Of a stretch of 64,000 nucleotides of DNA, positions 1 to 64,000 are shown one piece after another. The stretch lies in the IMG/VR virus record IMGVR_UViG_3300028840_008185, positions 186,001 to 250,000 of that record; one strand, given 5' to 3'. Each line of letters opens with the position of its first letter. Within the stretch, counting starts at the first letter, position 1. The position numbers and the translations under genes are program-made. The notes below the pieces were generated by a model. That model ran no database searches and was not told the DNA's origin. It saw nothing but the letters and a program-made list of their open reading frames with translations.

Positions 1-38
1 CCACGCCGTGGCCACCATACTTGTAAACGCCCATCTTT

Positions 39-362
39 TCACCATCCTCTCTCGTGCAGTGCAGTCTCCAGCCGATTCCGCACGCCGTTCCAATAGTCCC
101 AATCCTTCGCCCAGTCTCTGCTCAGTTCCTCGATTGTCGAGTCACCCAGAGGGCTATAGGGATGGTAATTCCAGCGGTTGTCCTCCTCGCCAAAGTCCAC
201 GCCCATACCACCCTCGGTTAGGAGCTTCTGCGCCTCCTCTTTCGAGAGAACGTAGGGGGAGCAGCCGTTGAAGATCATCCAGTCCCAATGGTCAACGTCA
301 ACAGCCCAGACACCACCCGGATGGTTATGGTCACCAGCGAGAAAGATTTTCTTGTCGGACAT
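39..362 (-). CDS. hypothetical protein (107 aa)
   Basis: ORF with GGAGG SD; tightly packed with neighbours. Confidence 0.75.
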   Translation of the reverse strand: MSDKKIFLAGDHNHPGGVWAVDVDHWDWMIFNGCSPYVLSKEEAQKLLTEGGMGVDFGEEDNRWNYHPYSPLGDSTIEELSRDWAKDWDYWNGVRNRLETALHERGW

Positions 363-364
363 GC

Positions 365-703
365 TTATACCTCCTCGACGAAGAACTCGTTGTATATCGC
401 ATCATCATCCCAACGCCCTTGGGCATCAAGACAGGTTCGGCTGTAGAGCACAACCTCATGCTGGGGGAAGCGAGCCTTCCACTTGCGAGCCTGAGCCCTC
501 ATCTCCTCCAACGTCCCCGCGCAAGGTTGGTGCATGTCGCAAGCCCAGTCGAAGTCCTCGTCATTATCGGTCAACGACGGCAGGTGGCAAGGGGAAATAC
601 CATCAGCCTCAAAGGTGTAACGCTGACCGTAGAGCGCGTTATGAGCATGAGCCCACTTCGCCGTGCCCCAGGAATTCATGAGGTCTTCTTGTGTATACTT
701 CAT
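365..703 (-). CDS. hypothetical protein (112 aa)
   Basis: ORF, ATGA overlap with upstream gene, GGAGAG SD. Confidence 0.75.
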   Translation of the reverse strand: MKYTQEDLMNSWGTAKWAHAHNALYGQRYTFEADGISPCHLPSLTDNDEDFDWACDMHQPCAGTLEEMRAQARKWKARFPQHEVVLYSRTCLDAQGRWDDDAIYNEFFVEEV

Positions 704-957
704 TGTCTCTCCTCCCAGAGCTTTACGTGAGCGTCGTAGTAGTCCTCGCGGCGGTGGTGAGAAGTGAATTCCTTCCAGCCGTCCTGGTAGTCACGAGTCA
801 GAGCCTCTCGCCAGGTAATCTCTGGGGGCAGCACTGACCAGTCCACCTTGCCCATAGCGAAAGCACAGTCAGCAAGGCGCACAGCACCAAGTCCATGCCG
901 CGAGTAGCAGATCCCTGCGTGCTTCCATCCCAGCTTGTAGAGGTCAGAACGCATCAT
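700..957 (-). CDS. hypothetical protein (MMRSDLYKLGW...)
   Basis: Start reassigned to ATG 957 (AAGGAG SD, ATGA overlap with upstream stop). Confidence 0.7.
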   Translation of the reverse strand: MMRSDLYKLGWKHAGICYSRHGLGAVRLADCAFAMGKVDWSVLPPEITWREALTRDYQDGWKEFTSHHRREDYYDAHVKLWEERQ

Positions 958-1199
958 TTCTCCTTGATGTCGAACTTGTCGAGAAGGTCGCTGATCAGAC
1001 CATTGCAACCGTGCTCGCCCAAGTCATAGTCCACGAGAATGTCGTAGAGCTTGTTCCGTACTTCGTTGTCCTTGTCACACAAGCAGGACGCTCGCTTGCA
1101 GTCGAGGCAGATGTGCTTCGCTCCACACCAGCACTGTAGACGGGGAGCACTGCAATAGAGGCAGTTTCCCTGCTCGTCGCAAGTCGGGAACCTCATCAC
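954..1199 (-). CDS. small Cys-rich, probable zinc-binding protein
   Basis: CLYC, CWCG, CLDC, CLC motifs; stop/start overlaps. Confidence 0.65.
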   Translation of the reverse strand: MMRFPTCDEQGNCLYCSAPRLQCWCGAKHICLDCKRASCLCDKDNEVRNKLYDILVDYDLGEHGCNGLISDLLDKFDIKEK

Positions 1200-1351
1200 T
1201 CATCCCCGTCCTTCGCGACCTTGTGGTGGTCGCAGATGCACTTGTCACCCACCTTCTTCACCTTCCCCTTGGGGATGGCCTTCCGGCAGATGTAGCAGTA
1301 GGAACCGGACAGCTTGATTCTCAGGCGCTGCTTGTAGGGAACCAGCGGCAT
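1196..1351 (-). CDS. small zinc-finger-like protein (MPLVPYKQ..., 51 aa)
   Basis: GGAGG SD before ATG 1351; CYIC...CICDHH. Confidence 0.65.
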   Translation of the reverse strand: MPLVPYKQRLRIKLSGSYCYICRKAIPKGKVKKVGDKCICDHHKVAKDGDE

Positions 1352-1389
1352 ATCTTTCCTCCGTTGTTTTGGGTTTTGTCCTTCAAACT

Positions 1390-1553
1390 TGGTAGTACGA
1401 GCTGGATTCGAACCTGCATCTCCTAGGATGACTGCCCTCGTCACCACCCCTACCTCCTCCATCAGCTCAGTCCGCAGAACCAATGGGGGTTTCAGAGTAA
1501 TGGCTCAAACAGCCAGCGGACACCTAGGCGTCTTACCATTAGACCATCGCACA
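1390..1553 (-). ncRNA. tRNA-like RNA 1; anticodon loop replaced by a 97-nt insert
   Basis: Acceptor TGTGCGA/TCGTACT plus A-CCA; D arm GTCT-AATGGTA-AGAC; stem CCTAG/CTAGG; T arm GCAGG-TTCGAAT-CCAGC. Confidence 0.85.
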
Positions 1554-1558
1554 TATCT

Positions 1559-1699
1559 TGGCTGCGTGTGTTGGACTCGAACCAACATCTCCCGGAACAG
1601 CCATGCCTACCTCCTCACCTATGCACCCACGACATAGGCAAGGGCTCAGCATGACTGGTGGGTTTCCTCCGGGCGTCTTGCCAATTAGACCACCACGCC
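1559..1699 (-). ncRNA. tRNA-like RNA 2; anticodon loop replaced by a 73-nt insert
   Basis: Acceptor GGCGTGG/ACACGCA plus G-CCA; D arm GTCT-AATTGGCA-AGAC; stem CCCGG/CCGGG; T arm GTTGG-TTCGAGT-CCAAC. Confidence 0.85.
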
Positions 1700-1800
1700 G
1701 TATGTTGCTATACCTCAAAACGAAAACCAAAACACTTCATCGGACTCTCCGTTTCGCTGCCCCCCGACAATGGGCAACGCAGAAAGAGGTTTGAGGTTTG

Positions 1801-1830
1801 GGCTCTCCGAGCCCTGAAGCCCGGAGAGCC
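1801..1830 (-). terminator. GC-rich hairpin downstream of 1840..2070, possible terminator or processing site
   Basis: 9-bp inverted repeat ggctctccg/cggagagcc; no clear U-tract. Confidence 0.35.
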
Positions 1831-1839
1831 ACTGTTCCT

Positions 1840-2070
1840 TTACTCCTTGGCCTCCTTGCTCCCGATGACCGTCAGGTTCAGCCCGAGCTGGAGGGGAACC
1901 ACCACCCCGTCCACCACCACGCTCACCTTGCCGGTGGCGTAGTAGCCCACGGAACCGCTGCTGAACGAGCGGGGGCTGAGGTCGAAGGTCTGACCGGCGA
2001 CCTCCACCGTCATGGACTGCGCACCGCTGAGGAAATCCTTCTTCTTGATGGGACATGCTTTCTTGGCCAT
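1840..2070 (-). CDS. small conserved-looking beta-rich protein (MAKKACPIK...FSSGSVGYYATGK...LNLTVIGSK)
   Basis: AAGGAG SD before ATG 2070; strong coding bias. Confidence 0.8.
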   Translation of the reverse strand: MAKKACPIKKKDFLSGAQSMTVEVAGQTFDLSPRSFSSGSVGYYATGKVSVVVDGVVVPLQLGLNLTVIGSKEAKE

Positions 2071-2098
2071 TTTGCTTCTCCTTTGCTGTTGGTTGATA

Positions 2099-2524
2099 CT
2101 ACAGGTTGATGTCATCACAGCTTCTTACAGCCGTGAACGGAAAACCGTTATAGTCTCTTGGACCGAGTTGCGTATTATATTTGCTGATGCTATAGTTGCC
2201 CCCACGAACCACGACCCACATCACCTTGGACCGAACATACTCAAGTCCAGGGTTCTTCTCGGTGGGGTCAGTCTCGCAGAACTCACCAGTGAGGCCAGGG
2301 TTGGACTCCACGAAGTTCCAGAAGGAATCGCTCTCGGAGAGAACGTAGAACACATCGCCCTCTGGAATCTCCATGCTGATGCGCTGAAGGTCACCACGGC
2401 TCAAGTCACCCCAGCCGATCTTCTCACCCTTGGCGTTATACCAACCGCCGTTGTGGATGAAGTCATCAGCCCGCATCTGACCATCACCACGAAGTCCATA
2501 CTTCTCAAGGTCGCTTGTGTTCAT
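2099..2524 (-). CDS. hypothetical protein (141 aa)
   Basis: ORF packing, SD. Confidence 0.75.
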   Translation of the reverse strand: MNTSDLEKYGLRGDGQMRADDFIHNGGWYNAKGEKIGWGDLSRGDLQRISMEIPEGDVFYVLSESDSFWNFVESNPGLTGEFCETDPTEKNPGLEYVRSKVMWVVVRGGNYSISKYNTQLGPRDYNGFPFTAVRSCDDINL

Positions 2525-2525
2525 C

Positions 2526-2984
2526 TTATGGCTCCATCCTTGAGAGACAATCTGCCATCATCTCTCGGTGTTCGATCCAGTCTTGACTCCACACATGGTC
2601 GGTGAGAGGGCGACATCGATCCGCCAGAGCTTTCAGCCTCTTGGCGTGACCAAAGTTGCGGCTTCGTAGCTCCCACTTGGCCTCGCTGGCAATCTCATCC
2701 ACGCACCACTGGAAGTCTTTTCTCGCTTCCATCGCCTTGATGTGGTTGTCAACCTGACCATGACGCTGCATGATGCGGACCCTCTCCTGGTTGAGAGTGT
2801 CGAGCTTGTCGGAGACGCACATCAGGTTGCTCCAGCCATCACGATCCCTACTGGAGTTGCGCCCAGCGAGATACCACTCGCCGTCGTTACCAACCAGCAA
2901 GTCGCTGTGATCCTTCCAGTCGTAGACGACATGAGCACGAACCTCATCGATAGTCATGCAACTATCGGGATACAGATTGACCAT
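2526..2984 (-). CDS. hypothetical protein with coiled-coil segment
   Basis: GAGGAGGAGG SD before ATG 2984. Confidence 0.75.
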   Translation of the reverse strand: MVNLYPDSCMTIDEVRAHVVYDWKDHSDLLVGNDGEWYLAGRNSSRDRDGWSNLMCVSDKLDTLNQERVRIMQRHGQVDNHIKAMEARKDFQWCVDEIASEAKWELRSRNFGHAKRLKALADRCRPLTDHVWSQDWIEHREMMADCLSRMEP

Positions 2985-2998
2985 GGCTCCTCCTCCTC

Positions 2999-3301
2999 TT
3001 AGTAGTGACCTACGTAAGGCCACCGAGTCTCATTGATGATGTGGATGCTAGTCTCCCAGGTCGGTTGATCAAGCTCGTAGTCCCACTCGGAACCCTCACC
3101 AGTGCTCCGCTTCACCAACCTACCATCGGGCAGAATCCCAATCGCAAACTGGTGAGAAGCATTGTGGCCAACCCGGTGAAACTCCACTTCAACCGCCACG
3201 CCATCTACCACCATAACATCGGTGAGAATGTGGTAGTTGTGGTAGCGCTCCTTGGCGTCTTCAACGAGATGGTCAAATATTTCCTGGGAGGTTTCGCTCA
3301 T
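2999..3301 (-). CDS. hypothetical protein (100 aa)
   Basis: GAGGAG SD. Confidence 0.75.
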   Translation of the reverse strand: MSETSQEIFDHLVEDAKERYHNYHILTDVMVVDGVAVEVEFHRVGHNASHQFAIGILPDGRLVKRSTGEGSEWDYELDQPTWETSIHIINETRWPYVGHY

Positions 3302-3304
3302 TTG

Positions 3305-3463
3305 CTATCTCCTCTTGTCCGTTAGTTTCGGGGGCCACTGGCCAGCCACTCTGTCGTATCCCTGGAAAGGCCACACATCAGCTTCAAGAATGTCCAGAGC
3401 CTCACCCTCCAAGTCCACATCTTTCTCGGGGATAGGGACCAGCTTGTGTTTGGCCTTCTTCAT
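3305..3463 (-). CDS. hypothetical protein (MKKAKHKLVP..., 52 aa; not in ORF track)
   Basis: Hand translation fills the gap between neighbours exactly. Confidence 0.6.
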   Translation of the reverse strand: MKKAKHKLVPIPEKDVDLEGEALDILEADVWPFQGYDRVAGQWPPKLTDKRR

Positions 3464-3466
3464 CTC

Positions 3467-3856
3467 TCAGTCACCGCATTTCGGGCAGGCAGGAGTTATG
3501 TCCGTGAAACCATTGGGCAGTGGGTTATTGGCTCTGGCGACCCAATCACTCACATTCCCATACTTCTCCAACACCTCGGCTGGGGTCATGCACCACTTCG
3601 GGTACCTACAGTCGGAGCAGAGGTAACCGAGCGGTCTGCCGTAGCCAGCAACGATGTCACCGAGAGTGGTGCCGTCTATGAAGGGAAGGATGGCGTCTGG
3701 AAGGCACAAGAACTCTGGGCCATTCTTCACGTAGAGGGAGAGCCCAACCACAACATCCTGAGCCAGATCCTCTTGGTCGTGACCTCTGGTGCCGTACCTA
3801 TCATCGGACAGGATTTGCTGAATCATATCCCTAACGCCGCTTCTTGTGATGAGCAT
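3467..3856 (-). CDS. hypothetical protein with CxxC pairs (CSDC, CPKC)
   Basis: ORF packing; start may be MIQQ at 3826. Confidence 0.7.
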   Translation of the reverse strand: MLITRSGVRDMIQQILSDDRYGTRGHDQEDLAQDVVVGLSLYVKNGPEFLCLPDAILPFIDGTTLGDIVAGYGRPLGYLCSDCRYPKWCMTPAEVLEKYGNVSDWVARANNPLPNGFTDITPACPKCGD

Positions 3857-3859
3857 CTT

Positions 3860-4102
3860 CTACTCCTTGATGTGCATGACGTTGAACATCTGGAACTGCG
3901 GCGGACCCTCACCAACCCAGACGCCATCGAACGGTCGGAGCCAATCCTTCACAGCATCCTCCGTTCCTTCCACCGCGATGTGCTGCCCCGTGATGCGTCG
4001 GTTGCTGTCAGTCACAATGGTCACCTCTTCCCAATCGGCAAGCACCGTAATGTTATCCGGAACGGGAAGCATTTCTGGCATAGCAAGCAAGTGTATTTGC
4101 AT
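3860..4102 (-). CDS. hypothetical protein (MQIHLLAM...)
   Basis: AGGAG SD before ATG 4102. Confidence 0.7.
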   Translation of the reverse strand: MQIHLLAMPEMLPVPDNITVLADWEEVTIVTDSNRRITGQHIAVEGTEDAVKDWLRPFDGVWVGEGPPQFQMFNVMHIKE

Positions 4103-4106
4103 CGTC

Positions 4107-4307
4107 TTAGCTCCTATACCACCACGAGGCATCCACCGTGATTACTCCGTTCTCATCGGGGCCGTTCATCGGGCAGTGCTCAAAGCCACCGTGGAGATCC
4201 ACCAGGGCGTAAGCACGAGTCTTTGCGCCGCCCTTGGTGTCATGTCCATACTCCACTGTCTTCTTTGGTCCCCTGATGAAGACCACCCTGAACGGCTTGT
4301 TGCTCAT
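4107..4307 (-). CDS. hypothetical protein (MSNKPFRVV...)
   Basis: GGAGG SD before ATG 4307. Confidence 0.7.
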   Translation of the reverse strand: MSNKPFRVVFIRGPKKTVEYGHDTKGGAKTRAYALVDLHGGFEHCPMNGPDENGVITVDASWWYRS

Positions 4308-4352
4308 CGTCTTGTCTCCTCCGAAAGCTTCCAGTAGCGACATTTCAATCCC

Positions 4353-4772
4353 CTACTTGTTGTACCAGACTACGTGAGTGAACCGCTCATCCCAGAGCCC
4401 ACCACGGACATCACTTGGATGCACCTTGATGTCGGAGACTTGGAGATCCGTGGCATACTCCCCAAAGCCGTCGTCATCGATGAACATTCCATCGACACAG
4501 TGGCGGGTAAACTCCTCACGGGTCATGTGGTCGCCGTAGTCGGGAATGGACTCCCACTTGATGGGGTCGGGACCAACCTCCACCTTCAAGTTGGTCGCCT
4601 TGAGGAAGAACACAATCTCCTCATCCAGCCGCTTCCACAACTCCAGGGCTGAGGGCACACCACACTCCACCAAGTCCATCACAGACTCGCGCCGCTTCTC
4701 CAGCCACTCCACGGGGTTGATCTCCCCCTCTTTCCAGGTGTCCAGCAGATTCTCACGCAGTCTGTCTTTCAT
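4353..4772 (-). CDS. hypothetical protein (139 aa)
   Basis: ORF, ATGA overlap. Confidence 0.75.
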   Translation of the reverse strand: MKDRLRENLLDTWKEGEINPVEWLEKRRESVMDLVECGVPSALELWKRLDEEIVFFLKATNLKVEVGPDPIKWESIPDYGDHMTREEFTRHCVDGMFIDDDGFGEYATDLQVSDIKVHPSDVRGGLWDERFTHVVWYNK

Positions 4773-4882
4773 TGATCCTCAACCTTTCCCCGACAGGCTT
4801 TCTTGTCGGCTTCTTTCTTTTGGTCCGTATGTCTACCACTTCCGCCGTGCTGAAATGCTGCCACGGCGATATGGTTTCTCAC
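4769..4882 (-). CDS. small basic protein (MRNHIAVAAFQH..., 37 aa; not in ORF track)
   Basis: GTG start, open frame ends in an ATGA overlap with 4353..4772. Confidence 0.5.
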   Translation of the reverse strand: MRNHIAVAAFQHGGSGRHTDQKKEADKKACRGKVEDQ

Positions 4883-4883
4883 G

Positions 4884-5141
4884 TTAGGCTTTCTCTTTCT
4901 CCCACGGCGCTTTCGGCGGCGGTTCCTCTTCTTGGACATCTACCCATCGCTCCTCGTAGTGCTCAATGTCAAACCGCATGTCCCACATTTCAGCGCAACG
5001 CTGACACATCGTCTTGTCGTCACGGATGTAGGCATCGCAGAAAGTCTCAACTCCACAAACCATGCAGGGCTGAAGAGGCTTACGCTGCTTAGCTCGAATC
5101 TGCTCCCGACGCTTCTTGCGGTTGTGCTTGTCCCAAGGCAT
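4884..5141 (-). CDS. basic protein with CxxC zinc ribbon (CMVC...CQRC)
   Basis: Start at MPWD just after upstream stop. Confidence 0.7.
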   Translation of the reverse strand: MPWDKHNRKKRREQIRAKQRKPLQPCMVCGVETFCDAYIRDDKTMCQRCAEMWDMRFDIEHYEERWVDVQEEEPPPKAPWEKEKA

Positions 5142-5142
5142 A

Positions 5143-5304
5143 TTAGCGCAGCTTCTCGCCGTTGAGAGCACGGGCAGCCAGCCTCGCCCTGTCCATCACC
5201 ACGTCAGCCGTATACTCCACGTCGTGGTGATACTGGTCATACGCCGTGTAAGCACCGAACGTTGCCAGAGCCAATACAGTAACCACCAAAAACGTCTTGA
5301 ACAT
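5143..5304 (-). CDS. small membrane-anchored or secreted protein (MFKTFLVVTVLALA...)
   Basis: GAGGAG SD; N-terminal hydrophobic helix. Confidence 0.7.
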   Translation of the reverse strand: MFKTFLVVTVLALATFGAYTAYDQYHHDVEYTADVVMDRARLAARALNGEKLR

Positions 5305-5407
5305 GAGTCTCTCCTCTTGTTGTCTTGGCGCATTGCTCAAGCGCCTTTGGCGCAACCAGCTTGGTCCCAAGACCACCATGCTAGCTGGTTGCTGTGGTGC
5401 GGTGTTG

Positions 5408-5794
5408 CTAGAAACAACTTCGTAGTGCTCCAGTCCCGAAGCACATTGTCCCGTTCGTGTTTGTGTAGACGGTGGAGTTGCTGTCATAGGTCCAGTGGTT
5501 GTAGTCTTTGTCGGTGCCGTATGAAGTGCCATCGTCGTTGTAGGTGCCACTCCACATGCTTCCAGTGTTGAAGTTGTGACCCCTGACTTCGGTCCTGTCG
5601 CTGTACGTGTCCACGTCGTAGAAGTTGCCAGAGTTGTAGTCATACGACGTGCTGTAGAGCGGGGTCGTAGTGGTCGGCACGATGCTGTCACAGCCGATGC
5701 AGGTGGTGCTGAAGCCGTCAAGCCAGTCTGCCTGCACGTTGCCAGCACAGAACACCATTGCCACGAATGCCAGAATTGCCACGATTGCCTTCAT
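5408..5794 (-). CDS. secreted Ser/Thr/Tyr-rich protein
   Basis: Signal peptide MKAIVAILAFVAMVFCAGNVQA; AAGGAG SD. Confidence 0.8.
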   Translation of the reverse strand: MKAIVAILAFVAMVFCAGNVQADWLDGFSTTCIGCDSIVPTTTTPLYSTSYDYNSGNFYDVDTYSDRTEVRGHNFNTGSMWSGTYNDDGTSYGTDKDYNHWTYDSNSTVYTNTNGTMCFGTGALRSCF

Positions 5795-5830
5795 TTGTCT
5801 CTCTCCTTGTTGGTTGTTGACTCCGATATG

Positions 5831-6154
5831 TTACAGCCCCAAACAGGCTGCCGGTAGAATTCCGTTAACTATGTTGCTGCAACTATTATTACGAAGTGCG
5901 TCCAGACATGCATCCCACTCTTCCACTGTAGGCTGGTTTGTCACCATCTGCCCACACTTCCCAGCGTCCATGCAGCAACCACCCATGAACACATTTACGC
6001 ACTCGTCGAAGTTGACAGATGAGTTACACTCCATCACCCGCTGACAAGTTGCCATGCCACTCTCGTAACAGACATCTTGGGCTGTCTCCGGTAGCTCACC
6101 GCCACCACACGCCGAGACTGCGAACACCAGAAGAATTGCTACGATTGCCTTCAT
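5831..6154 (-). CDS. Cys-rich lipoprotein
   Basis: MKAIVAILLVFAVSA-C lipobox; multiple further Cys. Confidence 0.8.
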   Translation of the reverse strand: MKAIVAILLVFAVSACGGGELPETAQDVCYESGMATCQRVMECNSSVNFDECVNVFMGGCCMDAGKCGQMVTNQPTVEEWDACLDALRNNSCSNIVNGILPAACLGL

Positions 6155-6178
6155 CTATCTTCTCCCTGTTTGGGTTGT

Positions 6179-6502
6179 TTAGAACATCCTGATTTCACGG
6201 TTGCCAGACTCATCCACCTCATACACCTTCCAGAAGCCACTTGGGAACACCTCGTAAATTGCGTCGAGAATCTGCTCCCTTGAAGCGTCTACATCCACCT
6301 CAGCCACCTTGTCATCGGGACCGCACATCACTGGACCCAAGTAGACGTTGAAGAACCGCTTGCCAGTCTTAGCCCGAGATGCCGCCATCACATCGTCAGC
6401 CACCACACAACCCTTGGAGTAGGTCACACAACCGGGCTTCACCCAATGACCGTCACCATCCTGCGTGTAACCCTTGGCAATCAACTGGCTTCTCAACGTC
6501 AT
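6179..6502 (-). CDS. hypothetical protein (107 aa)
   Basis: GGAGG SD. Confidence 0.75.
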   Translation of the reverse strand: MTLRSQLIAKGYTQDGDGHWVKPGCVTYSKGCVVADDVMAASRAKTGKRFFNVYLGPVMCGPDDKVAEVDVDASREQILDAIYEVFPSGFWKVYEVDESGNREIRMF

Positions 6503-6505
6503 GGC

Positions 6506-6859
6506 TTACCTCCTCCAATCGGGGTTGATCTCATCACGCAGAGCGTGCCAGTCACCATCCAGCTCCACCAACCGCTCGCACTGTTCTTCCGTGAGCCAGT
6601 TGATGCTGCACTCCCAGGTCACGTCTCCACCCTTGTGGTAGGTGGTGCGAGTCACGAACCGACCGTCGAAGCCCCAGCACACCGTGGTCCGGTTGCCCCA
6701 CACATGGATACGCACCGACTTGTCCATTTCACCAGTGATCCTGCGAACGTCGTTGTTCCAGTAATACTCGACAACCTGGAAGCCCTGCTCTGGTGTGGGC
6801 ATACTGTCGAGAGCCGACTTGAGCGCGTCGATGACTGTGTTGATGGCGTCGTTATCCAT
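6506..6859 (-). CDS. hypothetical protein (117 aa)
   Basis: ORF with SD. Confidence 0.75.
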   Translation of the reverse strand: MDNDAINTVIDALKSALDSMPTPEQGFQVVEYYWNNDVRRITGEMDKSVRIHVWGNRTTVCWGFDGRFVTRTTYHKGGDVTWECSINWLTEEQCERLVELDGDWHALRDEINPDWRR

Positions 6860-6934
6860 GGCACGTAGCTCCGTTTTTGATACGGTGTTTGGTGGAATTT
6901 TTGCTGGTACTTAAGTCAGGATTTGGGTTTCTGG

Positions 6935-7135
6935 CTAGACCTTCTGAAGTCTAGTTCGCCGCAACTTCTTGGGTCGCTTGAACGTCACAATGTAGCAATC
7001 CTCATCGCGGTCCATCTCCACCACTTCCCACCCCTTTGAGCCATAACCATTGAGCCAGTTACGTAGCTTGTGGGTGTCGAGAATGATACGAGACTTGAAC
7101 ATGAACCGCTCTACAGTGTATTCCCACTTGGTCAT
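6935..7135 (-). CDS. DUF4177-like small protein
   Basis: KWEY...LNGYGSKGWEVV...FKR pattern typical of DUF4177. Confidence 0.7.
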   Translation of the reverse strand: MTKWEYTVERFMFKSRIILDTHKLRNWLNGYGSKGWEVVEMDRDEDCYIVTFKRPKKLRRTRLQKV

Positions 7136-7170
7136 TTAGCTCTCCGGTGACACGGTGTTTTGGCAAAAAC

Positions 7171-7316
7171 TGGTCTGGGGTCTGAGCACCCCTGGTCGGC
7201 GCTATTTCCCCAATGATTCCCCAGGTTTCCAGCGCCCCTCCTCGGTTGGGAAACCATAACTACTTGAAACAACAGACCATTCAGGTGGCGCCCAAGTCCA
7301 GGGGACACGGCGCCCA
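7171..7316 (-). ncRNA. candidate structured RNA with H-type pseudoknot
   Basis: Outer stem TGGTCTG/CAGACCA; crossing stems GGTTTCC/GGAAACC and GGCGCT/AGCGCC; extra hairpins; followed by GTTTTT. Confidence 0.5.
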
Positions 7317-7320
7317 TCCC

Positions 7321-7515
7321 TCAGTCCCAAGAGTTGTAGTAAGCGTTGTCCTCACCGTCAGACTCACGCTCCACAACGGGCGGGGAGGAGTGAGTGTTGT
7401 AGAAGTAGTAGTAGCAGAAGTAGTTGTGACACTCCCACATACCACCGATGCTGCACTCCATCCAGACCAGCGGAGTGTCGCACTCACCACAGACCTTGAC
7501 CATCTTCTTGCTCAT
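7321..7515 (-). CDS. small zinc-ribbon protein (MSKKMVKVCGEC...), Tyr-rich C-terminal half
   Basis: AAGGAGGAG SD directly after the mini-tRNA CCA; CGEC, CSIG, CHNYFC. Confidence 0.7.
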   Translation of the reverse strand: MSKKMVKVCGECDTPLVWMECSIGGMWECHNYFCYYYFYNTHSSPPVVERESDGEDNAYYNSWD

Positions 7516-7525
7516 CACTCCTCCT

Positions 7526-7577
7526 TGGTGAACCTTTGTGGACTCGAACCACATACTTCCAAATACAAGTAAGGTTC
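7526..7577 (-). ncRNA. 52-nt minimal tRNA-like RNA lacking an anticodon arm
   Basis: Perfect 7-bp acceptor GAACCTT/AAGGTTC plus A-CCA; hairpin ACTT-GTATTTGG-AAGT; canonical T arm TGTGG-TTCGAGT-CCACA. Confidence 0.8.
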
Positions 7578-7789
7578 ATTACTTAGCCGCCGCTGACTCA
7601 ACCGAAACACGAGGGGTAGATGCCGTTCATGTTGTCTCTCTTGGTGAGGTGGTGGTTGTCAGTCGCGGACCTTTAGGGTGCATTTCAAAGCCCCACTGAC
7701 TCTCCGGGCACCCATCTCCCAGAGCATCTTCTTCTCTCTCCGGTTGCTCCATGTTTACTTCATCTGCTTTTTCCTCCAGTACTGACTCA

Positions 7790-7809
7790 AGGGGCCCCTA
7801 GGGGCCCCT
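7790..7809. repeat. 20-bp perfect palindrome, (AGGGGCCCCT)x2
   Basis: Read directly; lies just past the stop of 7818..8027. Confidence 0.9.
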
Positions 7810-7817
7810 CTTGCTAC

Positions 7818-8027
7818 TTACTTCATCTTCTCCTTGACTTGAGCCAACATCGAGTCCATGGCCAGCGTGTAGACGGCTAACTTCTCGCACATCGCATCCA
7901 CTTCGCTCTTTTGCTCCGATTGCTCTTGCTCTTGGTGCATCAGCCTCCACAACCGCCGCTCACTTGCGTCTCGAACATGATGGTAGCGTGGGGCTGACCT
8001 TCCGCCTCGTGGTCTACACATGGCCAT
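7818..8027 (-). CDS. hypothetical coiled-coil protein (MAMCRPRGG...)
   Basis: GGAGGT SD; start overlaps upstream stop. Confidence 0.65.
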   Translation of the reverse strand: MAMCRPRGGRSAPRYHHVRDASERRLWRLMHQEQEQSEQKSEVDAMCEKLAVYTLAMDSMLAQVKEKMK

Positions 8028-8197
8028 CAGCCCACCTCCAACTTCTTGCCGCGCTCCTTGGCGACATGCAGCGCACCGCGCTGGTCGGTGCCGCGCACCT
8101 TCATCTTCTGCACTGACCCACGACGGCGGGAAGGGGCAAACACCTTGACCTCCACCCACTCACCGTGGACCAGCTTCTTCTCGATACGATAGCTCAT
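8027..8197 (-). CDS. small basic protein (MSYRIEKK...)
   Basis: AGGAGG SD before ATG 8197. Confidence 0.7.
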   Translation of the reverse strand: MSYRIEKKLVHGEWVEVKVFAPSRRRGSVQKMKVRGTDQRGALHVAKERGKKLEVG

Positions 8198-8210
8198 TGT
8201 TCCTCCTGTT

Positions 8211-8429
8211 TTAGAGGTGGCTGAAACCAACGCCGCCGGGACAAATGGTCCGACCGCGCTGCCCAGAAGTAACCCTCTCGATGAGGGCGTTGTAGGTTGA
8301 CTCGGGACAACGAACCTTCCCGTCGTGGTCAACGGGGAGGTAGATGAAGACAGTGTGGTTGACACCACGGCACCAGATGGTAACTGCCGTGAGCCTGTAA
8401 GACAGACGACCCTTCCAAGTCTTACGCAT
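8211..8429 (-). CDS. hypothetical protein (MRKTWKGR...)
   Basis: AAGGAG SD; packing. Confidence 0.65.
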   Translation of the reverse strand: MRKTWKGRLSYRLTAVTIWCRGVNHTVFIYLPVDHDGKVRCPESTYNALIERVTSGQRGRTICPGGVGFSHL

Positions 8430-8430
8430 G

Positions 8431-8703
8431 CTACTCACTCTCCTTCCCCACCCTCAACCAACCCAGCTCATAAGCTCTCTTGGTGAGGTGGACTAGAAGC
8501 CTGGTGTCTCCCTTGGTCGATGCCATGAACTGAGCACGGAGCAAGAGGTGGTAGAAGAACACCAAGTCTTGTGGATACTTACCAGACCTGGTGACCCTTC
8601 TTCTCTGAAGTCCACGCCTCCTACGCCACACTGCATTGCTCAGTGCGTCTCCTACTTCCCACATGAAGGTGGGGTCTTGCACAGACACAGAGAAGGGATA
8701 CAT
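8431..8703 (-). CDS. basic hypothetical protein (MYPFSVSVQ...)
   Basis: AAGGAG SD before ATG 8703; upstream extension in the track is non-coding-like. Confidence 0.7.
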   Translation of the reverse strand: MYPFSVSVQDPTFMWEVGDALSNAVWRRRRGLQRRRVTRSGKYPQDLVFFYHLLLRAQFMASTKGDTRLLVHLTKRAYELGWLRVGKESE

Positions 8704-8724
8704 GACGTTGCTCCTTTGTTGGCC

Positions 8725-8763
8725 TCTCATATACACACGTAGTATATACGTGTGCATATGAGA
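8725..8763 (-). repeat. 17-bp hairpin (one G-U pair on the minus strand), 5-nt loop
   Basis: tctcatat-a-cacacgta / tacgtgtg-c-atatgaga. Confidence 0.8.
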
Positions 8764-8800
8764 AGGGGCTCTGTAGGAGCCCTTGTGAGGAGGGGAGTGT

Positions 8801-9007
8801 TTAGCTGTTGTTGAGGATGGTGAGGGCGAAGTCCCTGGCCTGACCCAGCTCCTTGGCCTTGGGGTCGTTGGGGTCGATGATGCCGGTGGCGTTGGTGAGT
8901 GCAGCGTCGAGGCGCTGCAAGGCCACCTTGGCGAGGGGGGTGTTGAGGTTGTTGAGGCGGGGGTAGAGGGCCTGCACTGCCTTGCGGATGTTGTGCAACA
9001 TTGACAT
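8801..9007 (-). CDS. small helical protein (MSMLHNIRK..., 68 aa), first gene of the high-GC block
   Basis: CAGGAG SD before ATG 9007; strong codon bias. Confidence 0.8.
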   Translation of the reverse strand: MSMLHNIRKAVQALYPRLNNLNTPLAKVALQRLDAALTNATGIIDPNDPKAKELGQARDFALTILNNS

Positions 9008-9086
9008 ATCTCCTGTGAAGGGGTTGAAGAAACAGTGAGAGGATCGTAAGACCACAACCCCATTACTCAAGGATCGTGATCTTCCG

Positions 9087-9116
9087 ACTCTAACTTTCAA
9101 AACTTTCGCCTTTCAA
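9087..9116 (-). promoter_or_regulatory. candidate host sigma70-type promoter TTGAAA-N18-TAGAGT
   Basis: Read on the minus strand upstream of 8801..9007; T-rich upstream element; TTTTGAAAG occurs twice. Confidence 0.4.
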
Positions 9117-9748
9117 AACCACAGAGCGAAAAAAATAAAGTTTCCCAAGTCCACAAAATTATTCAGTTTTTTGTGTTGCAAAAAATATACAGGGTGTATA
9201 CATTCTGCCACGGTACCAGGCGGCGCGGACCCCCGGCGCACGAGGCGACCACCGATTCGGAGAGATTATGTCTATCATATAGTAGAATATAGAGTAATAT
9301 GGAGCTACAGGAAGAGTAATAGTGGATATATGGGGTAGTTTGCTACGTAGAGTGTATCATTAGATTATAGATACATGTATCTATGGGATAGGTAGATGGG
9401 GCTACGCGACATTTTGTCATAGGTCATTTGCTTATTGTGATAGGATTTAGGTGGGTTATGGATCTGGTCTAAGATCCAAGGGAGGGAAGGATTAGAAGAG
9501 CTATGTCTTTCCTATATCGCGCCATTGTATTATGGGATTGGTGGCGTGATGTGGCTTGATTTGACCTACTATAGTATGTCTTATGTATGTTGTGGGTTAT
9601 ACGTGGGGAATGGTGGTAAGAAGTGGGGAGAATATACAGCAATTTGTATCATTTGCTTTACGGTATTTCTTTAATGATATTGGTGTGTTATAGTATGGGA
9701 GAAAGGCAAATAAATTCAGCTATTTCCTTATACTCTTTAGCCCGGAAA
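9101..9748. other. about 650-bp non-coding junction with G>>C skew on the plus strand and an 18-bp palindrome (9367-9384)
   Basis: No ORF of 60 aa or more; spot counts about 20 G to 5 C per 60 nt; atagatacatgtatctat. Confidence 0.75.
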
Positions 9749-12442
9749 TTATAGATTATCCTCGTAGTAATGTAGCTCTCCTATCTCCTCTTCCGTATGA
9801 GGCTCTTTGGTTATATTCTCGTTGATTGTTTCGATTAAGATTCTTATAGCCGGGGCTAGGGATTTCAGTTCATTTAGGTCATATGTCTCAATATCTATCT
9901 GAGTCTGCGGGAAGCCCGCATATATGTCTTGCTTGGCGTATCGCTTTAGAGGTGCTGGGGTTTCTATAGGCTTTTGACAAATAATAAATACCTCCTTCTC
10001 GCGCCCTCTTGATTGGGCTCCGAAGGTCGCCTTGATTCCGATGTTCGCACTTACATCGGAATTCCTGTAGTTTGTGATGTCCCAGCCTTGGAACATCTCT
10101 TTGGGAAACAGTTCAGTTAAATCTGGATCATAGGGCTTCCCTATTGGGACGACGTTTGATGTATCTCCACCCCTTTGGTCCGTTAAATTCATACTCTCCG
10201 CAAAGCCTCCTATCGTAGTAATAATAGGAGCTATTTTCTCGACATCTTTGGGAAAATCGAAATGAAGCGTATAAGTATTCCTATCTATATCCACCTTGAG
10301 ACCTAGGTTAAAATCTCCTATCTGCGATGGCCATGAAAGATGTCCTGCGGGTAATCGGTCTTTTGTCGCATCTATAGAGAAGTATCCATTATTGAAATTA
10401 TTTTGCTTCGGGAAAGAGACCCAAGCCATGAAGTATGCTCCATATAATTCTCCCTCGCGCCCAGTTTTCTCCTGCTCTCTTCCCTCCATAGAGGTCCAAC
10501 CACCGAAAACTGTTATAGACAGTTCGGGAAAGAACTTTTCCAATATCTCTTTTGGCTGGCCATATAGCTTTGCCCGCTTAGATATAGAGAATGTTTGGCT
10601 TTCAAGCTTAATCGCTTGAGCTTTGGCCCCGATGTTCTTTATGACCTGAATAGGCTCCGTGAAGTTTCCACCCACGGGTATGTTATACTGTGATGTTTCA
10701 TCCTGGTTGAATAACTCAAAGAATATGTTGTATGAGACTGGCTTACCTTCGTGGTGGATGAGCATAATTTTAAGATAAATATTTAGTTTTTTACTTCCCG
10801 CTCGTATAACAGTATCTTCATACTTCAGAGTATCCCAACCCTTAAAGATTTCTGGTGGAAACACCTCTTTCATTTCTGGAGGCGCTGGGTCTTTGTCTCC
10901 CTCTTCCTTCTTTAGAGTGAACTCAGCAATCAAATCATGAATCTGTGGGAGTTGTTCTTCGAATTCACCTTTGCTCAGGTTTTCCACCTCAGCGCCGCGA
11001 TATTCATTTGTAAATCCCCAGCGCACTTCTACACCCTCTTTGCCGCTTGGATGAACTTCTTCTGGCCATCCCATAGCCCAGGAGATTTTATCTTGTTCTT
11101 TATCTACACGCAGAAAAACTTCTCCCTGGTGAAACCTCAGATAGGCTTCTATCTCATTGGGTTCATACTTAGTAACAAACCATTGCGGCTTATCACCTCG
11201 CATGGTGCCAAAAACATGGGCTGGGAAGTATTTTCTTAGGTCTACCTCCTGAGCCCGCTTAGATATAGGTAATGATTGATTTCCTATCAACTCTAGCTCT
11301 TCTTCTGGGTATTGCTGCTTTGCTTCTTCGGCAAGATCATTTCCGCTGTCGATTGCCTGTTTGATAGGCTCAATTAGTTTGTCGAACTCTCCCATAGTTT
11401 TTGCTATAACCATTTCGTTGAACACTGGGTCCATCTTCGGCATGTTTAGTTGGATGTGAACCCCGCCGTATGTTAGGCGAATATCCACTGAGTAGTAAGG
11501 TTCAGTTGGATTAGGCGTGAGCGGTGGTAAGTGAGCCTTTATAATGTCTACGTCATAGTTTTCTATTATGAAATTCTTGAATAAGTTCTTTGGGAATAGC
11601 TCCGTGAAGTTTATGTTTTGGACCGCTCCAGTAGGTCTTGGCTTCTGGTATTCTGTTATGCCCCTTTGCTTTAGACTCTTCAGTGTTTCTGCATCTACTC
11701 CAACACTTTCAATAATTTCAAGAATTTTGGGCAGCTTCTCCTTTATCTCCTCGTTTTCCAGCCATATTTTTAGAGGCTTTCCTATCAAGCCGGTATTGAA
11801 GTCTCCTAGCTCTGGATCCCATTTTAAATCCAGTGTCATTTGTTTTCTTCCGCCTTTAAAATGATGTAGTTCTAATCTTATCCTTGGCTCCCACTTTATT
11901 CCTGGAATATGCACGTAGGCTTCAAAGGCGTCTGTCTCCCACGAAGAGCCTCCGCCATATTTTAAAGCTTGAATGTTCCAACCGCCGAAATATCCTGGCG
12001 GAATGAAAGGGAAGTGTTTTCTTAATACCTCCGCTGCTTCGTGTCTCTCTTCCTCTTTCCAGCTTGATCTCTTGGAAATCCTAGGCGTTATTTCTTTAAT
12101 AGTTTCCTGATCTTTCTCGGGAAGCTTCTTGAAGAGCCTGTCTTTAATCACGAAATCTATGTTCTTTTTCGCATCGACAACTTTACCTTTATAATCATAA
12201 TCTTTCTCTAATTGAGACGCAGTTGGATCAAATATGTTTCCCTTCTTATCCTCCGCCCAGAAGTGTGCGGTGTCTTCCTTGTGCTTGCCTTTGCCTTTGT
12301 GTGGCGGCTTGCCTTTCATAAGTTTAAGTTCAGGGAACAGCAGAGACATGGCGGCAGCATAGAAGAAACAATTCCCATGATGCTTCGCCCTCACATTTTC
12401 CTTCATCCATTTCAGGATAGGCTGCCGCTTAGATAGTTTCAT
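9749..12442 (-). CDS. 897-aa modular (poly)protein: N-terminal Cys-His-Asp (transglutaminase/papain-like) domain plus three repeated two-domain cassettes separated by ISKR[AS]
   Basis: GNCF...HFW...DPTASQ; motifs at aa 3, 122, 393, 620; six FP..F.GW-type repeats. Confidence 0.85.
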   Translation of the reverse strand: MKLSKRQPILKWMKENVRAKHHGNCFFYAAAMSLLFPELKLMKGKPPHKGKGKHKEDTAHFWAEDKKGNIFDPTASQLEKDYDYKGKVVDAKKNIDFVIKDRLFKKLPEKDQETIKEITPRISKRSSWKEEERHEAAEVLRKHFPFIPPGYFGGWNIQALKYGGGSSWETDAFEAYVHIPGIKWEPRIRLELHHFKGGRKQMTLDLKWDPELGDFNTGLIGKPLKIWLENEEIKEKLPKILEIIESVGVDAETLKSLKQRGITEYQKPRPTGAVQNINFTELFPKNLFKNFIIENYDVDIIKAHLPPLTPNPTEPYYSVDIRLTYGGVHIQLNMPKMDPVFNEMVIAKTMGEFDKLIEPIKQAIDSGNDLAEEAKQQYPEEELELIGNQSLPISKRAQEVDLRKYFPAHVFGTMRGDKPQWFVTKYEPNEIEAYLRFHQGEVFLRVDKEQDKISWAMGWPEEVHPSGKEGVEVRWGFTNEYRGAEVENLSKGEFEEQLPQIHDLIAEFTLKKEEGDKDPAPPEMKEVFPPEIFKGWDTLKYEDTVIRAGSKKLNIYLKIMLIHHEGKPVSYNIFFELFNQDETSQYNIPVGGNFTEPIQVIKNIGAKAQAIKLESQTFSISKRAKLYGQPKEILEKFFPELSITVFGGWTSMEGREQEKTGREGELYGAYFMAWVSFPKQNNFNNGYFSIDATKDRLPAGHLSWPSQIGDFNLGLKVDIDRNTYTLHFDFPKDVEKIAPIITTIGGFAESMNLTDQRGGDTSNVVPIGKPYDPDLTELFPKEMFQGWDITNYRNSDVSANIGIKATFGAQSRGREKEVFIICQKPIETPAPLKRYAKQDIYAGFPQTQIDIETYDLNELKSLAPAIRILIETINENITKEPHTEEEIGELHYYEDNL

Positions 12443-12732
12443 TCCAGTTCCTCGCTTTTATCTTCCAGCTTGGCAAGTTTTGTTTCAATGTATCGCATAA
12501 CATTCTCTATGCGGGTTCTCGCCAGCACTGAAAAATCGTCATCTCCTGATAACTCTTCAAGAATATCACCAAGTTCGTAGGACACAAGCTTTTTCAGTTC
12601 TGTTAAAAGCCCTCTACGTTCCGCAATTCTTTGATACTTAGAGGAACGGTGAAGAAGATCATATCTTTCTTCGCTCTCCTGTAATTTTTGCAGCAAATCT
12701 TCTTCTTCTGCGGCACGCTTAGATAGTTTCAT
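12439..12732 (-). CDS. small helical protein starting MKLSKRAA
   Basis: ATGA overlaps on both sides; shared N-terminal motif. Confidence 0.85.
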   Translation of the reverse strand: MKLSKRAAEEEDLLQKLQESEERYDLLHRSSKYQRIAERRGLLTELKKLVSYELGDILEELSGDDDFSVLARTRIENVMRYIETKLAKLEDKSEELE

Positions 12733-14741
12733 CTCGCAACCTCTGTTAAAAACTTATTCACTGCATCTCTATATCTCTTCTCCCAGACGCCCATTGGTTT
12801 GGCCTTGAGTTCATTATAGCGACCAACGGCATCTTTCCGCTCAAGATCTGTCTTCTCATATTCCCAGATCAAACGCCGCTTATCTTCTTCTTCACTTGCT
12901 TTTTCTATTTCTTTACGCCTTAAATCCTGAGCATAATCCAGAGCCCCTATGTATTTAAGCAGTTGATTTATTTCTTCAAGCTCTTCGTCCATCTTGGCTC
13001 TCAGGCTCACAAAGAAATGATTTGGCCAAACCCTTGTGGACAATCCCACCTCGGGCATATCTGGCGCTTGTATGAAATATGGTTTGTTCTGCCCGCCGCT
13101 AACGTAATAGGGTGGAGCAGCCATAAAAGCTTTGAGAGCTTCATTTCTTGGGCGCTCATTTCCCCAACGTTCAGGAAACTTTTGATGAAATCTTCTTTTC
13201 CATGCATCAGCAACAGTCCCTATGTTAGAATGATACTCTATATCTCTTAGAGCATGCGGCAATCTGGTCTTCTCCAGTTGCTTCCACTTTTCCTCCACCA
13301 ATGTCTTTCTTTCTTCGGAGGTTGGAGCCCGTCTTATTACCTCATCCCATTGCTTTATATCTTCTGTTTTATAGCCATGAGGTCCATAGCCAGGAGTTTC
13401 TGTTGTTGGGAGCCCTGCTGGTCTGCTCCAGCGATCCTCTTCCGCCCAGTCTTTTTTCGGAAGCTTTCTCGGCAGCTTTTTGCCCCAGCTAATCAAGGTT
13501 TGGACTAGGTGGCGCATCTCGTGCTCGGTAGTTGATTTAAGCTTCTTCCTAAACTTCTCGTATTCATTTGGATCTTTTGGATGTAAAAACTTCTTGGGCA
13601 CAAAAATTCTAAGATTTCGTAGATGGTCATCCCACTCGCCTAGTGGATCTTCTGCTCTCTGTGGTTCCATGCTCACTATAATCTTTACAGGGACTAAGAC
13701 CTGAGGAAGATTGTATTTTTCCCAGCCAGCATAGTCTATAGGTATTGTTGTGTTTTCATAACCCACAAAGACATTTCCCTTCTCATACTTTTCCTCTGGC
13801 GTAGGCTTCTTTTCATATCCTTCATCATCATACCTAAGATCATCTAGCTTAGCGTTTTGAAGAGATTTGCGTCTCATTATTAGATAATCTGGAAGGTCTT
13901 CATCCCACAGAGGCTCTCCCTTCTCGAAAAATTTAGAGGTCTTGTCGGACAACATGTGCAACGCATCTTTGAGCGTCATTTTTGTTTCAAACTTAGGATA
14001 ATCCGCAAAGCCCCAAACCTTTTGAAAAGCTTTACTTTCTGCGTTGGGAATGTATACGTCTTCTATTGGGCCACTGACTTTGGAGACGCCTCTTGGAAGG
14101 GTCACATACAACGTTTTGTATTCATCTACCGCCCCAAGCAGTTCGGGATTCATTATAGGAATTTTGAAATCTTTAAACAATCCGCTGGTCAAGAAAAGCT
14201 CAACCTCTTCTTTAAGAGTCTTTGCGTTATAAATCTTTGGCAACAAATCGTCTATTTTATCTTGAATTTCATCGACTTGGTTCTCAACAGCCTTATATTG
14301 TTTCTGCGTTATTCTTGGTTTCATAATGTCGATGAGTGCCCAACGAGCGTAGTTCTTTTCAACCCACGCCCAAACCTTTTCGGTTTCAGGCGGCAGAGGT
14401 ATAACTGCCGCTTCCTTCTTCATTTTACCTCTGTGCGACAGGTCAATCAACGGCTTAATGTGAATTACCTGGACCTTATCTTTCGGGTCTAATTTCACGA
14501 AATCTTTCATTTTAGCCACTTGTTTGGGCACATGCTTATGTAAATCCTTGAACTTTGTGGTTATTATGGTATTAACCCTAACCTTAAAGCCCCAGTCTTT
14601 TCCTGAATAAGACTGAGCATCATACTCTCTTCCCTTTCTATACTTGCCCATCTCCTTTCCAATACGCACAGTTAGATTCTTCTTGCCCGAAAGCAATTTG
14701 TTCTTATACTGTGATGGGAAGGGCATTACATTCTTTTTCAT
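12729..14741 (-). CDS. 670-aa protein: N-terminal ASCH/PUA-like domain plus HExxH zincin-like region
   Basis: FPSQYKNKLLSGKKNLTVR (ASCH-like); HEMRH at 13509-13523 and a downstream RDIEYH. Confidence 0.75.
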   Translation of the reverse strand: MKKNVMPFPSQYKNKLLSGKKNLTVRIGKEMGKYRKGREYDAQSYSGKDWGFKVRVNTIITTKFKDLHKHVPKQVAKMKDFVKLDPKDKVQVIHIKPLIDLSHRGKMKKEAAVIPLPPETEKVWAWVEKNYARWALIDIMKPRITQKQYKAVENQVDEIQDKIDDLLPKIYNAKTLKEEVELFLTSGLFKDFKIPIMNPELLGAVDEYKTLYVTLPRGVSKVSGPIEDVYIPNAESKAFQKVWGFADYPKFETKMTLKDALHMLSDKTSKFFEKGEPLWDEDLPDYLIMRRKSLQNAKLDDLRYDDEGYEKKPTPEEKYEKGNVFVGYENTTIPIDYAGWEKYNLPQVLVPVKIIVSMEPQRAEDPLGEWDDHLRNLRIFVPKKFLHPKDPNEYEKFRKKLKSTTEHEMRHLVQTLISWGKKLPRKLPKKDWAEEDRWSRPAGLPTTETPGYGPHGYKTEDIKQWDEVIRRAPTSEERKTLVEEKWKQLEKTRLPHALRDIEYHSNIGTVADAWKRRFHQKFPERWGNERPRNEALKAFMAAPPYYVSGGQNKPYFIQAPDMPEVGLSTRVWPNHFFVSLRAKMDEELEEINQLLKYIGALDYAQDLRRKEIEKASEEEDKRRLIWEYEKTDLERKDAVGRYNELKAKPMGVWEKRYRDAVNKFLTEVAR

Positions 14742-14742
14742 A

Positions 14743-15180
14743 TCATTCCTCTGAGTAAGCTAGAACATTCACGGGGAGGTTACTAACATATTCCAACCAC
14801 TTATAGATTTTGCTCAGTAGCATTGGAAAATACTTCATACTCATCCTTGGAAGATCTACAACGTAGTATCTGTCTTTCTTGCCAGCAGGTTTGGCCATTT
14901 TTCCAAAATATACATCTCCAAGCTCGCTTGGCCATACCATCTTTAGTCTGAATGATTTCCCATCTCCTTCTAGCTCAAGAGTAGCAGATAGATATTCATC
15001 CTCTTTCGCGCCCGCAACTGGCCAGAAGGTTGTCTCCAGTGTTATGAATTCACGCTCGGCAGGCTTTCCCTCAGTGGGACCAAACCATTTGAATGGGAAG
15101 TTCTTTATCTTATCCGGAGTGAAATATCTGAATATGCTCCCCTTATCAGCCTCTTCGTGCTTCTTCCTGAATTCGCTCAT
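14743..15180 (-). CDS. hypothetical protein with WPSxLGD domain paralogous to polyprotein segments
   Basis: LKMVWPSELGDVYFG. Confidence 0.8.
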   Translation of the reverse strand: MSEFRKKHEEADKGSIFRYFTPDKIKNFPFKWFGPTEGKPAEREFITLETTFWPVAGAKEDEYLSATLELEGDGKSFRLKMVWPSELGDVYFGKMAKPAGKKDRYYVVDLPRMSMKYFPMLLSKIYKWLEYVSNLPVNVLAYSEE

Positions 15181-18100
15181 CTCGCGTCTCTCTTCTCGAA
15201 CTCATGCAAATCTATTAGTTGCTTTTCAGTCAAGCCTCTTTTCTGTTGCTCTTCGTAATCTTGGGGATACTCAAGAGGGAAAACCTCAGCTTCCTCTCCC
15301 TTTTCTTCCGGCGGCGTCACCTTCTCTGTTGGAAACTCAATCACCTTGGCGGCTCGTCTGGAAAGCTGAAACCCATCACTTATCTCTTCCAAATATTCTC
15401 CCGGCAGCGTGCCACTTTTAATTGTCACAAACGCATGAGGGGTGCCCTGAAATAGAAGGCGGGGGCTCGTGCGTTTGAATCCCTTGGCTTTACTAAGCTC
15501 TTCGAGAAGGGAGCCTTGCTCTACTTCGCGCTGGCTCCGTGGCTTTTCCTCTACAATACTAACACCTTCAATCAGTCCATCCGCTAGAGCACGGCTGTAA
15601 TCAACTGCATACAGCTTTCTGCGCTTTGCGAATGCTTGTTGTTCAGGATCATCTTGTGGTCCTATTGGCCGTAACAATAACGAAACCACACGAGAACCAC
15701 CAGGGCCTCGTAGCTTTTCAAGAGCTTCAATAATTTCTTCTGTAGTTAGAGATTCGGCTTCTTTTCCAAGCTCTTCTGCCGCCCTTCCACGATATTTTTC
15801 TAATACTTCAGGCATATGAGACAAACTAGCGGGAGTCTTCAAGCCCTCTTTTATTAGATCTACTCCTGAGGGTCCGTAGTGATATAGCATAGTGGGCACA
15901 GCGGCTCGTTTAGATATAGCAAAAGAACCCTCGGACTTCATCTTTTTTGATAGGGCGCCTATCTTGCTAATAACTGGCAACAATTTCCTCAAGACACCAT
16001 CAAGCTCGCTATAAGATCCTTCTTTAGCGAATATCATTGTGGGCCCGTCTTCTATGGCATCAAGCTCCATATCCCCAAGTTTAGATGGCCAGTGCAACTC
16101 TAAGCGGTAATCGCCTTCTCTTATGGGTGCGTCCGGTTCCAATACCTTGGAGCGCAGCTTTATGGTGAGTAAGAACCAGCCGTATGCGACCTTGGGCATA
16201 AATTCTTCCTCATAGTGCGTTGGAATATCTGGGAAGCTGGTGCTTAACTCAAGCGTGTATCGAGGGTAACCAGTCTCGGAGTAATCATCAGCCTGAACAT
16301 CCCAACCCTCTATTTTGCTTGGTGGAATTAGCAGCCTGAACTCTCTTTCGTAGACATCATCCTCACCCGCCCTTTTTGATAAAGGGATGCCACCTCCTCC
16401 TCCAGCAAACTTCTCCATCACCATTCTCTTAGCCACATCTTTCGTAAGCTCTTTGCCTTCCTCAGCCAACCCATCCTGAAGCTCAAGCAGATACTTTCCA
16501 ACCTGACCGATGATTGGCCCAGGTTTTACATCAAGGATTTCCATAATTTCTTTGCCGTTAAGTATGGGTTTCCTGGCCACGGGAATCTCTTTGGTCTGCT
16601 CGATGCGCTTTCTTAGTTCTGGGATGTAGTTGCTGGGAGGCATGTTCCCTAGAGCATCGGCCTCCGCAAGATCCAGCACATCATCAACCATGCCTTCGCC
16701 CACGTCGCGCACGAACTTCCTAAGAGCTTTTGGCGAGGCTTTTTCAAGGGAGTGTGGGCGCATGTGGTTCTCGACCATGGATTTCACGCGCTGTATAGTT
16801 TTTCCGTCAAACTTGAGTCTGCGCAAGATGGCCTCAGCAATTTCTGCGCCCGCTTTCTCATGGCCCAAGAACTGAATCTTGTCGCCTATGAACTCTTGGG
16901 TCTCAGGTTTGCCGATGTCGTGGAGTAGGGCAGCCAGCTGCCCGTGAATCGTAGGTGGGGCGTTCGAGAGGACTAATAGAGTGTGCTTATAGACATCTCC
17001 TTCCTGGTGGCTGCGCTTGTCGTGCTTGACACCAATGAGCCCATAGATTTCGGGAAGGACTAAGGGAAGGAGGTTGGTCGCTTTCATTATTTTAATGGCC
17101 TGGGCGGTTTTGCCAAGCTTCATTACTTTTGTGAGTTCTTCTTGTATGCGTTCCCAAGAGATTTTCTGTATCTCTTCGGCGTTTCTCCTGACTGATCTGA
17201 GCATAAACATAGGAATCTTCCAGTCATATTTACATTGGAAGCGAATAAGACGAAGCATGCGCAGTGGGTCATTAGAGAACATCGTGTCGGGATTCACAGC
17301 CGGGTGGCCTCTTAGAATGCCCTTTTCTATATCCTCTTTGCTTGTGCCCGTCAGGTCTTCTATTTCGCCCGATGTGAGGTCTCTGAGCAGCATGTTCACC
17401 GTGAAGTCTCTACGCTCGATGTCATCCTTGAGAGGCGCGTAAACCGTCTCACGCTGCCTTGAGGAGGGATCGGGGTAGTGTTCCTTCTGCGTGTCCGCAA
17501 TATCGATTTCAGCGCCTGTCGTAGCATATCGCTGGCCCTCATAAGTTATATCATCCTTGAAGGCGACGTGCCAGATTGGGTAGGCTGCTCCTAGCTGGCG
17601 AGGGGTTGAGGTCTGCTCGGGGAAACTGTCAGCTATAAACTTGCAGAGGGCTTCAGCCCCGCCACGCATTTCCACAACTATGTCGAGGTCTTTGGACTCC
17701 ATGCCCATCAGCTTGTCTCGCTCGTAGCCTCCTACGGAGAAGGCTTTACCGGCGAAAGGGGTGCCCGGTAGTATCCGGAGTAGAAGTCTTTGAACCTCCT
17801 CCTCCGCGAGCGCAGCTCGCTTTGACAGTTTGACATCACTGGCTGGCTGATCTGCTTTCGCACCGGCTCGTTGCTCCGCCCACCTTATTAGACCATCCAT
17901 GGATCTGGCTGCACTTTCAGCACTCATACCTATAACTGTGCCAGCCTCCTCGGGAACTTTGTATAGAAAGTCTTCTTCTGGATAGTTTCTACCCATACCG
18001 GCGAAGGCTCTATTATCCAAATCCATGGGGTCGCCGGATGGTCTTTCATTTTTTTCGTAGATCGCATATGGCGGCGGCTCAAATCCAGGCTCACTAACTT

Positions 18101-19691
18101 CACTAATTATCATAACTGCCTGCGCAAAATACTCACGCTCATCAATATACACCTGCTGCATATTGGCGTTAAGGAAGTTTATCAACTCAGCTTTTACAGC
18201 CGAATTTTTTATTTGTGGCCAGATGTTTGTAAGTCGGTCACTCACCAATTGGAACAACACAGAATCAGGATCGCCATCAGCAAAATCTTCCGTCAGGCCA
18301 ACTGCCGCATCATCCGCATGGTCAAGCTCTCTGAACCGCCCCAGCCCATGACCGAAAGCAGCCAGCAAATACCATACGGGGGCCTCTTCTTCTACTGGTT
18401 CAGGAGACTCCTCTTTTGGCACCTCAGGAGCCACCGGCTCCTCTGGCGGCGCTTCTCTCTTCTTATGCATCTCCCACATCTCTTCTTCTGGAATAGGCTT
18501 AAGCGGCGTGCCAGCGCCGGGAGGAAGCTTATAGCTCTTCCACTGACCTGGCTGCTGTGTTTCGTAAGGTTCAAACCACTTAATGGCTCGCTTCGAGATA
18601 GGAAAAGATTGAGAGGCAACCTTACCCTTCGTGGTGTAGGATGTTTCCAATCCGGGAACAAGGTATTGATTCTTGAGAGTTCCAGCTTCGTGGCCTACGA
18701 TCTTAGCTGTGTTCTCCAGAGCTTCTTTGAACTCTTCTTTGAGTTTCTTTTCCTTTTCTTTTTGCTCCTTTGGAAGACTTCCCTTTCTCACCTTCTTAAG
18801 CTCTTTGCGCATCTCTTCATTGGCATGAAAACCCCTAATATCTTTGGCGGTGATATCAAATGGCTTCAAATAGGCATTAACAGTATTGTCCGTAATGTAA
18901 TAATTATCTCCCTTGAAGATCGTATCATTATCTTTCTTGCCACTCACCATTTCCCTGAGAACGGGAATGATGCTTTTGTTAGTGATCTTCTTATCTTGTT
19001 CTACGCCAGATTTTCCGGTGTATTTAATCACGGCTGTTCCACCAGTAAATTTTATATGTTTCTTCAGCCAGGTGGTCACGCCGTAATGCTTCATATCCTC
19101 GGCAGAATATCTGTTCCCAACTCTCTCGTATGTATCGTCAATGAGAGCTACAGCCAGAGCGTTATATTTTGTCTTGATGTCGCTAGACTTGAGATCCTTG
19201 CCCACTTCCTTTCTAACTTTGGTAATATTTTTGGACAGCTTGTCCAACTTCTTGGCCTTCTTTTCGTCGCGCTCCTTGACATGCTTTTCGGTGTAAATAT
19301 ATGTAATGTTTCCACTTTCTTCTTTCTTTTTCTCGACGTATTCTGCGGCTCGTTTAGACAAAGGAATCCTCTGCGGAATGCCGCTAAGCTCTTGGAATTC
19401 TTCATAATCTACAAGGATTTCTGTATTGGCGGGAATGTCTCGACTAGCGGCTAAGGCATAGCCTTTCTTGGTGGAAATGGCCAAGGCATTGGGGTCTTTG
19501 GAATGATTGAGGTATTTTCCTATGTCCGTTCTGGAATAGGCAGAATCAGTATCTTTGGCCCCTTTCAACTTCTTCATGATGAGGCCAACTACATCACCCT
19601 TCTTAATTTTTTCTTTAGAAAACACGCCTTTGCCGTGAATCTGTGATTTCTTGATTTCTACGGGAAGATCACGCACCGATATTGCTGCCAT
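15177..19691 (-). CDS. 1504-aa multi-enzyme polyprotein (SET, topoisomerase IB, unknown, CCA-adding/HD, unknown, ART-like, tail)
   Basis: Uninterrupted ORF; six [IL]S[KR]RA motifs at the domain boundaries. Confidence 0.92.
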   Translation of the reverse strand: MAAISVRDLPVEIKKSQIHGKGVFSKEKIKKGDVVGLIMKKLKGAKDTDSAYSRTDIGKYLNHSKDPNALAISTKKGYALAASRDIPANTEILVDYEEFQELSGIPQRIPLSKRAAEYVEKKKEESGNITYIYTEKHVKERDEKKAKKLDKLSKNITKVRKEVGKDLKSSDIKTKYNALAVALIDDTYERVGNRYSAEDMKHYGVTTWLKKHIKFTGGTAVIKYTGKSGVEQDKKITNKSIIPVLREMVSGKKDNDTIFKGDNYYITDNTVNAYLKPFDITAKDIRGFHANEEMRKELKKVRKGSLPKEQKEKEKKLKEEFKEALENTAKIVGHEAGTLKNQYLVPGLETSYTTKGKVASQSFPISKRAIKWFEPYETQQPGQWKSYKLPPGAGTPLKPIPEEEMWEMHKKREAPPEEPVAPEVPKEESPEPVEEEAPVWYLLAAFGHGLGRFRELDHADDAAVGLTEDFADGDPDSVLFQLVSDRLTNIWPQIKNSAVKAELINFLNANMQQVYIDEREYFAQAVMIISEVSEPGFEPPPYAIYEKNERPSGDPMDLDNRAFAGMGRNYPEEDFLYKVPEEAGTVIGMSAESAARSMDGLIRWAEQRAGAKADQPASDVKLSKRAALAEEEVQRLLLRILPGTPFAGKAFSVGGYERDKLMGMESKDLDIVVEMRGGAEALCKFIADSFPEQTSTPRQLGAAYPIWHVAFKDDITYEGQRYATTGAEIDIADTQKEHYPDPSSRQRETVYAPLKDDIERRDFTVNMLLRDLTSGEIEDLTGTSKEDIEKGILRGHPAVNPDTMFSNDPLRMLRLIRFQCKYDWKIPMFMLRSVRRNAEEIQKISWERIQEELTKVMKLGKTAQAIKIMKATNLLPLVLPEIYGLIGVKHDKRSHQEGDVYKHTLLVLSNAPPTIHGQLAALLHDIGKPETQEFIGDKIQFLGHEKAGAEIAEAILRRLKFDGKTIQRVKSMVENHMRPHSLEKASPKALRKFVRDVGEGMVDDVLDLAEADALGNMPPSNYIPELRKRIEQTKEIPVARKPILNGKEIMEILDVKPGPIIGQVGKYLLELQDGLAEEGKELTKDVAKRMVMEKFAGGGGGIPLSKRAGEDDVYEREFRLLIPPSKIEGWDVQADDYSETGYPRYTLELSTSFPDIPTHYEEEFMPKVAYGWFLLTIKLRSKVLEPDAPIREGDYRLELHWPSKLGDMELDAIEDGPTMIFAKEGSYSELDGVLRKLLPVISKIGALSKKMKSEGSFAISKRAAVPTMLYHYGPSGVDLIKEGLKTPASLSHMPEVLEKYRGRAAEELGKEAESLTTEEIIEALEKLRGPGGSRVVSLLLRPIGPQDDPEQQAFAKRRKLYAVDYSRALADGLIEGVSIVEEKPRSQREVEQGSLLEELSKAKGFKRTSPRLLFQGTPHAFVTIKSGTLPGEYLEEISDGFQLSRRAAKVIEFPTEKVTPPEEKGEEAEVFPLEYPQDYEEQQKRGLTEKQLIDLHEFEKRDAR
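15366..15902 (-). other. probable ADP-ribosyltransferase-fold (Tpt1/KptA-like) domain (segment 6)
   Basis: LYHYGPSG...IKEGLKTP at the start and GTLPGEYLEEI at the end resemble YHGT...GL.P and IP.EYI patterns. Confidence 0.45.
16383..17813 (-). other. cca: class II tRNA nucleotidyltransferase (CCA-adding/poly(A) polymerase family) with HD domain (segment 4)
   Basis: VGGYERD...KDLDIVV, RRDFTVN, DPLRMLRLIRF, SWERIQEEL, LLHDIGKP. Confidence 0.92.
18600..19346 (-). other. DNA topoisomerase IB catalytic domain (segment 2)
   Basis: RVGN, GKSG, KDIRG, VGH, KNQYL catalytic residues as in bacterial/viral TopIB. Confidence 0.9.
19362..19691 (-). other. SET domain (polyprotein segment 1)
   Basis: SQIHGKGVF...YLNHSKDPN...RDIPANTEILVDY: GxG, NHS and ExxxDY SET motifs. 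Confidence 0.9.
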
Positions 19692-19721
19692 AATGAATAT
19701 ACCTCGCCAACTTTATGTGGT

Positions 19722-19732
19722 ATTATTAGTAG
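19722..19732 (-). promoter_or_regulatory. candidate phage promoter motif CTACTAATAAT (also 51249-51259; variant CTATTAATAT at 35131-35140)
   Basis: Identical 11-mer in two short intergenic gaps upstream of genes. Confidence 0.3.
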
Positions 19733-19733
19733 G

Positions 19734-19964
19734 TTAGAGCCAGGTATGATAATCATGCGTATCAGCATCCCAAACCACATGAAAAATTCTGGCGCAGGCA
19801 GGACAGTGAGGGTGGAGGACAAAATCATCCTCTTCTGGGTAGTAGATCCAGAGGTATGAAAGGCAGGAGGGACAGTTTGTTTCAAGATGGTAATATCCCT
19901 CGGGTGTTGGCAGATCAAAAAGCGAACAAATGACAGATCTATCGCTAGCATTAAGTATCTTCAT
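19734..19964 (-). CDS. small zinc-finger protein (CPSC...CPAC), N-terminus MKILNA
   Basis: ATGA overlap; two CxxC. Confidence 0.8.
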   Translation of the reverse strand: MKILNASDRSVICSLFDLPTPEGYYHLETNCPSCLSYLWIYYPEEDDFVLHPHCPACARIFHVVWDADTHDYHTWL

Positions 19965-20317
19965 ATCGCACCCACCTCCGCAGCTATTTTTTCTAGCTTT
20001 TTAACAAACCAAGTGGTCATGTCCGTAAGCCACCTGTCGCTTTCGTGGAAATTGGCATTCCTCATTGCTTCTTTGCCATCTCGATTAATCCTAAAAGATG
20101 TTGCGGCTTGCCCATCATCTCCCGATGTTATGTCTATGTATGCATATATGTTCGCAAACGTCATATAGGAAGGTGGATAAACCCAGACAATTTCCATGCC
20201 TCCATTCCACTCGGACATTCTAACTGGAGCCAACTTACATCTATTAACTATGGGCAAAATGATTTCCTTAGCCCGCCCTATCTGTTTGCTAAGGGGAACT
20301 GAATTCAAAACTTTCAT
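19961..20317 (-). CDS. hypothetical protein, N-terminus MKVLNS
   Basis: Start reassigned to ATG 20317 (ATGA overlap). Confidence 0.8.
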   Translation of the reverse strand: MKVLNSVPLSKQIGRAKEIILPIVNRCKLAPVRMSEWNGGMEIVWVYPPSYMTFANIYAYIDITSGDDGQAATSFRINRDGKEAMRNANFHESDRWLTDMTTWFVKKLEKIAAEVGAI

Positions 20318-20616
20318 ACGGGGAACCACCTTTCCAGGAAGTCTATAAGTTCATCCTTGGCGTAATCTTTTGATATAAAATGAACAGCGCCCATCATGTT
20401 GTTGTCCATAATCCTCACGAACAATTCATTCTTAGTGGCACCCTGATCCTCGGCGTCATCACCGACCATCAAAACAACTTTACTAGGCCACCTAAAGGCA
20501 ATCCCACCTAACTTTTCTATAATCTTATCAGGCTGCTCAATACCTTCTTGTGTGCAAAACTCTTCCACAGCTTCTTTAGATCGTTCAAAAAAAGAAATAG
20601 AATTAACCAATATCAT
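20314..20616 (-). CDS. hypothetical protein, N-terminus MILVNS
   Basis: Start reassigned to ATG 20616. Confidence 0.7.
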   Translation of the reverse strand: MILVNSISFFERSKEAVEEFCTQEGIEQPDKIIEKLGGIAFRWPSKVVLMVGDDAEDQGATKNELFVRIMDNNMMGAVHFISKDYAKDELIDFLERWFPV

Positions 20617-21016
20617 TTTGGCCGAAATCTCCTGGTTTGGATTCGACACTGGCCAACCATCGTATAACATCAGCCGCGCCGTTTCTTATCGCTTGAACTA
20701 TCTCTTGCGTCATCGGTCTTCCTAGAAAACCATGAATCATCCACAAAATATTGCACTGAATAATCCATCGCTGGTCATACGTAAGATAAGCGGCATCGTA
20801 GTCGGAGATGGTCACGCCTACCTTTCGCTGCTCGAAATCGGCCTGAACTATCAACCTATTTATCATGTCATCTACACCCACTTTAGCTATGTTTCTACAT
20901 ATGGGCGGATCAGGAAGCCCGTAAAAGGGATACACTTCCCAGCCTTCCGGCGGAGATGTATGAACTTCTCTCGTCGGTAAAATTGATTCTTTAACAAACG
21001 CACCTGGGCGCATCAT
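20603..21016 (-). CDS. hypothetical protein (MMRPGAF...)
   Basis: Start just after upstream stop. Confidence 0.75.
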   Translation of the reverse strand: MMRPGAFVKESILPTREVHTSPPEGWEVYPFYGLPDPPICRNIAKVGVDDMINRLIVQADFEQRKVGVTISDYDAAYLTYDQRWIIQCNILWMIHGFLGRPMTQEIVQAIRNGAADVIRWLASVESKPGDFGQNDIG

Positions 21017-21017
21017 C

Positions 21018-21227
21018 TTAGGCATCTTTCCATCCTTTTGGGAGCTTGGGCTCTTCAATTTTGATAAGATCGTCATTATAGTCTTCTGGGTATTGAAGCC
21101 ACACCTTTTCTATTCTCTTGGATATGGCATCCAGATCCTGCTCACCAATATATCTGTCAAAACTTTTCCGGAAGACTTCACAAACTTTATCCAACAATCT
21201 TTCTTCCTCTGTGTTAAGTATTTTCAT
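21018..21227 (-). CDS. hypothetical protein, N-terminus MKILNT
   Basis: ATGA overlap. Confidence 0.75.
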   Translation of the reverse strand: MKILNTEEERLLDKVCEVFRKSFDRYIGEQDLDAISKRIEKVWLQYPEDYNDDLIKIEEPKLPKGWKDA

Positions 21228-21769
21228 TTTTTACCCACTTCGAATGTTCTAGTAGTAATAGCCTTACTATCCTCTAAAGTAGTAAATGGAATTTCCTCTT
21301 CCCACTCTTCTTGAGCGCCAACATTAAAAGCTCTCGGGCTTCGCACTTCAATGTCTGGTTCCTCTTCCTGGAATCCTTCACCCTGGAACCAAGGGAGCTT
21401 TGTCAATAGCTCAACAAGCCCTGGGTCATTAAGAGCATCGCCTTCCTTGTGCATGGGCATACCTTCCTTCCACTCATACTTGTCGGGAATTACTTCCTTA
21501 TCCCTGATTACTTCTGCGGCTGCCTCTTGAATCTCTCCAAGGTTCTTAATAGTCGTGTCCAGAGTTTCTTTGGGCAGAATATTACCATGAAGCTTTGCCC
21601 ACAGCTTCACCTTCTTTATTTTCTCCACCGCATCCTTCTTCACCGTAGCAGAGAACTTCACAAATTCTTTCCACTCACCTTTGGGGTCCAAAGGATCAAA
21701 CTCTCCACACTTAGCTATTAGCTTAACGATCTCAACTGCTTTCTCTAATTCCATTTTCTTAATCTCCAT
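21224..21769 (-). CDS. acidic hypothetical protein (181 aa)
   Basis: ORF packing. Confidence 0.8.
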   Translation of the reverse strand: MEIKKMELEKAVEIVKLIAKCGEFDPLDPKGEWKEFVKFSATVKKDAVEKIKKVKLWAKLHGNILPKETLDTTIKNLGEIQEAAAEVIRDKEVIPDKYEWKEGMPMHKEGDALNDPGLVELLTKLPWFQGEGFQEEEPDIEVRSPRAFNVGAQEEWEEEIPFTTLEDSKAITTRTFEVGKK

Positions 21770-21971
21770 ATTTTATTTTTCTTACCGCCAGCGTCCATTT
21801 AGATTTCACTGGCAAGAACTTCTTGTAATCTGTTGTGCTCTTTATCTCATAGACTTGTTTGTATTCTTTGGTTGAAGGGGTCCAGTTGTAAATCTTTCCA
21901 ACCGGGAACGCATCTCCATTTAGATTTATTCTCACACCCCAGCCAATCTCACTGGTATTTAGTAGTTTCAT
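21759..21971 (-). CDS. hypothetical protein, N-terminus MKLLNT
   Basis: ORF packing. Confidence 0.7.
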   Translation of the reverse strand: MKLLNTSEIGWGVRINLNGDAFPVGKIYNWTPSTKEYKQVYEIKSTTDYKKFLPVKSKWTLAVRKIKYGD

Positions 21972-21972
21972 T

Positions 21973-22380
21973 TCAACCCCTTTTGACTATTCTCCAAATT
22001 ATTTCCACATCAGCCAATCTCAACATTTCTCGTTTATTTATCAGGCCATGTTTAGGATCCAAGAACTGCCTCCTTTTGCTATCCCAAACAACGTAGTGCC
22101 CAGAAAGATTGGGCTGCCTCCACTGGACAGCTACGAGTGCAGCGCCCTTCTGCGGGAGCCTGCATATCTCGTTGTAGTCGTAACCGAGAGAATCCAAAAT
22201 GTCTAGAACTCTGTGGGGATACAATCCACCACGAGAGCGTTTAAGCTCAGGAAATTGTTCAGTAACTTCCTCGTAGAGATGCTTGGTAAGCATGGCTATG
22301 CAAGCTATACCGCAGTCCGTCTTCCGTCTTTGCTCTACAAATTCAATTTGCCTTGGCCTGTGAGACGGAATTTTACTCAA
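21973..22380 (-). CDS. stand-alone C39-like cysteine peptidase
   Basis: EQRRKTDCGIAC...GHYVVWD...LDP. Confidence 0.85.
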   Translation of the reverse strand: MSKIPSHRPRQIEFVEQRRKTDCGIACIAMLTKHLYEEVTEQFPELKRSRGGLYPHRVLDILDSLGYDYNEICRLPQKGAALVAVQWRQPNLSGHYVVWDSKRRQFLDPKHGLINKREMLRLADVEIIWRIVKRG

Positions 22381-22383
22381 TGA

Positions 22384-22626
22384 TTATTCACCTCGAAGCT
22401 TTTCGTCTAACTCCTTTAATATAAGACCTTTTTCCTGGTCAGTCAACCCCTCGTCTTCAACTTTCATGAGTTTTGAGAGATCATTGGTCTGGTGCTCTAT
22501 CTGCTTCATAAGCCTTTGCAGGGCTCTTTTTCTCTCAGGAGAGGAATTAGCATATGGAGATTTCTGTAGCTTCTCTATAGCCGTTCGCAAAACTTCGGGA
22601 AGCTTCTCAAATAGAATGTTGATCAT
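22384..22626 (-). CDS. small helical hypothetical protein
   Basis: ORF packing. Confidence 0.7.
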   Translation of the reverse strand: MINILFEKLPEVLRTAIEKLQKSPYANSSPERKRALQRLMKQIEHQTNDLSKLMKVEDEGLTDQEKGLILKELDEKLRGE

Positions 22627-23035
22627 TTTTTACACCTATGATTTTATACACGAGCCCATTCTCTGTCGAACATACATTCTTGACAAACCCTCCATCGTTG
22701 CGTGCTTTTTCCAGAACAACCTCCACGAGCTTAACCGACTCCTTGCTTAAGCTATTTGTTTCCATAAAGGCGGTTCGTTGACTGCACACATACAGAGTTA
22801 AAGCGCCGCCTGTCACCATATCTTTATGGACGCGCAAAAGCGGGCAAACCTTAAATCTATCAACTTCTTCAAGCTCACAGAAAGACATTAGCCCTAGTTT
22901 GTAGCCGATCCTTGCGCTTTTGATGTGCTGAAATGTTCCTAGGGAATAGCCCAAAAACAGCATGAATAGCAGCACAAGAGTGCATACAATTATTTTTCCT
23001 ATATTGTTCTTTATCTTTCTCAAAAACCCTATCAT
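22607..23035 (-). CDS. membrane-anchored hypothetical protein
   Basis: Basic N-terminus then hydrophobic helix IIVCTLVLLFMLFLGYSLG. Confidence 0.75.
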   Translation of the reverse strand: MIGFLRKIKNNIGKIIVCTLVLLFMLFLGYSLGTFQHIKSARIGYKLGLMSFCELEEVDRFKVCPLLRVHKDMVTGGALTLYVCSQRTAFMETNSLSKESVKLVEVVLEKARNDGGFVKNVCSTENGLVYKIIGVKNDQHSI

Positions 23036-23331
23036 CTTTGTCCCTTTTTAAGCTCAGTCTTAATGCCATTCACATCGCCTTCTTTAAGCATGCGAATAAA
23101 GTGAACCAGATAATCAATGTCGTTTAAATCGTCTGGGTCAAACAAATCGATGTTAATACGCAGCACCTCTTTCGCATCAATGAGAAAGAGCACAGATTTA
23201 AGCTCGCGGGCGACCTTTACTTCCCAACACGGACTCCTGTAATCCTCCTCGCTATCAAAATCAAAAAATTCGCCGGGATCTGCCTTGTCATCGAGAATTT
23301 CCCCAAGTTCTTTGCTGTTAATCACCTTCAT
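23032..23331 (-). CDS. acidic hypothetical protein, N-terminus MKVINS
   Basis: GAGG SD; ATGA overlap. Confidence 0.8.
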   Translation of the reverse strand: MKVINSKELGEILDDKADPGEFFDFDSEEDYRSPCWEVKVARELKSVLFLIDAKEVLRINIDLFDPDDLNDIDYLVHFIRMLKEGDVNGIKTELKKGQR

Positions 23332-23344
23332 AATCCATCCTCAT

Positions 23345-23545
23345 TTATTCTTCGTTATTTATTAACTCCGTGTAACAAAACTCACACACGTTCCATGCCG
23401 CTTCTGGATCAGACGCGCCTTCTTCATAATGTATTAGGAGCGCTGGGGTCTGGCAGCCGTCGCACTTCCCAAACTTCCTCTTTTTCATATACTTGTCTAT
23501 ATATCGTCTTTGCCCACGTTTTAAAATGGTTGTAAAATCAGACAT
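23345..23545 (-). CDS. small zinc-finger protein (CDGC...CEFC)
   Basis: GAGGAG SD before ATG 23545. Confidence 0.75.
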   Translation of the reverse strand: MSDFTTILKRGQRRYIDKYMKKRKFGKCDGCQTPALLIHYEEGASDPEAAWNVCEFCYTELINNEE

Positions 23546-23546
23546 A

Positions 23547-23975
23547 TTACTCCTCGTCGTCTTTTTTAACACCAACTCCTGGCCAGCGCTTTTTCCATTC
23601 TTCCATCGCCTTACTTACCCTTTCGTTTTTGTTTCCAGCTTTGGGAAATGGACCAAGTGCTTCTTCGCTGCCCTCTACGTTGTGGTGATACAAACCATCT
23701 TCCTTGACCGTAGGATGTTTCTCGGGCGTAGGCAACTGCTCTTTGTCGTGCGTCAACACAACTGGCTCGCCAGTAACCCTTATCTCCACCGGAATTGGTT
23801 GTCCCATGAACTCAATTTTGGGTAAATCATCTACTTCTCTGGTCATACACAACACTAACCTTGGCGGATCTTCTTCGAACTTGAGTTCGTTAAGTTCTGC
23901 AATCTTCGATGTCAGATCCCAGGCATGCAGTTGTAAATAATCCAAAATTAGTTTCTTCACGTCTTGATTTTCCAT
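23547..23975 (-). CDS. hypothetical protein (142 aa)
   Basis: AAGGAG SD. Confidence 0.8.
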   Translation of the reverse strand: MENQDVKKLILDYLQLHAWDLTSKIAELNELKFEEDPPRLVLCMTREVDDLPKIEFMGQPIPVEIRVTGEPVVLTHDKEQLPTPEKHPTVKEDGLYHHNVEGSEEALGPFPKAGNKNERVSKAMEEWKKRWPGVGVKKDDEE

Positions 23976-23981
23976 ATCATT

Positions 23982-25106
23982 TCACTCCTTTAAAATTGTT
24001 CTTGCAGCAATGAGGCCAGAGGCCATGGCTCCAATAAGATTGCTTACCCTGGAAGTGCATTCACCGGCACCATACAAGCCGGGAACACTGCCAATTTTCA
24101 TTGAAGGATCTACAGGCATCACACCTCTAAATCTTACCTCGGGCACATACATCGTTGCATAGCTTATAAATGAGGGGATTATATCTTCAATCGCCTCGAA
24201 TGCTTCTCCTAAGTTTTTGAAAGCATCTATGTGTTCCAGAACGGATTTACCTTCCATGTAGTCTTCAACCCGCTCCTTTTTTATTTTATCGTTAGTGAGC
24301 ACATTAACTATCTGCACATCTCTTATGGCGTCCTGGGAGCTTGACTCAGTGCTCACCATAAAATTGGTTCTGGAGGATTTCTTGCCGGGCATGCAGTGCC
24401 CAAATGCTGACAACACTTTGGCTTCATCCCACTCACCGACAAACGAATCAACTCTGGAATCGTCGCACTCTGCGCTCTCGCAGGAAACTTTCACATCACC
24501 AAGCTCAACTAGCACATCATTTATCCTGAATGTTGGAACCTCAACTCGAACACCAATCTTAATGGTCTCTTCCTCAGGCTCGACGTTGAAAGAAGCACAA
24601 ACATCTTTGGTCCATTCAATAGAGTTTTTGCCCGTGGAAATCAAACATTTGTTAGATCTAAAGATGCCCTTGTTGGTATGCACTTCGAAGTCTTTATCTC
24701 TGTCTATTGCTATAACCTCAGTGTTGAACATGCTCTCGGTTCGTTTGCCCACTTTCATGCGATAATAAGACGCGAGTTTTAGACCAAAGCGATCCGGAAA
24801 ACGACAATATTTACCAGTCTTTTCCCCTTTCAGCTTGAGCGTTTCAATCTTGTGATCTGCGACTCTCCTTATCAGGGCTATTATTTCCCTGACCACCTTG
24901 GCATTCCCTAGCACCGGGTCTTCCAATTCCAGACGATCAACAAGAAACAAGCCTCTTCCAAAAAAACCAGAGGTTAGGCTCCTCCTCTTCTTGAGATCTT
25001 TCCCCTGCTCTATCAGAAGAACGGACATTCCCTTTTCCGAGGCTTTCTTGGCTGCTACTACTCCAGCGGGACCAGCTCCCACTATTATTAGATCATATAT
25101 TTTCAT
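23982..25106 (-). CDS. FAD/NAD(P)-dependent oxidoreductase
   Basis: IIVGAGPAG dinucleotide-binding motif; C-terminal GLYGAGE; IGVRVE. Confidence 0.88.
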   Translation of the reverse strand: MKIYDLIIVGAGPAGVVAAKKASEKGMSVLLIEQGKDLKKRRSLTSGFFGRGLFLVDRLELEDPVLGNAKVVREIIALIRRVADHKIETLKLKGEKTGKYCRFPDRFGLKLASYYRMKVGKRTESMFNTEVIAIDRDKDFEVHTNKGIFRSNKCLISTGKNSIEWTKDVCASFNVEPEEETIKIGVRVEVPTFRINDVLVELGDVKVSCESAECDDSRVDSFVGEWDEAKVLSAFGHCMPGKKSSRTNFMVSTESSSQDAIRDVQIVNVLTNDKIKKERVEDYMEGKSVLEHIDAFKNLGEAFEAIEDIIPSFISYATMYVPEVRFRGVMPVDPSMKIGSVPGLYGAGECTSRVSNLIGAMASGLIAARTILKE

Positions 25107-25750
25107 TTAACTAGTTCATATACATCTCGATAGGCAGGATTCTCGTCTTTTAGACACTCATCCGTGTCTATATACTTCTGGAGAGTCCGCCTTACGGATT
25201 TCTTAAATGGCCACATAAAGTAATAGCCTGGGCCCGTGAAAGCTTCAACTCGGCTGTCCAAATAATCTTCTCTTACCGAACCGTGCCGCCACTTCCTAAC
25301 TTTACAACTCATACCATATCCTCTAAGCTCCGCCCATCCTCTTCCGGGGGATGGAATTGGCGCAAGAAAGACTAGAGCAAAGAGAAACAAAAGGAACCAT
25401 AGGTTTATAAACGCTAAAAAAGCCCCAAGCGATAGGAGCGCGAGGAGCTGCGGCAAAAGATAGATGGTTGGAAAGACTACCGGCGCATTATGGGAATCCC
25501 AAGCATGCACATACTCATGGGCGAGGGTATAAAAATACCTACCGGGATTCGCCTCTACGTCTTTTCTCTTCGGAAAATAAACTGTGGTTCCGATAGTGGT
25601 CGTGTATCGAGTCATGAAAGCCTTGTTGAAGAACAAAACCTTGCCAAGCCTCTTCATAAAAGAGCTTTCATCCTTATACTCAATCTTAAAATCGGGCATA
25701 CGTTCTTTCATTTTAGCCGCGAGCTTGAAATATCTCTCTCGATCATCCAT
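25103..25750 (-). CDS. HExxH metallopeptidase-like protein with internal transmembrane hairpin
   Basis: AHEYVH (25505-25519), hydrophobic stretch, downstream ELRGY. Confidence 0.7.
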   Translation of the reverse strand: MDDRERYFKLAAKMKERMPDFKIEYKDESSFMKRLGKVLFFNKAFMTRYTTTIGTTVYFPKRKDVEANPGRYFYTLAHEYVHAWDSHNAPVVFPTIYLLPQLLALLSLGAFLAFINLWFLLFLFALVFLAPIPSPGRGWAELRGYGMSCKVRKWRHGSVREDYLDSRVEAFTGPGYYFMWPFKKSVRRTLQKYIDTDECLKDENPAYRDVYELVK

Positions 25751-25952
25751 CCGTATCCTCCATGGCCTCAAGTGCTGTGGCCAACCAGACTGCTATTTGT
25801 TCCGTGATTTCCTTGCTCAAAAGAACTGTCGTGGAAGTGTGCTTCCCCTTGTCCCCAATGTGAATAGCTTGGATCTCTACTCTGGGCAACCCGCTCTCCA
25901 AATCCAATCTGATACTGCCCAAGCCTCCTAAATCAATTACCAATGGTTCCAT
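25743..25952 (-). CDS. hypothetical protein (69 aa)
   Basis: GAGGAG SD. Confidence 0.7.
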   Translation of the reverse strand: MEPLVIDLGGLGSIRLDLESGLPRVEIQAIHIGDKGKHTSTTVLLSKEITEQIAVWLATALEAMEDTDG

Positions 25953-25959
25953 GTTCTCC

Positions 25960-26253
25960 TCAAAAATTAACTACCCTCAAGCATTCTACAAAGGGCTCTA
26001 TTTGCCAGAAATCAAGCACACCCCTTACCTCGTGTAAGCTAAAAACAGCATTGTCTTTCTCAAGTTGCTGGATATTGGTTATTTCAAAACAATTGCCGTA
26101 GCGATTAACCCACTCGACAATATCACTAGTGGCGGGCACATGGTCGTCGTCAAACGGTGGGAGACACACATCTCTCACACTAATTTTGTCTCCAATCTTG
26201 TATCCCTGAAAACAATCTATAAACTCTTGAAGCACCCTAACCTCCTCATACAT
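25960..26253 (-). CDS. hypothetical protein (97 aa)
   Basis: ORF packing. Confidence 0.7.
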   Translation of the reverse strand: MYEEVRVLQEFIDCFQGYKIGDKISVRDVCLPPFDDDHVPATSDIVEWVNRYGNCFEITNIQQLEKDNAVFSLHEVRGVLDFWQIEPFVECLRVVNF

Positions 26254-26290
26254 ATAGTAATTACTGCCGACTAGATAATATCGACATCAC

Positions 26291-27133
26291 TTAGCCACTT
26301 ATTTTATCAATAAACTCCTTGAGTTCCAAGCCCTCGAACCCCGATTCTTCAGCAGCTTTCTTTAGTCCGCCGACAGAATTTAGAAAGGTTCTAATTACTT
26401 GCATCTCTTTTGTCGTGAAAGTGCAAGAACCCAGCCTGTAATCCTGGAACGCCTCACAAGCCACTGGAACCACAGGCTTAATTAACTCAAAGATGGCCTC
26501 GGCATATTGTCTCATTTCCCACTGCGCATGCGGATGAAGCCTAAGCCCTAGAAAATGAAAGAGATTGTGGAGATCCATTTTCCAATACCACTGAGTATAC
26601 GAAGAAAGCGGAAGATTGATTCGTGCCATCTCTTTAGCTGTCCCCTGCGCCAGCATACTATCGTAGTCGGTGAAGGCCGCGTTCTGGCCAGCTTCAATAA
26701 TGCCGATTACTTCTTCCTCGTTACTAAGTTTGCCTGTGCTTCCCTGCTTGTTGAACTTGTCCTGAACCCTAATGTGATTAGGTAGATAGGCTCCGTTGTT
26801 CAACTTAGAATACCTACCACTCTGCTCGTTGAGACTGGCTGTTCTATGGCGAACCCACTGTCTGGCCACAAAGATCGGCATTTTGCAATGGAACTTGAAC
26901 TCCACCATCTCGAATGGAGATGTATGCCTGTGTCGCATCAAATACCTGAGAAGTTCTCTATCCTTCTCTGCGCCCTTGGATCCCTTATTGAAACTCACGC
27001 GGGCTGCCTGGACGATAGAGGTGTCGTTACCAAAGAAATCTACAAGTCTTACAAAACCTTGATCCAGTACCTCGATACTCCTACCGCAGTACTCCCGCTT
27101 CATCTTAGCTTCTTCCATATAAATATCTTCCAT
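26291..27133 (-). CDS. thyX: flavin-dependent thymidylate synthase
   Basis: HTSPFEM...FVARQWVRHRTASLNEQSGRY ThyX signature. Confidence 0.97.
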   Translation of the reverse strand: MEDIYMEEAKMKREYCGRSIEVLDQGFVRLVDFFGNDTSIVQAARVSFNKGSKGAEKDRELLRYLMRHRHTSPFEMVEFKFHCKMPIFVARQWVRHRTASLNEQSGRYSKLNNGAYLPNHIRVQDKFNKQGSTGKLSNEEEVIGIIEAGQNAAFTDYDSMLAQGTAKEMARINLPLSSYTQWYWKMDLHNLFHFLGLRLHPHAQWEMRQYAEAIFELIKPVVPVACEAFQDYRLGSCTFTTKEMQVIRTFLNSVGGLKKAAEESGFEGLELKEFIDKISG

Positions 27134-28141
27134 TTATCTTCTCTCTTTCTCGTTGAGTGCGCCCTCCAGCGCCTTGTGGGTATTCCTACCCCAAACGCCA
27201 TCTGCTTTCAATCCGTAGTCCGCTTGAAATTGCTTCAAAGCCCTCTCAGTTTTGGGGCCAAATTTACCATCCAGCGAACCACATTCGTATTCCAACTTCA
27301 GCAGCGTCCATTGGCGCCTTTCCCAATCGTTAAACTCCCTAAAACATCTTGGGTAATTGGGCATTTTAATCTCTACCCCATTTAAAAACCTGTAGTGATC
27401 AAAGGATATTGGATCAATTTTCCCCTTGTTCGAGTTATAATGACAAATAATCCCTTTGTAGGCTTTTGGTTTAGCCAAAACTGACTGAGCTATTAAACCA
27501 TTTTTAGCACGCGGGAAATCGAGTTTGATGTTGGGGAACACCTCTACTAATGCAATACCCAATCTAATAAGTGTCGCATATTGGGCGTCATTATACTCAA
27601 ATCCATTAATCCACATTCCTTGAACCTTATCTCTCCTGATCTCTCTTGGCCCAACTTTATATTTCTTTTGATGTGCCTTGTCATAGGCGTCTGGGCGCTT
27701 TCCAGCGTGAGCCCTAGAGTCTATCTCTATCCCTACCGACATTGGATTGTTCCCTCCGCCGTGCCATGCCTTCTCTTTTAGGTCTAGCGTTTGGTAGAGC
27801 ACCCCGTTGTCATCCAGGATAAAATGAACAGATAGGCGGCGCTGGTTGTGGAGGACATTGAAAGTATCTCTGGCATGATATAGACCAGAGTGATGTAGAA
27901 AGAACTGCGTGATTTTCTTCTGCAACTGAGGCAGTTTCTTAATTGTAAGCAGTTTGTTTCTTTTGCTGTATCTCTTACCCTTTACAACTATCCTCTGGGT
28001 TTTGCCCGTCTTCCTGTCCTCATACTCGGTCACATGCTCCGAAGTGTCATAGCCATTAAGCCCATTGATTTCATCCCACAACACCACTCTTGTCCCGATG
28101 TCGAATTTTTGTCCGCACGCAACGATACTGGTATTAGCCAT
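27134..28141 (-). CDS. N-acetylmuramoyl-L-alanine amidase (Amidase_2) with C-terminal peptidoglycan-binding domain; probable endolysin
   Basis: FFLHHSG, SVHF, AWHGG, SVGIEI, ICHY, KIDP; C-terminal DGKFGPKTERALKQFQ...ADGVWG. Confidence 0.92.
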   Translation of the reverse strand: MANTSIVACGQKFDIGTRVVLWDEINGLNGYDTSEHVTEYEDRKTGKTQRIVVKGKRYSKRNKLLTIKKLPQLQKKITQFFLHHSGLYHARDTFNVLHNQRRLSVHFILDDNGVLYQTLDLKEKAWHGGGNNPMSVGIEIDSRAHAGKRPDAYDKAHQKKYKVGPREIRRDKVQGMWINGFEYNDAQYATLIRLGIALVEVFPNIKLDFPRAKNGLIAQSVLAKPKAYKGIICHYNSNKGKIDPISFDHYRFLNGVEIKMPNYPRCFREFNDWERRQWTLLKLEYECGSLDGKFGPKTERALKQFQADYGLKADGVWGRNTHKALEGALNEKERR

Positions 28142-28805
28142 CTTTCTCTCCTGTTACGCCACTTATCCACAGCTTTTTAGACAGATGCTTGGTAATCTCT
28201 TCATGGATTTCTTCGATGGTCTTAGGCGGAGCGGCATTAACTATCTGGAATCGGTGCTCCTCTTGGATGCTCTCAGCCAGTTTTAGAAAGCCGTGTCGCA
28301 CGTCTTCATGAAACTTAACCTCCGCCTGTTCTATTCTATCACCTGCGCCATTGCTCTTGGCCTTGGCTCTTTCTAATCCAACATCTACAGGAATATCAAG
28401 AATGAAGGTAAGATCGGGGACCAGGTTGCTTGTGGCAAAATCAATAAGAACATCAATCTTGCACCTGCTTAGCCCTCTAGCGCACTGATATACTCTTGTA
28501 GAATCAGCATACCTGTCGCATATAACATGGTTTCCTTTCTCCAACTCTGGCCTGATGAGCCGCTCAACGTGCTGAGCCCTATCAGCCAGAAAAAGAAAAA
28601 GTTCGGACAGGGGAACAATGTCATTCTCCGCATCCAACAATAGATTTCTTATCTTAACACACTCTCTTATGAACGAACTACCTGGTTCCTTTGTGCGAAT
28701 ATACGAAATCTTTCTATTCTTCATCCACTCACAAAGCTTATCAGCCTGGGTGGTCTTCCCACAACCTTCCCCGCCCTCAAGTGTAATGAATAGACCCTTA
28801 CTCAT
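28134..28805 (-). CDS. tmk: thymidylate kinase
   Basis: FITLEGGEGCGKTTQ, TKEPG, FLADRAQH, ICDRYADS. Confidence 0.97.
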   Translation of the reverse strand: MSKGLFITLEGGEGCGKTTQADKLCEWMKNRKISYIRTKEPGSSFIRECVKIRNLLLDAENDIVPLSELFLFLADRAQHVERLIRPELEKGNHVICDRYADSTRVYQCARGLSRCKIDVLIDFATSNLVPDLTFILDIPVDVGLERAKAKSNGAGDRIEQAEVKFHEDVRHGFLKLAESIQEEHRFQIVNAAPPKTIEEIHEEITKHLSKKLWISGVTGEKDG

Positions 28806-29553
28806 ACTTACTCCTATCTGTTAATACCAATGGGCCACTCTCAGTGACCAAAACCGTGTGCTCGCAGTGTGCTGACTTGCCGCTTACAGCCACGGACCAC
28901 TCATCATCAGCAACCGAAGTCGCTGGCTCTCCTATAGCATACATGGGCTCCAGCGCTATTACCATGCCAGGCCTCAGTGAGAAATCGCCGTGTTGATCTG
29001 GCTTATTTGGGACAAACGGCGTTGCGTGCATGCTATTCCTATCTATCCCGTGGCCGCCGTAGTCAGTTATGACCTTGAAATCTTTGCTGCCTTTGTGTAT
29101 AACTTCACTTATGTCGTTTAACTTGTTTCCGGGCACCGCTTTTTCTATAGCACTCTTCAAAGCTTTGCGGCAGTCGCTAATGAGAAGCTCGACATTTGGA
29201 TCTCCTTTCCCGCCAACTATTATAGTCTCAGCCGTATCTCCAATGAAACCATTAAGGGTTACGCCGAGATCTATCCCTAATGCGTCACCCTCTTTGAGTT
29301 TCTCGTCGTTGGGGCAACCATGGACTATAACTTCGTTGTTGGAAGCACAAATGGCTGCCGGAAAACCCTCGTGGCCAAGAAAAGTTGGCTCGACACCATG
29401 CTCTTTGCACTTTTCTCTAGCCATTGCATCAAGTTCCAGCGTGGTCATGCCTGGTTTGGCAGCTTGTAGTAGCTCGTGCAAAATAAGACCAGCGATTTCA
29501 CCAGCCTTTTTAAAACCCTCAATTTCTTCTTCCGTCTTTAAATACACTATCAT
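28798..29553 (-). CDS. map: methionine aminopeptidase type I
   Basis: VHGCP, IDLG...GFIGDTAET, GHGI, ALEPM, HCEHTV. Confidence 0.96.
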   Translation of the reverse strand: MIVYLKTEEEIEGFKKAGEIAGLILHELLQAAKPGMTTLELDAMAREKCKEHGVEPTFLGHEGFPAAICASNNEVIVHGCPNDEKLKEGDALGIDLGVTLNGFIGDTAETIIVGGKGDPNVELLISDCRKALKSAIEKAVPGNKLNDISEVIHKGSKDFKVITDYGGHGIDRNSMHATPFVPNKPDQHGDFSLRPGMVIALEPMYAIGEPATSVADDEWSVAVSGKSAHCEHTVLVTESGPLVLTDRSKYE

Positions 29554-29834
29554 TAATACACCTTAAAACCTTCAACTGTGTCAACTTCAATTACCCACAA
29601 ATCAAAAATACTTCCGTCTCCCAGAAACACGTCATTTTTGTTTTCGCGCATTTCCAACTCGTACATAAGTGAGTCTCCCCAGGGAAGCTCTCTTATAGAT
29701 TCTATCCAGCCGTTTTCTAAAAGTTTGCGCTCTTTTTTTCCTAGTAGGACTATTCTTGGCTTTTTGCCTTGTTTTTCCAGATCGAATTTTTCCGTTAGAA
29801 TTTCCTTCATTAGAAGGTCGGCTTCGCTCATCAT
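29553..29834 (-). CDS. hypothetical protein
   Basis: Start just after upstream stop; upstream starts also possible. Confidence 0.7.
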   Translation of the reverse strand: MMSEADLLMKEILTEKFDLEKQGKKPRIVLLGKKERKLLENGWIESIRELPWGDSLMYELEMRENKNDVFLGDGSIFDLWVIEVDTVEGFKVY

Positions 29835-29835
29835 T

Positions 29836-30108
29836 TTACTGTTCTCCTTCATCAAATTTCCCAGCACTTAAGTCTTCCAATGTTTTGTCAAATTCTTCAT
29901 CCTCAAAAGATAAACTCCTTGGTTTTACTTTCCCCCAGGGAGTTTCGTTTGAGATTAATCTCGACCAGACTTCTTTATCCACCGCCGCGAGCGTGGCATG
30001 TGCGCCTCTAACATGAACACTATCAATGTTGGTCACATTAGAATAAAACACCAAATACTGTCTCGCGAGCAATAGTTCTGTAAGCGTAAGTTTTCCTAAA
30101 TCTTTCAT
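29836..30108 (-). CDS. hypothetical protein (90 aa)
   Basis: TAATG overlap. Confidence 0.75.
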   Translation of the reverse strand: MKDLGKLTLTELLLARQYLVFYSNVTNIDSVHVRGAHATLAAVDKEVWSRLISNETPWGKVKPRSLSFEDEEFDKTLEDLSAGKFDEGEQ

Positions 30109-30947
30109 TAATTTCCTCCATCTATATCTCTTACATCATTGGACGGCAGGAGCCCGGTCGCCTCATTCAGGAAAAGAATTTGCGCGTTTCCTGCAAGCGT
30201 GATCTCCGTGACTCCACCGTTATTACTACTATCATTGGTGCAAACCAAAATTATCGACTTTTCTTCGTTGAACGCAACGGCAACAACCTGGGGCGCCGTG
30301 CCACCGATCACCTCGTTCGTAGCGCCGCTGCCAACGATGCCGTAGTCAATGGCCAGTCCGTAGCCGTCCAAGCCATCACTATATCCATCTACAGTTTGCG
30401 AATCGTATGTTTCTATTCTCGTCATGCCCAGGCTGGTTCCCACGAAAAGCCTAGCACCTCCACTGAGCCGCAGCGAAGCGGCATCAATTACCTCAAGACT
30501 GAGAATCTGTCCTGGGAAAAGAGCGGGGGTGGAGGTAGTGTTGTATATAAAATCAGGAGCCCTAGTGGTGTCTCCCCTGAAGTGAGCACCATAATATACT
30601 TCAACTCGGTTCAATGTCTCGTTTATTACATACAAGATCCCTTTATCACTTAGCCCCGGCTTGTTGCAGCTATAGCCATCCGCATACTGTTCAACACTCG
30701 CCGTGTCGTTCTTAATTACCACAGCACCATGCGAAGGGCCACCATAATCATCAAAGGAAGCTGCCAAGAAATCATCGGAGCCCACGGCATTGCCGGATAT
30801 ATGAGAGACACTATCGGACGGAATGGGCGGAACAGTAGTCGTATCCAGTATGGTCGAGACCACACTTTGACTCTCACCGACCAGATCGGCTAAATCTATC
30901 TTTTTAATTCCATATCCGTCTGAAAAATATAGTGCATTAACTGCCAT
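30108..30947 (-). CDS. probable virion structural beta-rich protein, 4 DGY
   Basis: Composition and context; propeller-like C-terminus. Confidence 0.7.
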   Translation of the reverse strand: MAVNALYFSDGYGIKKIDLADLVGESQSVVSTILDTTTVPPIPSDSVSHISGNAVGSDDFLAASFDDYGGPSHGAVVIKNDTASVEQYADGYSCNKPGLSDKGILYVINETLNRVEVYYGAHFRGDTTRAPDFIYNTTSTPALFPGQILSLEVIDAASLRLSGGARLFVGTSLGMTRIETYDSQTVDGYSDGLDGYGLAIDYGIVGSGATNEVIGGTAPQVVAVAFNEEKSIILVCTNDSSNNGGVTEITLAGNAQILFLNEATGLLPSNDVRDIDGGN

Positions 30948-30961
30948 TTGGTTTGTGCTCC

Positions 30962-33283
30962 TTATCTGCGAATCTTTACTCTTCTTATCAGCATAGAATC
31001 AGAAGTGTCTGGGGTCACGGGTGCGCCAGGAGATCTTCCGATAGTAATTCTATCGACGGCTCTCGGCACCGTTTCAGCTGTCCCAGTGCTTCCAGCAACG
31101 TCATCAACAAAAATCGCGTAGTTGTTGTCTTGGTAGTCAAACCTTAGTTTGTGCTCATATCCGTCCACTATATCAGCAGTTCCCGCCACCGGAACAACCA
31201 ATGGATAAATTCTGTCGATTACCACTGCCTCTCCCTTATCACCGACGGGATCCACATATACCTGAATTCTTTGAAACTTATCTTGACCATTACTTATGCC
31301 CATAATAGTTCTGTCGTAGGCCACCAAATCGTGCTCTGGAATCATACCGTAAGCCTCAATTACACCGTAGCCATCGTATATGTTGTCTGTCGCAAAATAT
31401 GACAAATTGTCAACTGCCTTGACAACTCCACTGATGCCATTTTCCGGAGTAAAGTTAGACGGGTAGCAAGTATCAGATTCAACTTGCGCCATCGCCACAT
31501 CAGTGGTATACATATTGGTTCCAGTATATAAAACCACTCCGTCTTGAGTAGCGGAATAGATTCTTATTTTGTCTGGAAACCAAGGAATCGTTTCCTCAAA
31601 AGGACCAGCCTTCCAAGAAAACCAGCATCTATACCAACCTTCCTTCCAGTCTTCGATTCCAGCTTCTTTCACATTAACAGCAGTTCCCTTTACACCACTC
31701 CCAACGTTGAAGTAGCAAGAGCGATAAATGCGATTAAGGCTGCTAAGCACCTCTAAGCGTATCCAGGCTCTATCTACAGCCTTGGCAAATACGGAAGCCA
31801 CATAGTATTCGGAATCTCTGGCATCAACAGCAATGTCGCTCTGGACGAAATGGATCCCATATGCAGAATTTTCTCTTAGCCTGTCAGCAGTCAGCATGTT
31901 GTCTGGAGCGTAAGTTGCGTTAGGAGAAACCGACATTCGTATGTTTGTCCAAGCATCAAAATTTTCTGGGTTGACAACTTGATTATAAAACCTTCTTTCA
32001 ACCAATAGCCCGTCTTCAGTTGCAACCCCGGAGCCGTTGTATCTGCGGCAGGTTCTAAACCAGTCTTCTCCTACACGGTAGTATTTCCTATATCCAGTTG
32101 ACTCCACTTTATCAAGATAAGCTACAGACGCCCTGGTGTGTAATTCTGGCGTGTAAGTTCCCGCAATTACTGGGTGTGTCTTGGTAATTTCCCTAAACCT
32201 TTGACCCTCGGTTGCAATTATCTCACCAGCGTTGGCGTCAGTGAACCAAGATGTTCTATTCCACAGGCAGACCAAAGCGACTTCAAAGCTGCCACCAGAA
32301 TTCCCAATCGCAAAGCGCTGGGAATTCGTCAAAGACCCAAGCCCAATGATCTCTGTTACTGTGCTGAACTTACCATCAACGAAAGCGTAAGCGTTCCCTC
32401 CCCTATCAACGTAGAAGGATATGTAATACCAAGTGTTTGGCTTCAACTCTCCAGTATAAATCGTGGTTGATCCAAGTGTTCCATACAAAGTAAGCGCTGC
32501 TGTTTGTGGAAAACTAGTGAATCTCAGTATCCAGCCGCCATCAGCATTTCCTTTGGACGCAATATTCCCAGGAGTTAGATAATCTGGAGTCTTAATCATG
32601 GCACTTAAAACAAAATCTTCAGATGTCATATCGCCGGTTACATTTCCCAAAGAATCCCAGAAATATATGCCGTTATTGAAAAGAACACTTTTGTCCGTAG
32701 TGCCAAGCAACGGGGTGTTCCTACCAGCCGTTACATCGGGGACGCTGCCAGCAGCTTCTAACGGCGCACCCCACCCCATATATGAATCCCATGTTGAGGT
32801 TGTTGCAACATCACCATTATAACAAAGTTCTGGGCTCTCATCCAAGGAATTTATTGTTAAGGTCATCTCGGCGTTAAAGATGTTGGTGTCCATATACTCA
32901 ACTAAAAATGTGATTTCGCCAGTTGAAAAAGTCCAACTATCATCCAGGGTATTTCCACCATAGTCATCAGCGACTACCCTAACTGTTATTTCTTCGTTTC
33001 CGTAAGGAACTGTCTTATCTACTACAATATGATACCCATCGTAACCGTCTACGATGGTAGGGGTAATCGCAGAAGAGGGGCCATTGAAGGGCGCTACGAA
33101 ACTGCCATTATATGCATCGGCTCCATCCACCCAAACTCTAAGAGTAGAGAGATCCACAAAGGTCTCGGCGTCCAGAACATCAACAGATATGAGCACACTT
33201 GTAGAAACTCTCGACGCTCCTGGCGCAGGGAACTCATTTCTTAAAAATGGCGGATTACCCGTATCAAAAAACCAGCTAGGCAT
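30962..33283 (-). CDS. probable virion fibre/spike protein: Ig-like, LamG/ConA-like and carbohydrate-binding-like domains
   Basis: N-terminal Ig-like repeat; W.....YVD......FVDG LamG pattern; NQVVNPENF...APDNMLTADRL. Confidence 0.75.
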   Translation of the reverse strand: MPSWFFDTGNPPFLRNEFPAPGASRVSTSVLISVDVLDAETFVDLSTLRVWVDGADAYNGSFVAPFNGPSSAITPTIVDGYDGYHIVVDKTVPYGNEEITVRVVADDYGGNTLDDSWTFSTGEITFLVEYMDTNIFNAEMTLTINSLDESPELCYNGDVATTSTWDSYMGWGAPLEAAGSVPDVTAGRNTPLLGTTDKSVLFNNGIYFWDSLGNVTGDMTSEDFVLSAMIKTPDYLTPGNIASKGNADGGWILRFTSFPQTAALTLYGTLGSTTIYTGELKPNTWYYISFYVDRGGNAYAFVDGKFSTVTEIIGLGSLTNSQRFAIGNSGGSFEVALVCLWNRTSWFTDANAGEIIATEGQRFREITKTHPVIAGTYTPELHTRASVAYLDKVESTGYRKYYRVGEDWFRTCRRYNGSGVATEDGLLVERRFYNQVVNPENFDAWTNIRMSVSPNATYAPDNMLTADRLRENSAYGIHFVQSDIAVDARDSEYYVASVFAKAVDRAWIRLEVLSSLNRIYRSCYFNVGSGVKGTAVNVKEAGIEDWKEGWYRCWFSWKAGPFEETIPWFPDKIRIYSATQDGVVLYTGTNMYTTDVAMAQVESDTCYPSNFTPENGISGVVKAVDNLSYFATDNIYDGYGVIEAYGMIPEHDLVAYDRTIMGISNGQDKFQRIQVYVDPVGDKGEAVVIDRIYPLVVPVAGTADIVDGYEHKLRFDYQDNNYAIFVDDVAGSTGTAETVPRAVDRITIGRSPGAPVTPDTSDSMLIRRVKIRR

Positions 33284-33299
33284 TTATAATTTTGCTCCG

Positions 33300-34073
33300 T
33301 TAGAGATTTTTCTCCCAACCTTTCTCGTCGTATCCAGCCTCCACAACCAGATCTGCAAAATCTGGGTCAGATTTTATAAGGCCCAATATTCGTGTTTTGT
33401 GATATTTCCACTGACCAACAGAATCTCTGTCAACTGGTCTTGGCCCCTTCAGCCAACGCATGGATCGATGACGCAGCTCTTTTTCAGTAAGAGTGTTGGG
33501 CCAATCATTGACATCTTCCATCCCCTTTTCTAAACCAATAGTCTCAAAAAGATTTTCCATAACCTCATTTGGTTGGGACACTAGCTCCTCATACTTTACT
33601 AGCAAGGTTCTATCGGGGTGTATTTCATAAAGTCTTTTGTAAATCGCTTCAGCATTTTTCCACATATACGGCAGACCCACATATCTGTTTGATTTTTGCA
33701 TCCTCGATGTCATGGAATCTCTGGGATCGCGGCGGATATGAATATGCCAAATTCTTTGCCAATTAGCCATCCACTCTACCCAAGGAATTATTTCTTCGCG
33801 ACCTTCAAAAATTGATTCACCAGACAGCACTCTCTCAGAGTTGATAAGGGCGGCATCAATTCCACTCATAGAGGCGCCCCATATATGAGGGGCGCCACAC
33901 CGCTTGCCAACAAAGGAAAGCTTGGGATCATCGTAGTATTGTTCTACGCGAAATAAAATAGGTGGTGGTATTTCCCCCATTATCACTTTAGTATCCTTGG
34001 CACAACGAAACAAGTTTTGTAACAAAGTTGTACCCGACCTGTTACAACCGAGAATAAAAATAAGTTCTCCCAT
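33300..34073 (-). CDS. PAPS-dependent sulfotransferase (Sulfotransfer_3/TPST-like)
   Basis: FILGCNRSGTTLL 5'-PSB loop; RRDPRDSMTS 3'-PB; VKYEELVSQP; PVDRDSVGQW; AAGGAG SD before ATG 34073. Confidence 0.88.
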   Translation of the reverse strand: MGELIFILGCNRSGTTLLQNLFRCAKDTKVIMGEIPPPILFRVEQYYDDPKLSFVGKRCGAPHIWGASMSGIDAALINSERVLSGESIFEGREEIIPWVEWMANWQRIWHIHIRRDPRDSMTSRMQKSNRYVGLPYMWKNAEAIYKRLYEIHPDRTLLVKYEELVSQPNEVMENLFETIGLEKGMEDVNDWPNTLTEKELRHRSMRWLKGPRPVDRDSVGQWKYHKTRILGLIKSDPDFADLVVEAGYDEKGWEKNL

Positions 34074-34084
34074 ACTTTTTCTCC

Positions 34085-35119
34085 TTATCGGGCAGTTATA
34101 TGAGTGCCCCACCCCAAACTGCTGGGCGGTGCTACTCCTAAATTTGTCCACGTTATAGTTTCTGCAGAAGAATTAACAACTCCTTCCCAAGTGTCCGCTC
34201 TCGGAATTGGGTGGAAAGGATCTCCATGCAGCCCTCCCACTATATATATTTTATTATTATCATCATCAACAACACAGTCCACGTATCCTCGCTGAGAAGG
34301 TGGACTATTTATATTGGTAAGTGTCCTGCGCGAATAGGATCCGGGGCTGGTTTCTACAATGGCATAAGTATCATTTAAAAATGTATAGGGTGAGATGTCA
34401 CCACCATATTCGCCCCAACCTGTTCTTCCTTCTACCTCAATGCCACCGAAATATATAAAAGCCCGCGAGCCTTCCCAATTAATCGTATTCGTCGCACAGG
34501 CATACTCCCAACTCTTGTCGGACCAAACATATGTTGTACTCCAGTCAGATGGATCAACCAGACATGCTATCATCATTGGCATGCCACCCCATCTAAAAAA
34601 AACCCAAAGTTTATCTCTAGAAGAATCCCATTCTAAATCTGGCCAATATCCTGATATAGGATATCCAAACCAAGTTCCTGGCGAGTGCGAACTCCATTGC
34701 CCAGATACACCATCCCACGTATAGATGGTGGCATCCTTCCAGAGTGCCATGGTTATCAAAATCATTTGATTATTAGTAGAGTCAAATGTCATAGCTGCCC
34801 AATGGCCTGGATATGTAGAATCTCCAGACCAGGAAGGCTGACTAGGTGCGTGCGTTACATTTGACCAAGTGTTGGTGTCCAAATCTAATTCCCATGTGCC
34901 CAATTCGTCGTAAAAACCACCATTCACATAAACTATTACATTTCTATTGGAATCATACGCAGCAACGCCATATGGATCAGAAAGCAGGTTTGGCCCTGCC
35001 ACTCCGGTTTCAATAGTATATAAATTAGTGCCAGAACTAAATTTAAACCAATCTTGATTTGGACTTTCTTCACCCTCATTTGTCCACTCAAGTGTGTACT
35101 CAGAACCATAGATCGTCAT
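34085..35119 (-). CDS. Kelch-like beta-propeller protein
   Basis: Repeated AYDS...VNGG, FDS, YFGG, IVGG...DTW blades. Confidence 0.75.
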   Translation of the reverse strand: MTIYGSEYTLEWTNEGEESPNQDWFKFSSGTNLYTIETGVAGPNLLSDPYGVAAYDSNRNVIVYVNGGFYDELGTWELDLDTNTWSNVTHAPSQPSWSGDSTYPGHWAAMTFDSTNNQMILITMALWKDATIYTWDGVSGQWSSHSPGTWFGYPISGYWPDLEWDSSRDKLWVFFRWGGMPMMIACLVDPSDWSTTYVWSDKSWEYACATNTINWEGSRAFIYFGGIEVEGRTGWGEYGGDISPYTFLNDTYAIVETSPGSYSRRTLTNINSPPSQRGYVDCVVDDDNNKIYIVGGLHGDPFHPIPRADTWEGVVNSSAETITWTNLGVAPPSSLGWGTHITAR

Positions 35120-35133
35120 ATAAAACTCCTATA

Positions 35134-37119
35134 TTAATAGCCTCTATCCACTTCACCACCATATGAAATAATCTTGGAAGAAACTGGGATCCAGACCATT
35201 CTATGTCCGCATATAGCAACGTTTGGATCCAATTCTGTTCGATGCCAAACTCTATACCATTCGCCAACTCCTCCATCCCATCTCCAACAATCTGCCAGCG
35301 GAAATTTATCACCGGTAATCTGCTCGCATCCGCCAAACATAATTACACCGCCAACTCCAGAATGGTAGGCCATGTCGGCATACTGCCTGGCTGGAGGAGA
35401 AGTTGACGGTGATTGTTGTGTAAAACCAGCTCCATTACCCGTCCAGGTGGTGCCATCTGTTCCAAACAAAACTATATTGCCAGCGGACTCGTCGTAGGCC
35501 ATTGAGGCAGACTCAAACGATGGCGATGAATTAACAAAACTCCAACTGGTGCCATCCCATGTATACACTCCACCTCCAGTTCCACTTCCATAACCAGTTG
35601 GACACACAATAACTGTTACCGAGCCATCAAAAGCCATGCAGAAATGCCACTGCCTCCCAGGATGTGTGCCTCCGAAACCAAAACCGCCTTTCCTGGTCCA
35701 TGTGGGCGGATTGGTCGAGGTATCAAGTTCAAAAATACGACCGTCATCGTCGTCGATAGTCGCTTGCGATCTTCCGCCATATAATACATGTACATTGCGC
35801 ACAGAATCATAAACCATACAATGGCCACCAGAAACGAATGATCTGGTTGGATCGGCATTCGCGTATGGAGGCCTGCTGCCTTGCGAAGTTTCATAAAGCC
35901 AGCCATATCCGTCCGTTGTATAAAACTCAAGAGAGTTGCCCCCAGATATCCACATATAAGCTTTTTGTTTTACAGGATCGTAAGATATCCCACGCATCTG
36001 TGAATAAAAATTTCCTGGAATGGAAGGCACATTCATGTCTTTGCGCCAGTTTATCTTTATGTCTGCTGCAGGGAATGGAGTAATTTCTCCAAACATTCCA
36101 AAAACTGTTACATAGTCCCACTTGGTAAAATTACGGTTTGTCCAACTTGTAAGCGGCGGTTGTGCTGATTGGATTATATTAGCCGTTTGGGAAAAGTGTT
36201 CACCAAAAGCCCACAAATTGTTAGCGCCGCTGCCCAATTGAAGAATTCCGCCGTCAAAAAGGTCTGGCCCTACCGATGGCGAAACAATGGTCCAAGCCGA
36301 TCCGTTCCAGTGTGCCATGCTTCCTGGTATTGGTGGAGAATATGAGCTAACAGCCCATAGATCATTAGAGCTGGTGCCGCCCAAGTGCATAATGCTTTCG
36401 AAACTGTCAATAACGGCATCGGATCTATCTACCCAGCCGGCCCCCGTCCATTGTTGTATGCTGGCTTGTGGACCGGATTCCAGATTACCACCAATCCAAA
36501 CATCATTAGGTCCGAACCCGAACACAGTATTGAGCCATTCATTGCCGCCCGGCGGAGATCCAGTAGGCGGCGTTCTATCAGTCCAAGCCGCTCCGTTGTA
36601 GTGATGTACAAAGCAACCAATTGCAGCATTCGTTTCACCTACAGCCCAAACATCATTGGGGCCGCTAGCCCAAATAGAGTAGACGGCGTAGATCTGAGGA
36701 TCAAGCGCTAGTATTGAGGCGCTTTCGTTAGTCCAAGTAGCTCCATTCCAATGCCACAATAAATAAGCTCCATACCCACTACCAACCCAAACATCATCCG
36801 AGGCTACAGCGAATACCGTGAAGAACCTAGTATTGGAAGGAATACCCCCGACTCCAGGATCCAGCTCTATATTGAAAGCACCGCCCTCCGAGGTTCTATG
36901 AAACAAACCTCGGTTCTGTGCAGCGATATACATATTAGAGGCCGACAGACCATGGAAACGACGATCCCCATGATTGATGAACCCCCAAACGGAACCGGTA
37001 CTCCATGTGTCAAAGAAATTCTCGAAATTCCAGGTGGCTCCATCATCATCTGATCTATATACCTGTGGAAGCCAACTAGTGCCAGATTTGGCTTCAATAT
37101 ATGCCCAAAGTGTAGCCAT
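35134..37119 (-). CDS. double beta-propeller protein (NDVW-type blades plus Kelch blades)
   Basis: Repeats SGPNDVWAVG, GPNDVWIGG, SSNDLWAV; HWNGxxWT; Kelch YDS...LYGG. Confidence 0.8.
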   Translation of the reverse strand: MATLWAYIEAKSGTSWLPQVYRSDDDGATWNFENFFDTWSTGSVWGFINHGDRRFHGLSASNMYIAAQNRGLFHRTSEGGAFNIELDPGVGGIPSNTRFFTVFAVASDDVWVGSGYGAYLLWHWNGATWTNESASILALDPQIYAVYSIWASGPNDVWAVGETNAAIGCFVHHYNGAAWTDRTPPTGSPPGGNEWLNTVFGFGPNDVWIGGNLESGPQASIQQWTGAGWVDRSDAVIDSFESIMHLGGTSSNDLWAVSSYSPPIPGSMAHWNGSAWTIVSPSVGPDLFDGGILQLGSGANNLWAFGEHFSQTANIIQSAQPPLTSWTNRNFTKWDYVTVFGMFGEITPFPAADIKINWRKDMNVPSIPGNFYSQMRGISYDPVKQKAYMWISGGNSLEFYTTDGYGWLYETSQGSRPPYANADPTRSFVSGGHCMVYDSVRNVHVLYGGRSQATIDDDDGRIFELDTSTNPPTWTRKGGFGFGGTHPGRQWHFCMAFDGSVTVIVCPTGYGSGTGGGVYTWDGTSWSFVNSSPSFESASMAYDESAGNIVLFGTDGTTWTGNGAGFTQQSPSTSPPARQYADMAYHSGVGGVIMFGGCEQITGDKFPLADCWRWDGGVGEWYRVWHRTELDPNVAICGHRMVWIPVSSKIISYGGEVDRGY

Positions 37120-37133
37120 TTTTTAATTCTCCT

Positions 37134-38546
37134 TTACTGATATGTTCCAAACAAACCAATACATATTCTTGGATTAGAAATTCCAATATTTCTATTTAAC
37201 CACGCGGTATCAGGGGGCCTATTAGACTGAACACATGTGCTTATGTCTCCAGAATCAGAACCAGCAAACCAAAGCTGCCTTGCAGTAAGATAGTTTGGCT
37301 CACCAAATAGAGTATAAATTTGATCTATACCACCAGAAATGGTTATATTCGTCCAACTAGAACCATCATAACGACTTACAATATTGCCGTTTGGTGATCC
37401 AATCCATACGTCATTAAAATTTTCTTCGCCAGTAATGCTTGTATACGAAGCCTGTGGCGATGATAATGTGGTTCCTAAATTGACAGGTGGCGCCCCGTAT
37501 CGCCATACTTGTGCCACGCCTCCAACAGTAGTACCAGTGGCAATCCATTCATATGGAGCCGCCCAAATGGCATGTCCATCTCCTCCATCATCAAAGCCGT
37601 AAACAGTCCATTGCCCAAACCCTGGCGTAAAAGTCTGGGACCAGACTCCAACAATTCCGCCGCCAGAATCAGAACCAGCAACACAAACATTATATCCGTC
37701 ACGATCCCAATTTATAGCCACCGAACTTAACTTGGTTATAGGAGTTCCATTTCTTGGCACCCCTCGCTGGTCTCCAGCCGGTATCCCCGCATTAAGATTT
37801 GCAGATATATCTGACCAACTAGCACCATAGTCTGGCGAAAACATAGAACAACACGTTCCAGCAAAAGTATGGCCAACTGCAGCTACGTATTGACCATAAG
37901 CATAGACAGAAAGAAACCTGGTGCCAGCAGGTACTCCACCAGCCCCAGGAACAATCACCTGTGTCCAATTAGTTCCATTCCACTTGTATACCCCCTTCTC
38001 TTGAGCAGCAGCAAACATATAATTTGAATTGTTTCCGTGTAAACGCCTAAAACCTTGACCGGCACGACTCTCAGCTATGCCAGCGGCAAGTGTTGAATGT
38101 AAACTCCAAGTAGCTCCATCATTAGATGATTCATAAATTTGAATATTGCTTCCAGTTTGTATTGTGTATGCATACAATTTAAAAGTGCCTGGGAATCCTC
38201 CAATACCTTCAAAGAGGAATGGCTCTGATGGAACTATATCTTCATTTATTATCCTGAACCTAATCTCTGTATCGCGGGGTCTATCTACAGTGCCGGCAGG
38301 AGGAAATAGATTATAAATAATATCTTGGTAGCCTTCTAACAAATCAACATCGACAGTGACTCTACCCAAATCAAGCTCTCCAGCTTTCCTGATAACAAAA
38401 TTATATCCATCATAACTATCAGCATTGCTGTAAATAACAAAGGATCCATTATTATAGGGAGACTGAAAAGTGTATCCGTCCCAAGCCTGATTGTAGCCAG
38501 TGCCATAACCCTCCTCAATATCCACGGTCGCAAAACGTGTAACCAT
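37134..38546 (-). CDS. beta-propeller protein paralogous to N-half of 35134..37119
   Basis: Shared DGATW, RR.HG, PG.GG.P..TRF, PP.T.W.NRN blocks. Confidence 0.8.
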   Translation of the reverse strand: MVTRFATVDIEEGYGTGYNQAWDGYTFQSPYNNGSFVIYSNADSYDGYNFVIRKAGELDLGRVTVDVDLLEGYQDIIYNLFPPAGTVDRPRDTEIRFRIINEDIVPSEPFLFEGIGGFPGTFKLYAYTIQTGSNIQIYESSNDGATWSLHSTLAAGIAESRAGQGFRRLHGNNSNYMFAAAQEKGVYKWNGTNWTQVIVPGAGGVPAGTRFLSVYAYGQYVAAVGHTFAGTCCSMFSPDYGASWSDISANLNAGIPAGDQRGVPRNGTPITKLSSVAINWDRDGYNVCVAGSDSGGGIVGVWSQTFTPGFGQWTVYGFDDGGDGHAIWAAPYEWIATGTTVGGVAQVWRYGAPPVNLGTTLSSPQASYTSITGEENFNDVWIGSPNGNIVSRYDGSSWTNITISGGIDQIYTLFGEPNYLTARQLWFAGSDSGDISTCVQSNRPPDTAWLNRNIGISNPRICIGLFGTYQ

Positions 38547-38606
38547 AAAAAATTTCCTCCAGTTTTTCCATTGTCATAATGTATGGCACAAATTCTTGGT
38601 AGACCA

Positions 38607-39905
38607 TTATACCCCTCCGAATCCGCCGAAGCCAAATGGCATAAAACCAAATGCTAAAGAAGCACTGACGCTAAAAGTATACATGGTATTCAACTCGTTT
38701 CCTAACAGGTCGCTAGCGACCACCCTTACAGAAACTGTTGAACCTAGCACAAGGGGACTAGGAGGCTCAATCACGAACGAAACCTGCTGATAACCAACCG
38801 CAGCAGTTCCTGAATATCCACTTTGCCATCCACCGAAGCCTCCAGCAAAAACGACTATGCCATCAACATAAACAGTAACCGAAGTAGGTTCCACAGAAGT
38901 GATGAGATCGGCAACCGTGAACGCTATGGAATCTGACGGGCTGGCTGTTCCGCCAGGCAGGGGCGACTGGCCTGTAAGATATGGTGGGTCTGTGTCCGTG
39001 ATTACCAAGTCGTTAGGGAAGTTGGCCACAAACATGGCATTTATTCCATAAGCATCAAGTATTTGTGCCCATCTTGCGGGAGTAGATACATTAACTCTTC
39101 TGAATACATCTATGCCCCTAGTGCCGCTTAGATATATTCTTTGGCTGTCGGAGGTAACCAATCTGCTCTCATGCCAACTTCTCACCCTGCCGTTATAATT
39201 GCTCATTGTGGCAGTTGAGTAGAATGGTGATAGTGTGGCAGTTCTAAAGGAAGCCGGTATGCCGTAGCCATCTGCGTCTCGTATGCTGTCTGATAATGTC
39301 AAGGTGAATGACGACTGCTCTTGGAAAAGCTCAACCCATAGCCTAACATTATCAGAATCTACAATATCTACCAACCTGCAATACATCCCTTTATCAAACT
39401 GGTAGCTCGTAGGACTGGTAAGCGCACTATCTATCGTCATCGGGCGCCCGAACTTAATATCAACCGTCACTTCATAAGGATCAACTGTTATTGAGGCGAT
39501 TCCAGTATAAATCTCAAATTCGTAATCGCCAGCCGGATCTACCAAGCCGTTTAGGGTATTACCATAATTGTCGCTCACAACAATAGCTACAACTTGCGTG
39601 CTGCTTTGGGGATAGAGACCGGTGTTGTCCAGCACCAAATGATATCCGTCATAACCATCTACAGTGGTCGGAGTGATGGAAGAGCCGGCGCCATTAAACG
39701 GGGCTATAAAAGTGCTGGGGCCACTAAAAGCCTGAATGCCGTTCACATAGGCGTCTAAGGTGGACAGATTAATAGCAGAGTAGTCATCCAACACGTCCAC
39801 GCTGGTCAGAGTGGCAGGATCTACGGTGCCTACAGGATCCGCATTCCTCAAGAATGGCCCAACATAATCTATGACGCCGAACGTCCAAGTTCCTATTGTT
39901 CCCAT
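38607..39905 (-). CDS. Ig-like repeat structural protein
   Basis: Two P.L....P...SVD/AF repeats; TVDGYDGYH. Confidence 0.75.
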   Translation of the reverse strand: MGTIGTWTFGVIDYVGPFLRNADPVGTVDPATLTSVDVLDDYSAINLSTLDAYVNGIQAFSGPSTFIAPFNGAGSSITPTTVDGYDGYHLVLDNTGLYPQSSTQVVAIVVSDNYGNTLNGLVDPAGDYEFEIYTGIASITVDPYEVTVDIKFGRPMTIDSALTSPTSYQFDKGMYCRLVDIVDSDNVRLWVELFQEQSSFTLTLSDSIRDADGYGIPASFRTATLSPFYSTATMSNYNGRVRSWHESRLVTSDSQRIYLSGTRGIDVFRRVNVSTPARWAQILDAYGINAMFVANFPNDLVITDTDPPYLTGQSPLPGGTASPSDSIAFTVADLITSVEPTSVTVYVDGIVVFAGGFGGWQSGYSGTAAVGYQQVSFVIEPPSPLVLGSTVSVRVVASDLLGNELNTMYTFSVSASLAFGFMPFGFGGFGGV

Positions 39906-39908
39906 TGA

Positions 39909-42900
39909 TTAATAACCATCCTTGTTAAGAGCGTCTATTCTTGTAGTTACTGAATCTCCAGAATGATAGGGCGCAGTTTTATCTATGATTAAATTGTAGG
40001 CATCGTAGCCGTCAACCACAGTTGGCGTGATGTCCGAAGACACGCCATTAAACGGAGCTATAAATGATCCATTGTAAGCCAATTGACCATCCACATAGGC
40101 ATTTATTGTGCTAAAATCTACACCTATTCCCTTGCTAAATATGTCAACACTCAACAGCGTGTTTGGATTGACGCCGCTCGCTCCATCGGGCGGAAACTCA
40201 TTGGCAATTTCTGGAGGGTCTGTATCTATCGTCAGAAAGCTATAATATGCGTCAAGGTAATTCCCAGCAAAATCATACGCATCTACTTCAACCACAACAT
40301 AAGAATACGTGGAAAAATCAGCATCAGGGTTTATCACATATCTATATCCATCCGCTATAGCGAAAGTACCAACAGAAAATCCAGGCTGCGCCATCTCCAT
40401 CTCCCAAGCCGTGTGTCCGTCAATGGCTAATATAACAGAGTAAGCGTCGAGTCCGCTATCATCATCTGTAATATCCAGAGATATATTGGTTTCTATTATC
40501 ACGCCTGTTTGATCCGGCGCTGGATTTTGGTTCGATAAAACTGGAGAGGTTACATCAGCGTCACCTATTTTCGAGATGCCCACCCAAGTTTGGGTAGTGG
40601 GAAGCCAGTTAGTTCCAGTAATCCCCTCAAGCCAGCCAAGACCACTTGCTGCGATGTCATCCCACAATCTATTATTGCTCTCAGCCGACACCGCCATTAC
40701 GGCACTATCATTGAAAGCGCTAATCCCTGTGGGCGTAAGAGTGTCGCCCAGCTTTTGTTGTAGCGACCAGGAGCCAGTAACCAGCTCGTATACGCTGGCA
40801 TCGGATGCAAGGTCATCTGCCGTAAACACCCACCAGTCCCCAGAGCCATCTCTAAACAAAGATCGATCTCCAGCAGCTTCGCTAATATCAGGTGCAGCGA
40901 CACTCCATGACCCGCCCTCAAACTTGGAGAACAGCATCGTGCCACCGAGACCCTGGAGCGCGACCCACGCGCCTTCATTGGTGGTTATCACATCCTTGGC
41001 CAGATTCGCAGGCCCCGTCAGTGCCCCCAGGTATACATTCTGGGAACCGCCGGTCCAGCTACTATCCCTAACGATCTCTGACCAGCTCGCACCGTCGGCG
41101 GTGCGCCGGACAATAAACTCAAAAGTGCCCGACTCGGAGTAGGCCACGTAGCCTACCTCGTCGTTGAACATCCAGATGTCACCACCGAATAGATTGAAGG
41201 GCACTGCGTCCTGCCGCGTGACCGTGGCTCCATCGAAAAATTGCGCCCCAGCCGCTCCGCCATATCCCGAGCTATACCACTGCTTGTTCGCCGCCGTTGC
41301 CGAACTCCTCGCAGGACCGGCGTATGGCCATTCGAATGGGCCAATGTATGACCACGAGACGCCATCCCATTTGCACAAACGCCCACCTGATACAGAGGTG
41401 GCATAGTACAACCAGACGTAGATTTCATTAGCAGATATAGCGTGAATCGCACCCACGTATGATCCGGTAACAACTGTTGGAGCAACATCGGCCACCAGTT
41501 GAGCCCACTGATTGGTCCAGACTCCAGCCCCCCGTGGACTGTTGTCACGGAAGCCGATATACTGGTTTCCGCCCACCACCACATCTTCGATGTTGGGTCC
41601 ATAGACGTAGACATCAAAGAGAAGATTGCCAACTGGAGCAAGGGTGGCATCCGTTACCCAGGTTGAGCCATTCCATTGTTTCAGTACCGGGTCGCTGTTC
41701 CAGGACAGCGCATAGACGTTGTTGTAATCGTAGCCATGAATTCGATCCGCCTTGTTGCCGCCAGTAAAGTTACACGGCCCCTTGTCTACCCAAACCCCAC
41801 CTTCAAGATGCAGGAACTTTTGCGTGGTTCCCGCTGCCTGCCTGGCACCCATAATCAGACGGCTATTGGCATCGCCCCAGATCCCGGCCACGGCGTCATA
41901 GGTGCCCGTGTTAATCTGCGGACTGAACTCAACCAAGTTGAGGCTGCCGTCGAGTGTGTATAGCTTGTCTGTGCCAACGACACTTAGCGATATGACAAGC
42001 TGCTTCGATGACCCATGCAACGCTGCCGCTGCTGCGAAGCGATTAACCCACGAAGTGCCGCCATCGTCGCTGTGCCACAGCTGACTGTTGCTGCTAGTGA
42101 TCCAAATGTCCTGTCCATCTCTACTGGCGCTAATGTTGAGTTCATAACCACCAGTGCTGCCAGGAATCAGTGAGGCTGTCCAAGCAGAGCCGTTCCAGCG
42201 GAAATAATAGATGTTGGTGCCATCTTCACCAACGCCATGGATTCTTTCCGCTACATAATCTGTCCCATACAAACGCTCAATTCTTGCTGGGTTGCTTAAT
42301 TTGTGGGCTGTCCACGAGTCGCTGGTAGGATCATAGTGCCAAGCTATATCTGCTGGAGAACCTCCGGTTCCACCAGAAGAAATGCTGAGAACTACCTCAC
42401 CGCTACTAAAACCTTGAATGTCACTATAGTTGGTCGCAAGTACGGTAAGGTCGTCAGGATCGGCTTTATCTTGACCTCTGCTGGAATTGTCAGCCCATCT
42501 ACACCACGCGGCATACTTAGAGTCACCCTTTGTCCAAAGAGTGTAGTCTGCCACCTTGGTCCCGTATGTGGTCACGATTCTTCTATTTGGATCAGATATT
42601 GGAGCAATAAACCCCTGAGCAGCATAGCCTCCAGAAACAAGATTATTCCAAGTGCTTCCGCCATCTATGGAGATGCGAGAAGTATTAGAGCCGCTTGCCC
42701 ATAGGGTCTGGCTGTCAACGGCAGCAGGTTGGGCAGTCGTTCCCGCCACGCCTGTTGGACCCAAGTTGGTCCAACTATCTGGTCCATTGCGAATCCAGAA
42801 ATCCTGGCCAACAGCATAACATAAGAAAGAGTCGTCTGCGCTGACAGCAAAACAAGGTCGGGTGTCTCCGACAGTGGCCACAGAAAATGGGCCATCAGTC

Positions 42901-44816
42901 GTGTTGTCTTTCACAAAACCACCACTCCAGGTCCCGCGCCAGATGTCCCCATTACCATCGATCAGAAAGGCTTCGCCATCAAACTCGATGATGTTATACA
43001 TGGATACGCTGGTAGGTAAATCCCCGCCAGAATAAACTTCAAAGCCTCCGCCAGTGGTCCAACGCCGAAGCCGTACTGCTCCTGCTCCGGTATTCCATGT
43101 AACAGCGAACAAGCACTCATCAGCACTAATAGCTAGTGGCCAGTCTCGCCCGCCGCGATTAGTCTGTCCCTGTAGAACATCAAACGTAGCACCATTCCAT
43201 CTATAAATATAAGTGTTGGGAGAGCCAATGGCATCTCCACACATGAATACATAGTCTGCCCCTGGAACCTTCGAAATGGCGCAATAGCCCCGATTATTCG
43301 AAGGTGTGGCGTCATAGGTTGTCCATGAATACCCATCCCAGTGGATCATAGAGAACCGGTCGCTGCCCGAGTTGGTCAGCATACCGATCCAAATGTCATC
43401 CATGCTGCTGTTGCGATAATCGAAATTGTGTACCCCGCCAAACGTAAAGCCGGGCGGTACAACAGGGAAGCGTCCTAGACCGCTACCTTCTTCCCAGTGC
43501 CAAAGCTCGTTGTTGGCTGCGGGAGTGAGGTAGCCTATAAAGTGGGCTCCGTCAGAAACTGGAGTGGAAGTGAACGAGCAATACCCGTCTACAAAATTTC
43601 CAGATAAATCCTCAGCATATACTCCCACCGTGAGATACGCATCTGGCCAAGTGCTATCAGCAGGAGGAAGCATCACATATCTGTAGCCATCCCAGTTCCC
43701 ACTACTTATAGCCGTTCTTGAGCCACGATAGCCATCAGTAGGTGCATCATTCTGCCAAATTACATATCCATCCAATGCAACGATGGTGGCAGATCCATCA
43801 ATGTTGCCATATTCATCAAGAACATCAAAAGCTATGCGAACTGTGTCAGGCTGTGTGCTACCATCGGCTGGATATTCTCTAAGTATCTGTGGTGCGTAAG
43901 CATCCGCCGACGTGTCAAAGCTCCACGATCCGTCAAGATGGAGCCCATCAAAATCATCAACTGTAATTCTTGGCGTTATTGTGCTTCCCCACGGAAGCAC
44001 TGTTGTTCTGTCTAAAACAATGTGATATCCGTCGTAGCCATCAACAGTAGTTGGGGTTATGGATGACAGAGGGCCGTCATACGGGGAAACAAATCCCAAG
44101 CCAACCCTGTAAGCATCGGCGCCGCTAACATAAGCATCAAGAGTAGAGAGATCGATGCCAGAGTATTCGTCTATAACATCGACCGAGATGAGCGTTCCTA
44201 TATCAACATTGGAAGCACCTGACGCAGGGAATCTGTTTCTGAGTTCTGGTACAAAATAATCTATAACGCGAAAGCTGTAAGTTGTATCTAGCGCATCAAC
44301 ATAACCATCATGAGCAACAACCCTTACGGAAATAGTGGTAAAGTAATCCCAGTCTGAGGTCTTCTGGATTGCGAAATGATGACCTAGGTCAACAAGCGTG
44401 CGGGAAGAACTCCCACCATTATAGGGTGCAGCAAATGTATCTGTCGATCCCTGATATGCCAAGACTCCTTCAACCTCAATAGACACCGTAGCTAAGTCTA
44501 TATTGTTGTTTATGTCCAGCAAATCAAATTCGACAACCTTATCAATCGCAACACCTGTGGCGTTTGGAAGGGGATCTTGATTGTCTAGATAAGGCGCGGT
44601 GCGATCAAGCCACCAGCCGAAAACCTCATCACGCGCTTCAGTTCTTGGGTCGGAGTAGCCATCAAAACCGAACAAAACTGTACTACCACCCGCCCAATCT
44701 CCCGGTTGATAATTCCGGGGATCGGCATAGCCATCAAAGCCAGATTGTACAGTATTGCCACTAGCCCAGCCGCCTGGGCTAAAGTTTCGAGGGCTGGCAT
44801 ATCCGTCCCAAACCAT
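39909..44816 (-). CDS. 1635-aa fibre/adhesin-like protein: 3 N-terminal DGY repeats, 5 Ig-like domains, central propellers
   Basis: Repeats read directly; at least 14 DGY; ends in DGY-stop. Confidence 0.8.
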   Translation of the reverse strand: MVWDGYASPRNFSPGGWASGNTVQSGFDGYADPRNYQPGDWAGGSTVLFGFDGYSDPRTEARDEVFGWWLDRTAPYLDNQDPLPNATGVAIDKVVEFDLLDINNNIDLATVSIEVEGVLAYQGSTDTFAAPYNGGSSSRTLVDLGHHFAIQKTSDWDYFTTISVRVVAHDGYVDALDTTYSFRVIDYFVPELRNRFPASGASNVDIGTLISVDVIDEYSGIDLSTLDAYVSGADAYRVGLGFVSPYDGPLSSITPTTVDGYDGYHIVLDRTTVLPWGSTITPRITVDDFDGLHLDGSWSFDTSADAYAPQILREYPADGSTQPDTVRIAFDVLDEYGNIDGSATIVALDGYVIWQNDAPTDGYRGSRTAISSGNWDGYRYVMLPPADSTWPDAYLTVGVYAEDLSGNFVDGYCSFTSTPVSDGAHFIGYLTPAANNELWHWEEGSGLGRFPVVPPGFTFGGVHNFDYRNSSMDDIWIGMLTNSGSDRFSMIHWDGYSWTTYDATPSNNRGYCAISKVPGADYVFMCGDAIGSPNTYIYRWNGATFDVLQGQTNRGGRDWPLAISADECLFAVTWNTGAGAVRLRRWTTGGGFEVYSGGDLPTSVSMYNIIEFDGEAFLIDGNGDIWRGTWSGGFVKDNTTDGPFSVATVGDTRPCFAVSADDSFLCYAVGQDFWIRNGPDSWTNLGPTGVAGTTAQPAAVDSQTLWASGSNTSRISIDGGSTWNNLVSGGYAAQGFIAPISDPNRRIVTTYGTKVADYTLWTKGDSKYAAWCRWADNSSRGQDKADPDDLTVLATNYSDIQGFSSGEVVLSISSGGTGGSPADIAWHYDPTSDSWTAHKLSNPARIERLYGTDYVAERIHGVGEDGTNIYYFRWNGSAWTASLIPGSTGGYELNISASRDGQDIWITSSNSQLWHSDDGGTSWVNRFAAAAALHGSSKQLVISLSVVGTDKLYTLDGSLNLVEFSPQINTGTYDAVAGIWGDANSRLIMGARQAAGTTQKFLHLEGGVWVDKGPCNFTGGNKADRIHGYDYNNVYALSWNSDPVLKQWNGSTWVTDATLAPVGNLLFDVYVYGPNIEDVVVGGNQYIGFRDNSPRGAGVWTNQWAQLVADVAPTVVTGSYVGAIHAISANEIYVWLYYATSVSGGRLCKWDGVSWSYIGPFEWPYAGPARSSATAANKQWYSSGYGGAAGAQFFDGATVTRQDAVPFNLFGGDIWMFNDEVGYVAYSESGTFEFIVRRTADGASWSEIVRDSSWTGGSQNVYLGALTGPANLAKDVITTNEGAWVALQGLGGTMLFSKFEGGSWSVAAPDISEAAGDRSLFRDGSGDWWVFTADDLASDASVYELVTGSWSLQQKLGDTLTPTGISAFNDSAVMAVSAESNNRLWDDIAASGLGWLEGITGTNWLPTTQTWVGISKIGDADVTSPVLSNQNPAPDQTGVIIETNISLDITDDDSGLDAYSVILAIDGHTAWEMEMAQPGFSVGTFAIADGYRYVINPDADFSTYSYVVVEVDAYDFAGNYLDAYYSFLTIDTDPPEIANEFPPDGASGVNPNTLLSVDIFSKGIGVDFSTINAYVDGQLAYNGSFIAPFNGVSSDITPTVVDGYDAYNLIIDKTAPYHSGDSVTTRIDALNKDGY

Positions 44817-44829
44817 TTATTGCTCCTCC

Positions 44830-46047
44830 TTATAGTGGCAGGAATTGTGGAGTCACACCTGGCCATGGGATGACAAATCCATCATAAATGTGGAGTTTGT
44901 CTTTCGTACCGACATCATCTATGGTCTGCATATTGTTGAAATTCCTGCGTACCATTTCGAACGGGGCATATTCCCCCATGATCTCATATTTGTCCACCGC
45001 GTTGAATGGATCAATCACAAGTGTTATGCCAGGCTTTAAATCATTTTTACCCGTGCGTGCATTTGCCTCGTTAGATGTCCAATATGTAAAACCATTCCCA
45101 AAATCATTATACGACCATTCCAGAGCATAACAGACATTCACAGAAGAATCAGCTTCTCTCCAGACAAATCCGTTATATTTACTCTGGACAATATTGCGTT
45201 CAAATCCTTGGGCATTCCATGCTTGAGCCTGGTCTGTTCCACCAAGAACCCACAACTCATCATCCGTATGTGCCGGTTCCGTTTCAAAAGGGATCATCTT
45301 TGCCATCGTGAGGCCATTTACTCCCGCCGTACTGCTTGTTGAGTTCAGGTAGATGCACAACTTACTACCATCGTCTGTTCCGTAGGCGTAGTAATATAGC
45401 TCGCTCACTAAGCCTTGGTTAGTTTGACCAAAATGTTTGTGTCTCCAAGTTCCAGATGATAATTCGAGAATCTTATTGCCAACAGCAAAGGTGTCCAGCG
45501 CAACTATACACCGCAAATAATAGTTGCCGATGATGATGAACTTGATCTCCCAGCTGTCAGCATGCGGTGTGCGCAGTTGCCACTCATCGTTGACCGTATT
45601 GGGCGTGTTATTATCTTCCGCCATCATGTAATAACTCATATCATCGCCAGTATTCTGTACTGGATATTCGGCAGCGCCAGATCTATAATCGATAGAAACA
45701 CGATCCGCATCAACATAACCATCAATTGCATACCAACCACTATTCTCTCCATTATTGGGGTCTACAAGGAGAATCCATTTCCCCACATCCCCAGCAGTAA
45801 ACGGACTGTTGGTGTCGTCACGGAAATACCCATCAGTTCCAGAAACATTGATACTGCCAACTCCAGTGGCATAAGTGACACCAGTATAGTCAGTTGGATC
45901 GTAACTGCCGCCGCCGCCAAGACTCTCAGAAAAATTTGTGTATCCAAGAACGTGATACATCCACCAACACAACATCTTAGAGTAGAAACTGATGCCTGCA
46001 CGCGTAGCTGACGAAAACCTTATTTCTCTAAGCCAGTGATTTGCCAT
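44830..46047 (-). CDS. structural protein, paralog B2 (MANHWLREI...)
   Basis: Long near-identical blocks shared with 47353..48576. Confidence 0.85.
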   Translation of the reverse strand: MANHWLREIRFSSATRAGISFYSKMLCWWMYHVLGYTNFSESLGGGGSYDPTDYTGVTYATGVGSINVSGTDGYFRDDTNSPFTAGDVGKWILLVDPNNGENSGWYAIDGYVDADRVSIDYRSGAAEYPVQNTGDDMSYYMMAEDNNTPNTVNDEWQLRTPHADSWEIKFIIIGNYYLRCIVALDTFAVGNKILELSSGTWRHKHFGQTNQGLVSELYYYAYGTDDGSKLCIYLNSTSSTAGVNGLTMAKMIPFETEPAHTDDELWVLGGTDQAQAWNAQGFERNIVQSKYNGFVWREADSSVNVCYALEWSYNDFGNGFTYWTSNEANARTGKNDLKPGITLVIDPFNAVDKYEIMGEYAPFEMVRRNFNNMQTIDDVGTKDKLHIYDGFVIPWPGVTPQFLPL

Positions 46048-46059
46048 TATTAGCCTCCT

Positions 46060-47268
46060 TTAACGATTCCACTGGACGTGGACTCTGCTTCCATTCCATG
46101 GCATAGATATACCACCTTGCAAGTGGAGGAAAAAATCTGGAGTTGTTCCGAACGGAGTAAGATTATCATAACGCCCGCCATTCCATAAAGACTTTGGAAC
46201 GCCCCGAGCCTCCATATGTCCTGCTGCCCGACTCTGTAACATGATCTCTATCCTATAGATGCCGCCAGACCATTGCGACCACATGTTATTTGCGTCAAAA
46301 ATGCTGGTATTGTTTCCCGTACGTATAGACGGAACCAGCAAGTAGGCAGTCACTTCCACGTCGTTTGCTCCGGAATTGTATGCCATCATTCTTCCACCAT
46401 CATCAATGTTGGAAAATGCGGCACCATATCCAAGAGCTTCCCAAGCACCATCATTCTGGCCAGCTATTATAACGCCAGGGTTTGTATCTATTGCAGTTCC
46501 CGCCGTCGTCTCTATCGCCCCGATATAGTACAAAAGAAATTCATTATTGGTCCCAGAATCGTCAAACACACCAACAACGAAGTGGTCATTATCCGTTTCA
46601 TCACCATAAGCAAAAATATACCTATTCGTGGAATTAGCAGTTGATGTAGTCTTATTAGTTGTGTTCCTGGAATCTTCCCAGGCATTAGCAACCCCGTCCC
46701 AAGTGCCGAAGGGTCCAATAGCAACATAGGGGTTCCTCTGATCGCCGCCACCTTCAGTTATTAGGACATCCATATTCGGTTCAGCAGGCGCGTGTAGGTA
46801 TTGCGAGCGGATGACAGCCCAAGTGCTATTAGCTGGTACATCAGTATCATCCCAAATGCGAAAACTTACGCTGCCTTTATTAAGAGGTAGGCCATCTTCA
46901 TGAACACCCCGTTTGATATCAAGATAGGCATACTCGGTCACAGCATCCACATAGGTAATTTTGTACATACCGATGGTCTCCTTTTCAGAAGCAGACCAGC
47001 CAGCATTGCCCAGCATCGTCACGATACTCCCAGTATCTGCCGCCGTCAAAGTATAAGCTGACCCAGAGAAATCAAGAATTGCTGGGTTGCTGGCATGTGT
47101 GGCAGCATCCGCTCCAGATCCCTGCACACTTGTCCACCCAGCATCGTTATTATCATAGCCATCCCATCCAAGAATTTGAGTGGCAAACTCAAACATCCAT
47201 CTGGAAAAATTTTTGCCTGATTTAGAATCACTAGGGCCAAAGTGTAAGCCATTTTGGAAACGTGCCAT
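46060..47268 (-). CDS. structural protein, paralog A2 (MARFQNGLHFGP...)
   Basis: Long near-identical blocks shared with 48590..49801. Confidence 0.85.
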   Translation of the reverse strand: MARFQNGLHFGPSDSKSGKNFSRWMFEFATQILGWDGYDNNDAGWTSVQGSGADAATHASNPAILDFSGSAYTLTAADTGSIVTMLGNAGWSASEKETIGMYKITYVDAVTEYAYLDIKRGVHEDGLPLNKGSVSFRIWDDTDVPANSTWAVIRSQYLHAPAEPNMDVLITEGGGDQRNPYVAIGPFGTWDGVANAWEDSRNTTNKTTSTANSTNRYIFAYGDETDNDHFVVGVFDDSGTNNEFLLYYIGAIETTAGTAIDTNPGVIIAGQNDGAWEALGYGAAFSNIDDGGRMMAYNSGANDVEVTAYLLVPSIRTGNNTSIFDANNMWSQWSGGIYRIEIMLQSRAAGHMEARGVPKSLWNGGRYDNLTPFGTTPDFFLHLQGGISMPWNGSRVHVQWNR

Positions 47269-47304
47269 CAGTTTTGCTCCTTTGGGGACAAATAGTCGGT
47301 CATA

Positions 47305-47349
47305 TCAATCCCCAGGTTGATAATTCCGTGAATCGGCATCCCAAGCCAT
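47305..47349 (-). pseudogene. 14-codon relic of the 5' end of the 1635-aa gene (MAWDADSRNYQPGD*)
   Basis: Matches MVWDGY...DPRNYQPGDW of 39909..44816; same TAAATG start context. Confidence 0.75.
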
Positions 47350-47352
47350 TTA

Positions 47353-48576
47353 TTATGGGGCTGGCGAGAACTGTGGAGTTATGCCTGGCCATGGGATAAC
47401 AAACCCATCATAGATTTGGAGTTTGTCTTTCGTGCCGCCATCGTTTATGGTCGTCATTTTGTTGAAATTTCTGCGTGCCATTTCACACGGGGCATATTCC
47501 CCCATAATCTCATATTTGTGCGCATCGTTGAATGGATCAATCACGAATGTCATGCCAGGTTTTAAATCATTTTTACCAGTACGTGCATTTGGCTCGCCAA
47601 TGCCACCCACCCACGTAAAACCAAGATCATAAGTCGAGTGTGACCACTCCAGGGCATGACAGAAGTTCACAGAAGAATCAGCTTCTCTCCAAACATACCC
47701 GTTCAAATAGCTGTTGCCACTAGCGCCATACCAGCGTTGAAATCCCTCGTGAGAGTCGTCGCCAACGGTTTCCTGTCCAAAAAGAACCCACAGCTCATCA
47801 TCTGTGTGTGCTGGCACCGTTTCAAAAGGCAGCACCTTTGCCATCATGAGACCACTATTCCCTCCACTATCTGTTGTAAACATGTGGATACACAATTTTC
47901 TTCCATCGTCCGTTCCATAGGCGTAGTAATACAGCTCCGATGAAACGGATTGGGAGTTTTGACCAAAATGTTTATACGCTGGAGTTGACATTTGGAGAAT
48001 CTTGTTACCAACAGCAAAGGTATCCAGCGCAACCAAACATCGCAAATAATAGTTGGCTTGGAGAATAAACTTGATTTCCCAAGCATCAGCATGTGGTGTG
48101 CGAAGCTGCCATTCATCGTTAAGTGTGTCAGGCATATTATTATCTACCGCCATCATGTAATAGCTCATGTCATCGTTAGTATTCTGTATTGGGTATTCGC
48201 CGGGAGCAGATTTGTAATCGATAGAAACACGATCCGCATCGACATAACCATCAACTTCATACCAACCACTATTCTCTCCATTGGTGGGATCTACAAGAAG
48301 AATCCACTTCCCTACATCCCCAGCAGTAAATGGGCTGTTGGTATCGTCGCGGAAATATCCGTCAGTGCCAGAAACATTGATACTTCCAACACTAGTGGCA
48401 TAAGTAACCCCAGTATAATCAGTTGGATCATAGCTTCCAGCACCGCCAAGGCTCTCAGCAAAATTCGTATATCCAAGAACATGGTACATCCACCAACACA
48501 ACATCTTGGAGTAGAAACTAATGCCTCCACGCGCAGCTGCCGTAAGCTGTATTTCTCGAAGCCAGTGATTTGCCAC
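47353..48576 (-). CDS. structural protein, paralog B1 (GTG start, ANHWLREI...)
   Basis: AAGGAGG SD before GTG 48576; paralog alignment. Confidence 0.85.
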   Translation of the reverse strand: MANHWLREIQLTAAARGGISFYSKMLCWWMYHVLGYTNFAESLGGAGSYDPTDYTGVTYATSVGSINVSGTDGYFRDDTNSPFTAGDVGKWILLVDPTNGENSGWYEVDGYVDADRVSIDYKSAPGEYPIQNTNDDMSYYMMAVDNNMPDTLNDEWQLRTPHADAWEIKFILQANYYLRCLVALDTFAVGNKILQMSTPAYKHFGQNSQSVSSELYYYAYGTDDGRKLCIHMFTTDSGGNSGLMMAKVLPFETVPAHTDDELWVLFGQETVGDDSHEGFQRWYGASGNSYLNGYVWREADSSVNFCHALEWSHSTYDLGFTWVGGIGEPNARTGKNDLKPGMTFVIDPFNDAHKYEIMGEYAPCEMARRNFNKMTTINDGGTKDKLQIYDGFVIPWPGITPQFSPAP

Positions 48577-48589
48577 TACCAACCTCCTT

Positions 48590-49801
48590 TTAGGGAGAGC
48601 GATTCCACTGAACGTGAACTTCGCTTCCGTTCCATGGCATGGATAGACCGCCATTCAAATGGAGAAAAAAATCTGGAGTTGTTCCAAACGGAATAAGATT
48701 TGAATAAAGCCCACCACCCATCCACAAAGATTTTAGAACACCCCGAGCCTCCATGTGCCCTGCTGTCTGACTCTGTAACATAATCTCTATCCTATATCTG
48801 CTGCCAGACCATGACGACCACATCAGATTGTTGTCAAAAATACTGTTAGCGTCTCTGGGACACACAGATGGAACTATTAAATAGGTCGGGGCTATTTCCA
48901 CATCGTTCCCTCCGCCATTGTACGCCATCATTCTTCCGCCAATATCAATGTCGGAATCGTTGCCATTTCCAAGAGCAGGCTCATCGTCAGAGTTACTACC
49001 AGCCACTATAACACCGGGGTTGGTGTCTGTTAAAGTTCCCGCCGTTGGATCTATCGCCCCGATATAGTACAACACCAGTCTATTCATGGTTCTATCATAC
49101 ACGCCAACAACAAAATGATCGTTGTCCGTTTCATCACCATAAGCAAAAATATATCTGTCCGTGGAACCACTCGTATACGGAGTGCGGTTGGTTGTATTCC
49201 TAGAGTCAGCCCAACTATTACCAACCCCATCCCAAGTACCAAAGGGTCCAATCGCAACAAAGGGGTTATCATCATCTCCGTTGCCTTCAGTTATTAAAAC
49301 ATCCATATTCGGTTCAGCGGGTGCATGTAAATATTGCGAACGAATAACACCCCAGGTGCCGGTGGCTGGTGTATCAGTATCGTCCCAAATGCGCCAGCCT
49401 ACGCTACTTTTACCGAGAGGCAAACCATCTTCATGAACACCTCGTTTAATATCAAGATAAGCATACTCGGTCGCAGCATCCACATAAATGATTTTGTACA
49501 TGCCGATGGTTTCTTTTTCAGAATCAGACCAGCCGGCGTTGCCTAGCATTGTTACAATGCTCCCAACATTTGCTGCCGTCAAAGTATAGGCCGATCCAGA
49601 AAAATCGAGAATTGACGGATCGCTGACGTGTGTAGCAGCATCCACTCCAGATCCCTGCACACTCGTCCACCCAACATCATTATCATCATAGCCATCCCAC
49701 CCAAGAATTTGGGTGGCAAACTCAAACATCCATCTTGAGAGTTGTTTGCCTGATTTAGCGTAACTGGGGCCGAAGTGTAAACCATTTTGGAAACGTGCCA
49801 T
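48590..49801 (-). CDS. structural protein, paralog A1
   Basis: Paralog alignment with 46060..47268. Confidence 0.85.
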   Translation of the reverse strand: MARFQNGLHFGPSYAKSGKQLSRWMFEFATQILGWDGYDDNDVGWTSVQGSGVDAATHVSDPSILDFSGSAYTLTAANVGSIVTMLGNAGWSDSEKETIGMYKIIYVDAATEYAYLDIKRGVHEDGLPLGKSSVGWRIWDDTDTPATGTWGVIRSQYLHAPAEPNMDVLITEGNGDDDNPFVAIGPFGTWDGVGNSWADSRNTTNRTPYTSGSTDRYIFAYGDETDNDHFVVGVYDRTMNRLVLYYIGAIDPTAGTLTDTNPGVIVAGSNSDDEPALGNGNDSDIDIGGRMMAYNGGGNDVEIAPTYLIVPSVCPRDANSIFDNNLMWSSWSGSRYRIEIMLQSQTAGHMEARGVLKSLWMGGGLYSNLIPFGTTPDFFLHLNGGLSMPWNGSEVHVQWNRSP

Positions 49802-49851
49802 CAGTTTTGTTCCTTTGGGGATACATGGTCGGTCATATCGACAATCTCCCT

Positions 49852-49895
49852 AATAAAAATATACCGAACACCTAGATAGAGATGTTCGGTATAAA
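49852..49895 (-). terminator. intrinsic terminator after phoH
   Basis: Stem tataccgaaca/tgttcggtata followed by TTTTT on the minus strand. Confidence 0.75.
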
Positions 49896-49926
49896 TGTGA
49901 GATTATTGATATATTTGAGGTAGGAT

Positions 49927-51204
49927 TTAGAGGATCTCTGCTGCTAGCGTGGCGAGCTTAGAACGCTCACCTTTTCGGAGGGTTACATGGCCAGCAATAG
50001 AGCAATCCTTAAACTTTTCAACTACATGGGTTAGACCATTATCGGAAAAGTCTACATAAGGATTGTCGATTTGTTCAATATCGCCTGTGATGACGATCTT
50101 GCTATTCTCACCCATGCGGGTGATGATAGTTTTAATCTCTGTGGCGCTCAAATTCTGCGCCTCATCGAGAATCATAAACGATCTCGGGATGCTACGACCA
50201 CGGATGTAGGTCAGTGGCTCGACTTGTATAAGACCTTCATATGACTGCGTAGTATGAAAGTTAGAGCCCAAGAGCAACTCAAGGTTGTCGTATATTGGCT
50301 GCATCCAGGGCCTTAGCTTTTCCTCAATATCTCCAGGCAGATAACCAACGTCTCTTCCCATTGGCTGAACTGGACGAGATATCAATAGGCGATCAAAGGT
50401 CTTCGTGTCTTTGAGAACCTGATGTAGAGCGGCTGCGGAAGCCATGAGGGTCTTTCCGCTGCCTGCCTTACCCAGAAGAGTTACGAGACGGACCTCGGGA
50501 TCCAATAGTAGATCCGCAGCCATCTTTTGCTCAACATTACGGGGAGTTATACCCATCAACTCCCTCACACACCTAGGTTTTTGAAGTTTTCCACCTCCAA
50601 CATGTCTGGCCAAACCAGAATGACTGTCGTTTTCTTTAGATTTCAATATGAAGAATTGGTTTGTAAACGCCTGTAATCCTTCAATAATAGTAAAGCCACT
50701 GTTGTAGACCTCATCTATGAGCGGAGATGAAATCTCTAGAGTCTCGACTCCGCTATAGACCAAGTTAACGTCTTCGGCCAACTTGTCTTTAACATAATCT
50801 TGCGCTTCCACCCCAAGAACATCACACTTAACTCTAAGGTTAATATCCTTGGATACTACGATTACTTGCTTGCCTGCTTTTTTAAGACCCAGTGCCGTGC
50901 TTAGAACCTTGTTGTCGGTTTTTTGAGTTGATAAGCCATTGGGAATGTTTCCAGTGTGGTTTATCTCAACTCTAATGGTGGTCTCCCCCAGCTTAACTCC
51001 ATCGCTAAGCGAACCTTCTTTGCGCAGAGAATCCAGTAGACGCACCGCTGACCGGGCGTTACGCCCAGTTTCGTCAACACGATTTTTAGCCATATCCAAT
51101 TCGTCGAGAACCGACAGTGGAATTACGATTTCATTATCGTCAAAGACTTTCAGGCAGGAAGGGTCGTGAAGCAGAACATTTGTGTCCAGCAAAAATGTTT
51201 TCAA
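49927..51204 (-). CDS. phoH: PIN-PhoH protein (PhoH2-type)
   Basis: PIN: LLDTNVLLHD, VLDELD, SKDINLR; PhoH: GKAGSGKT, RGRS, LDEAQN, GDIEQID. Confidence 0.95.
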   Translation of the reverse strand: MKTFLLDTNVLLHDPSCLKVFDDNEIVIPLSVLDELDMAKNRVDETGRNARSAVRLLDSLRKEGSLSDGVKLGETTIRVEINHTGNIPNGLSTQKTDNKVLSTALGLKKAGKQVIVVSKDINLRVKCDVLGVEAQDYVKDKLAEDVNLVYSGVETLEISSPLIDEVYNSGFTIIEGLQAFTNQFFILKSKENDSHSGLARHVGGGKLQKPRCVRELMGITPRNVEQKMAADLLLDPEVRLVTLLGKAGSGKTLMASAAALHQVLKDTKTFDRLLISRPVQPMGRDVGYLPGDIEEKLRPWMQPIYDNLELLLGSNFHTTQSYEGLIQVEPLTYIRGRSIPRSFMILDEAQNLSATEIKTIITRMGENSKIVITGDIEQIDNPYVDFSDNGLTHVVEKFKDCSIAGHVTLRKGERSKLATLAAEIL

Positions 51205-51260
51205 AATAGAACAGCCTCCACAATATTCAGTTTTCTTCTAAATACAAAATTATTAGTAGT

Positions 51261-51731
51261 TTATCTACCTCTTCTGTTTCTTCTGGTGTCGCACCTCTGC
51301 TTTACTTCCATCACTTCTTTGTAATCGCTGACAGTCAAAGGAGTGGGAAGAAACACAACTCCTTTTGTCTTTCCGCGCAGTTGCTCCTTTGCCCTTTTTT
51401 GTAGGGAACCGAGCTTAGATAGGTCGTCATCGGTAGTCACCCTTACGGCAATATACTTCTCACTAAGCTCCTTAAGCTCTCCAAGAGCCTCAAAATCGAG
51501 GGTGTGGGCTGTTATTAAAAAGCTACAATTTTCTAACTTTCTTAAAGCATCTGCTCCCTTCAGCCCCTTGAAGGTGGCCTCAATCTCTGATTCTGGAGCA
51601 GGACACTCATCGCTTCCCACGCGCACCACCACCAACTTGTTGCTCCACTCTTTCGCGGCAATGTCCTTAAACTGGATGGGGATGTATTCCCCCTTGCTGC
51701 TCTTCACATAAAATGGACTGTCATTACTCAT
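51261..51731 (-). CDS. hypothetical protein, paralog of 51724..52020
   Basis: GEYIPI...W.NKL...DALR.L...SFLI shared. Confidence 0.8.
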   Translation of the reverse strand: MSNDSPFYVKSSKGEYIPIQFKDIAAKEWSNKLVVVRVGSDECPAPESEIEATFKGLKGADALRKLENCSFLITAHTLDFEALGELKELSEKYIAVRVTTDDDLSKLGSLQKRAKEQLRGKTKGVVFLPTPLTVSDYKEVMEVKQRCDTRRNRRGR

Positions 51732-52020
51732 CTTTGCTCTCCTCAATCATCATGTATTCCCAATTTACATTATTGGGACCAAGGTTTTCGAACTTTATAG
51801 GCTTTTCTACTATAAGAAAACTCGCACCGTTTAAAGCCCTAAGCGCATCTGCGTCTTGAAAGCTTTCTAGCAATTCCCGACAATCCAAATCACTGGCCAT
51901 GTTTTGTGGGGAACCCATCGTCACAAGAATAAGCTTATTATCCCAACTCTTATCAACAACTTCTTCGAAACTTACGGGGATATATTCCCCATTTTTGTTC
52001 TTCATATACAAATTACCCAT
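51724..52020 (-). CDS. hypothetical protein, paralog of 51261..51731
   Basis: GEYIPV...WDNKL...DADALRALNGASFLI. Confidence 0.8.
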   Translation of the reverse strand: MGNLYMKNKNGEYIPVSFEEVVDKSWDNKLILVTMGSPQNMASDLDCRELLESFQDADALRALNGASFLIVEKPIKFENLGPNNVNWEYMMIEESKDE

Positions 52021-52023
52021 TGT

Positions 52024-52488
52024 CTATCTCCTTTTCTCGGACAGCATATCTCTAAGCCGCCACTCATTTAGCTCAATTTCATAGTAGAAGTTGTCTGGTC
52101 TTTTCTTATATTCTCTCTTGGCTTTGCTGACCTTTCTATTCTTTCTAAAATCTTTTACTATCTTTCTGTCCTCGGCTCTGTCTTTTGCCGCCCCTTTGTC
52201 TTTCTCAACGCGCATAGTAAGTCTGGGCGGTTTCCACTGAGCTATGACTTTATCCTTTCTTATTATGTCCGTGGAGCCGTCGGCATGGTTAAAGATTTCT
52301 ACTTCAAGAGAAGTGAAGTAGGTAATCAGCTCGCTATTATCAAGCTCAACCACCATCTCCTCAGCCACCTCGGGATCTATGTTTTGATCGATTAGGATGG
52401 CCAAAAGTTCCTGGAAGACCCACTCCGCCTTTTCCTCTTCCATGATTTTCTGTTCATCGCCCTTGTCGGCTAGAATTACGGTAGACAT
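52024..52488 (-). CDS. hypothetical protein with basic C-terminus
   Basis: TAATG overlap with nrdJ stop. Confidence 0.8.
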   Translation of the reverse strand: MSTVILADKGDEQKIMEEEKAEWVFQELLAILIDQNIDPEVAEEMVVELDNSELITYFTSLEVEIFNHADGSTDIIRKDKVIAQWKPPRLTMRVEKDKGAAKDRAEDRKIVKDFRKNRKVSKAKREYKKRPDNFYYEIELNEWRLRDMLSEKRR

Positions 52489-54842
52489 TAGTTGCACCCA
52501 CTCCATTGGCAGTCTAAGCAACGCAGGCAACCTTCTTCCATCCTGAGGTTGGCGCTCCTACACATAGGACACACAGCCTTCCTTGCTGTTGCGCTGTCGC
52601 TAAGTATCTGATGGAGCCTGGCTGCAAGCGTTCCCGCGAAAGCATGTTCATCGAGAATATCTAAAGCTCTTTCAAAATTGTCTGTCTTCATAGATAGTGA
52701 AAGAAAACGAGTAAGCTTGGCTAAGGAATTGGAGCTTCTATCTATATACTTTTGGATTCTCTTTTCCGACACCCCTCGCTCACGAAGCATCCTGATTAGA
52801 GAGTTTCCAATCTTAACGAAAGCATCACACTCAGCTCTCTTGTAATTCATAACGAATACTTGGTATGGCTTGCTTATGTCCCTGTTGCGATAAGATATAA
52901 TAATATAGAACTTATCTCCACCCTCGGCACGAACACAGTGGACTATGGAATTCATAGCCGGGATTCCAGCTTGTCTGGCGAACTCGTCGGTGACGAGAAC
53001 TCCCTCGCGGGCGTTCTCCCTGTATACCGTGACGCCTTTCAAGCCTTCTTTCCAAGCTGCCTTGTATATTTGTTCCACTACTTTTACGCCCACATCTTCG
53101 GGCAAATTGATTGTTGAGGAGATGCTGGCGTCTATGTGCTTCTGCATAACGCCCTGAAGTTTAACACGAGCCATGTAATCTATCTCGTGCGACACCACCC
53201 AGTAGTATGGTAGGTTGCTGAGATCTTCGTTAATATCTTCATCATCTTCGTATGCAGCAAACCATCTTGCTAAACCCTGATGGAATACATTAAACTTTCT
53301 TTTCTCCCCTCCCATCTCTACAGAACGAGAATACTCCAAAGCAAATATGGGTTCAACGCCGCTTGAGCATTGAGCTATAACAGACAGGGTGCCGCTGGGA
53401 GCTACTGTGGAAATTGCAACATTCCTGAGCCCATACTCTTTAGCTGCGTCTTTCATATCGGCAGGGAGTGTGGCACAAAAGCCTCTCTTAAAATGCTTGT
53501 CCGCATCGAAGAGGGGGAAGGAGCCTCTTTCCCTGGCCAGATCAATGGAGGCGTGGTATTCTTGAAGCTTCTTGAATTCCATAATGGCGTCCACAAGCTT
53601 CAAGGCTTCGTCGGAGTCATAGCGAATCCCGAGTGCAGCCAGCATGTCAGCCAAACCCGTAACTCCCAGGCCAATCCTTCTGCCCAGCGTAGAAGCTTCC
53701 TCCTGCTCTTTGAGCGCATGCTTGCCGATGTTAAGCTCGATGACATTATCAAGATGTCTTACGCCGCGCCACACCATATCACTGAATAGCTCATAGTCGA
53801 ACTTCGCATCCTCCGTGAATGGATCCTCTACAAACTTGTGAAGCAACAGGGAAGAAAGCACGCAAGTGCCACCCGGCTCCAGAATCTGTTCGCCGCACGG
53901 ATTTGTAGAGTGAACTTTTAACCTATCATAAGTATCCGACGGAGACATCTCTACCATACGATCCCAGAACATAAGCCCTGGTTCAGCAGAGTCCCTAGCG
54001 GATTGTATAATCTTTTTCCATAGTTCGCGGGCTTTCACCGTCCGCTCAAACCTCTCGTGATGTGTAACGAAACTCAGAGTAAAATCATCATTGTTCTCAA
54101 CGGCCTCCATAAACTCGTCAGTCAGCTTGATGCTGATGTTTGCGAATTCAACTTTGTCCTTGTTGTTGTGTTTCATCTCCACGAAGAGTTCCAGGTCTGG
54201 GTGTCCCACCGGAATGGTGATCATAAGAGCGCCACGGCGTCCGTGCTGACCGATAAGCCCTGTGGTAATTGAATATAGCTCCATGAAGCTTGCCGCCCCC
54301 GTAGAGAACTTGGCGCTATTGGAAACCTTTGAGTCTGCTGGGCGCAATTCTCCTATACACAAACCAATGCCACCACCATAAGAGTAGGTCTTTGCAAGTT
54401 TCTTAGCCGCGTCGAATATTCCTTCCAGGCTGTCTTCCTCGATCTTGGTGACATAGCAATTTGTATATGTAGCCTTATCTACATACTCATTGCCCAAGGC
54501 ATACATCTGCCTGCCTGCCGGGAGCAAATAATCATACAGCTCTCTGAAATGTTCATATGGTTTAGCCCTGCGGCCATCAAATAAGCGCTCAGCTTCCGAT
54601 ATTGCTGTGGCCCACCTCTCCTTTGCTTCGTCTAAGGTGAACTCCAATATCTCATTATCTTCGTCCCTGAGTGCATATTTCTTAAGAAAAGCTGCGCAGG
54701 CCAACTCATCTCCCTGGAAAGATTTGAGACACCGTGTAACTTTTCTTTTTCCAAGACCGCAATTTTTAAGCTCATTGTAAGAAAGAATACGCTCAACTAC
54801 ATCGTCAATATCATCGTTTAAGTATATCAAATCAGACATCAC
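52488..54842 (-). CDS. nrdJ: class II (adenosylcobalamin-dependent) ribonucleotide reductase
   Basis: PAGR, TNCY, GGGIG, RRGALM, TNPCGEQ, APSGT, ISSTIN, KGVTVYR; C-terminal CPMC...EEGCLRCLDC; no nrdB nearby. Confidence 0.93.
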   Translation of the reverse strand: MMSDLIYLNDDIDDVVERILSYNELKNCGLGKRKVTRCLKSFQGDELACAAFLKKYALRDEDNEILEFTLDEAKERWATAISEAERLFDGRRAKPYEHFRELYDYLLPAGRQMYALGNEYVDKATYTNCYVTKIEEDSLEGIFDAAKKLAKTYSYGGGIGLCIGELRPADSKVSNSAKFSTGAASFMELYSITTGLIGQHGRRGALMITIPVGHPDLELFVEMKHNNKDKVEFANISIKLTDEFMEAVENNDDFTLSFVTHHERFERTVKARELWKKIIQSARDSAEPGLMFWDRMVEMSPSDTYDRLKVHSTNPCGEQILEPGGTCVLSSLLLHKFVEDPFTEDAKFDYELFSDMVWRGVRHLDNVIELNIGKHALKEQEEASTLGRRIGLGVTGLADMLAALGIRYDSDEALKLVDAIMEFKKLQEYHASIDLARERGSFPLFDADKHFKRGFCATLPADMKDAAKEYGLRNVAISTVAPSGTLSVIAQCSSGVEPIFALEYSRSVEMGGEKRKFNVFHQGLARWFAAYEDDEDINEDLSNLPYYWVVSHEIDYMARVKLQGVMQKHIDASISSTINLPEDVGVKVVEQIYKAAWKEGLKGVTVYRENAREGVLVTDEFARQAGIPAMNSIVHCVRAEGGDKFYIIISYRNRDISKPYQVFVMNYKRAECDAFVKIGNSLIRMLRERGVSEKRIQKYIDRSSNSLAKLTRFLSLSMKTDNFERALDILDEHAFAGTLAARLHQILSDSATARKAVCPMCRSANLRMEEGCLRCLDCQWSGCN

Positions 54843-54848
54843 ATCTCT

Positions 54849-55514
54849 CTATAGTAGTTCATAGAAGAAGCTTTTAACTTGTCTATTCTTTTTCAATTTA
54901 GAAATGGCCTTCTTCTCTATCTGCTCAATTCTTTGTTTAGTGAGCGAGAAAGCTTCCCCAATTTGTCTTAAGGTGTGCTCACTGAAACCGTCCATACCAA
55001 ATCTCATCGTTAGTACCCGGCGGTCTACGTCAGGCAGCCCATCCATAGCTTTCCTGAGAACTCTTGCGCCTTCCATAGTTTCAAAGTAATTCTCGGGGCT
55101 TGGCTCACACTCATCTGGGCAGCGCCCTTCTTCAACAATCTTGCCCCTTCTTTCATCTTCCTTTTTATGGCGGTTCACTAGGCGCGTGATGCGGCTCTGG
55201 ATGTGCCACCTTGCGAACTTGAAAAAGTTGATGCCGCGCAATGGATCAAAATCTTCCACAGCTTTCATGAGGCCAAGCCTACCCTCCTGCAAAAGATCTT
55301 CATAATAAAGCCTGTTTCTGTAGCCCTTGATCTTGGCGTATACCAGATAGTCAAGTCGCTTTAGTATGGTTCCCTTGATCTTCTTCTTCCTCCTATTTGG
55401 AGCTTCTCTATAGATTTTTACGAGAGCCAAGGCCTCATCATTGCTGACGTAATACTTATTCCAAGCGGCCTTTGCTTCTCTAAAATCGTTTCCTATTGCA
55501 GGTTTCTTCTTCAT
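54849..55514 (-). CDS. sigma70-family RNA polymerase sigma factor
   Basis: Region 2 DLLQEGRLGLMKAVEDFDPLRG; region 4 TLRQIGEAFSLTKQRIEQIEKKAISKL. Confidence 0.95.
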   Translation of the reverse strand: MKKKPAIGNDFREAKAAWNKYYVSNDEALALVKIYREAPNRRKKKIKGTILKRLDYLVYAKIKGYRNRLYYEDLLQEGRLGLMKAVEDFDPLRGINFFKFARWHIQSRITRLVNRHKKEDERRGKIVEEGRCPDECEPSPENYFETMEGARVLRKAMDGLPDVDRRVLTMRFGMDGFSEHTLRQIGEAFSLTKQRIEQIEKKAISKLKKNRQVKSFFYELL

Positions 55515-56083
55515 TATATCTCTCCCCTCAGTGTGGGTGGTCTCCAACCTTTAGTTAAATCCTCGTTGACTACGAATCTATTATCAGTAAAGGAGTTTTC
55601 ATCAAGGGCATTGTAGACAAACTTGGATTCTTTTAGAGCATACTTTATGCAATTAAATGTTCCGCCTTTTCTCCTCCCAACCCAGAAAGCCAGAACGAAG
55701 TCTGCGTCATCAACCATGCGCTTGTTTCTTTCCTGGTATTTAGATACGTGGTACCTGCCCGATGGATCTATGATTTCCATTCCGCAGGCTTTTGACATTT
55801 GTCTTTCCAATATTTCCCTATGTTCCTTGGACCAAAACTTAGATTGAACCTCTGGTGGGAAGGGAAGATAAAGCTTGTATCTCACATTTAAAGCAATGCA
55901 AGCTTCGCCCGCCCATTGATCGGCACCAATAGCCCCACCAAGGTTAAGTATGAGGTCATCCTTGTATTGTTTTTGCAACACAAAGATGGTGTCTTCGGCT
56001 ATTCTCTGAACAGTTTCCGGAGAATAGTGAGAAACCAAAAAGGAATCTGGTCTGTGGCCTGTAACTGCTACTGCTGTTGCCAT
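55514..56083 (-). CDS. SLOG family protein (DUF1273/YspA-like)
   Basis: VAVTGHRP, GGAIGADQW, YQERNKRMVD, GGTFNC. Confidence 0.88.
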   Translation of the reverse strand: MATAVAVTGHRPDSFLVSHYSPETVQRIAEDTIFVLQKQYKDDLILNLGGAIGADQWAGEACIALNVRYKLYLPFPPEVQSKFWSKEHREILERQMSKACGMEIIDPSGRYHVSKYQERNKRMVDDADFVLAFWVGRRKGGTFNCIKYALKESKFVYNALDENSFTDNRFVVNEDLTKGWRPPTLRGEI

Positions 56084-56095
56084 TTTCCACTCTCC

Positions 56096-57547
56096 TTACG
56101 GCATAAAAATTAGGCTGCCTTGATCATCATCTTCTTCGTCAAAACTTATCTCTTCATTGAGATTTCGTGTGAAAAATCCTGCTTCGTCAAAGCACAACAC
56201 TATGTCTGTTCCATCATCATCCTTGGCGTGTAACTCAATGGGAGCAGCCCACAAATCCCAAATATATTCAAGTGTTTTCTCGGCATAGCGTTGGTTAAGC
56301 GTTCCGACTTCTTCGCTGTCGTGGCGCATTTGCAGGGCACCCTCCGGACCAATTCCGTAGATTACTATCTTGGGAGCCCCGCCATTATACATGGGCTTTA
56401 CCAAGTGCTCAACAATCTCATCACGCAACCTCTCCTTTATTTCTATGTATCGTTCTCCTTCATAATTGTCTGGATAATCTCTCACATATCCATAAGTAAG
56501 AAGTTTCATATCATCCACCAATTCTGGCGTCAGGTAATTTCTGATGAATGAGATGTCATCATCTTCAGCGCGAACTTCAAAGATCTTGTCTCTGCCCTTA
56601 CCCTTACCATACTTTTCATCCCAGCGCCTCTCTATGTCTTTGAATATCCTGAAACCGAGATAGTAAGGGTTCATCCTGAAGTTATTATAGCCAGGCTGAA
56701 CAACCTTCTCATGATTCCTGGCAAACTCAAGGAAATCCTCGGGAGATAGATCGAGCTTATACATCACCTCTGCGTGCCAGAAGCTCGCCCACCCCTCATG
56801 CATAATTTTGGTGATTCTGTTTGGGTAGAAATAGAAAGCTTCTTCCCTGATAATATCAAGCACATCTCTTTCCCAATCTTCCAAGGGCGCATAGTTAATG
56901 AAGAACCACAAAAGATCTCTCTCGGGATGCGGTGGAATATCTTTGTTCATGATCTGTTTAACTATGTATTCTCGCTTGTTTTTTCTGTAGACCAGATCAT
57001 CAAATTCTCCCTCATCCCTGAAACGAGTAACAACCTTTTTCTTAGGATAAAGCTTCCTGTTAAATCCTTTGTGCCAGTCAATATGATCATCAAGCGCAAA
57101 GCCAATGTCCATCAAGCGTTCCACTTTTTCAAGGCCGTATCTTTCTATATACTTTTCAACCCTGCCTGCGTGCTCAGCAGCGTGCCAAACCATGTTCCTA
57201 TCGGAGTTCTCGAACACGCAGTTATGCTTGAACATGTCAGAGTGGCCCAAGCAATGGGGGACGATGAAAGTATCTTGAATCTCGGTATTAGTGTCAAGCA
57301 TGAACGCATGAGCGGGGTTGTTGTTGATGATAATCTCATAAACTTTTGACAACCCCATCTGTCCGTATTTCTTGGAATGTTCATATGAGCGCCCATAGCT
57401 CCAATGGCGTGGGCGCATTGGCAAGCCATATGAAATCACATTGAACATCGTGCTGGGCTCAACCTCCGTGAATACAACGGGGAAAGGATCCAGCCCCTCA
57501 TTCAGCGCAATCTTTGTGAGCATTTCTACTTTTTCATCATTTATCAT
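56096..57547 (-). CDS. spoVR: SpoVR/YcgB family protein
   Basis: YGLPMRPRHWSYG, YEIIINNNPA, HCLGHSDMF, TKIMHEGWASFWH, NPYYLG. Confidence 0.96.
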   Translation of the reverse strand: MINDEKVEMLTKIALNEGLDPFPVVFTEVEPSTMFNVISYGLPMRPRHWSYGRSYEHSKKYGQMGLSKVYEIIINNNPAHAFMLDTNTEIQDTFIVPHCLGHSDMFKHNCVFENSDRNMVWHAAEHAGRVEKYIERYGLEKVERLMDIGFALDDHIDWHKGFNRKLYPKKKVVTRFRDEGEFDDLVYRKNKREYIVKQIMNKDIPPHPERDLLWFFINYAPLEDWERDVLDIIREEAFYFYPNRITKIMHEGWASFWHAEVMYKLDLSPEDFLEFARNHEKVVQPGYNNFRMNPYYLGFRIFKDIERRWDEKYGKGKGRDKIFEVRAEDDDISFIRNYLTPELVDDMKLLTYGYVRDYPDNYEGERYIEIKERLRDEIVEHLVKPMYNGGAPKIVIYGIGPEGALQMRHDSEEVGTLNQRYAEKTLEYIWDLWAAPIELHAKDDDGTDIVLCFDEAGFFTRNLNEEISFDEEDDDQGSLIFMP

Positions 57548-58733
57548 TATTCTTTCCTTCATCGAGATCGCTAAGAAACTTTCTAAGACACTCGTAAATA
57601 TCCTCACGCTTCTCAACCTTGGCCGTAATAAAGTGCTTGTTTTGGGACAAGTCATCATTGTTCCTCAGAACCTCAGCAAAGTGCGACCAATCGAATGGAT
57701 CGTGTTTTCCAGCGGTGGCTCCCCAATTATAGAAGTAGTTGCTGTATCTCACTTCTCCATACCCAACAGCCTCACACTTCGTAAGAGATTCCTTGATGGC
57801 CTCCACGCACCTGTCATTGTCTTCGGGCCAGTTGTCACCGTCGGACCAAGCGAAAATGTAGTTGTTCCACACGCTGGTAGGGTAGCGATCATCAATAATC
57901 TTGTTGGCCAACCTGAACCCAGAGCTGACATAAGTTCCACCGGACTGAGATATTGTAAAGAACCTTTCCTCCTCTACCTCTTTGGCTTCAGTGTCGTGAG
58001 CGATGAACACCAAATCAACGTTGTCATATTTCTTCTCGATAAACCTAACCATCCACCAAAAGAAAGATTTCACGATATATTTCTTTTCGCTACTCATACT
58101 TCCGGAGCGGTCCATCACAAGAATAACTGCCGCATTGGAGTGTCTCTCTATAACGTTCTCCCAGACCTTATACCGCAAATCCTCAGGAGAGAAGCCACCA
58201 ATCTTCATCTTGCCCTTGCTGGCATTCTTCTTCATGTTCTCCATAATAGTGCGGCGCTTATCTATATTGGCTGGTAAACCACGCTCAGCAATATCCTGAA
58301 AGACTGTTTCCTCTGTCTCGATTTCGTTTACGTCTTCTTTCTCTTTGAGCCAAGGAAGATTGAGATCCTCCAACATCATATCAATGACCTCTTCGTAATC
58401 TACCTCCTCTTCATATATTTCCTCGCCGGCTTCATTGCCGGCTTTACCCTCGCCTTGACCTTCTGGCGGCTCAATATAAACAATATCACCTGGATCCCCA
58501 TCACCAAATCCTACACCCTTAGCGTTCTTGTTCTTGCCGAACTTGAATCTCCACATGTCCAGGTATTTGATGGGAACCTTAATCTTCTTGCCGCCTTTTG
58601 AAGAAATGATAGTTTCCTCGGCAATCAATTCGCGAAGATTCTCCTTAATAGCTTTGCGGATTCTTTCTTTATGGCGCTTCGAATCCCGAGCACCATGCCT
58701 CCGCTTACTCCATATATCCTTAAATGAATCCAT
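57537..58733 (-). CDS. yeaH: YeaH/YhbH (DUF444) vWA-like protein
   Basis: GARDSKRH, MDRSGSM, FIAHDTEAKEV, SGGTYVSSG, SDGDNW. Confidence 0.96.
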   Translation of the reverse strand: MDSFKDIWSKRRHGARDSKRHKERIRKAIKENLRELIAEETIISSKGGKKIKVPIKYLDMWRFKFGKNKNAKGVGFGDGDPGDIVYIEPPEGQGEGKAGNEAGEEIYEEEVDYEEVIDMMLEDLNLPWLKEKEDVNEIETEETVFQDIAERGLPANIDKRRTIMENMKKNASKGKMKIGGFSPEDLRYKVWENVIERHSNAAVILVMDRSGSMSSEKKYIVKSFFWWMVRFIEKKYDNVDLVFIAHDTEAKEVEEERFFTISQSGGTYVSSGFRLANKIIDDRYPTSVWNNYIFAWSDGDNWPEDNDRCVEAIKESLTKCEAVGYGEVRYSNYFYNWGATAGKHDPFDWSHFAEVLRNNDDLSQNKHFITAKVEKREDIYECLRKFLSDLDEGKNNDK

Positions 58734-58741
58734 GATTCTCC

Positions 58742-60682
58742 TTATTGTGCCGCCATAATCTCACTTACATAGCGTAGAAGTTCGTTGGCACTCTCCGCGT
58801 TGTAACCATATTCATCGCAAAGAACTCTTACAACCTCGTTAAGCTTCTTAAGACCTTCGGGGTCAGGACTGCGAGAAGAGACCGTGAGCCTGATCACATC
58901 TTTTCTCTCATCAAAAAGCTGCTTCTGCAGAGCTTCCTTAAGAGTTGGGTGGGATTGGTAATCATATACACCATTTTCATCCTTAGATTTCAGCATCTTG
59001 CGATATACCTCTTCCCTGAATGAATCCTTGCCGGTGCTTGTAATCTCTACCTTTTCCTCAATGTTTCTCATAAGATTCTCATTGGGCTCAACCATGTCGC
59101 CCCATTCATTCTCAAGCTTTTCGTCGTTGAGATAGGCTTCCACATTGTCAAGATAGTTCTCAAGAAGGTTCTTAATCTCGTGTTCGAAATTAAGGAAGAA
59201 TGCCTTCTGCACTTCGTTGCAAGCGATCTTAGTATACTCTTCAATGCACAAAGACGTTAGAGCCTTACACCTTTCAATGCCTTCTTTGTCGAGCTTGGCG
59301 TTAGTTGGCAGGCCATCTTCAACGCTTCTAATAGCAGCAATGGGAGTAATAGCCTTGGCGCCGTGTCTAGCAATACAAGCTTCAATTCTGTTCACGATGT
59401 AGCGCGGGGAGATTCCGTCCAAGCCCTCACGAGCAGATGCTTCCTGAAGCTCCTTGATCTGCTTCTTGGTAAATCCCTCAACAGTCTCACCGTTGTATAG
59501 GCGCATCTTTTGGAGAAGAGTGATGCTCTTATCCTTGGGTTCCTCAAGCCTGGAAAGAACCGCAAACATTGCCGCTACCTTGAGAGTGTGAGGAGCAACG
59601 TGAATTCCCCTGAACTTGATGCTCTGCTTAATGAGCTTCTCGCAGATTCTAACTTCCTCATCTACCTTCAGGTTGTATGGATATTCCACAATAATCACAC
59701 GGTCGTGTAGGGCTTCCTCTTCCTTCTTGGCCAAGAACTTATTGAACTCGGTCTCGTTCGTGTGAGCTACTGGAACCAAGTCGGCGTAAATCAACGGGAA
59801 TCTCTCCACCTTGATTCTCTTCTCCTGGGAAAGCGTAAGTAGGATGTGCCTGAACTTCGGGTCAACTTTAAGAAGCTCGATGAACTCCATCATGCCACGG
59901 TTGGATACGTTAAGCTCGCCGTCAAAGTTATAGGCCAGTGGGTGTGATTCCACACCATATTCCTCAAGCTTCGCGAAGTTCACAGAGCCCGTAAGCTCCG
60001 ACTGGCTCTGGCTCTTGGTGTCTCCTGGCTGGAAGGTTCCAATACCAACACGATTCATCTCCGAGAAGAATACCCTATGCACGGGAAACTTCCAATAGTC
60101 GCCGCCGAACTCTTCTTGTAGGCGGTAAGAGCATCGCGGGCAAAGCTCACCCTCGATATGCAAATCATACTTGTCTCTAAGGGCGGCTCTAGCAGTCCAA
60201 GGAATAGCGTTAAGTGGATTCTCGTGCATGGGGCAACCCTTGATGCCATAAATCCTACCCTCCCATGTCTTGCTGAACTTTTCGAGCCCCTTCTTCAACA
60301 TGGTGGCAAACTGAGACTTTCCGGAACTGGTGGGACCCCATAACAACAGAATACGCCTGCCAACCTCTGAGCCACTCGCAGCACCACGGAAATACTCCAT
60401 GATGTTAGCCAGGGCCGGATCGATTCCAAAAAGTTCTTGTTCAAAGAACTTGTAATGTGGGTTCTTTTTGTTGGGGTCATCATCCTTGAACTCGACTCCT
60501 GCGTGCTCTATCATCCGACAAATGCGAGCGTGAGCAAGTTCATTGAGATTAGGATTATCAAGAACCATGGGCAAATATTCGCGTAGTTCTCCATCCCAAG
60601 GAGTCAGGTCTTCATCACTAGTAGCTTGCTCGATTAGAGAAAAAATGTCTTCTTGGGCTGCGTTTTTCACTTTTGTAGTCAT
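58742..60682 (-). CDS. prkA: PrkA/YeaG family AAA+ / serine kinase
   Basis: LLWGPTSSGKS, CPMHENPL, RVGIGTF, GELNVSNRGMMEFIE, AHTNE. Confidence 0.96.
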   Translation of the reverse strand: MTTKVKNAAQEDIFSLIEQATSDEDLTPWDGELREYLPMVLDNPNLNELAHARICRMIEHAGVEFKDDDPNKKNPHYKFFEQELFGIDPALANIMEYFRGAASGSEVGRRILLLWGPTSSGKSQFATMLKKGLEKFSKTWEGRIYGIKGCPMHENPLNAIPWTARAALRDKYDLHIEGELCPRCSYRLQEEFGGDYWKFPVHRVFFSEMNRVGIGTFQPGDTKSQSQSELTGSVNFAKLEEYGVESHPLAYNFDGELNVSNRGMMEFIELLKVDPKFRHILLTLSQEKRIKVERFPLIYADLVPVAHTNETEFNKFLAKKEEEALHDRVIIVEYPYNLKVDEEVRICEKLIKQSIKFRGIHVAPHTLKVAAMFAVLSRLEEPKDKSITLLQKMRLYNGETVEGFTKKQIKELQEASAREGLDGISPRYIVNRIEACIARHGAKAITPIAAIRSVEDGLPTNAKLDKEGIERCKALTSLCIEEYTKIACNEVQKAFFLNFEHEIKNLLENYLDNVEAYLNDEKLENEWGDMVEPNENLMRNIEEKVEITSTGKDSFREEVYRKMLKSKDENGVYDYQSHPTLKEALQKQLFDERKDVIRLTVSSRSPDPEGLKKLNEVVRVLCDEYGYNAESANELLRYVSEIMAAQ

Positions 60683-60727
60683 TAATTTTACTCCACTTTT
60701 AGTTAAAGCCGCGAGGCACGTATAAAC

Positions 60728-61021
60728 TTATTTAACGAATCTCTTAATGGCACCGGCACTTGCTGCTTTGTCTCCTGCTATGTCCGCAAGCGCATCTTCA
60801 TCACCGCTTTTAATCTTGTCAACTATTTCCTTAACATCTTTCTTTATCACTTTGTCGTAGGTCTCTTTGGCATCTTTGTATTCCACGTTTCCTACAGCCA
60901 CAGATACTATGCGTCTAACATCTGCTTTGCACTCCGGGCAGCATTCAGGCTCATCATCGGCCATTACTACCTCCTCAAAAACATGCTCGCATTCGACGCA
61001 CATATACTCGTAAATGGGCAT
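60728..61021 (-). CDS. FmdB-family zinc-ribbon protein
   Basis: MPIYEYMCVECEHVFE...CPEC. Confidence 0.9.
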   Translation of the reverse strand: MPIYEYMCVECEHVFEEVVMADDEPECCPECKADVRRIVSVAVGNVEYKDAKETYDKVIKKDVKEIVDKIKSGDEDALADIAGDKAASAGAIKRFVK

Positions 61022-61022
61022 C

Positions 61023-61199
61023 TTATTTCTTCTCCTTTTCCTCTATGACGAGCTTGGCGTCTATGTTATTTTCCCAACTATTCCGCAGTATTATCTGTTT
61101 CATAGCTGGATCAACCACTTTCATCTTCAGATATAAATCTCCAGTGTCTGGATCGTAGATCACCTGGCACAGCTTAGCAATCTCTATTTCAATCGCCAT
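61023..61199 (-). CDS. hypothetical protein (MAIEIEIAK...)
   Basis: GGAGG SD before ATG 61199. Confidence 0.7.
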   Translation of the reverse strand: MAIEIEIAKLCQVIYDPDTGDLYLKMKVVDPAMKQIILRNSWENNIDAKLVIEEKEKK

Positions 61200-62619
61200 C
61201 TTCCGCCTCCCCTTCTGTAGCTGCCACCTCTGCATCCGGATTGTCGTATTCGGTTGGGCTCCATCCTGGATCATCATCAAATATTCTCATCATATCCATG
61301 CGCTTGTGTAGCATGAAGGCTCCTCTCTCGCCCTCTCTCATTTTACCTATAATTATCTTCATATCCAGCTTAAGCTCTTCGTCTTTGCGCGTCTCAATTA
61401 TCAACATGATATTGGCATTTTGCGGCATCATTATGCTCCTTCCAACACGGTGCTGGTCGGGAGGTATTGGGGCGCCCTCTTTTGTCTTCTCTGGGCGATT
61501 TAGCTGAACTGGTGAGATGCCAGAGACTTGATAAGCCCTGCAAAACTCGTGCAGCCTCTCAGAAAGCTTTCCGAGGCCCAACCAGTCCGAGCCTTCCTGC
61601 TCAGTATTCATAAGGCTGATGTAATCAACAACGATAAGCTGGGGGTTGAACTCGTGGCTCACCTCTATAAACTTACTCTCGATCTGGCTCATAGTGCAGC
61701 CACGAGGAATATCTATTATGTGGAACTGCTTGTCATATAGACTCTGAAACTTGAGGGCAGCTTGATAGCGTTTAACCTCATCTTCAGTCAGCGTTCCATC
61801 TCTAACCCCGTAGAGCGGCACCCCAGCCACATTGGCATCAACTCTGCGACGGAGAGCCTTGAAGGGCATCTCAATCGTGAAGAATAGAACATCAACTCCG
61901 TCATTCGCAAATTCCTCGGGCATAGCATCTGGCGAGGTGGGTATGTTGTGTCTGTTGCTTCCAAGCCACGCGTTAATGGCCATCTGCATAGCGAGAGCCG
62001 ACTTACCGGAGCTGGACTCGCCGCCGATAAGCATAAGCTCTCCTGGCTGCAATCCGTTGGTAATTCGGTCAAACTCCCTAAGCCCCAGATGGATCCCGCG
62101 TCCAGCTTCTGGGTTGTCTCTTACAGTCTCATAAGTTTTCCAAGCATCTTTGGCTGTAGCGGACAGAGACCCCTCTTGGAAAATCTGGTTTCCATATATG
62201 CTGTCTATGCCCGCAACAGTTCTCTTGAGGAGAAGGTTGGCCTCCCCTAAGTTGCGGAAGTTGTCGCCGTCCCAGTTTTCTTTGTAGATGGTTTTTCCAA
62301 CCATCAGTAAGAGCTGAGAGTTGTAGCGAGTCTTAAGCTTTTCAAGGTCGGACGGAAACTCCCTGGAATTTATTTCAACTTCTTGAGCTGAGGTATAAAT
62401 ATCAGCCATCTGTTCATTCCAGGCATCGCCGCCTTGCTCCTCCATAACTCTGGGGGTTGGTGGCTCCCGAAACTTATCAAAGCAATTCGCAAACAGCTTG
62501 TAGAACGGTTGGGCATCCTTGTGCATGTATTCTGGAGTGATGGCCGTTTGAAGGCTCATAGACAGCCGCTTTTCTGAAATAGCATAAGCTATGATTTTTT
62601 TGTCTAGCTCTGGAATCAT
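61189..62619 (-). CDS. dnaB: replicative DNA helicase
   Basis: GGESSSGKS Walker A, FFTIEM, IVVDYISLM, QLNR, K.REG. Confidence 0.93.
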   Translation of the reverse strand: MIPELDKKIIAYAISEKRLSMSLQTAITPEYMHKDAQPFYKLFANCFDKFREPPTPRVMEEQGGDAWNEQMADIYTSAQEVEINSREFPSDLEKLKTRYNSQLLLMVGKTIYKENWDGDNFRNLGEANLLLKRTVAGIDSIYGNQIFQEGSLSATAKDAWKTYETVRDNPEAGRGIHLGLREFDRITNGLQPGELMLIGGESSSGKSALAMQMAINAWLGSNRHNIPTSPDAMPEEFANDGVDVLFFTIEMPFKALRRRVDANVAGVPLYGVRDGTLTEDEVKRYQAALKFQSLYDKQFHIIDIPRGCTMSQIESKFIEVSHEFNPQLIVVDYISLMNTEQEGSDWLGLGKLSERLHEFCRAYQVSGISPVQLNRPEKTKEGAPIPPDQHRVGRSIMMPQNANIMLIIETRKDEELKLDMKIIIGKMREGERGAFMLHKRMDMMRIFDDDPGWSPTEYDNPDAEVAATEGEAEDGD

Positions 62620-63287
62620 AGTTTCTCCTCGTTCTTGCGGGCATCTTCCCCACCAGCCGGAACAACTTTCGTGAATTGCGAGCCTAGAGACTCGAACGAC
62701 TTCTTGAACTCTCCACCGAATATTTGATTAACATCGGGTGAATTGGAACACAGTATCGTCGGGAGCTTGTTCTGCATCCTACTCCTCAACACATTCTCTA
62801 ATTGGTTTCCGAAAAGCTCCATACTCATCTGCGTGGGGAAGAAGCGCTGATCAACCTCATCTATCACCACAAAATCATAACTTCTAATCCTCATCCTCAG
62901 GGCTGGGTCAGTATTAATCATGTAAGTCACCAGATCGGATAGAGTGATGTAGAAAACACTATATCCAGACAGAATACCCTTCTTAAGAATAGAGCAGGCG
63001 GCCATAGTTTTGCCCCTGCCCCGCTCTCCTACAAGGAAAAGTGTAATGCCTCTTGAGTATTCGCCATCAAGATCTTCAATATATCCAAGTATGAAATCTC
63101 TAAAGTTCTCCTCGCCATAGAAATCTTCCATCCTACGACGCCAATAATCAACGGGAATGCGAGCCTCGGCCATCTGGTCTATAAAAGAGCAATAACTAAG
63201 ACACACGGGGCACCCCAATCCTTTGCACTTTTTACAACCAGATATGATTAATTTCTTTTCTATTTCTATTTTTCTTTCAGGGATCAT
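62616..63287 (-). CDS. DnaC/IstB-like AAA+ helicase loader with N-terminal Cys cluster
   Basis: CKKC...CPVC; GERGRGKT; VIDEVD; RMQNKLPTILCSN; adjacent to dnaB. Confidence 0.88.
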   Translation of the reverse strand: MIPERKIEIEKKLIISGCKKCKGLGCPVCLSYCSFIDQMAEARIPVDYWRRRMEDFYGEENFRDFILGYIEDLDGEYSRGITLFLVGERGRGKTMAACSILKKGILSGYSVFYITLSDLVTYMINTDPALRMRIRSYDFVVIDEVDQRFFPTQMSMELFGNQLENVLRSRMQNKLPTILCSNSPDVNQIFGGEFKKSFESLGSQFTKVVPAGGEDARKNEEKL

Positions 63288-63716
63288 TTACTCTCCGCGT
63301 TTGGTTTTCCTCTCAAAGGTGGGGATCGAACCGCATGGGTTTTGATCTGGCTGAGACATGGGCATCGAAAACTCTGGCTCTCTTGGCCTATTCTTCACTA
63401 TAGCTGCCAAATCTGGTCTGGGGTTTTCGCCCACAAGATAAGCCCCGCCTGCTACAGGAGCCAAATCAACAGGAAGCTCATTTATCTCTTTAATATCAGG
63501 CTTAAGCTGAGCTTTCTTCATGGAAGGATTTCCAGGTGTGCCAACTTTAATGTATGCTACAGCATCGGGGTTCACATAAATTATAGCATTATCATAGTCC
63601 ACCAGCTTTATATAATCTTCCTCTACTACAACTATAAAACCACCCATACTTTCTTTGTTTCTCATACCAATAGTTACGTGCTTCTGCATGAGTTCTTCTT
63701 TAGGTATTTCCATCAA
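63288..63716 (-). CDS. hypothetical protein with possible Sm/Hfq-like N-terminal fold
   Basis: KHVTIGMRN...GFIVVVEEDYIKL...IIYVNPDAVAYI pattern. Confidence 0.5.
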   Translation of the reverse strand: MMEIPKEELMQKHVTIGMRNKESMGGFIVVVEEDYIKLVDYDNAIIYVNPDAVAYIKVGTPGNPSMKKAQLKPDIKEINELPVDLAPVAGGAYLVGENPRPDLAAIVKNRPREPEFSMPMSQPDQNPCGSIPTFERKTKRGE

Positions 63717-64000
63717 TCCTCCAATTTTCTATATTCTGGGCCTTCTAGAAGCATGCCTCTTCTAACGGCCTCTTCAATCACAGCGCCTTCGCCACCAGAC
63801 ATACCGTAAGCTTTTACTAAACCCACCAAGACATTAAGATCGTTCCAGGTTATGAGGTTGTGCTTTACCACTGTTTCGCAGCAATTGTCAACACACCACT
63901 GGATAAAATCCTCTGGTAGTGGCGTGGAGCGTCTAAGCACCTGGCTCCTCGCCTTAGCTGCCTTGAATTCGTTCACAAAGGCCGCATTAGCGAAGAAGCC
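63713..64000 (-). CDS. hypothetical protein, 5'-truncated by the window edge
   Basis: Frame stays open to 64000. Confidence 0.7.
   Translation of the reverse strand, partial: GFFANAAFVNEFKAAKARSQVLRRSTPLPEDFIQWCVDNCCETVVKHNLITWNDLNVLVGLVKAYGMSGGEGAVIEEAVRRGMLLEGPEYRKLED

What the first reader, a model, noticed from the sequence alone, without database searches (positions are those of the whole stretch)
30108..49801. Tripeptide DGY is about ten-fold enriched across the structural cluster
Seen (hand count about 35): 4 in 30108..30947, 4 in 30962..33283, 1 in 35134..37119, 3 in 37134..38546, 3 in 38607..39905, at least 14 in 39909..44816 (which starts WDGY and ends DGY-stop), and 6 in the duplicated quartet. 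About 3 would be expected from rough residue frequencies. Some copies sit in the repeated Ig-like domain (TVDGYDGYH), but many are in unrelated contexts. Inference: a recognition site for post-translational modification, cleavage or assembly.
Basis: partly seen in the sequence, partly recalled or inferred. Interest (0 to 1): 0.68.

Follow-up and report, generated by a model that had tools for sequence, protein, structure and literature searches.

The report
D-G/A-Y motif on phage fibres
The outer tail and fibre proteins of an uncultured giant phage lineage carry the three-residue motif Asp-Gly/Ala-Tyr about 13 times more often than chance, most likely as a tag for sugar or sulfate attachment by the phage's own enzymes, though this is not proven.

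Summary
The count is exact: 35 DGY in twelve minus-strand ORFs (30108..49801) against 2.8 expected. No shuffle exceeded 11. The motif acts at protein level: 77 in-frame codon matches against 1 in each other frame or strand. It is order-specific and really D-[G/A]-Y (DGY 12.8x, DAY 4.9x; NGY, EGY, DGF, DGW and YGD about 1x).

The enrichment survives collapsing paralogs (44 clusters against about 6 expected). A second cluster, the tail/baseplate module, has 42 against 3.1. The rest of the 318-kb phage genome has 6 against 9.5.

Four related giant-phage genomes (GC 30-56%) share the trait. Homologous Ig-like domains in other lineages lack it, so it is a lineage-specific overlay rather than a property of a fold. 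Sites lie in turns, loops, linkers and outward-facing strand positions. Some sites are conserved; many are recent gains.

The genome encodes a sulfotransferase closest in fold to tyrosylprotein sulfotransferases, placed inside the cluster, plus an APS kinase and a roughly 14-kb glycosylation island beside the tail module. The glycosyltransferase core is present in all four genomes. The sulfation genes are not.

Best reading (about 0.4): a Tyr-directed modification sequon, most likely glycosylation, with sulfation as an accessory. No modification has been observed.

The parts
30108..30947 (-). 279-aa beta-propeller virion protein with 4 DGY (residues 10, 90, 187, 194)
   Evidence: Count. AF2 model with a 34-sequence alignment has pLDDT 90.8, with DGY in inter-strand turns and loops. 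Best PDB matches are WD40-like and sensor beta-propellers. In 34 orthologues, 150 of the 200 D[GA]Y lie in conserved columns and 50 are sporadic, spread over 27 columns.
30962..33283 (-). 773-aa tail protein: N-terminal Ig-like (Big_5-like) domain, Laminin_G_3-like domain and a tail-protein C-terminal part; 4 DGY + 1 DAY, including VDGYDGYH
   Evidence: (phrog_5939 tail protein, 1.3e-19). The domain has 499 relatives among 1.84 billion representative proteins.
33300..34073 (-). 257-aa sulfotransferase (Sulfotransfer_3), closest in fold to tyrosylprotein sulfotransferases; 0 DGY. The ORF listing extends it to a GTG at 34151.
   Evidence: Pfam PF13469, 1.1e-15. Database gene call of 257 aa. Best PDB sequence hits are TPST2/TPST1, weak at E 0.01, with a matching RSGTTL PAPS loop. 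AF2 model pLDDT 80.6; the top 13 Foldseek PDB hits are all TPSTs.
34085..35119 (-). 344-aa Kelch-like beta-propeller; 0 DGY. It precedes the sulfotransferase in every relative that has it.
   Evidence: Weak Kelch family hits. Conserved neighbourhood in L005, L010, L012 and L014.
35134..37119 (-). 661-aa protein of unknown family, 1 DGY
37134..38546 (-). 470-aa protein of unknown family, 3 DGY
38607..39905 (-). 432-aa protein with Ig-like domains, 3 DGY + 2 DAY. Its first residues (MGTIGTWTFGV) are the missing last strand of the upstream protein's final Ig-like domain.
39909..44816 (-). 1635-aa fibre-like protein with 14 DGY + 8 DAY. It has three 24-residue N-terminal DGY repeats, several Ig-like domains and a central BNR/propeller-like region, and it ends in DGY-stop.
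39903..39911 (-). In-frame junction: TAA stop, one codon (TCA), then the ATG of the next ORF. This splits an Ig-like domain between two ORFs.
   Evidence: The same arrangement (TAG, TTA, ATG) occurs in the divergent relative L024.
44830..47268 (-). First copy of a duplicated gene pair (405 aa with 2 DGY; 402 aa with 1 DGY)
   Evidence: The paralogs are 74% and 77% identical to the second copy.
47353..49801 (-). Second copy of the duplicated gene pair (433 aa with 2 DGY; 403 aa with 1 DGY)

Best explanation
The hydrophobic-Asp-(Gly/Ala)-Tyr motif is a selected short linear motif. It is displayed on turns, loops, linkers and outward-facing strand positions of the peripheral virion proteins (fibres, baseplate periphery) of one lineage of uncultured giant phages from sediment and seawater.

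Inferred mechanism: it works as an acceptor sequon. A phage-encoded enzyme recognises Asp at -2 and a small residue at -1, and modifies the phenolic OH of the Tyr. The most likely modification is O-glycosylation by the conserved glycosyltransferase island that lies directly beside the tail module. That island holds a double GT4 of about 750 aa, GT2s, a CgeB-like GT, GDP-mannose 4,6-dehydratase, epimerases and methyltransferases.

In this particular phage a sulfation branch is added: an APS kinase that makes PAPS, a TPST-like sulfotransferase inside the DGY-rich cluster, and a second sulfotransferase in the island. It may sulfate the glycan or some of the Tyr directly.

Shown: the motif, its specificity, its distribution, its evolutionary gain, and the presence of the enzymes. 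Inferred: that any of these enzymes acts on the motif, and that Tyr is the modified residue.
For: Specificity:
- DGY 77 observed against 6.0 expected (12.8x) and DAY 23 against 4.7 (4.9x) in the two structural clusters.
- NGY 0.7x, EGY 0.9x, DGF 1.6x, DGW 0.4x. All permutations are 0.5-2.3x.
- The requirement for Tyr rather than Phe points to the hydroxyl.

Protein-level signal: GAYGGNTAY occurs 77 times in frame against 1 in each other frame or strand, and all D, G and Y codons are used. The trait persists in genomes of 30%, 32%, 46% and 56% GC.

Compartment specificity: clusters A and B have 35 against 2.9 and 42 against 3.1. The other roughly 74,000 residues of the genome have 6 against 9.5. 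In the clusters 11.9% of Tyr lie in D[GA]Y, against 0.7% elsewhere.

Not a property of a fold:
- Among 150 proteins sharing the Ig-like domain, 85 are rich. In these DGY is 26x inside the domain and 11.5x outside it.
- 52 are poor (0.5x and 0.8x) and keep only one ancestral NG[YF] hairpin.
- The motif also sits in a beta-propeller, in disordered N-terminal repeats and in tandem DGYDGYDGY linkers.

Ongoing gain: in 34 orthologues, 50 sporadic D[GA]Y lie in 27 columns that are otherwise S/G/N/T-rich, against 9.6 expected in total. Control motifs are at expectation.

Enzymes:
- The glycosylation island lies next to the tail module.
- Its core (GT4x2, two GT2s, Gmd, the 690-aa GT) is orthologous in all four genomes, and GT4x2 again sits next to D[GA]Y-rich proteins in a fifth record.
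- APS kinase, E 4e-63.
- TPST-like sulfotransferase.
Against: - No modification has been observed, and no reads, proteome or structure bear on it.
- The glycosyltransferase island and the motif co-occur only within one clade, so shared descent alone could explain the association. I found no independent lineage to test it.
- The island could serve another purpose, such as host polysaccharide or DNA modification.
- The most conserved sites are tight beta-turns (propeller blades, the Ig F-G hairpin), where a purely structural role is plausible and an enzyme would need access to a folded turn.
- No Tyr-glycosylating transferase of this kind is known. GT4x2 resembles generic GT4 enzymes only.
- The complex prediction of the sulfotransferase with a DGY-repeat peptide gave no verdict.
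Confidence: 0.4

Rival explanations
1. Unmodified structural or binding motif. An Asp-capped tight turn followed by an exposed Tyr serves as a generic contact hot spot, for host polysaccharide or receptor or for packing between fibre subunits. This lineage has multiplied it without any covalent modification.
For: - Conserved sites are inter-strand turns in the propeller model.
- In the Ig-like domain the second DGY of VDGYDGYH replaces an ancestral [ND]G[YF] hairpin.
- The residue at -1 is hydrophobic in 74% of sites, as at a strand end.
- Ig-like and propeller domains on fibres are typical binding modules.
Against: - A turn role does not explain the strictness: NGY 0.7x, DGF 1.6x, DGT/DGS 1.5-1.7x, and NG is not avoided (0.94x).
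- DAY lies within a beta-strand, not a turn.
- Tandem DGY linkers and disordered N-terminal repeats are not turns.
- Homologous domains in other lineages do without it.
Confidence: 0.3
2. Direct tyrosine O-sulfation. The TPST-like sulfotransferase encoded inside the cluster sulfates the Tyr of D[GA]Y on its neighbours, using PAPS from the phage APS kinase.
For: - The sulfotransferase lies among the DGY-rich genes.
- Best sequence and fold matches are TPST1, TPST2 and tick TPST.
- APS kinase is in the genome.
- Sulfotransferase homologues of 40-66% identity sit next to D[GA]Y-rich proteins in L010-L013.
- Known TPST and RaxST sites have an acidic residue just before Tyr (general knowledge).
Against: - Relatives with the same enrichment have the whole PhoH-to-M24 syntenic cluster in view with no sulfotransferase: L024, L103, L104, L105.
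- Three 300-340 kb records have no orthologue of it. One has a marginal hit of 14 bits. Two lack an APS kinase.
- One sulfotransferase-positive contig has no rich neighbour (L014).
- Similarity to TPST is modest (TM 0.6, 15% identity).
- No verdict from the complex prediction.
Confidence: 0.15
3. Tyr-based cross-linking or oxidation (dityrosine or DOPA-type hardening or adhesion of fibres), with Asp-small-Tyr as the reactive unit, by analogy with the D-S/T-Y-G units of resilin.
For: - Strict need for Tyr.
- Tyr content rises from 3.7% to 6.1% in rich proteins.
- Tyr/Gly-rich linkers.
- An FAD oxidoreductase is conserved a few kb downstream.
Against: No peroxidase or tyrosinase was identified. 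Nothing links the oxidoreductase to these proteins. The analogy is from memory only.
Confidence: 0.05
4. Protease cleavage site: virion maturation cuts after DGY.
For: The 1635-aa protein starts MVWDGY and ends in DGY. Four cluster representatives also end in LN[KM]DGY.
Against: - The C-terminal DGY is explained by a conserved in-frame stop that splits an Ig-like domain.
- Many sites lie in the core turns of well-folded domains, where cleavage would destroy the fold.
- No protease is associated.
Confidence: 0.03
5. Artefact of paralogy, composition or a DNA-level signal.
For: Some sites are in repeated Ig-like domains, a duplicated gene quartet and 24-residue N-terminal repeats.
Against: - 44 independent clusters remain, against about 6 expected.
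- Shuffles never exceed 11.
- The signal is frame-specific: 77 against 1.
- It is present across 30-56% GC.
Confidence: 0.01

Closest known systems
Short bacterial glycosylation sequons with an upstream acidic residue: Campylobacter PglB D/E-X-N-X-S/T, and the Bacteroidetes O-glycosylation motif D-(S/T)-(A/I/L/V/M/T) (PMC8550257)
   Same: A three- to five-residue linear motif with an Asp or Glu one or two positions before the acceptor hydroxyl or amide. It occurs many times on surface proteins, is gained and lost in exposed regions, and acts together with a glycan-synthesis gene island.
   Different: The putative acceptor here is Tyr, the middle residue must be Gly or Ala, no oligosaccharyltransferase was found, the proteins are phage virion proteins made in the cytoplasm, and no glycan has been detected.
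Tyrosine O-glycosylation of Gram-positive S-layer proteins, e.g. Paenibacillus alvei SpaA (reviewed in PMC2943079)
   Same: It shows that Tyr can be the attachment residue for a surface-protein glycan in prokaryotes.
   Different: To my knowledge there are few sites per protein and no D-[GA]-Y consensus. That system is lipid-linked and extracytoplasmic, and it is not viral.
Tyrosylprotein sulfotransferases (human TPST1/2, tick TPST; Xanthomonas RaxST acting on RaxX)
   Same: The cluster's sulfotransferase is in Pfam Sulfotransfer_3, has the RSGTTL PAPS-binding loop and the RDPRD 3'-phosphate motif, and its model matches TPST structures best. Known sites have an acidic residue next to Tyr.
   Different: Only about 15% identity and TM 0.6. 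Known sites are D/E-Y rather than D-[GA]-Y. The enzyme is absent from most relatives that carry the motif. No activity has been shown.
Virion glycosylation by virus-encoded glycosyltransferases (mycobacteriophage capsid and tail proteins, see PMC11256854 for the inference from two GT genes; chlorovirus major capsid protein, from general knowledge)
   Same: The virus carries its own glycosyltransferases and sugar-nucleotide enzymes next to structural genes, and decorates exposed virion proteins.
   Different: Those systems use Ser/Thr-rich tails or atypical Asn sequons. No order-specific Tyr motif, no sulfation branch and no giant tailed phage case is described, as far as I know.
Generic [ND]-G type I' beta-hairpin turns and the conserved Asp of the WD40 b-c turn
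   Same: The conserved DGY sites of the propeller and of the Ig F-G hairpin occupy exactly such turns. Non-rich homologues have NG[YF] there.
   Different: Generic turns accept N, and T/S/K/F after Gly. Here only D and only Y are enriched, Ala can replace Gly, and many sites are not turns.

Membership tests
Tyrosylprotein sulfotransferase (for ORF 33300..34073) | Sulfotransferase fold with a 5'-phosphosulfate-binding loop and a 3'-phosphate-binding motif | tested here: met
   PF13469, 1.1e-15. GCNRSGTTL aligns with TPST GVPRSGTTL. RDPRD is invariant in 7 homologues.
Tyrosylprotein sulfotransferase (for ORF 33300..34073) | Closer in structure to TPSTs than to carbohydrate or small-molecule sulfotransferases | tested here: met
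   Foldseek PDB ranks 1-13 are all TPST1, TPST2 or tick TPST (E 1e-7 to 6e-6, TM 0.56-0.60). CurM and OLS come next at about 2e-5, and heparan 3-OST at 3e-5. The margin is modest.
Tyrosylprotein sulfotransferase (for ORF 33300..34073) | Catalytic Glu and peptide-binding groove equivalent to TPST2 E99/R78/K158/S285 | tested here: inconclusive
   An invariant G33-E34 lies about where TPST2 has G-E-E. HMMER instead aligns D27, which is D or N in homologues, to E99. No coordinates were available to decide.
Tyrosylprotein sulfotransferase (for ORF 33300..34073) | Transfers sulfate from PAPS to peptidyl-Tyr | not testable with these tools
   Needs an enzyme assay. The complex prediction gave no verdict.
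Protein glycosylation sequon (for D-[GA]-Y) | Short, order-specific motif over-represented on exposed parts of surface proteins only | tested here: met
Protein glycosylation sequon (for D-[GA]-Y) | A cognate glycosyltransferase system is present wherever the motif is enriched | tested here: inconclusive
   The GT4x2/GT2/Gmd core is present in all four genomes and in a fifth record. All belong to one clade and no independent contrast was obtained.
Protein glycosylation sequon (for D-[GA]-Y) | Glycan covalently attached at the motif | not testable with these tools
   Needs mass spectrometry or structure.
Big_5 / bacterial Ig-like domain (for the repeated domain holding VDGYDGYH) | Match to the family profile | tested here: inconclusive
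   PF13205, E 1.6e-5 (26.0 bits, above the 23.6 cut-off) in the 1635-aa protein. E 0.0018 (19.4 bits, below the cut-off) in the 432-aa protein. The domain has its own large family of 499 representatives.
Lys-Asp isopeptide domains (SpyTag-like V-D-A-Y) | Conserved partner Lys and catalytic Glu in the same domain | tested here: not met
   The domain has at most one Lys, and it is not conserved in the 30-sequence alignment. The only invariant residues are two Pro.
Tyrosine corner of Greek-key beta-sandwiches | Tyr near a strand end with the consensus L-x-P-G-x-Y or D-x-[GA]-x-Y, i.e. spaced 4-5 residues from the partner | tested here: not met
   The spacing here is D-[GA]-Y with no intervening residue, and the motif also occurs in propellers and linkers. 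The hydrogen bonds themselves could not be examined.

The most novel reading that the evidence does not exclude
D-[G/A]-Y is the acceptor code of a phage-encoded tyrosine modification system. The virus's own enzymes would glycosylate the tail fibres and baseplate periphery of a whole lineage of giant phages, and in some members sulfate them, at dozens of Tyr per protein. That would be the first sequon-defined virion modification code in a tailed phage and the first viral use of Tyr as the attachment residue.
Probability: 0.3. Interest if true: 0.85.

Novelty: new variant of a known kind. Interest (0 to 1): 0.7.

Why it matters
If the motif is a modification sequon, it gives a sequence-readable marker for modified virion proteins in uncultured giant phages. 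It also names the enzymes to test and adds tyrosine to the residues that viruses use for surface decoration. That bears on host recognition, on resistance of virions to proteases, and on how phage fibres interact with polysaccharide-rich sediments.

Even if it proves to be an unmodified contact motif, the case is unusual and easy to study. It is a 13-fold, order-specific tripeptide enrichment maintained across genomes of 30-56% GC and absent from homologous domains elsewhere. That makes it a clean example of selection for a short linear motif in viral structural proteins.

Tried and rejected
- Paralogy, composition and DNA-signal explanations: rejected.
- Generic beta-turn or avoidance of deamidation-prone N-G: rejected as sufficient. 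NG is at 0.94x, and NGY, DGF and DGT are near 1x.
- 'Paratope-like' D/G/Y composition: rejected. Permutations are 0.5-2.3x.
- SpyTag-like Lys-Asp isopeptide: rejected, as there is no conserved Lys.
- Cleavage site: the C-terminal DGY is explained by a split domain.
- Sulfotransferase as the universal partner: not supported by relatives.
- Complex prediction of the sulfotransferase with residues 1-70 of the 1635-aa protein: no verdict (score 0.00). This is not evidence either way.
- Literature: no paper on a DGY motif in phages or on phage tyrosine sulfation.
- No relatives in cultured phages by megablast or tblastn.
- Single-protein scans of viral contigs found nothing, and the sulfotransferase alignment scan also found nothing. 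The 30-sequence domain alignment was too divergent to scan with.
- Records behind ENA, Logan and JGI loci could not be searched whole.
- Distant (25% identity) homologues of the GT4x2 N-terminal part, in small viral contigs, have no D[GA]Y-rich neighbours. They are a different, single-domain protein, so this is uninformative.
- The metagenome scan with the M24 peptidase returned mostly cellular methionine aminopeptidases. Two of those contigs are labelled human-gut metagenome. They are microbial contigs, were only passed through the batch motif/HMM count, and were not used further.
- Alternative genetic codes were tried only as a check on the ORF-poor stretch 1..8000. Under tables 4 and 25, which read TGA as sense, the longest open frames grew to 314-460 aa, as removing a stop codon is expected to do. 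This was not followed up, and table 11 is used throughout.


Full report
**Observation.** Two ORFs in the middle of the cluster have none. Composition predicts 2.83. In 5000 within-protein shuffles the mean was 2.86 and no shuffle exceeded 11. DGY is the most over-represented of all tripeptides (Poisson p 4e-26); the next are WDG and DAY.

**The signal is in the protein, not the DNA.** The pattern GAYGGNTAY occurs 77 times in frame 0 of the sense strand of the structural genes. It occurs once in each of the other frames and strands in which it was found. All codons for D, G and Y are used.

**Where the window lies.**
- The window is bases 186001-250000 of a 318,373-bp IMG/VR virus record with 79% estimated completeness. 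The same phage is on a 452,599-bp JGI metagenome contig.
- It is a giant tailed phage. It has PhoH, ribonucleotide reductase, a DnaB-like helicase, a PrkA/YeaH/SpoVR trio about 37% identical to that of Thermus phage phiYS40, an endolysin, a tubulin-like gene and a UvsW-like helicase.
- It has no close cultured relative.
- The runs that hold it are sediment and seawater metagenomes.

I made a crude ORF set for the whole record.
- DGY occurs 83 times against 15.5 expected, and the excess is confined to two gene blocks.
- The reported cluster has 35 against 2.9.
- A second block, at genome positions 268018-318373, has 42 against 3.1. It holds Baseplate_J, tail sheath and tape-measure-like genes.
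- The remaining roughly 74,000 residues have 6 against 9.5.
- Within the two blocks the conserved core parts (sheath, Baseplate_J) have one site each. The rich proteins are the large, unannotated, presumably peripheral ones.

**Specificity.**
- In the two blocks DGY is 12.8-fold and DAY 4.9-fold enriched.
- NGY (0.7), EGY (0.9), DGF (1.6), DGW (0.4), DSY (1.2) and every permutation of D, G, Y or D, A, Y (0-2.3) are at background.
- NG is not avoided (0.94).
- 100 of 207 [GA]Y dipeptides are preceded by D. In the blocks 11.9% of all Tyr lie in the motif, against 0.7% elsewhere.
- The flanks carry little information, except that position -1 is hydrophobic in 74% of sites against 41% background.

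The motif is therefore hydrophobic-D-[G/A]-Y, read in one direction.

**Paralogy.** Some sites are inherited copies: the Ig-like domain with VDGYDGYH, three 24-residue N-terminal repeats of the 1635-aa protein, and the duplicated gene pair (74% and 77% identity). Single-linkage BLAST clustering of 83-residue windows still leaves 44 groups from 77 sites, against about 6 expected.

**A lineage-specific overlay, not a property of a fold.** The Ig-like domain (residues 1-125 of the 773-aa protein) has 499 relatives among 1.84 billion representative proteins. The best 150 are bimodal.
- 85 proteins are rich. DGY is 26-fold enriched inside the domain and 11.5-fold outside it. DAY is 13.8-fold and 4.5-fold. 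Tyr content is 6.1%.
- 52 proteins are poor. DGY is 0.5-fold and 0.8-fold. They keep only one NG[YF] hairpin per domain. Tyr content is 3.7%.
- In the alignment, rich members have a four-residue insertion (V-D-G-Y) in front of the ancestral hairpin.
- They also have D-A-Y where poor members have E-V-T, R-I-W or R-V-Y in the strand S-T-L-x-V-x-V. D and Y therefore occupy the two outward-facing positions and Ala the inward one.

**The motif also sits in unrelated structures.**
- The 279-aa protein models confidently (pLDDT 90.8) as a beta-propeller.
- Two of its four DGY are in tight inter-strand turns (residues 10-12 and 90-92). The other two (187 and 194) lie in a long loop between strands, one in coil and one in a short helical turn.
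- Elsewhere the motif forms tandem linkers, such as DGYDGYDGY in a 2288-aa protein and a Y/G/D-rich stretch in a 672-aa protein. It also forms apparently disordered N-terminal repeats.

**Evolution of sites.** In 34 orthologues of the 279-aa protein (37-73% identity) there are 200 D[GA]Y.
- 150 lie in nine columns that are conserved in 7-27 sequences.
- 50 lie in 27 sporadic columns where the other sequences have S/G/N/T-rich residues.
- Composition predicts 9.6 in total.
- Control motifs (N[GA]Y, D[GA]F, S[GA]Y, D[GA]T, D[GA]S) are at expectation.
- G and A interchange at homologous sites.

This is a conserved core plus continual gain, as seen for sequons and short linear motifs. The sequences are related, so the sporadic occurrences are not all independent events.

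**Clade-wide trait.**
- Three further IMG/VR records carry orthologues: 316, 340 and 302 kb, with GC of 32%, 56% and 30%.
- Their whole-record DGY counts are 63 against 14.0, 105 against 14.5, and 100 against 16.1. As here, the excess is concentrated in large proteins of two blocks.
- Contigs from other samples show the same pattern. Examples are 39 DGY in a 2400-aa protein, 20+7 in a 3047-aa protein, and 12+6, 10+7 and 8+2 in others.

**Candidate enzymes.**

(a) *Sulfotransferase inside the cluster.* ORF 33300..34073 is a Sulfotransfer_3 protein.
- Its best sequence matches in the PDB are TPST2 and TPST1. They are weak (E 0.01) but share the RSGTTL loop.
- A model built on seven homologues (pLDDT 80.6) has tyrosylprotein sulfotransferases as its 13 best Foldseek matches, ahead of CurM, SULT7A1 and heparan 3-O-sulfotransferases.
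- In relatives it is always preceded by a roughly 340-aa Kelch-like gene.

(b) *Further sulfation genes.* The genome encodes an APS kinase (E 4e-63) and a second sulfotransferase. It has no ATP sulfurylase above cut-off and no PAPS reductase.

(c) *Glycosylation island.* Directly upstream of the tail module, at genome 253483-267691, lies a glycosylation island. It holds:
- an epimerase;
- three GT2s;
- GDP-mannose 4,6-dehydratase (E 8e-109);
- a second epimerase/reductase;
- three methyltransferases;
- the second sulfotransferase;
- a radical-SAM/SPASM protein;
- a 690-aa Glyco_trans_1_2/DUF3880 protein, a domain pair I recall from the spore-crust protein CgeB;
- a 758-aa protein with two GT4 domains.

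**Which enzymes travel with the motif?**

*The sulfotransferase does not.*
- Four relatives have the whole syntenic stretch from PhoH to the M24 peptidase in view. Their proteins are D[GA]Y-rich and there is no sulfotransferase (L024, L103, L104, L105).
- The three large records have no orthologue of either sulfotransferase or of the Kelch-like gene. One has a marginal 14-bit hit.
- Only one of the three has an APS kinase.
- These records are incomplete, so absence is not proven. Several independent absences nonetheless make a universal role unlikely.

*The glycosyltransferase core does.*
- The double GT4 (E about 0), two GT2s, the dehydratase and the 690-aa transferase have clear orthologues in all four genomes.
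- They again lie next to the D[GA]Y-rich tail proteins, and in a fifth record too.

This is co-occurrence within one clade, so it may reflect shared descent only. I could not obtain an independent contrast.

**Interpretation.** The strict need for Tyr rather than Phe, for Asp rather than Asn or Glu, and for a small middle residue points to recognition of a short linear motif whose hydroxyl matters. So do the fixed order, the restriction to peripheral virion proteins, the spread over unrelated folds and linkers, the absence from homologous domains elsewhere and the continual gain.

The most economical mechanism is a modification sequon on Tyr. Because the glycosyltransferase island is the only candidate machinery shared by all motif-bearing genomes examined, O-glycosylation is my first choice (overall about 0.4 for a modification sequon, about 0.3 for Tyr glycosylation). 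The sulfation genes would then be a lineage-specific addition that acts on the glycan or on some Tyr.

An unmodified contact or turn motif remains a serious rival (0.3), chiefly because the most conserved sites are tight turns. Direct Tyr sulfation as the general explanation is less likely (0.15). Cross-linking (0.05) and cleavage (0.03) are minor, and artefact is excluded.

**Comparison with known systems.**
- The closest analogues in logic are the bacterial sequons with an upstream acidic residue: PglB, from general knowledge, and the Bacteroidetes D-(S/T)-hydrophobic motif (PMC8550257).
- Others are Tyr-linked S-layer glycans (PMC2943079) and virion glycosylation by virus-encoded transferases (PMC11256854 for the mycobacteriophage inference; chloroviruses from general knowledge).
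- None uses D-[GA]-Y, none is described for giant tailed phages, and none has a sulfation branch.
- I found no paper on this motif.

I therefore rate it a new variant of a known kind, if the modification reading is right.

**Limits.**
- No coordinates of models were available, so exposure is inferred from secondary structure and alignment periodicity.
- Gene calls for whole records are crude longest-ORF sets.
- No expression or proteome data exist.
- The complex prediction gave no verdict.

Noticed in passing
window 39903-39911 (junction of ORFs 39909..44816 and 38607..39905, minus strand); also L024:19142-19150: An Ig-like domain is split by an in-frame stop. The 1635-aa ORF ends ...ALNKDGY, then TAA, then one codon. 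The next ORF starts MGTIGTWTFGV, which is the missing last beta-strand of that domain.

A divergent relative has the same layout (…DKEGN, TAG, TTA, ATG, MAEITFSFTT). Other family members end in LN[KM]DGY or start with W-x-F-x-T strands, including the 773-aa ORF (MPSWFFDTG).

This suggests programmed read-through, or donor-strand complementation between consecutive fibre proteins.
   Followed up: partly
genome G000:C1:253483-267691 (outside the window; L001:3483-17691): A roughly 14-kb glycosylation island lies directly upstream of the tail module. It holds GDP-mannose 4,6-dehydratase, epimerases, three GT2s, a CgeB-like GT, a double GT4, three methyltransferases, a second sulfotransferase and a radical-SAM/SPASM protein. 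Its GT core is conserved in four related genomes.
   Followed up: partly
genome G000:C1:52292-52840 (outside the window): A phage-encoded APS kinase (PF01583, E 4e-63), with no ATP sulfurylase above cut-off and no PAPS reductase in the record. One of the three related records also has one.
   Followed up: partly
window 1-8000: An 8-kb stretch of 54-56% GC, against about 45% elsewhere. It has no open frame longer than 271 codons on either strand, and no Rfam match, tRNA, tandem repeat or notable repeat. Reading TGA as sense (tables 4 and 25) lengthens the frames to 314-460 codons, as removing a stop codon is expected to do, so this alone is not evidence of recoding. Unexplained.
   Followed up: partly
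window 44830-49801: Tandem duplication of a two-gene unit: 405/433 aa at 74% identity and 402/403 aa at 77%. The DGY sites are conserved between the copies, and the two genes of a unit are unrelated to each other.
   Followed up: yes
window 56096-60682; L001:1932-3386: A PrkA-like kinase, a DUF444/YeaH-like gene and a SpoVR-like gene lie together, as in Thermus phage phiYS40 and in huge uncultured phages. A tubulin/FtsZ-family gene and a UvsW-like helicase lie further on.
   Followed up: no
L005, L010, L023, L024, L103, L105 (relatives): Inteins and homing-endonuclease domains interrupt ribonucleotide reductase, PhoH, SpoVR and a 1323-aa Laminin_G protein in several relatives. They do not interrupt the corresponding genes of this window.
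   Followed up: no
window 15177-19691: A 1504-aa ORF whose middle part matches tRNA nucleotidyltransferase (phrog_2244, 1.5e-52), fused to regions of unknown function. No tRNA genes occur in the window.
   Followed up: no

What the first reader, a model, noticed from the sequence alone, without database searches (positions are those of the whole stretch)
33300..34073. Sulfotransferase embedded among DGY-rich virion genes: possible phage tyrosine sulfation of fibres
Seen: the only enzyme gene inside the 30-49.8 kb structural block has PAPS-binding motifs (GCNRSGTTLL, RRDPRD.MTS, YEELVSQP). Established: tyrosylprotein sulfotransferases and Xanthomonas RaxST share this fold and prefer Tyr in acidic contexts, but the family also acts on glycans and small molecules. 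Inference: the enzyme may sulfate DGY tyrosines, or a fibre-attached glycan, to tune receptor binding or evade host recognition. I am not aware of this being described for phage particles.
Basis: inference. Interest (0 to 1): 0.75.

Follow-up and report, generated by a model that had tools for sequence, protein, structure and literature searches.

The report
Megaphage sulfotransferase paired with Kelch propeller

Summary
Window 33300-34073 (-) encodes a 257-aa PAPS-type sulfotransferase (Pfam Sulfotransfer_3, 7.9e-16). It has a strong ribosome-binding site, a confident AlphaFold model, and the quoted motifs.

New context:
- The gene always follows a ~340-aa Kelch-type beta-propeller gene, in 8 of 8 independent loci.
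- The same phage record (318 kb; about 452.6 kb on a metagenome contig) encodes an APS kinase, which makes PAPS.
- It also encodes a second sulfotransferase inside a 14-kb glycan-synthesis cluster.

DGY enrichment is real: 76 observed against 5.4 expected in the fibre-like proteins, specific to Asp and Tyr, and selected at the protein level.

The tyrosine-sulfation reading gains some support. TPSTs are the closest solved relatives by sequence profile (1.4e-17), and Arg/Glu/Lys align with the TPST catalytic residues.

It also loses support:
- A polyketide sulfotransferase fits the fold equally well.
- The stretch carrying TPST2's peptide-binding arginines (own knowledge) is much shorter here.
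- DGY sites lack acidic neighbours.
- The invariant DGY motif models as a tight beta-hairpin inside a folded Ig-like domain.

Best reading: a phage-supplied sulfation cassette that decorates a phage-made macromolecule. Estimated odds are glycan about 0.35, DGY tyrosine about 0.15, host-directed about 0.25. No acceptor could be tested here.

The parts
33300..34073 (-). Sulfotransferase ST1, 257 aa. 5'-phosphosulfate loop at residues 9-18, proposed catalytic base E34, K57, 3'-phosphate motif R115-S123. Variable low-confidence insert at residues 65-93.
34081..34086 (-). Ribosome-binding site AAGGAG, 7 nt before the ATG at 34073. It overlaps the stop codon of the upstream Kelch-like gene, which suggests translational coupling.
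34085..35119 (-). Kelch-type beta-propeller protein, 344 aa. It is the fixed upstream partner of ST1 in all 8 independent loci.
30962..33283 (-). 773-aa tail-fibre-like protein directly downstream of ST1. It has an N-terminal Ig-like domain with the invariant DGYDGY hairpin, a Laminin_G_3-like region, and a central part resembling tail-fibre and baseplate proteins.
30108..30947 (-). 279-aa DGY-rich protein (4 DGY). It is homologous to the C-terminal part of the 768-aa protein next to ST1 in relative L005.
35134..44816 (-). Four large beta-rich proteins (661, 470, 432 and 1635 aa) with Ig-like (Big_5), BNR/Ycf48-like and propeller-like repeats. Three of them carry 20 of the DGY motifs; the 661-aa one has fewer than two.
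44830..49801 (-). Four ORFs of 402-433 aa with no family match, at the PhoH end of the block. The two compared (405 and 433 aa) are 74% identical and carry 2 DGY each.

Best explanation
Shown: ST1 is a real, conserved sulfotransferase gene with its catalytic residues intact. It belongs to a roughly 450-kb tailed phage from sediment and seawater. It forms a fixed two-gene cassette with a Kelch-type beta-propeller gene, inside a variable block of large beta-rich, fibre-like genes between PhoH and the MetAP/Tmk/endolysin/ThyX genes. The same phage record encodes an APS kinase, and a second, unrelated sulfotransferase inside a 14-kb cluster with GDP-mannose dehydratase, a GDP-fucose-synthase-like epimerase, five glycosyltransferases and three methyltransferases. 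Inferred: the phage converts host APS into PAPS with its own kinase. ST1 then transfers the sulfo group from PAPS to a hydroxyl of a phage-made macromolecule associated with the fibre-like proteins. E34 would act as the base, R12 and K57 would stabilise the leaving phosphosulfate, and R115 and S123 would hold the 3'-phosphate. The Kelch propeller would act as the acceptor-binding partner. I commit to a sugar or glycoconjugate hydroxyl as the most likely acceptor, for example a glycan built by the phage's own cluster and carried on those proteins. Direct tyrosine sulfation is second among particle-directed options.
For: Family and fold. Catalytic residues conserved over 11 clade members at 36-65% identity: G33, E34, R58 and R115-D119 are invariant; K57 in 10/11; R or K at position 12 in 9/11; S123 in 9/11. 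Cassette with the Kelch gene in 8/8 loci, while the genes on the other side vary; the partners are homologous. Stop-codon/RBS overlap. APS kinase at 4.1e-63 in the same record. Second sulfotransferase and glycan cluster directly upstream of the second DGY-rich block. Distant cellular homologues of ST1 are fused to GT2 plus methyltransferase, to a rhamnosyl-O-methyltransferase-like domain, or to GH43. Weak NoeE (Nod-factor fucose sulfotransferase) signals. Kelch propellers include sugar-handling proteins, and a distant partner homologue is annotated as sialic-acid mutarotase. From my own knowledge, most characterised bacterial sulfotransferases of this superfamily act on glycans or glycolipids. 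Virion glycosylation has precedent in mycobacteriophages (Freeman et al. 2023, cited in PMC12619734).
Against: No acceptor was tested. ST1 lies 34 kb from the glycan cluster, which has its own sulfotransferase. The best sequence-profile matches among solved structures are protein-tyrosine sulfotransferases, not carbohydrate sulfotransferases. The first non-phage homologue is in a polyketide cluster. The virion role of the neighbours rests mostly on one tail-protein match. No ATP sulfurylase, CysD or PAP phosphatase was found in the 318-kb record, so the PAPS supply depends on host APS. No glycosylation of these proteins has been shown. The complex prediction for ST1 with the Kelch protein gave no answer.
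Confidence: 0.35

Rival explanations
1. One reading: ST1 is a TPST-like enzyme that O-sulfates the tyrosine of the hydrophobic-D-[G/A]-Y motif in the fibre-like proteins. It would have to act on unfolded chains before they fold, perhaps with the Kelch propeller as the motif-binding adaptor.
For: TPST1 and TPST2 are the top solved matches by profile (1.4e-17 with the wide alignment, 4.4e-8 with the phage clade alone) and by Foldseek. R12, E34 and K57 align with the TPST2 catalytic residues R78, E99 and K158. DGY is 14-fold enriched, while DGF, DGW, NGY and EGY are not, and selection is at the protein level. Unrelated fibre proteins of phages without this enzyme show no enrichment. Neighbours of ST1 in relatives L004, L005, L006 and L018 are also DGY-rich. 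Some motifs sit at chain termini or in low-complexity runs such as DGYDGYDGY. The glycan cluster has its own sulfotransferase, which leaves ST1 free for another acceptor.
Against: The olefin-synthase sulfotransferase fits the fold equally well. The TPST segment between the catalytic Glu and Lys is cut from 58 to 22 residues; it carries the peptide-binding arginines (own knowledge). TPST2 Ser285 (own knowledge) aligns with an invariant Gly. There is no acidic context around the sites, and position -3 is hydrophobic. The invariant DGYDGY models as a tight hairpin in a well-folded Ig-like domain. The ST1-Kelch cassette persists next to proteins with 0-1 DGY in L001, L008 and L019, although those contigs are short.
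Confidence: 0.15
2. ST1 is host-directed. It would sulfate a host envelope polysaccharide, lipid or small metabolite, for example to mask the receptor against superinfection or as an auxiliary metabolic gene. Its place among fibre-like genes would then be incidental.
For: Sulfotransferases of PF13469 are already listed as viral auxiliary genes with unknown role (PMC10580990; PMC8290583). Several virus-only sulfotransferase clusters exist in the ESM Atlas and BFVD. The block lies between metabolic genes: PhoH and RNR on one side, MetAP, Tmk and ThyX on the other. In relative L001 the cassette sits only three small genes from PhoH.
Against: The strict pairing with a Kelch propeller and the position next to tail-fibre-like genes are kept across relatives at 36-65% identity. 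ST1 is not close to the known viral sulfotransferases (no tblastn match in 50,697 phage records; TM at most 0.48). No signal peptide or membrane segment was examined.
Confidence: 0.25
3. The acceptor is the Kelch-like partner itself, or another protein side chain outside the DGY motif.
For: The partner is the only gene that always accompanies ST1 (8/8 loci), and the two genes are translationally coupled.
Against: No tyrosine is invariant in the partner alignment. There is no predicted interface (no verdict, so not evidence either way). There is no precedent.
Confidence: 0.1
4. ST1 is a catalytically dead, structural or regulatory remnant.
For: The loop Arg at position 12 is Gly in two of eleven clade members.
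Against: All other PAPS-binding and catalytic positions are invariant or nearly so across the clade. The model is confident. The phage keeps an APS kinase.
Confidence: 0.03

Closest known systems
Tyrosylprotein sulfotransferases (human TPST1/TPST2, tick TPST; bacterial counterpart RaxST of Xanthomonas)
   Same: Same Pfam family (PF13469). They are the best solved relatives by sequence profile (1.4e-17 over nearly the full length) and by Foldseek (TM 0.6). The Arg-type 5'-phosphosulfate loop, the Glu base about 21-22 residues after it, a Lys, and the RDxR...S 3'-phosphate motif are shared.
   Different: Only 15-21% identity. The helical segment between the Glu and the Lys, which carries the peptide-binding arginines in TPST2 (own knowledge), is 22 residues here against 58, and ST1 has its own variable insert at residues 65-93. 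ST1 is cytoplasmic, with no membrane anchor. The proposed sites are not acidic and appear structured. RaxST itself did not appear among the structure or sequence matches, so it could not be compared directly.
CurM / olefin-synthase 'activating' sulfotransferase domains of polyketide synthases (4gbm, 4gox)
   Same: Top structural match by VIA-align (Z 16.7, rmsd 3.0 over 207 residues) and second-best by profile (3.5e-12). The first non-phage homologue of ST1 lies in a polyketide cluster.
   Different: ST1 is a stand-alone gene. No ACP, thioesterase or PKS gene is seen next to it in the window or in the seven relatives' loci.
Phage and giant-virus sulfotransferases annotated as auxiliary genes (Synechococcus phages S-SCSM1 and S-SRM01, OM43-phage genomes, Mimiviridae)
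   Same: Virus-encoded PF13469/PF00685 enzymes of unknown role.
   Different: Structurally more distant from ST1 than the TPSTs are (TM at most 0.48), with no tblastn match. None of those reports describes pairing with a Kelch gene, a position among fibre-like genes, or co-occurrence with an APS kinase.
Virion glycosylation systems of mycobacteriophages
   Same: Phage-encoded enzymes that decorate the phage's own structural proteins after translation. This phage also carries many glycosyltransferases.
   Different: No sulfation has been described there. Glycosylation of this phage's proteins is only inferred.

Membership tests
PAPS-dependent sulfotransferase superfamily (Pfam Sulfotransfer_3, PF13469) | Profile score above the curated cut-off | tested here: met
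   59.4 bits against a cut-off of 27, E 7.9e-16
PAPS-dependent sulfotransferase superfamily (Pfam Sulfotransfer_3, PF13469) | 5'-phosphosulfate-binding strand-loop-helix (GxxRSGTT) and 3'-phosphate-binding motif (RDxR...S) | tested here: met
   Residues 9-18 and 115-123. Conserved across 11 clade members, except R12 replaced by G in two.
PAPS-dependent sulfotransferase superfamily (Pfam Sulfotransfer_3, PF13469) | Alpha/beta sulfotransferase fold | tested here: met
   Model pLDDT 86.9. 74 Foldseek PDB matches at E <= 0.001, and all 50 listed are sulfotransferases. VIA-align Z 15-17 for the best.
PAPS-dependent sulfotransferase superfamily (Pfam Sulfotransfer_3, PF13469) | PAPS-dependent sulfo-transfer activity | not testable with these tools
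   Needs a recombinant enzyme assay.
Tyrosylprotein sulfotransferase (TPST / RaxST type) | Catalytic Arg, Glu and Lys (TPST2 R78, E99, K158) | tested here: met
   R12, E34 and K57 align in the profile-to-TPST1 alignment. E34 is invariant, K57 is kept in 10/11, and position 12 is R or K in 9/11. Residue roles are taken from PMC10951654.
Tyrosylprotein sulfotransferase (TPST / RaxST type) | Closer to TPSTs than to other sulfotransferase classes | tested here: inconclusive
   By sequence profile TPST1 scores 1.4e-17 against 3.5e-12 for the CurM sulfotransferase. By structure the olefin-synthase sulfotransferase scores Z 16.7 against 15.7 for TPST1. The nearest cellular homologue lies in a polyketide cluster.
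Tyrosylprotein sulfotransferase (TPST / RaxST type) | Peptide-binding segment between the catalytic Glu and Lys (with Arg101, Arg105 and Arg122 in TPST2, from my own knowledge) and Ser285 | tested here: not met
   22 residues here against 58 in TPST2, shown as a 40-residue gap in the alignment. The aligned positions are P36 and L40. Ser285 aligns with the invariant G220.
Tyrosylprotein sulfotransferase (TPST / RaxST type) | Acceptor tyrosines in acidic, unfolded segments | tested here: not met
   Acidic residues within +/-5 of the site average 0.92 at D[GA]Y against 1.17 at other Tyr. Position -3 is hydrophobic in 66% of sites. The invariant DGYDGY lies in a modelled beta-hairpin of a folded domain. 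This tests the proposed substrate, not the enzyme.
Tyrosylprotein sulfotransferase (TPST / RaxST type) | Tyrosine O-sulfation activity | not testable with these tools
   Needs a peptide assay or mass spectrometry.
Polyketide 'activating' sulfotransferase (CurM / OLS type) | Domain embedded in, or adjacent to, a PKS module with ACP and thioesterase | tested here: not met
   ST1 is a stand-alone 257-aa gene. No PKS, ACP or thioesterase genes next to it in the window or the relatives' loci.
Nod-factor / carbohydrate sulfotransferases (NoeE, NodH type) | NCBIfam equivalog score | tested here: not met
   NoeE scores 23.8 bits against a cut-off of 500. Foldseek TM 0.49.

The most novel reading that the evidence does not exclude
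A lineage of marine megaphages makes its own PAPS and uses a TPST-related enzyme, guided by a Kelch-propeller adaptor, to O-sulfate tyrosines in a four-residue sequon (hydrophobic-Asp-Gly/Ala-Tyr). That sequon has been multiplied 14-fold in their fibre proteins, which would give the particle a sulfated, polyanionic surface. It would be the first sequon-directed tyrosine sulfation outside eukaryotes and Xanthomonas, and the first on a virus particle made by viral enzymes.
Probability: 0.13. Interest if true: 0.85.

Novelty: new variant of a known kind. Interest (0 to 1): 0.5.

Why it matters
Sulfotransferase genes are listed in many viral metagenomes, and one paper states that their biological function in phage genomes remains unclear (PMC10580990). 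This locus gives a concrete, testable setting. It combines a fixed enzyme-plus-propeller cassette among fibre-like genes, a phage-encoded APS kinase, a second sulfotransferase in a large glycan cluster, and a very strong Tyr-specific motif in the neighbouring proteins. If the particle or its fibres carry sulfate esters on sugars or on tyrosines, this would be a new kind of phage surface chemistry. It would bear on adsorption to polysaccharide-rich hosts and sediments, and on how phage proteins are recognised. If the enzyme instead acts on the host, it would be a new form of phage-driven envelope modification. Whatever the enzyme does, the DGY motif is an unexplained and unusually strong sequence signal.

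Tried and rejected
- **Complex prediction of ST1 with the Kelch partner:** no verdict (score 0.00). I do not use it as evidence either way.
- **Search for relatives:** megablast and tblastn against 50,697 phage records found nothing for the block, for ST1 or for the 432-aa protein. IMG/VR scans with the ST1 and partner alignments found no relatives. The scan with ST1 returned only the same phage on two contigs plus one distant fragment.
- **Rest of the sulfate pathway:** no ATP sulfurylase above cut-off, and no CysD/CysH or CysQ in the 318-kb record. The full 452.6-kb contig could not be searched.
- **Defence-system role:** no PADLOC match for ST1, the partner or ST2.
- **DNA-level explanation of DGY:** rejected. 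Synonymous codons follow background usage, and the motif is confined to the coding strand.
- **DGY as a general feature of fibre proteins:** rejected. A 2963-aa cyanophage baseplate protein has 1 DGY (0.86 expected) and the RcapMu fibres have 0.
- **DGY as copies of a single repeated domain:** only partly true. About 7 of the 76 lie in the DGYD[GA]Y Ig-like domain.
- **ST1 and ST2 as recent paralogues:** rejected; no significant similarity.
- **Expression data:** no RNA run was listed.
- **Canonical sheath, capsid and terminase families:** not found in the record.
- **Other genetic code:** no evidence; all genes read cleanly in table 11.
Full report
**1. The observation.** The finding's coordinates hold a minus-strand ORF of 257 codons, 33300-34073.
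- A longer GTG-initiated reading from 34151 would overlap the upstream gene.
- The ATG at 34073 has AAGGAG 7 nt upstream, and that site overlaps the upstream gene's TAA. Every homologue starts at the same Met.
- Pfam places the protein in Sulfotransfer_3 (7.9e-16, 59.4 bits against a cut-off of 27) and Sulfotransfer_1 (5.1e-10).
- An AlphaFold2 model built on 58 homologues has mean pLDDT 86.9. Its single low-confidence stretch is residues 65-93.
- Two public runs from different studies (sediment 2018, seawater 2021) each carry 30900-36800 in one contig with no differences, at word depth of about 180. The gene order is therefore not an assembly artefact.

**2. What the window is.**
- All large genes lie on the minus strand.
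- Flanking genes on one side: PhoH (49927-51204), class I ribonucleotide reductase, a sigma factor, DnaB and DnaC-like proteins.
- Flanking genes on the other side: methionine aminopeptidase, thymidylate kinase, an amidase endolysin, ThyX and a flavoprotein.
- The window is bases 186001-250000 of a 318,373-bp IMG/VR virus record. The same sequence occurs at 100% identity on a 452,599-bp metagenome contig. This is a tailed phage of roughly 450 kb.
- It has no DNA or protein-level relatives for this block in 50,697 deposited phage genomes.

**3. The neighbours.** Between 30.1 and 49.8 kb there are 12 other large ORFs, and none has an enzyme domain.
- The 773-aa gene directly downstream of the sulfotransferase matches PHROG 5939 'tail protein' (1.3e-19). 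Its central part resembles tail-fibre proteins of Rhodobacter and Rhizobium phages and a cyanophage baseplate wedge subunit.
- The others show only weak Ig-like (Big_5), Kelch and BNR/Ycf48-like signals.
- Canonical sheath, HK97 capsid and terminase families were not found anywhere in the 318-kb record.
- 'Fibre-like' is therefore a reasonable label. 'Virion genes' is not demonstrated.

**4. The DGY signal is real and sharply defined.**
- Genome-wide there are 83 DGY against 14.6 expected. They are concentrated in 15 large proteins in two blocks, window 30-49 kb and record 268-318 kb.
- In the 33 proteins of those blocks, DGY occurs 76 times against 5.4 expected (14-fold, Poisson 1e-58). It is the most enriched tripeptide, followed by WDG (5.6-fold) and DAY (23 against 4.4, 5.2-fold).
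- DGF (1.7x), DGW (0.5x), NGY (0.7x) and EGY (0.85x) are not enriched. In the rest of the proteome DGY is 0.68x.
- Synonymous codons are used as in the background, and the nucleotide pattern is confined to the coding strand. The selection therefore acts on the protein.
- A 2963-aa cyanophage baseplate protein and three RcapMu tail proteins show no enrichment.
- Position -3 is hydrophobic in 66% of sites, against 32% for other tyrosines. Apart from the Asp at -2 there are no extra acidic residues within five positions (0.92 against 1.17).
- About 7 of the 76 motifs belong to a repeated ~125-residue domain in which D-G-Y-D-x-Y is invariant across ten copies at 39-53% identity.
- A model of that domain (pLDDT 90.8) is an Ig-like sandwich. 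Residues 72-78 form a strand, D79-G80 form a two-residue turn, and Y81 starts the next strand.
- At least in this domain, DGY is a tight beta-hairpin element of a folded protein. Why Asp and Tyr are so specifically required remains unexplained.

**5. Relatives and the conserved cassette.**
- Searches of 5.8 billion and 1.84 billion proteins found only about a dozen close relatives of the enzyme, at 36-66% identity, all from metagenomes.
- I recovered seven further independent loci: L001, L004, L005-7, L008/9, L018, L019 and L028.
- In every locus where the upstream DNA is present (8 of 8 including the window), the sulfotransferase gene is directly preceded by a 337-374-aa gene.
- These upstream proteins are homologous to one another. 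They are Kelch-type beta-propellers by Pfam and by ESM Atlas features and structure.
- The gene on the other side varies: a fibre-like protein, small radical-SAM enzymes, a radical-SAM/SPASM pair, or unknown proteins.
- L005 and L018 keep the window's order down to MetAP, Tmk, amidase and ThyX. In L001 the cassette lies only three small genes from PhoH.
- The large fibre-like genes around the cassette therefore expand and contract, while the cassette is fixed.
- Neighbours are DGY-rich in L004, L005, L006 and L018, but not in the short contigs L001, L008 and L019.

**6. The rest of the genome.**
- The record encodes an APS kinase (PF01583, 4.1e-63; a 182-aa ORF with an intact P-loop) at record position 52352-52798.
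- No ATP sulfurylase above cut-off, CysD/CysH or CysQ was found.
- A second sulfotransferase (262 aa, Sulfotransfer_3/_4, not similar to ST1) lies at record 258409-259197.
- It sits inside a 14-kb cluster holding GDP-mannose 4,6-dehydratase, a GDP-fucose-synthase-like epimerase, another epimerase, three GT2 and two GT1/GT4 glycosyltransferases, three methyltransferases and a radical-SAM/SPASM enzyme.
- That cluster ends about 300 bp before the second DGY-rich block begins.
- The phage thus has the means to make PAPS from APS and to build a fucose-type, methylated, sulfated glycan.

**7. What kind of sulfotransferase ST1 is.**
- *By sequence profile.* The family is closest to protein-tyrosine sulfotransferases among solved structures. 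TPST1 scores 1.4e-17 over nearly the full length with the wide alignment and 4.4e-8 with the phage clade alone. The CurM polyketide sulfotransferase scores 3.5e-12 and 4.9e-6.
- *By structure.* Foldseek ranks the TPSTs first (E about 2e-7, TM 0.6). The independent structural aligner instead ranks the olefin-synthase polyketide sulfotransferase first (Z 16.7), then TPST1, TPST2 and tick TPST (15.7-15.1), followed by a gap to 12.1.
- *Catalytic residues.* In the profile alignment R12, E34 and K57 fall on TPST2 R78, E99 and K158, the residues shown by mutagenesis to be needed for catalysis (PMC10951654). R115 and S123 fall on the 3'-phosphate motif. Across 11 clade members E34 and R115-D119 are invariant, K57 is kept in 10, position 12 is R or K in 9, and S123 is kept in 9. 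The enzyme is very probably active.
- *Differences from TPST.* The segment between the Glu and the Lys is 22 residues here against 58. In TPST2 it carries the peptide-binding arginines (my own knowledge). TPST2 Ser285 aligns with an invariant Gly. ST1 has its own variable insert at 65-93.
- *Cellular homologues.* The nearest one (5e-18) lies in a polyketide synthase cluster. More distant ones are fused to TPR repeats, to GT2 plus methyltransferase, to a rhamnosyl-O-methyltransferase-like domain or to GH43.
- *Viral sulfotransferases.* Virus-encoded sulfotransferases are known, but they are structurally further from ST1 than the TPSTs are.
- Homology therefore fixes the chemistry, which is PAPS-dependent O-sulfation with a Glu base. 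It does not fix the acceptor.

**8. Weighing the acceptors.**
- *For tyrosine.* The TPST affinity, the Tyr-specific motif, and a separate sulfotransferase already serving the glycan cluster.
- *Against tyrosine.* The equal fit to a non-protein sulfotransferase, the shortened TPST peptide-binding segment, the non-acidic and hydrophobic context of the sites, the folded hairpin model, and the cassette's persistence next to proteins with few or no DGY motifs.
- *For a glycan or glycoconjugate.* The phage's large glycan machinery and its own PAPS supply, the glycan-enzyme fusions among cellular homologues, sugar-handling members of the Kelch fold, and (from my own knowledge) the predominance of glycan and glycolipid acceptors among characterised bacterial sulfotransferases.
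- *For a host-directed role.* Only the general view of such genes as auxiliary genes, plus the metabolic genes flanking the block.
- *Odds.* About 0.35 for a phage-associated glycan, 0.15 for DGY tyrosine, 0.25 for a host-directed role, 0.10 for another protein acceptor and 0.03 for an inactive protein. The remainder is unassigned.

**9. Novelty and verdict.**
- The enzyme class and its presence in phages are known.
- New here are the fixed pairing with a Kelch propeller among fibre-like genes, the co-occurrence with a phage APS kinase and a second sulfotransferase in a glycan cluster, and the exceptionally strong hydrophobic-D-[G/A]-Y motif in the neighbouring proteins.
- I found no paper describing sulfated phage particles or phage tyrosine sulfation.

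Noticed in passing
window 1-7600: An island of about 25 tightly packed small minus-strand ORFs (50-165 aa) at 54-56% GC, against about 45% in the rest of the window. Ten tested ORFs have no Pfam family. No tRNA, Rfam family or tandem repeat.
   Followed up: partly
window 15177-19691 (-): A 1504-aa fusion protein combining a SET domain, a eukaryotic-type topoisomerase IB core, a CCA-adding/poly(A) polymerase head with its RNA-binding domain, and an HD domain.
   Followed up: no
outside the window: record G000 253.4-267.7 kb (L015:3483-17691): A 14-kb glycan cluster: GDP-mannose 4,6-dehydratase, a GDP-fucose-synthase-like epimerase, three GT2, two GT1/GT4 (one with a 'GT4 in conflict systems' domain), three methyltransferases, a second sulfotransferase, and a radical-SAM/SPASM enzyme with a weak viperin-like PADLOC match.
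   Followed up: partly
outside the window: record G000 52352-52798 (L010:1441-1989): A phage-encoded APS kinase, next to an ankyrin-like 136-aa ORF (by eye, no family scan) and an apparent adenylosuccinate synthetase (by eye, no family scan). No ATP sulfurylase, CysD/H or CysQ in the 318-kb record.
   Followed up: partly
outside the window: L015:1932-3386 and 398-1951: A tubulin/FtsZ-family protein (possibly PhuZ-like) and a UvsW-type helicase just beyond the window's end.
   Followed up: no
window 30108-48654 and record 268-318 kb: The motif hydrophobic-Asp-Gly/Ala-Tyr is 14-fold over-represented in large beta-rich proteins. It is specific for Asp and Tyr and selected at the protein level. 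In one repeated Ig-like domain it is an invariant hairpin. Its purpose is unexplained.
   Followed up: yes
window 39909-44816 (-), residues 1-70 and the C-terminus: The 1635-aa protein starts with three tandem ~24-residue repeats, each containing F/W-DGY-x-D/S-PR, and it ends with ...KDGY directly before the stop codon.
   Followed up: no
window 44830-49801 (-): Four ORFs of 402-433 aa with no family match. The two compared (405 and 433 aa) are 74% identical, which suggests recent tandem duplication.
   Followed up: partly
L001:1661-5251 and L004:435-4406: In relatives, the ribonucleotide reductase carries an intein with a LAGLIDADG domain, and a 1323-aa DGY-rich Laminin_G-like protein carries a Hint/intein domain.
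   Followed up: no
whole record: IMG/VR classes the 318-kb record as a 'provirus' at 79% completeness, yet the same sequence lies on a 452.6-kb contig. No Pfam sheath, HK97 capsid or large terminase was detected in the record.
   Followed up: partly
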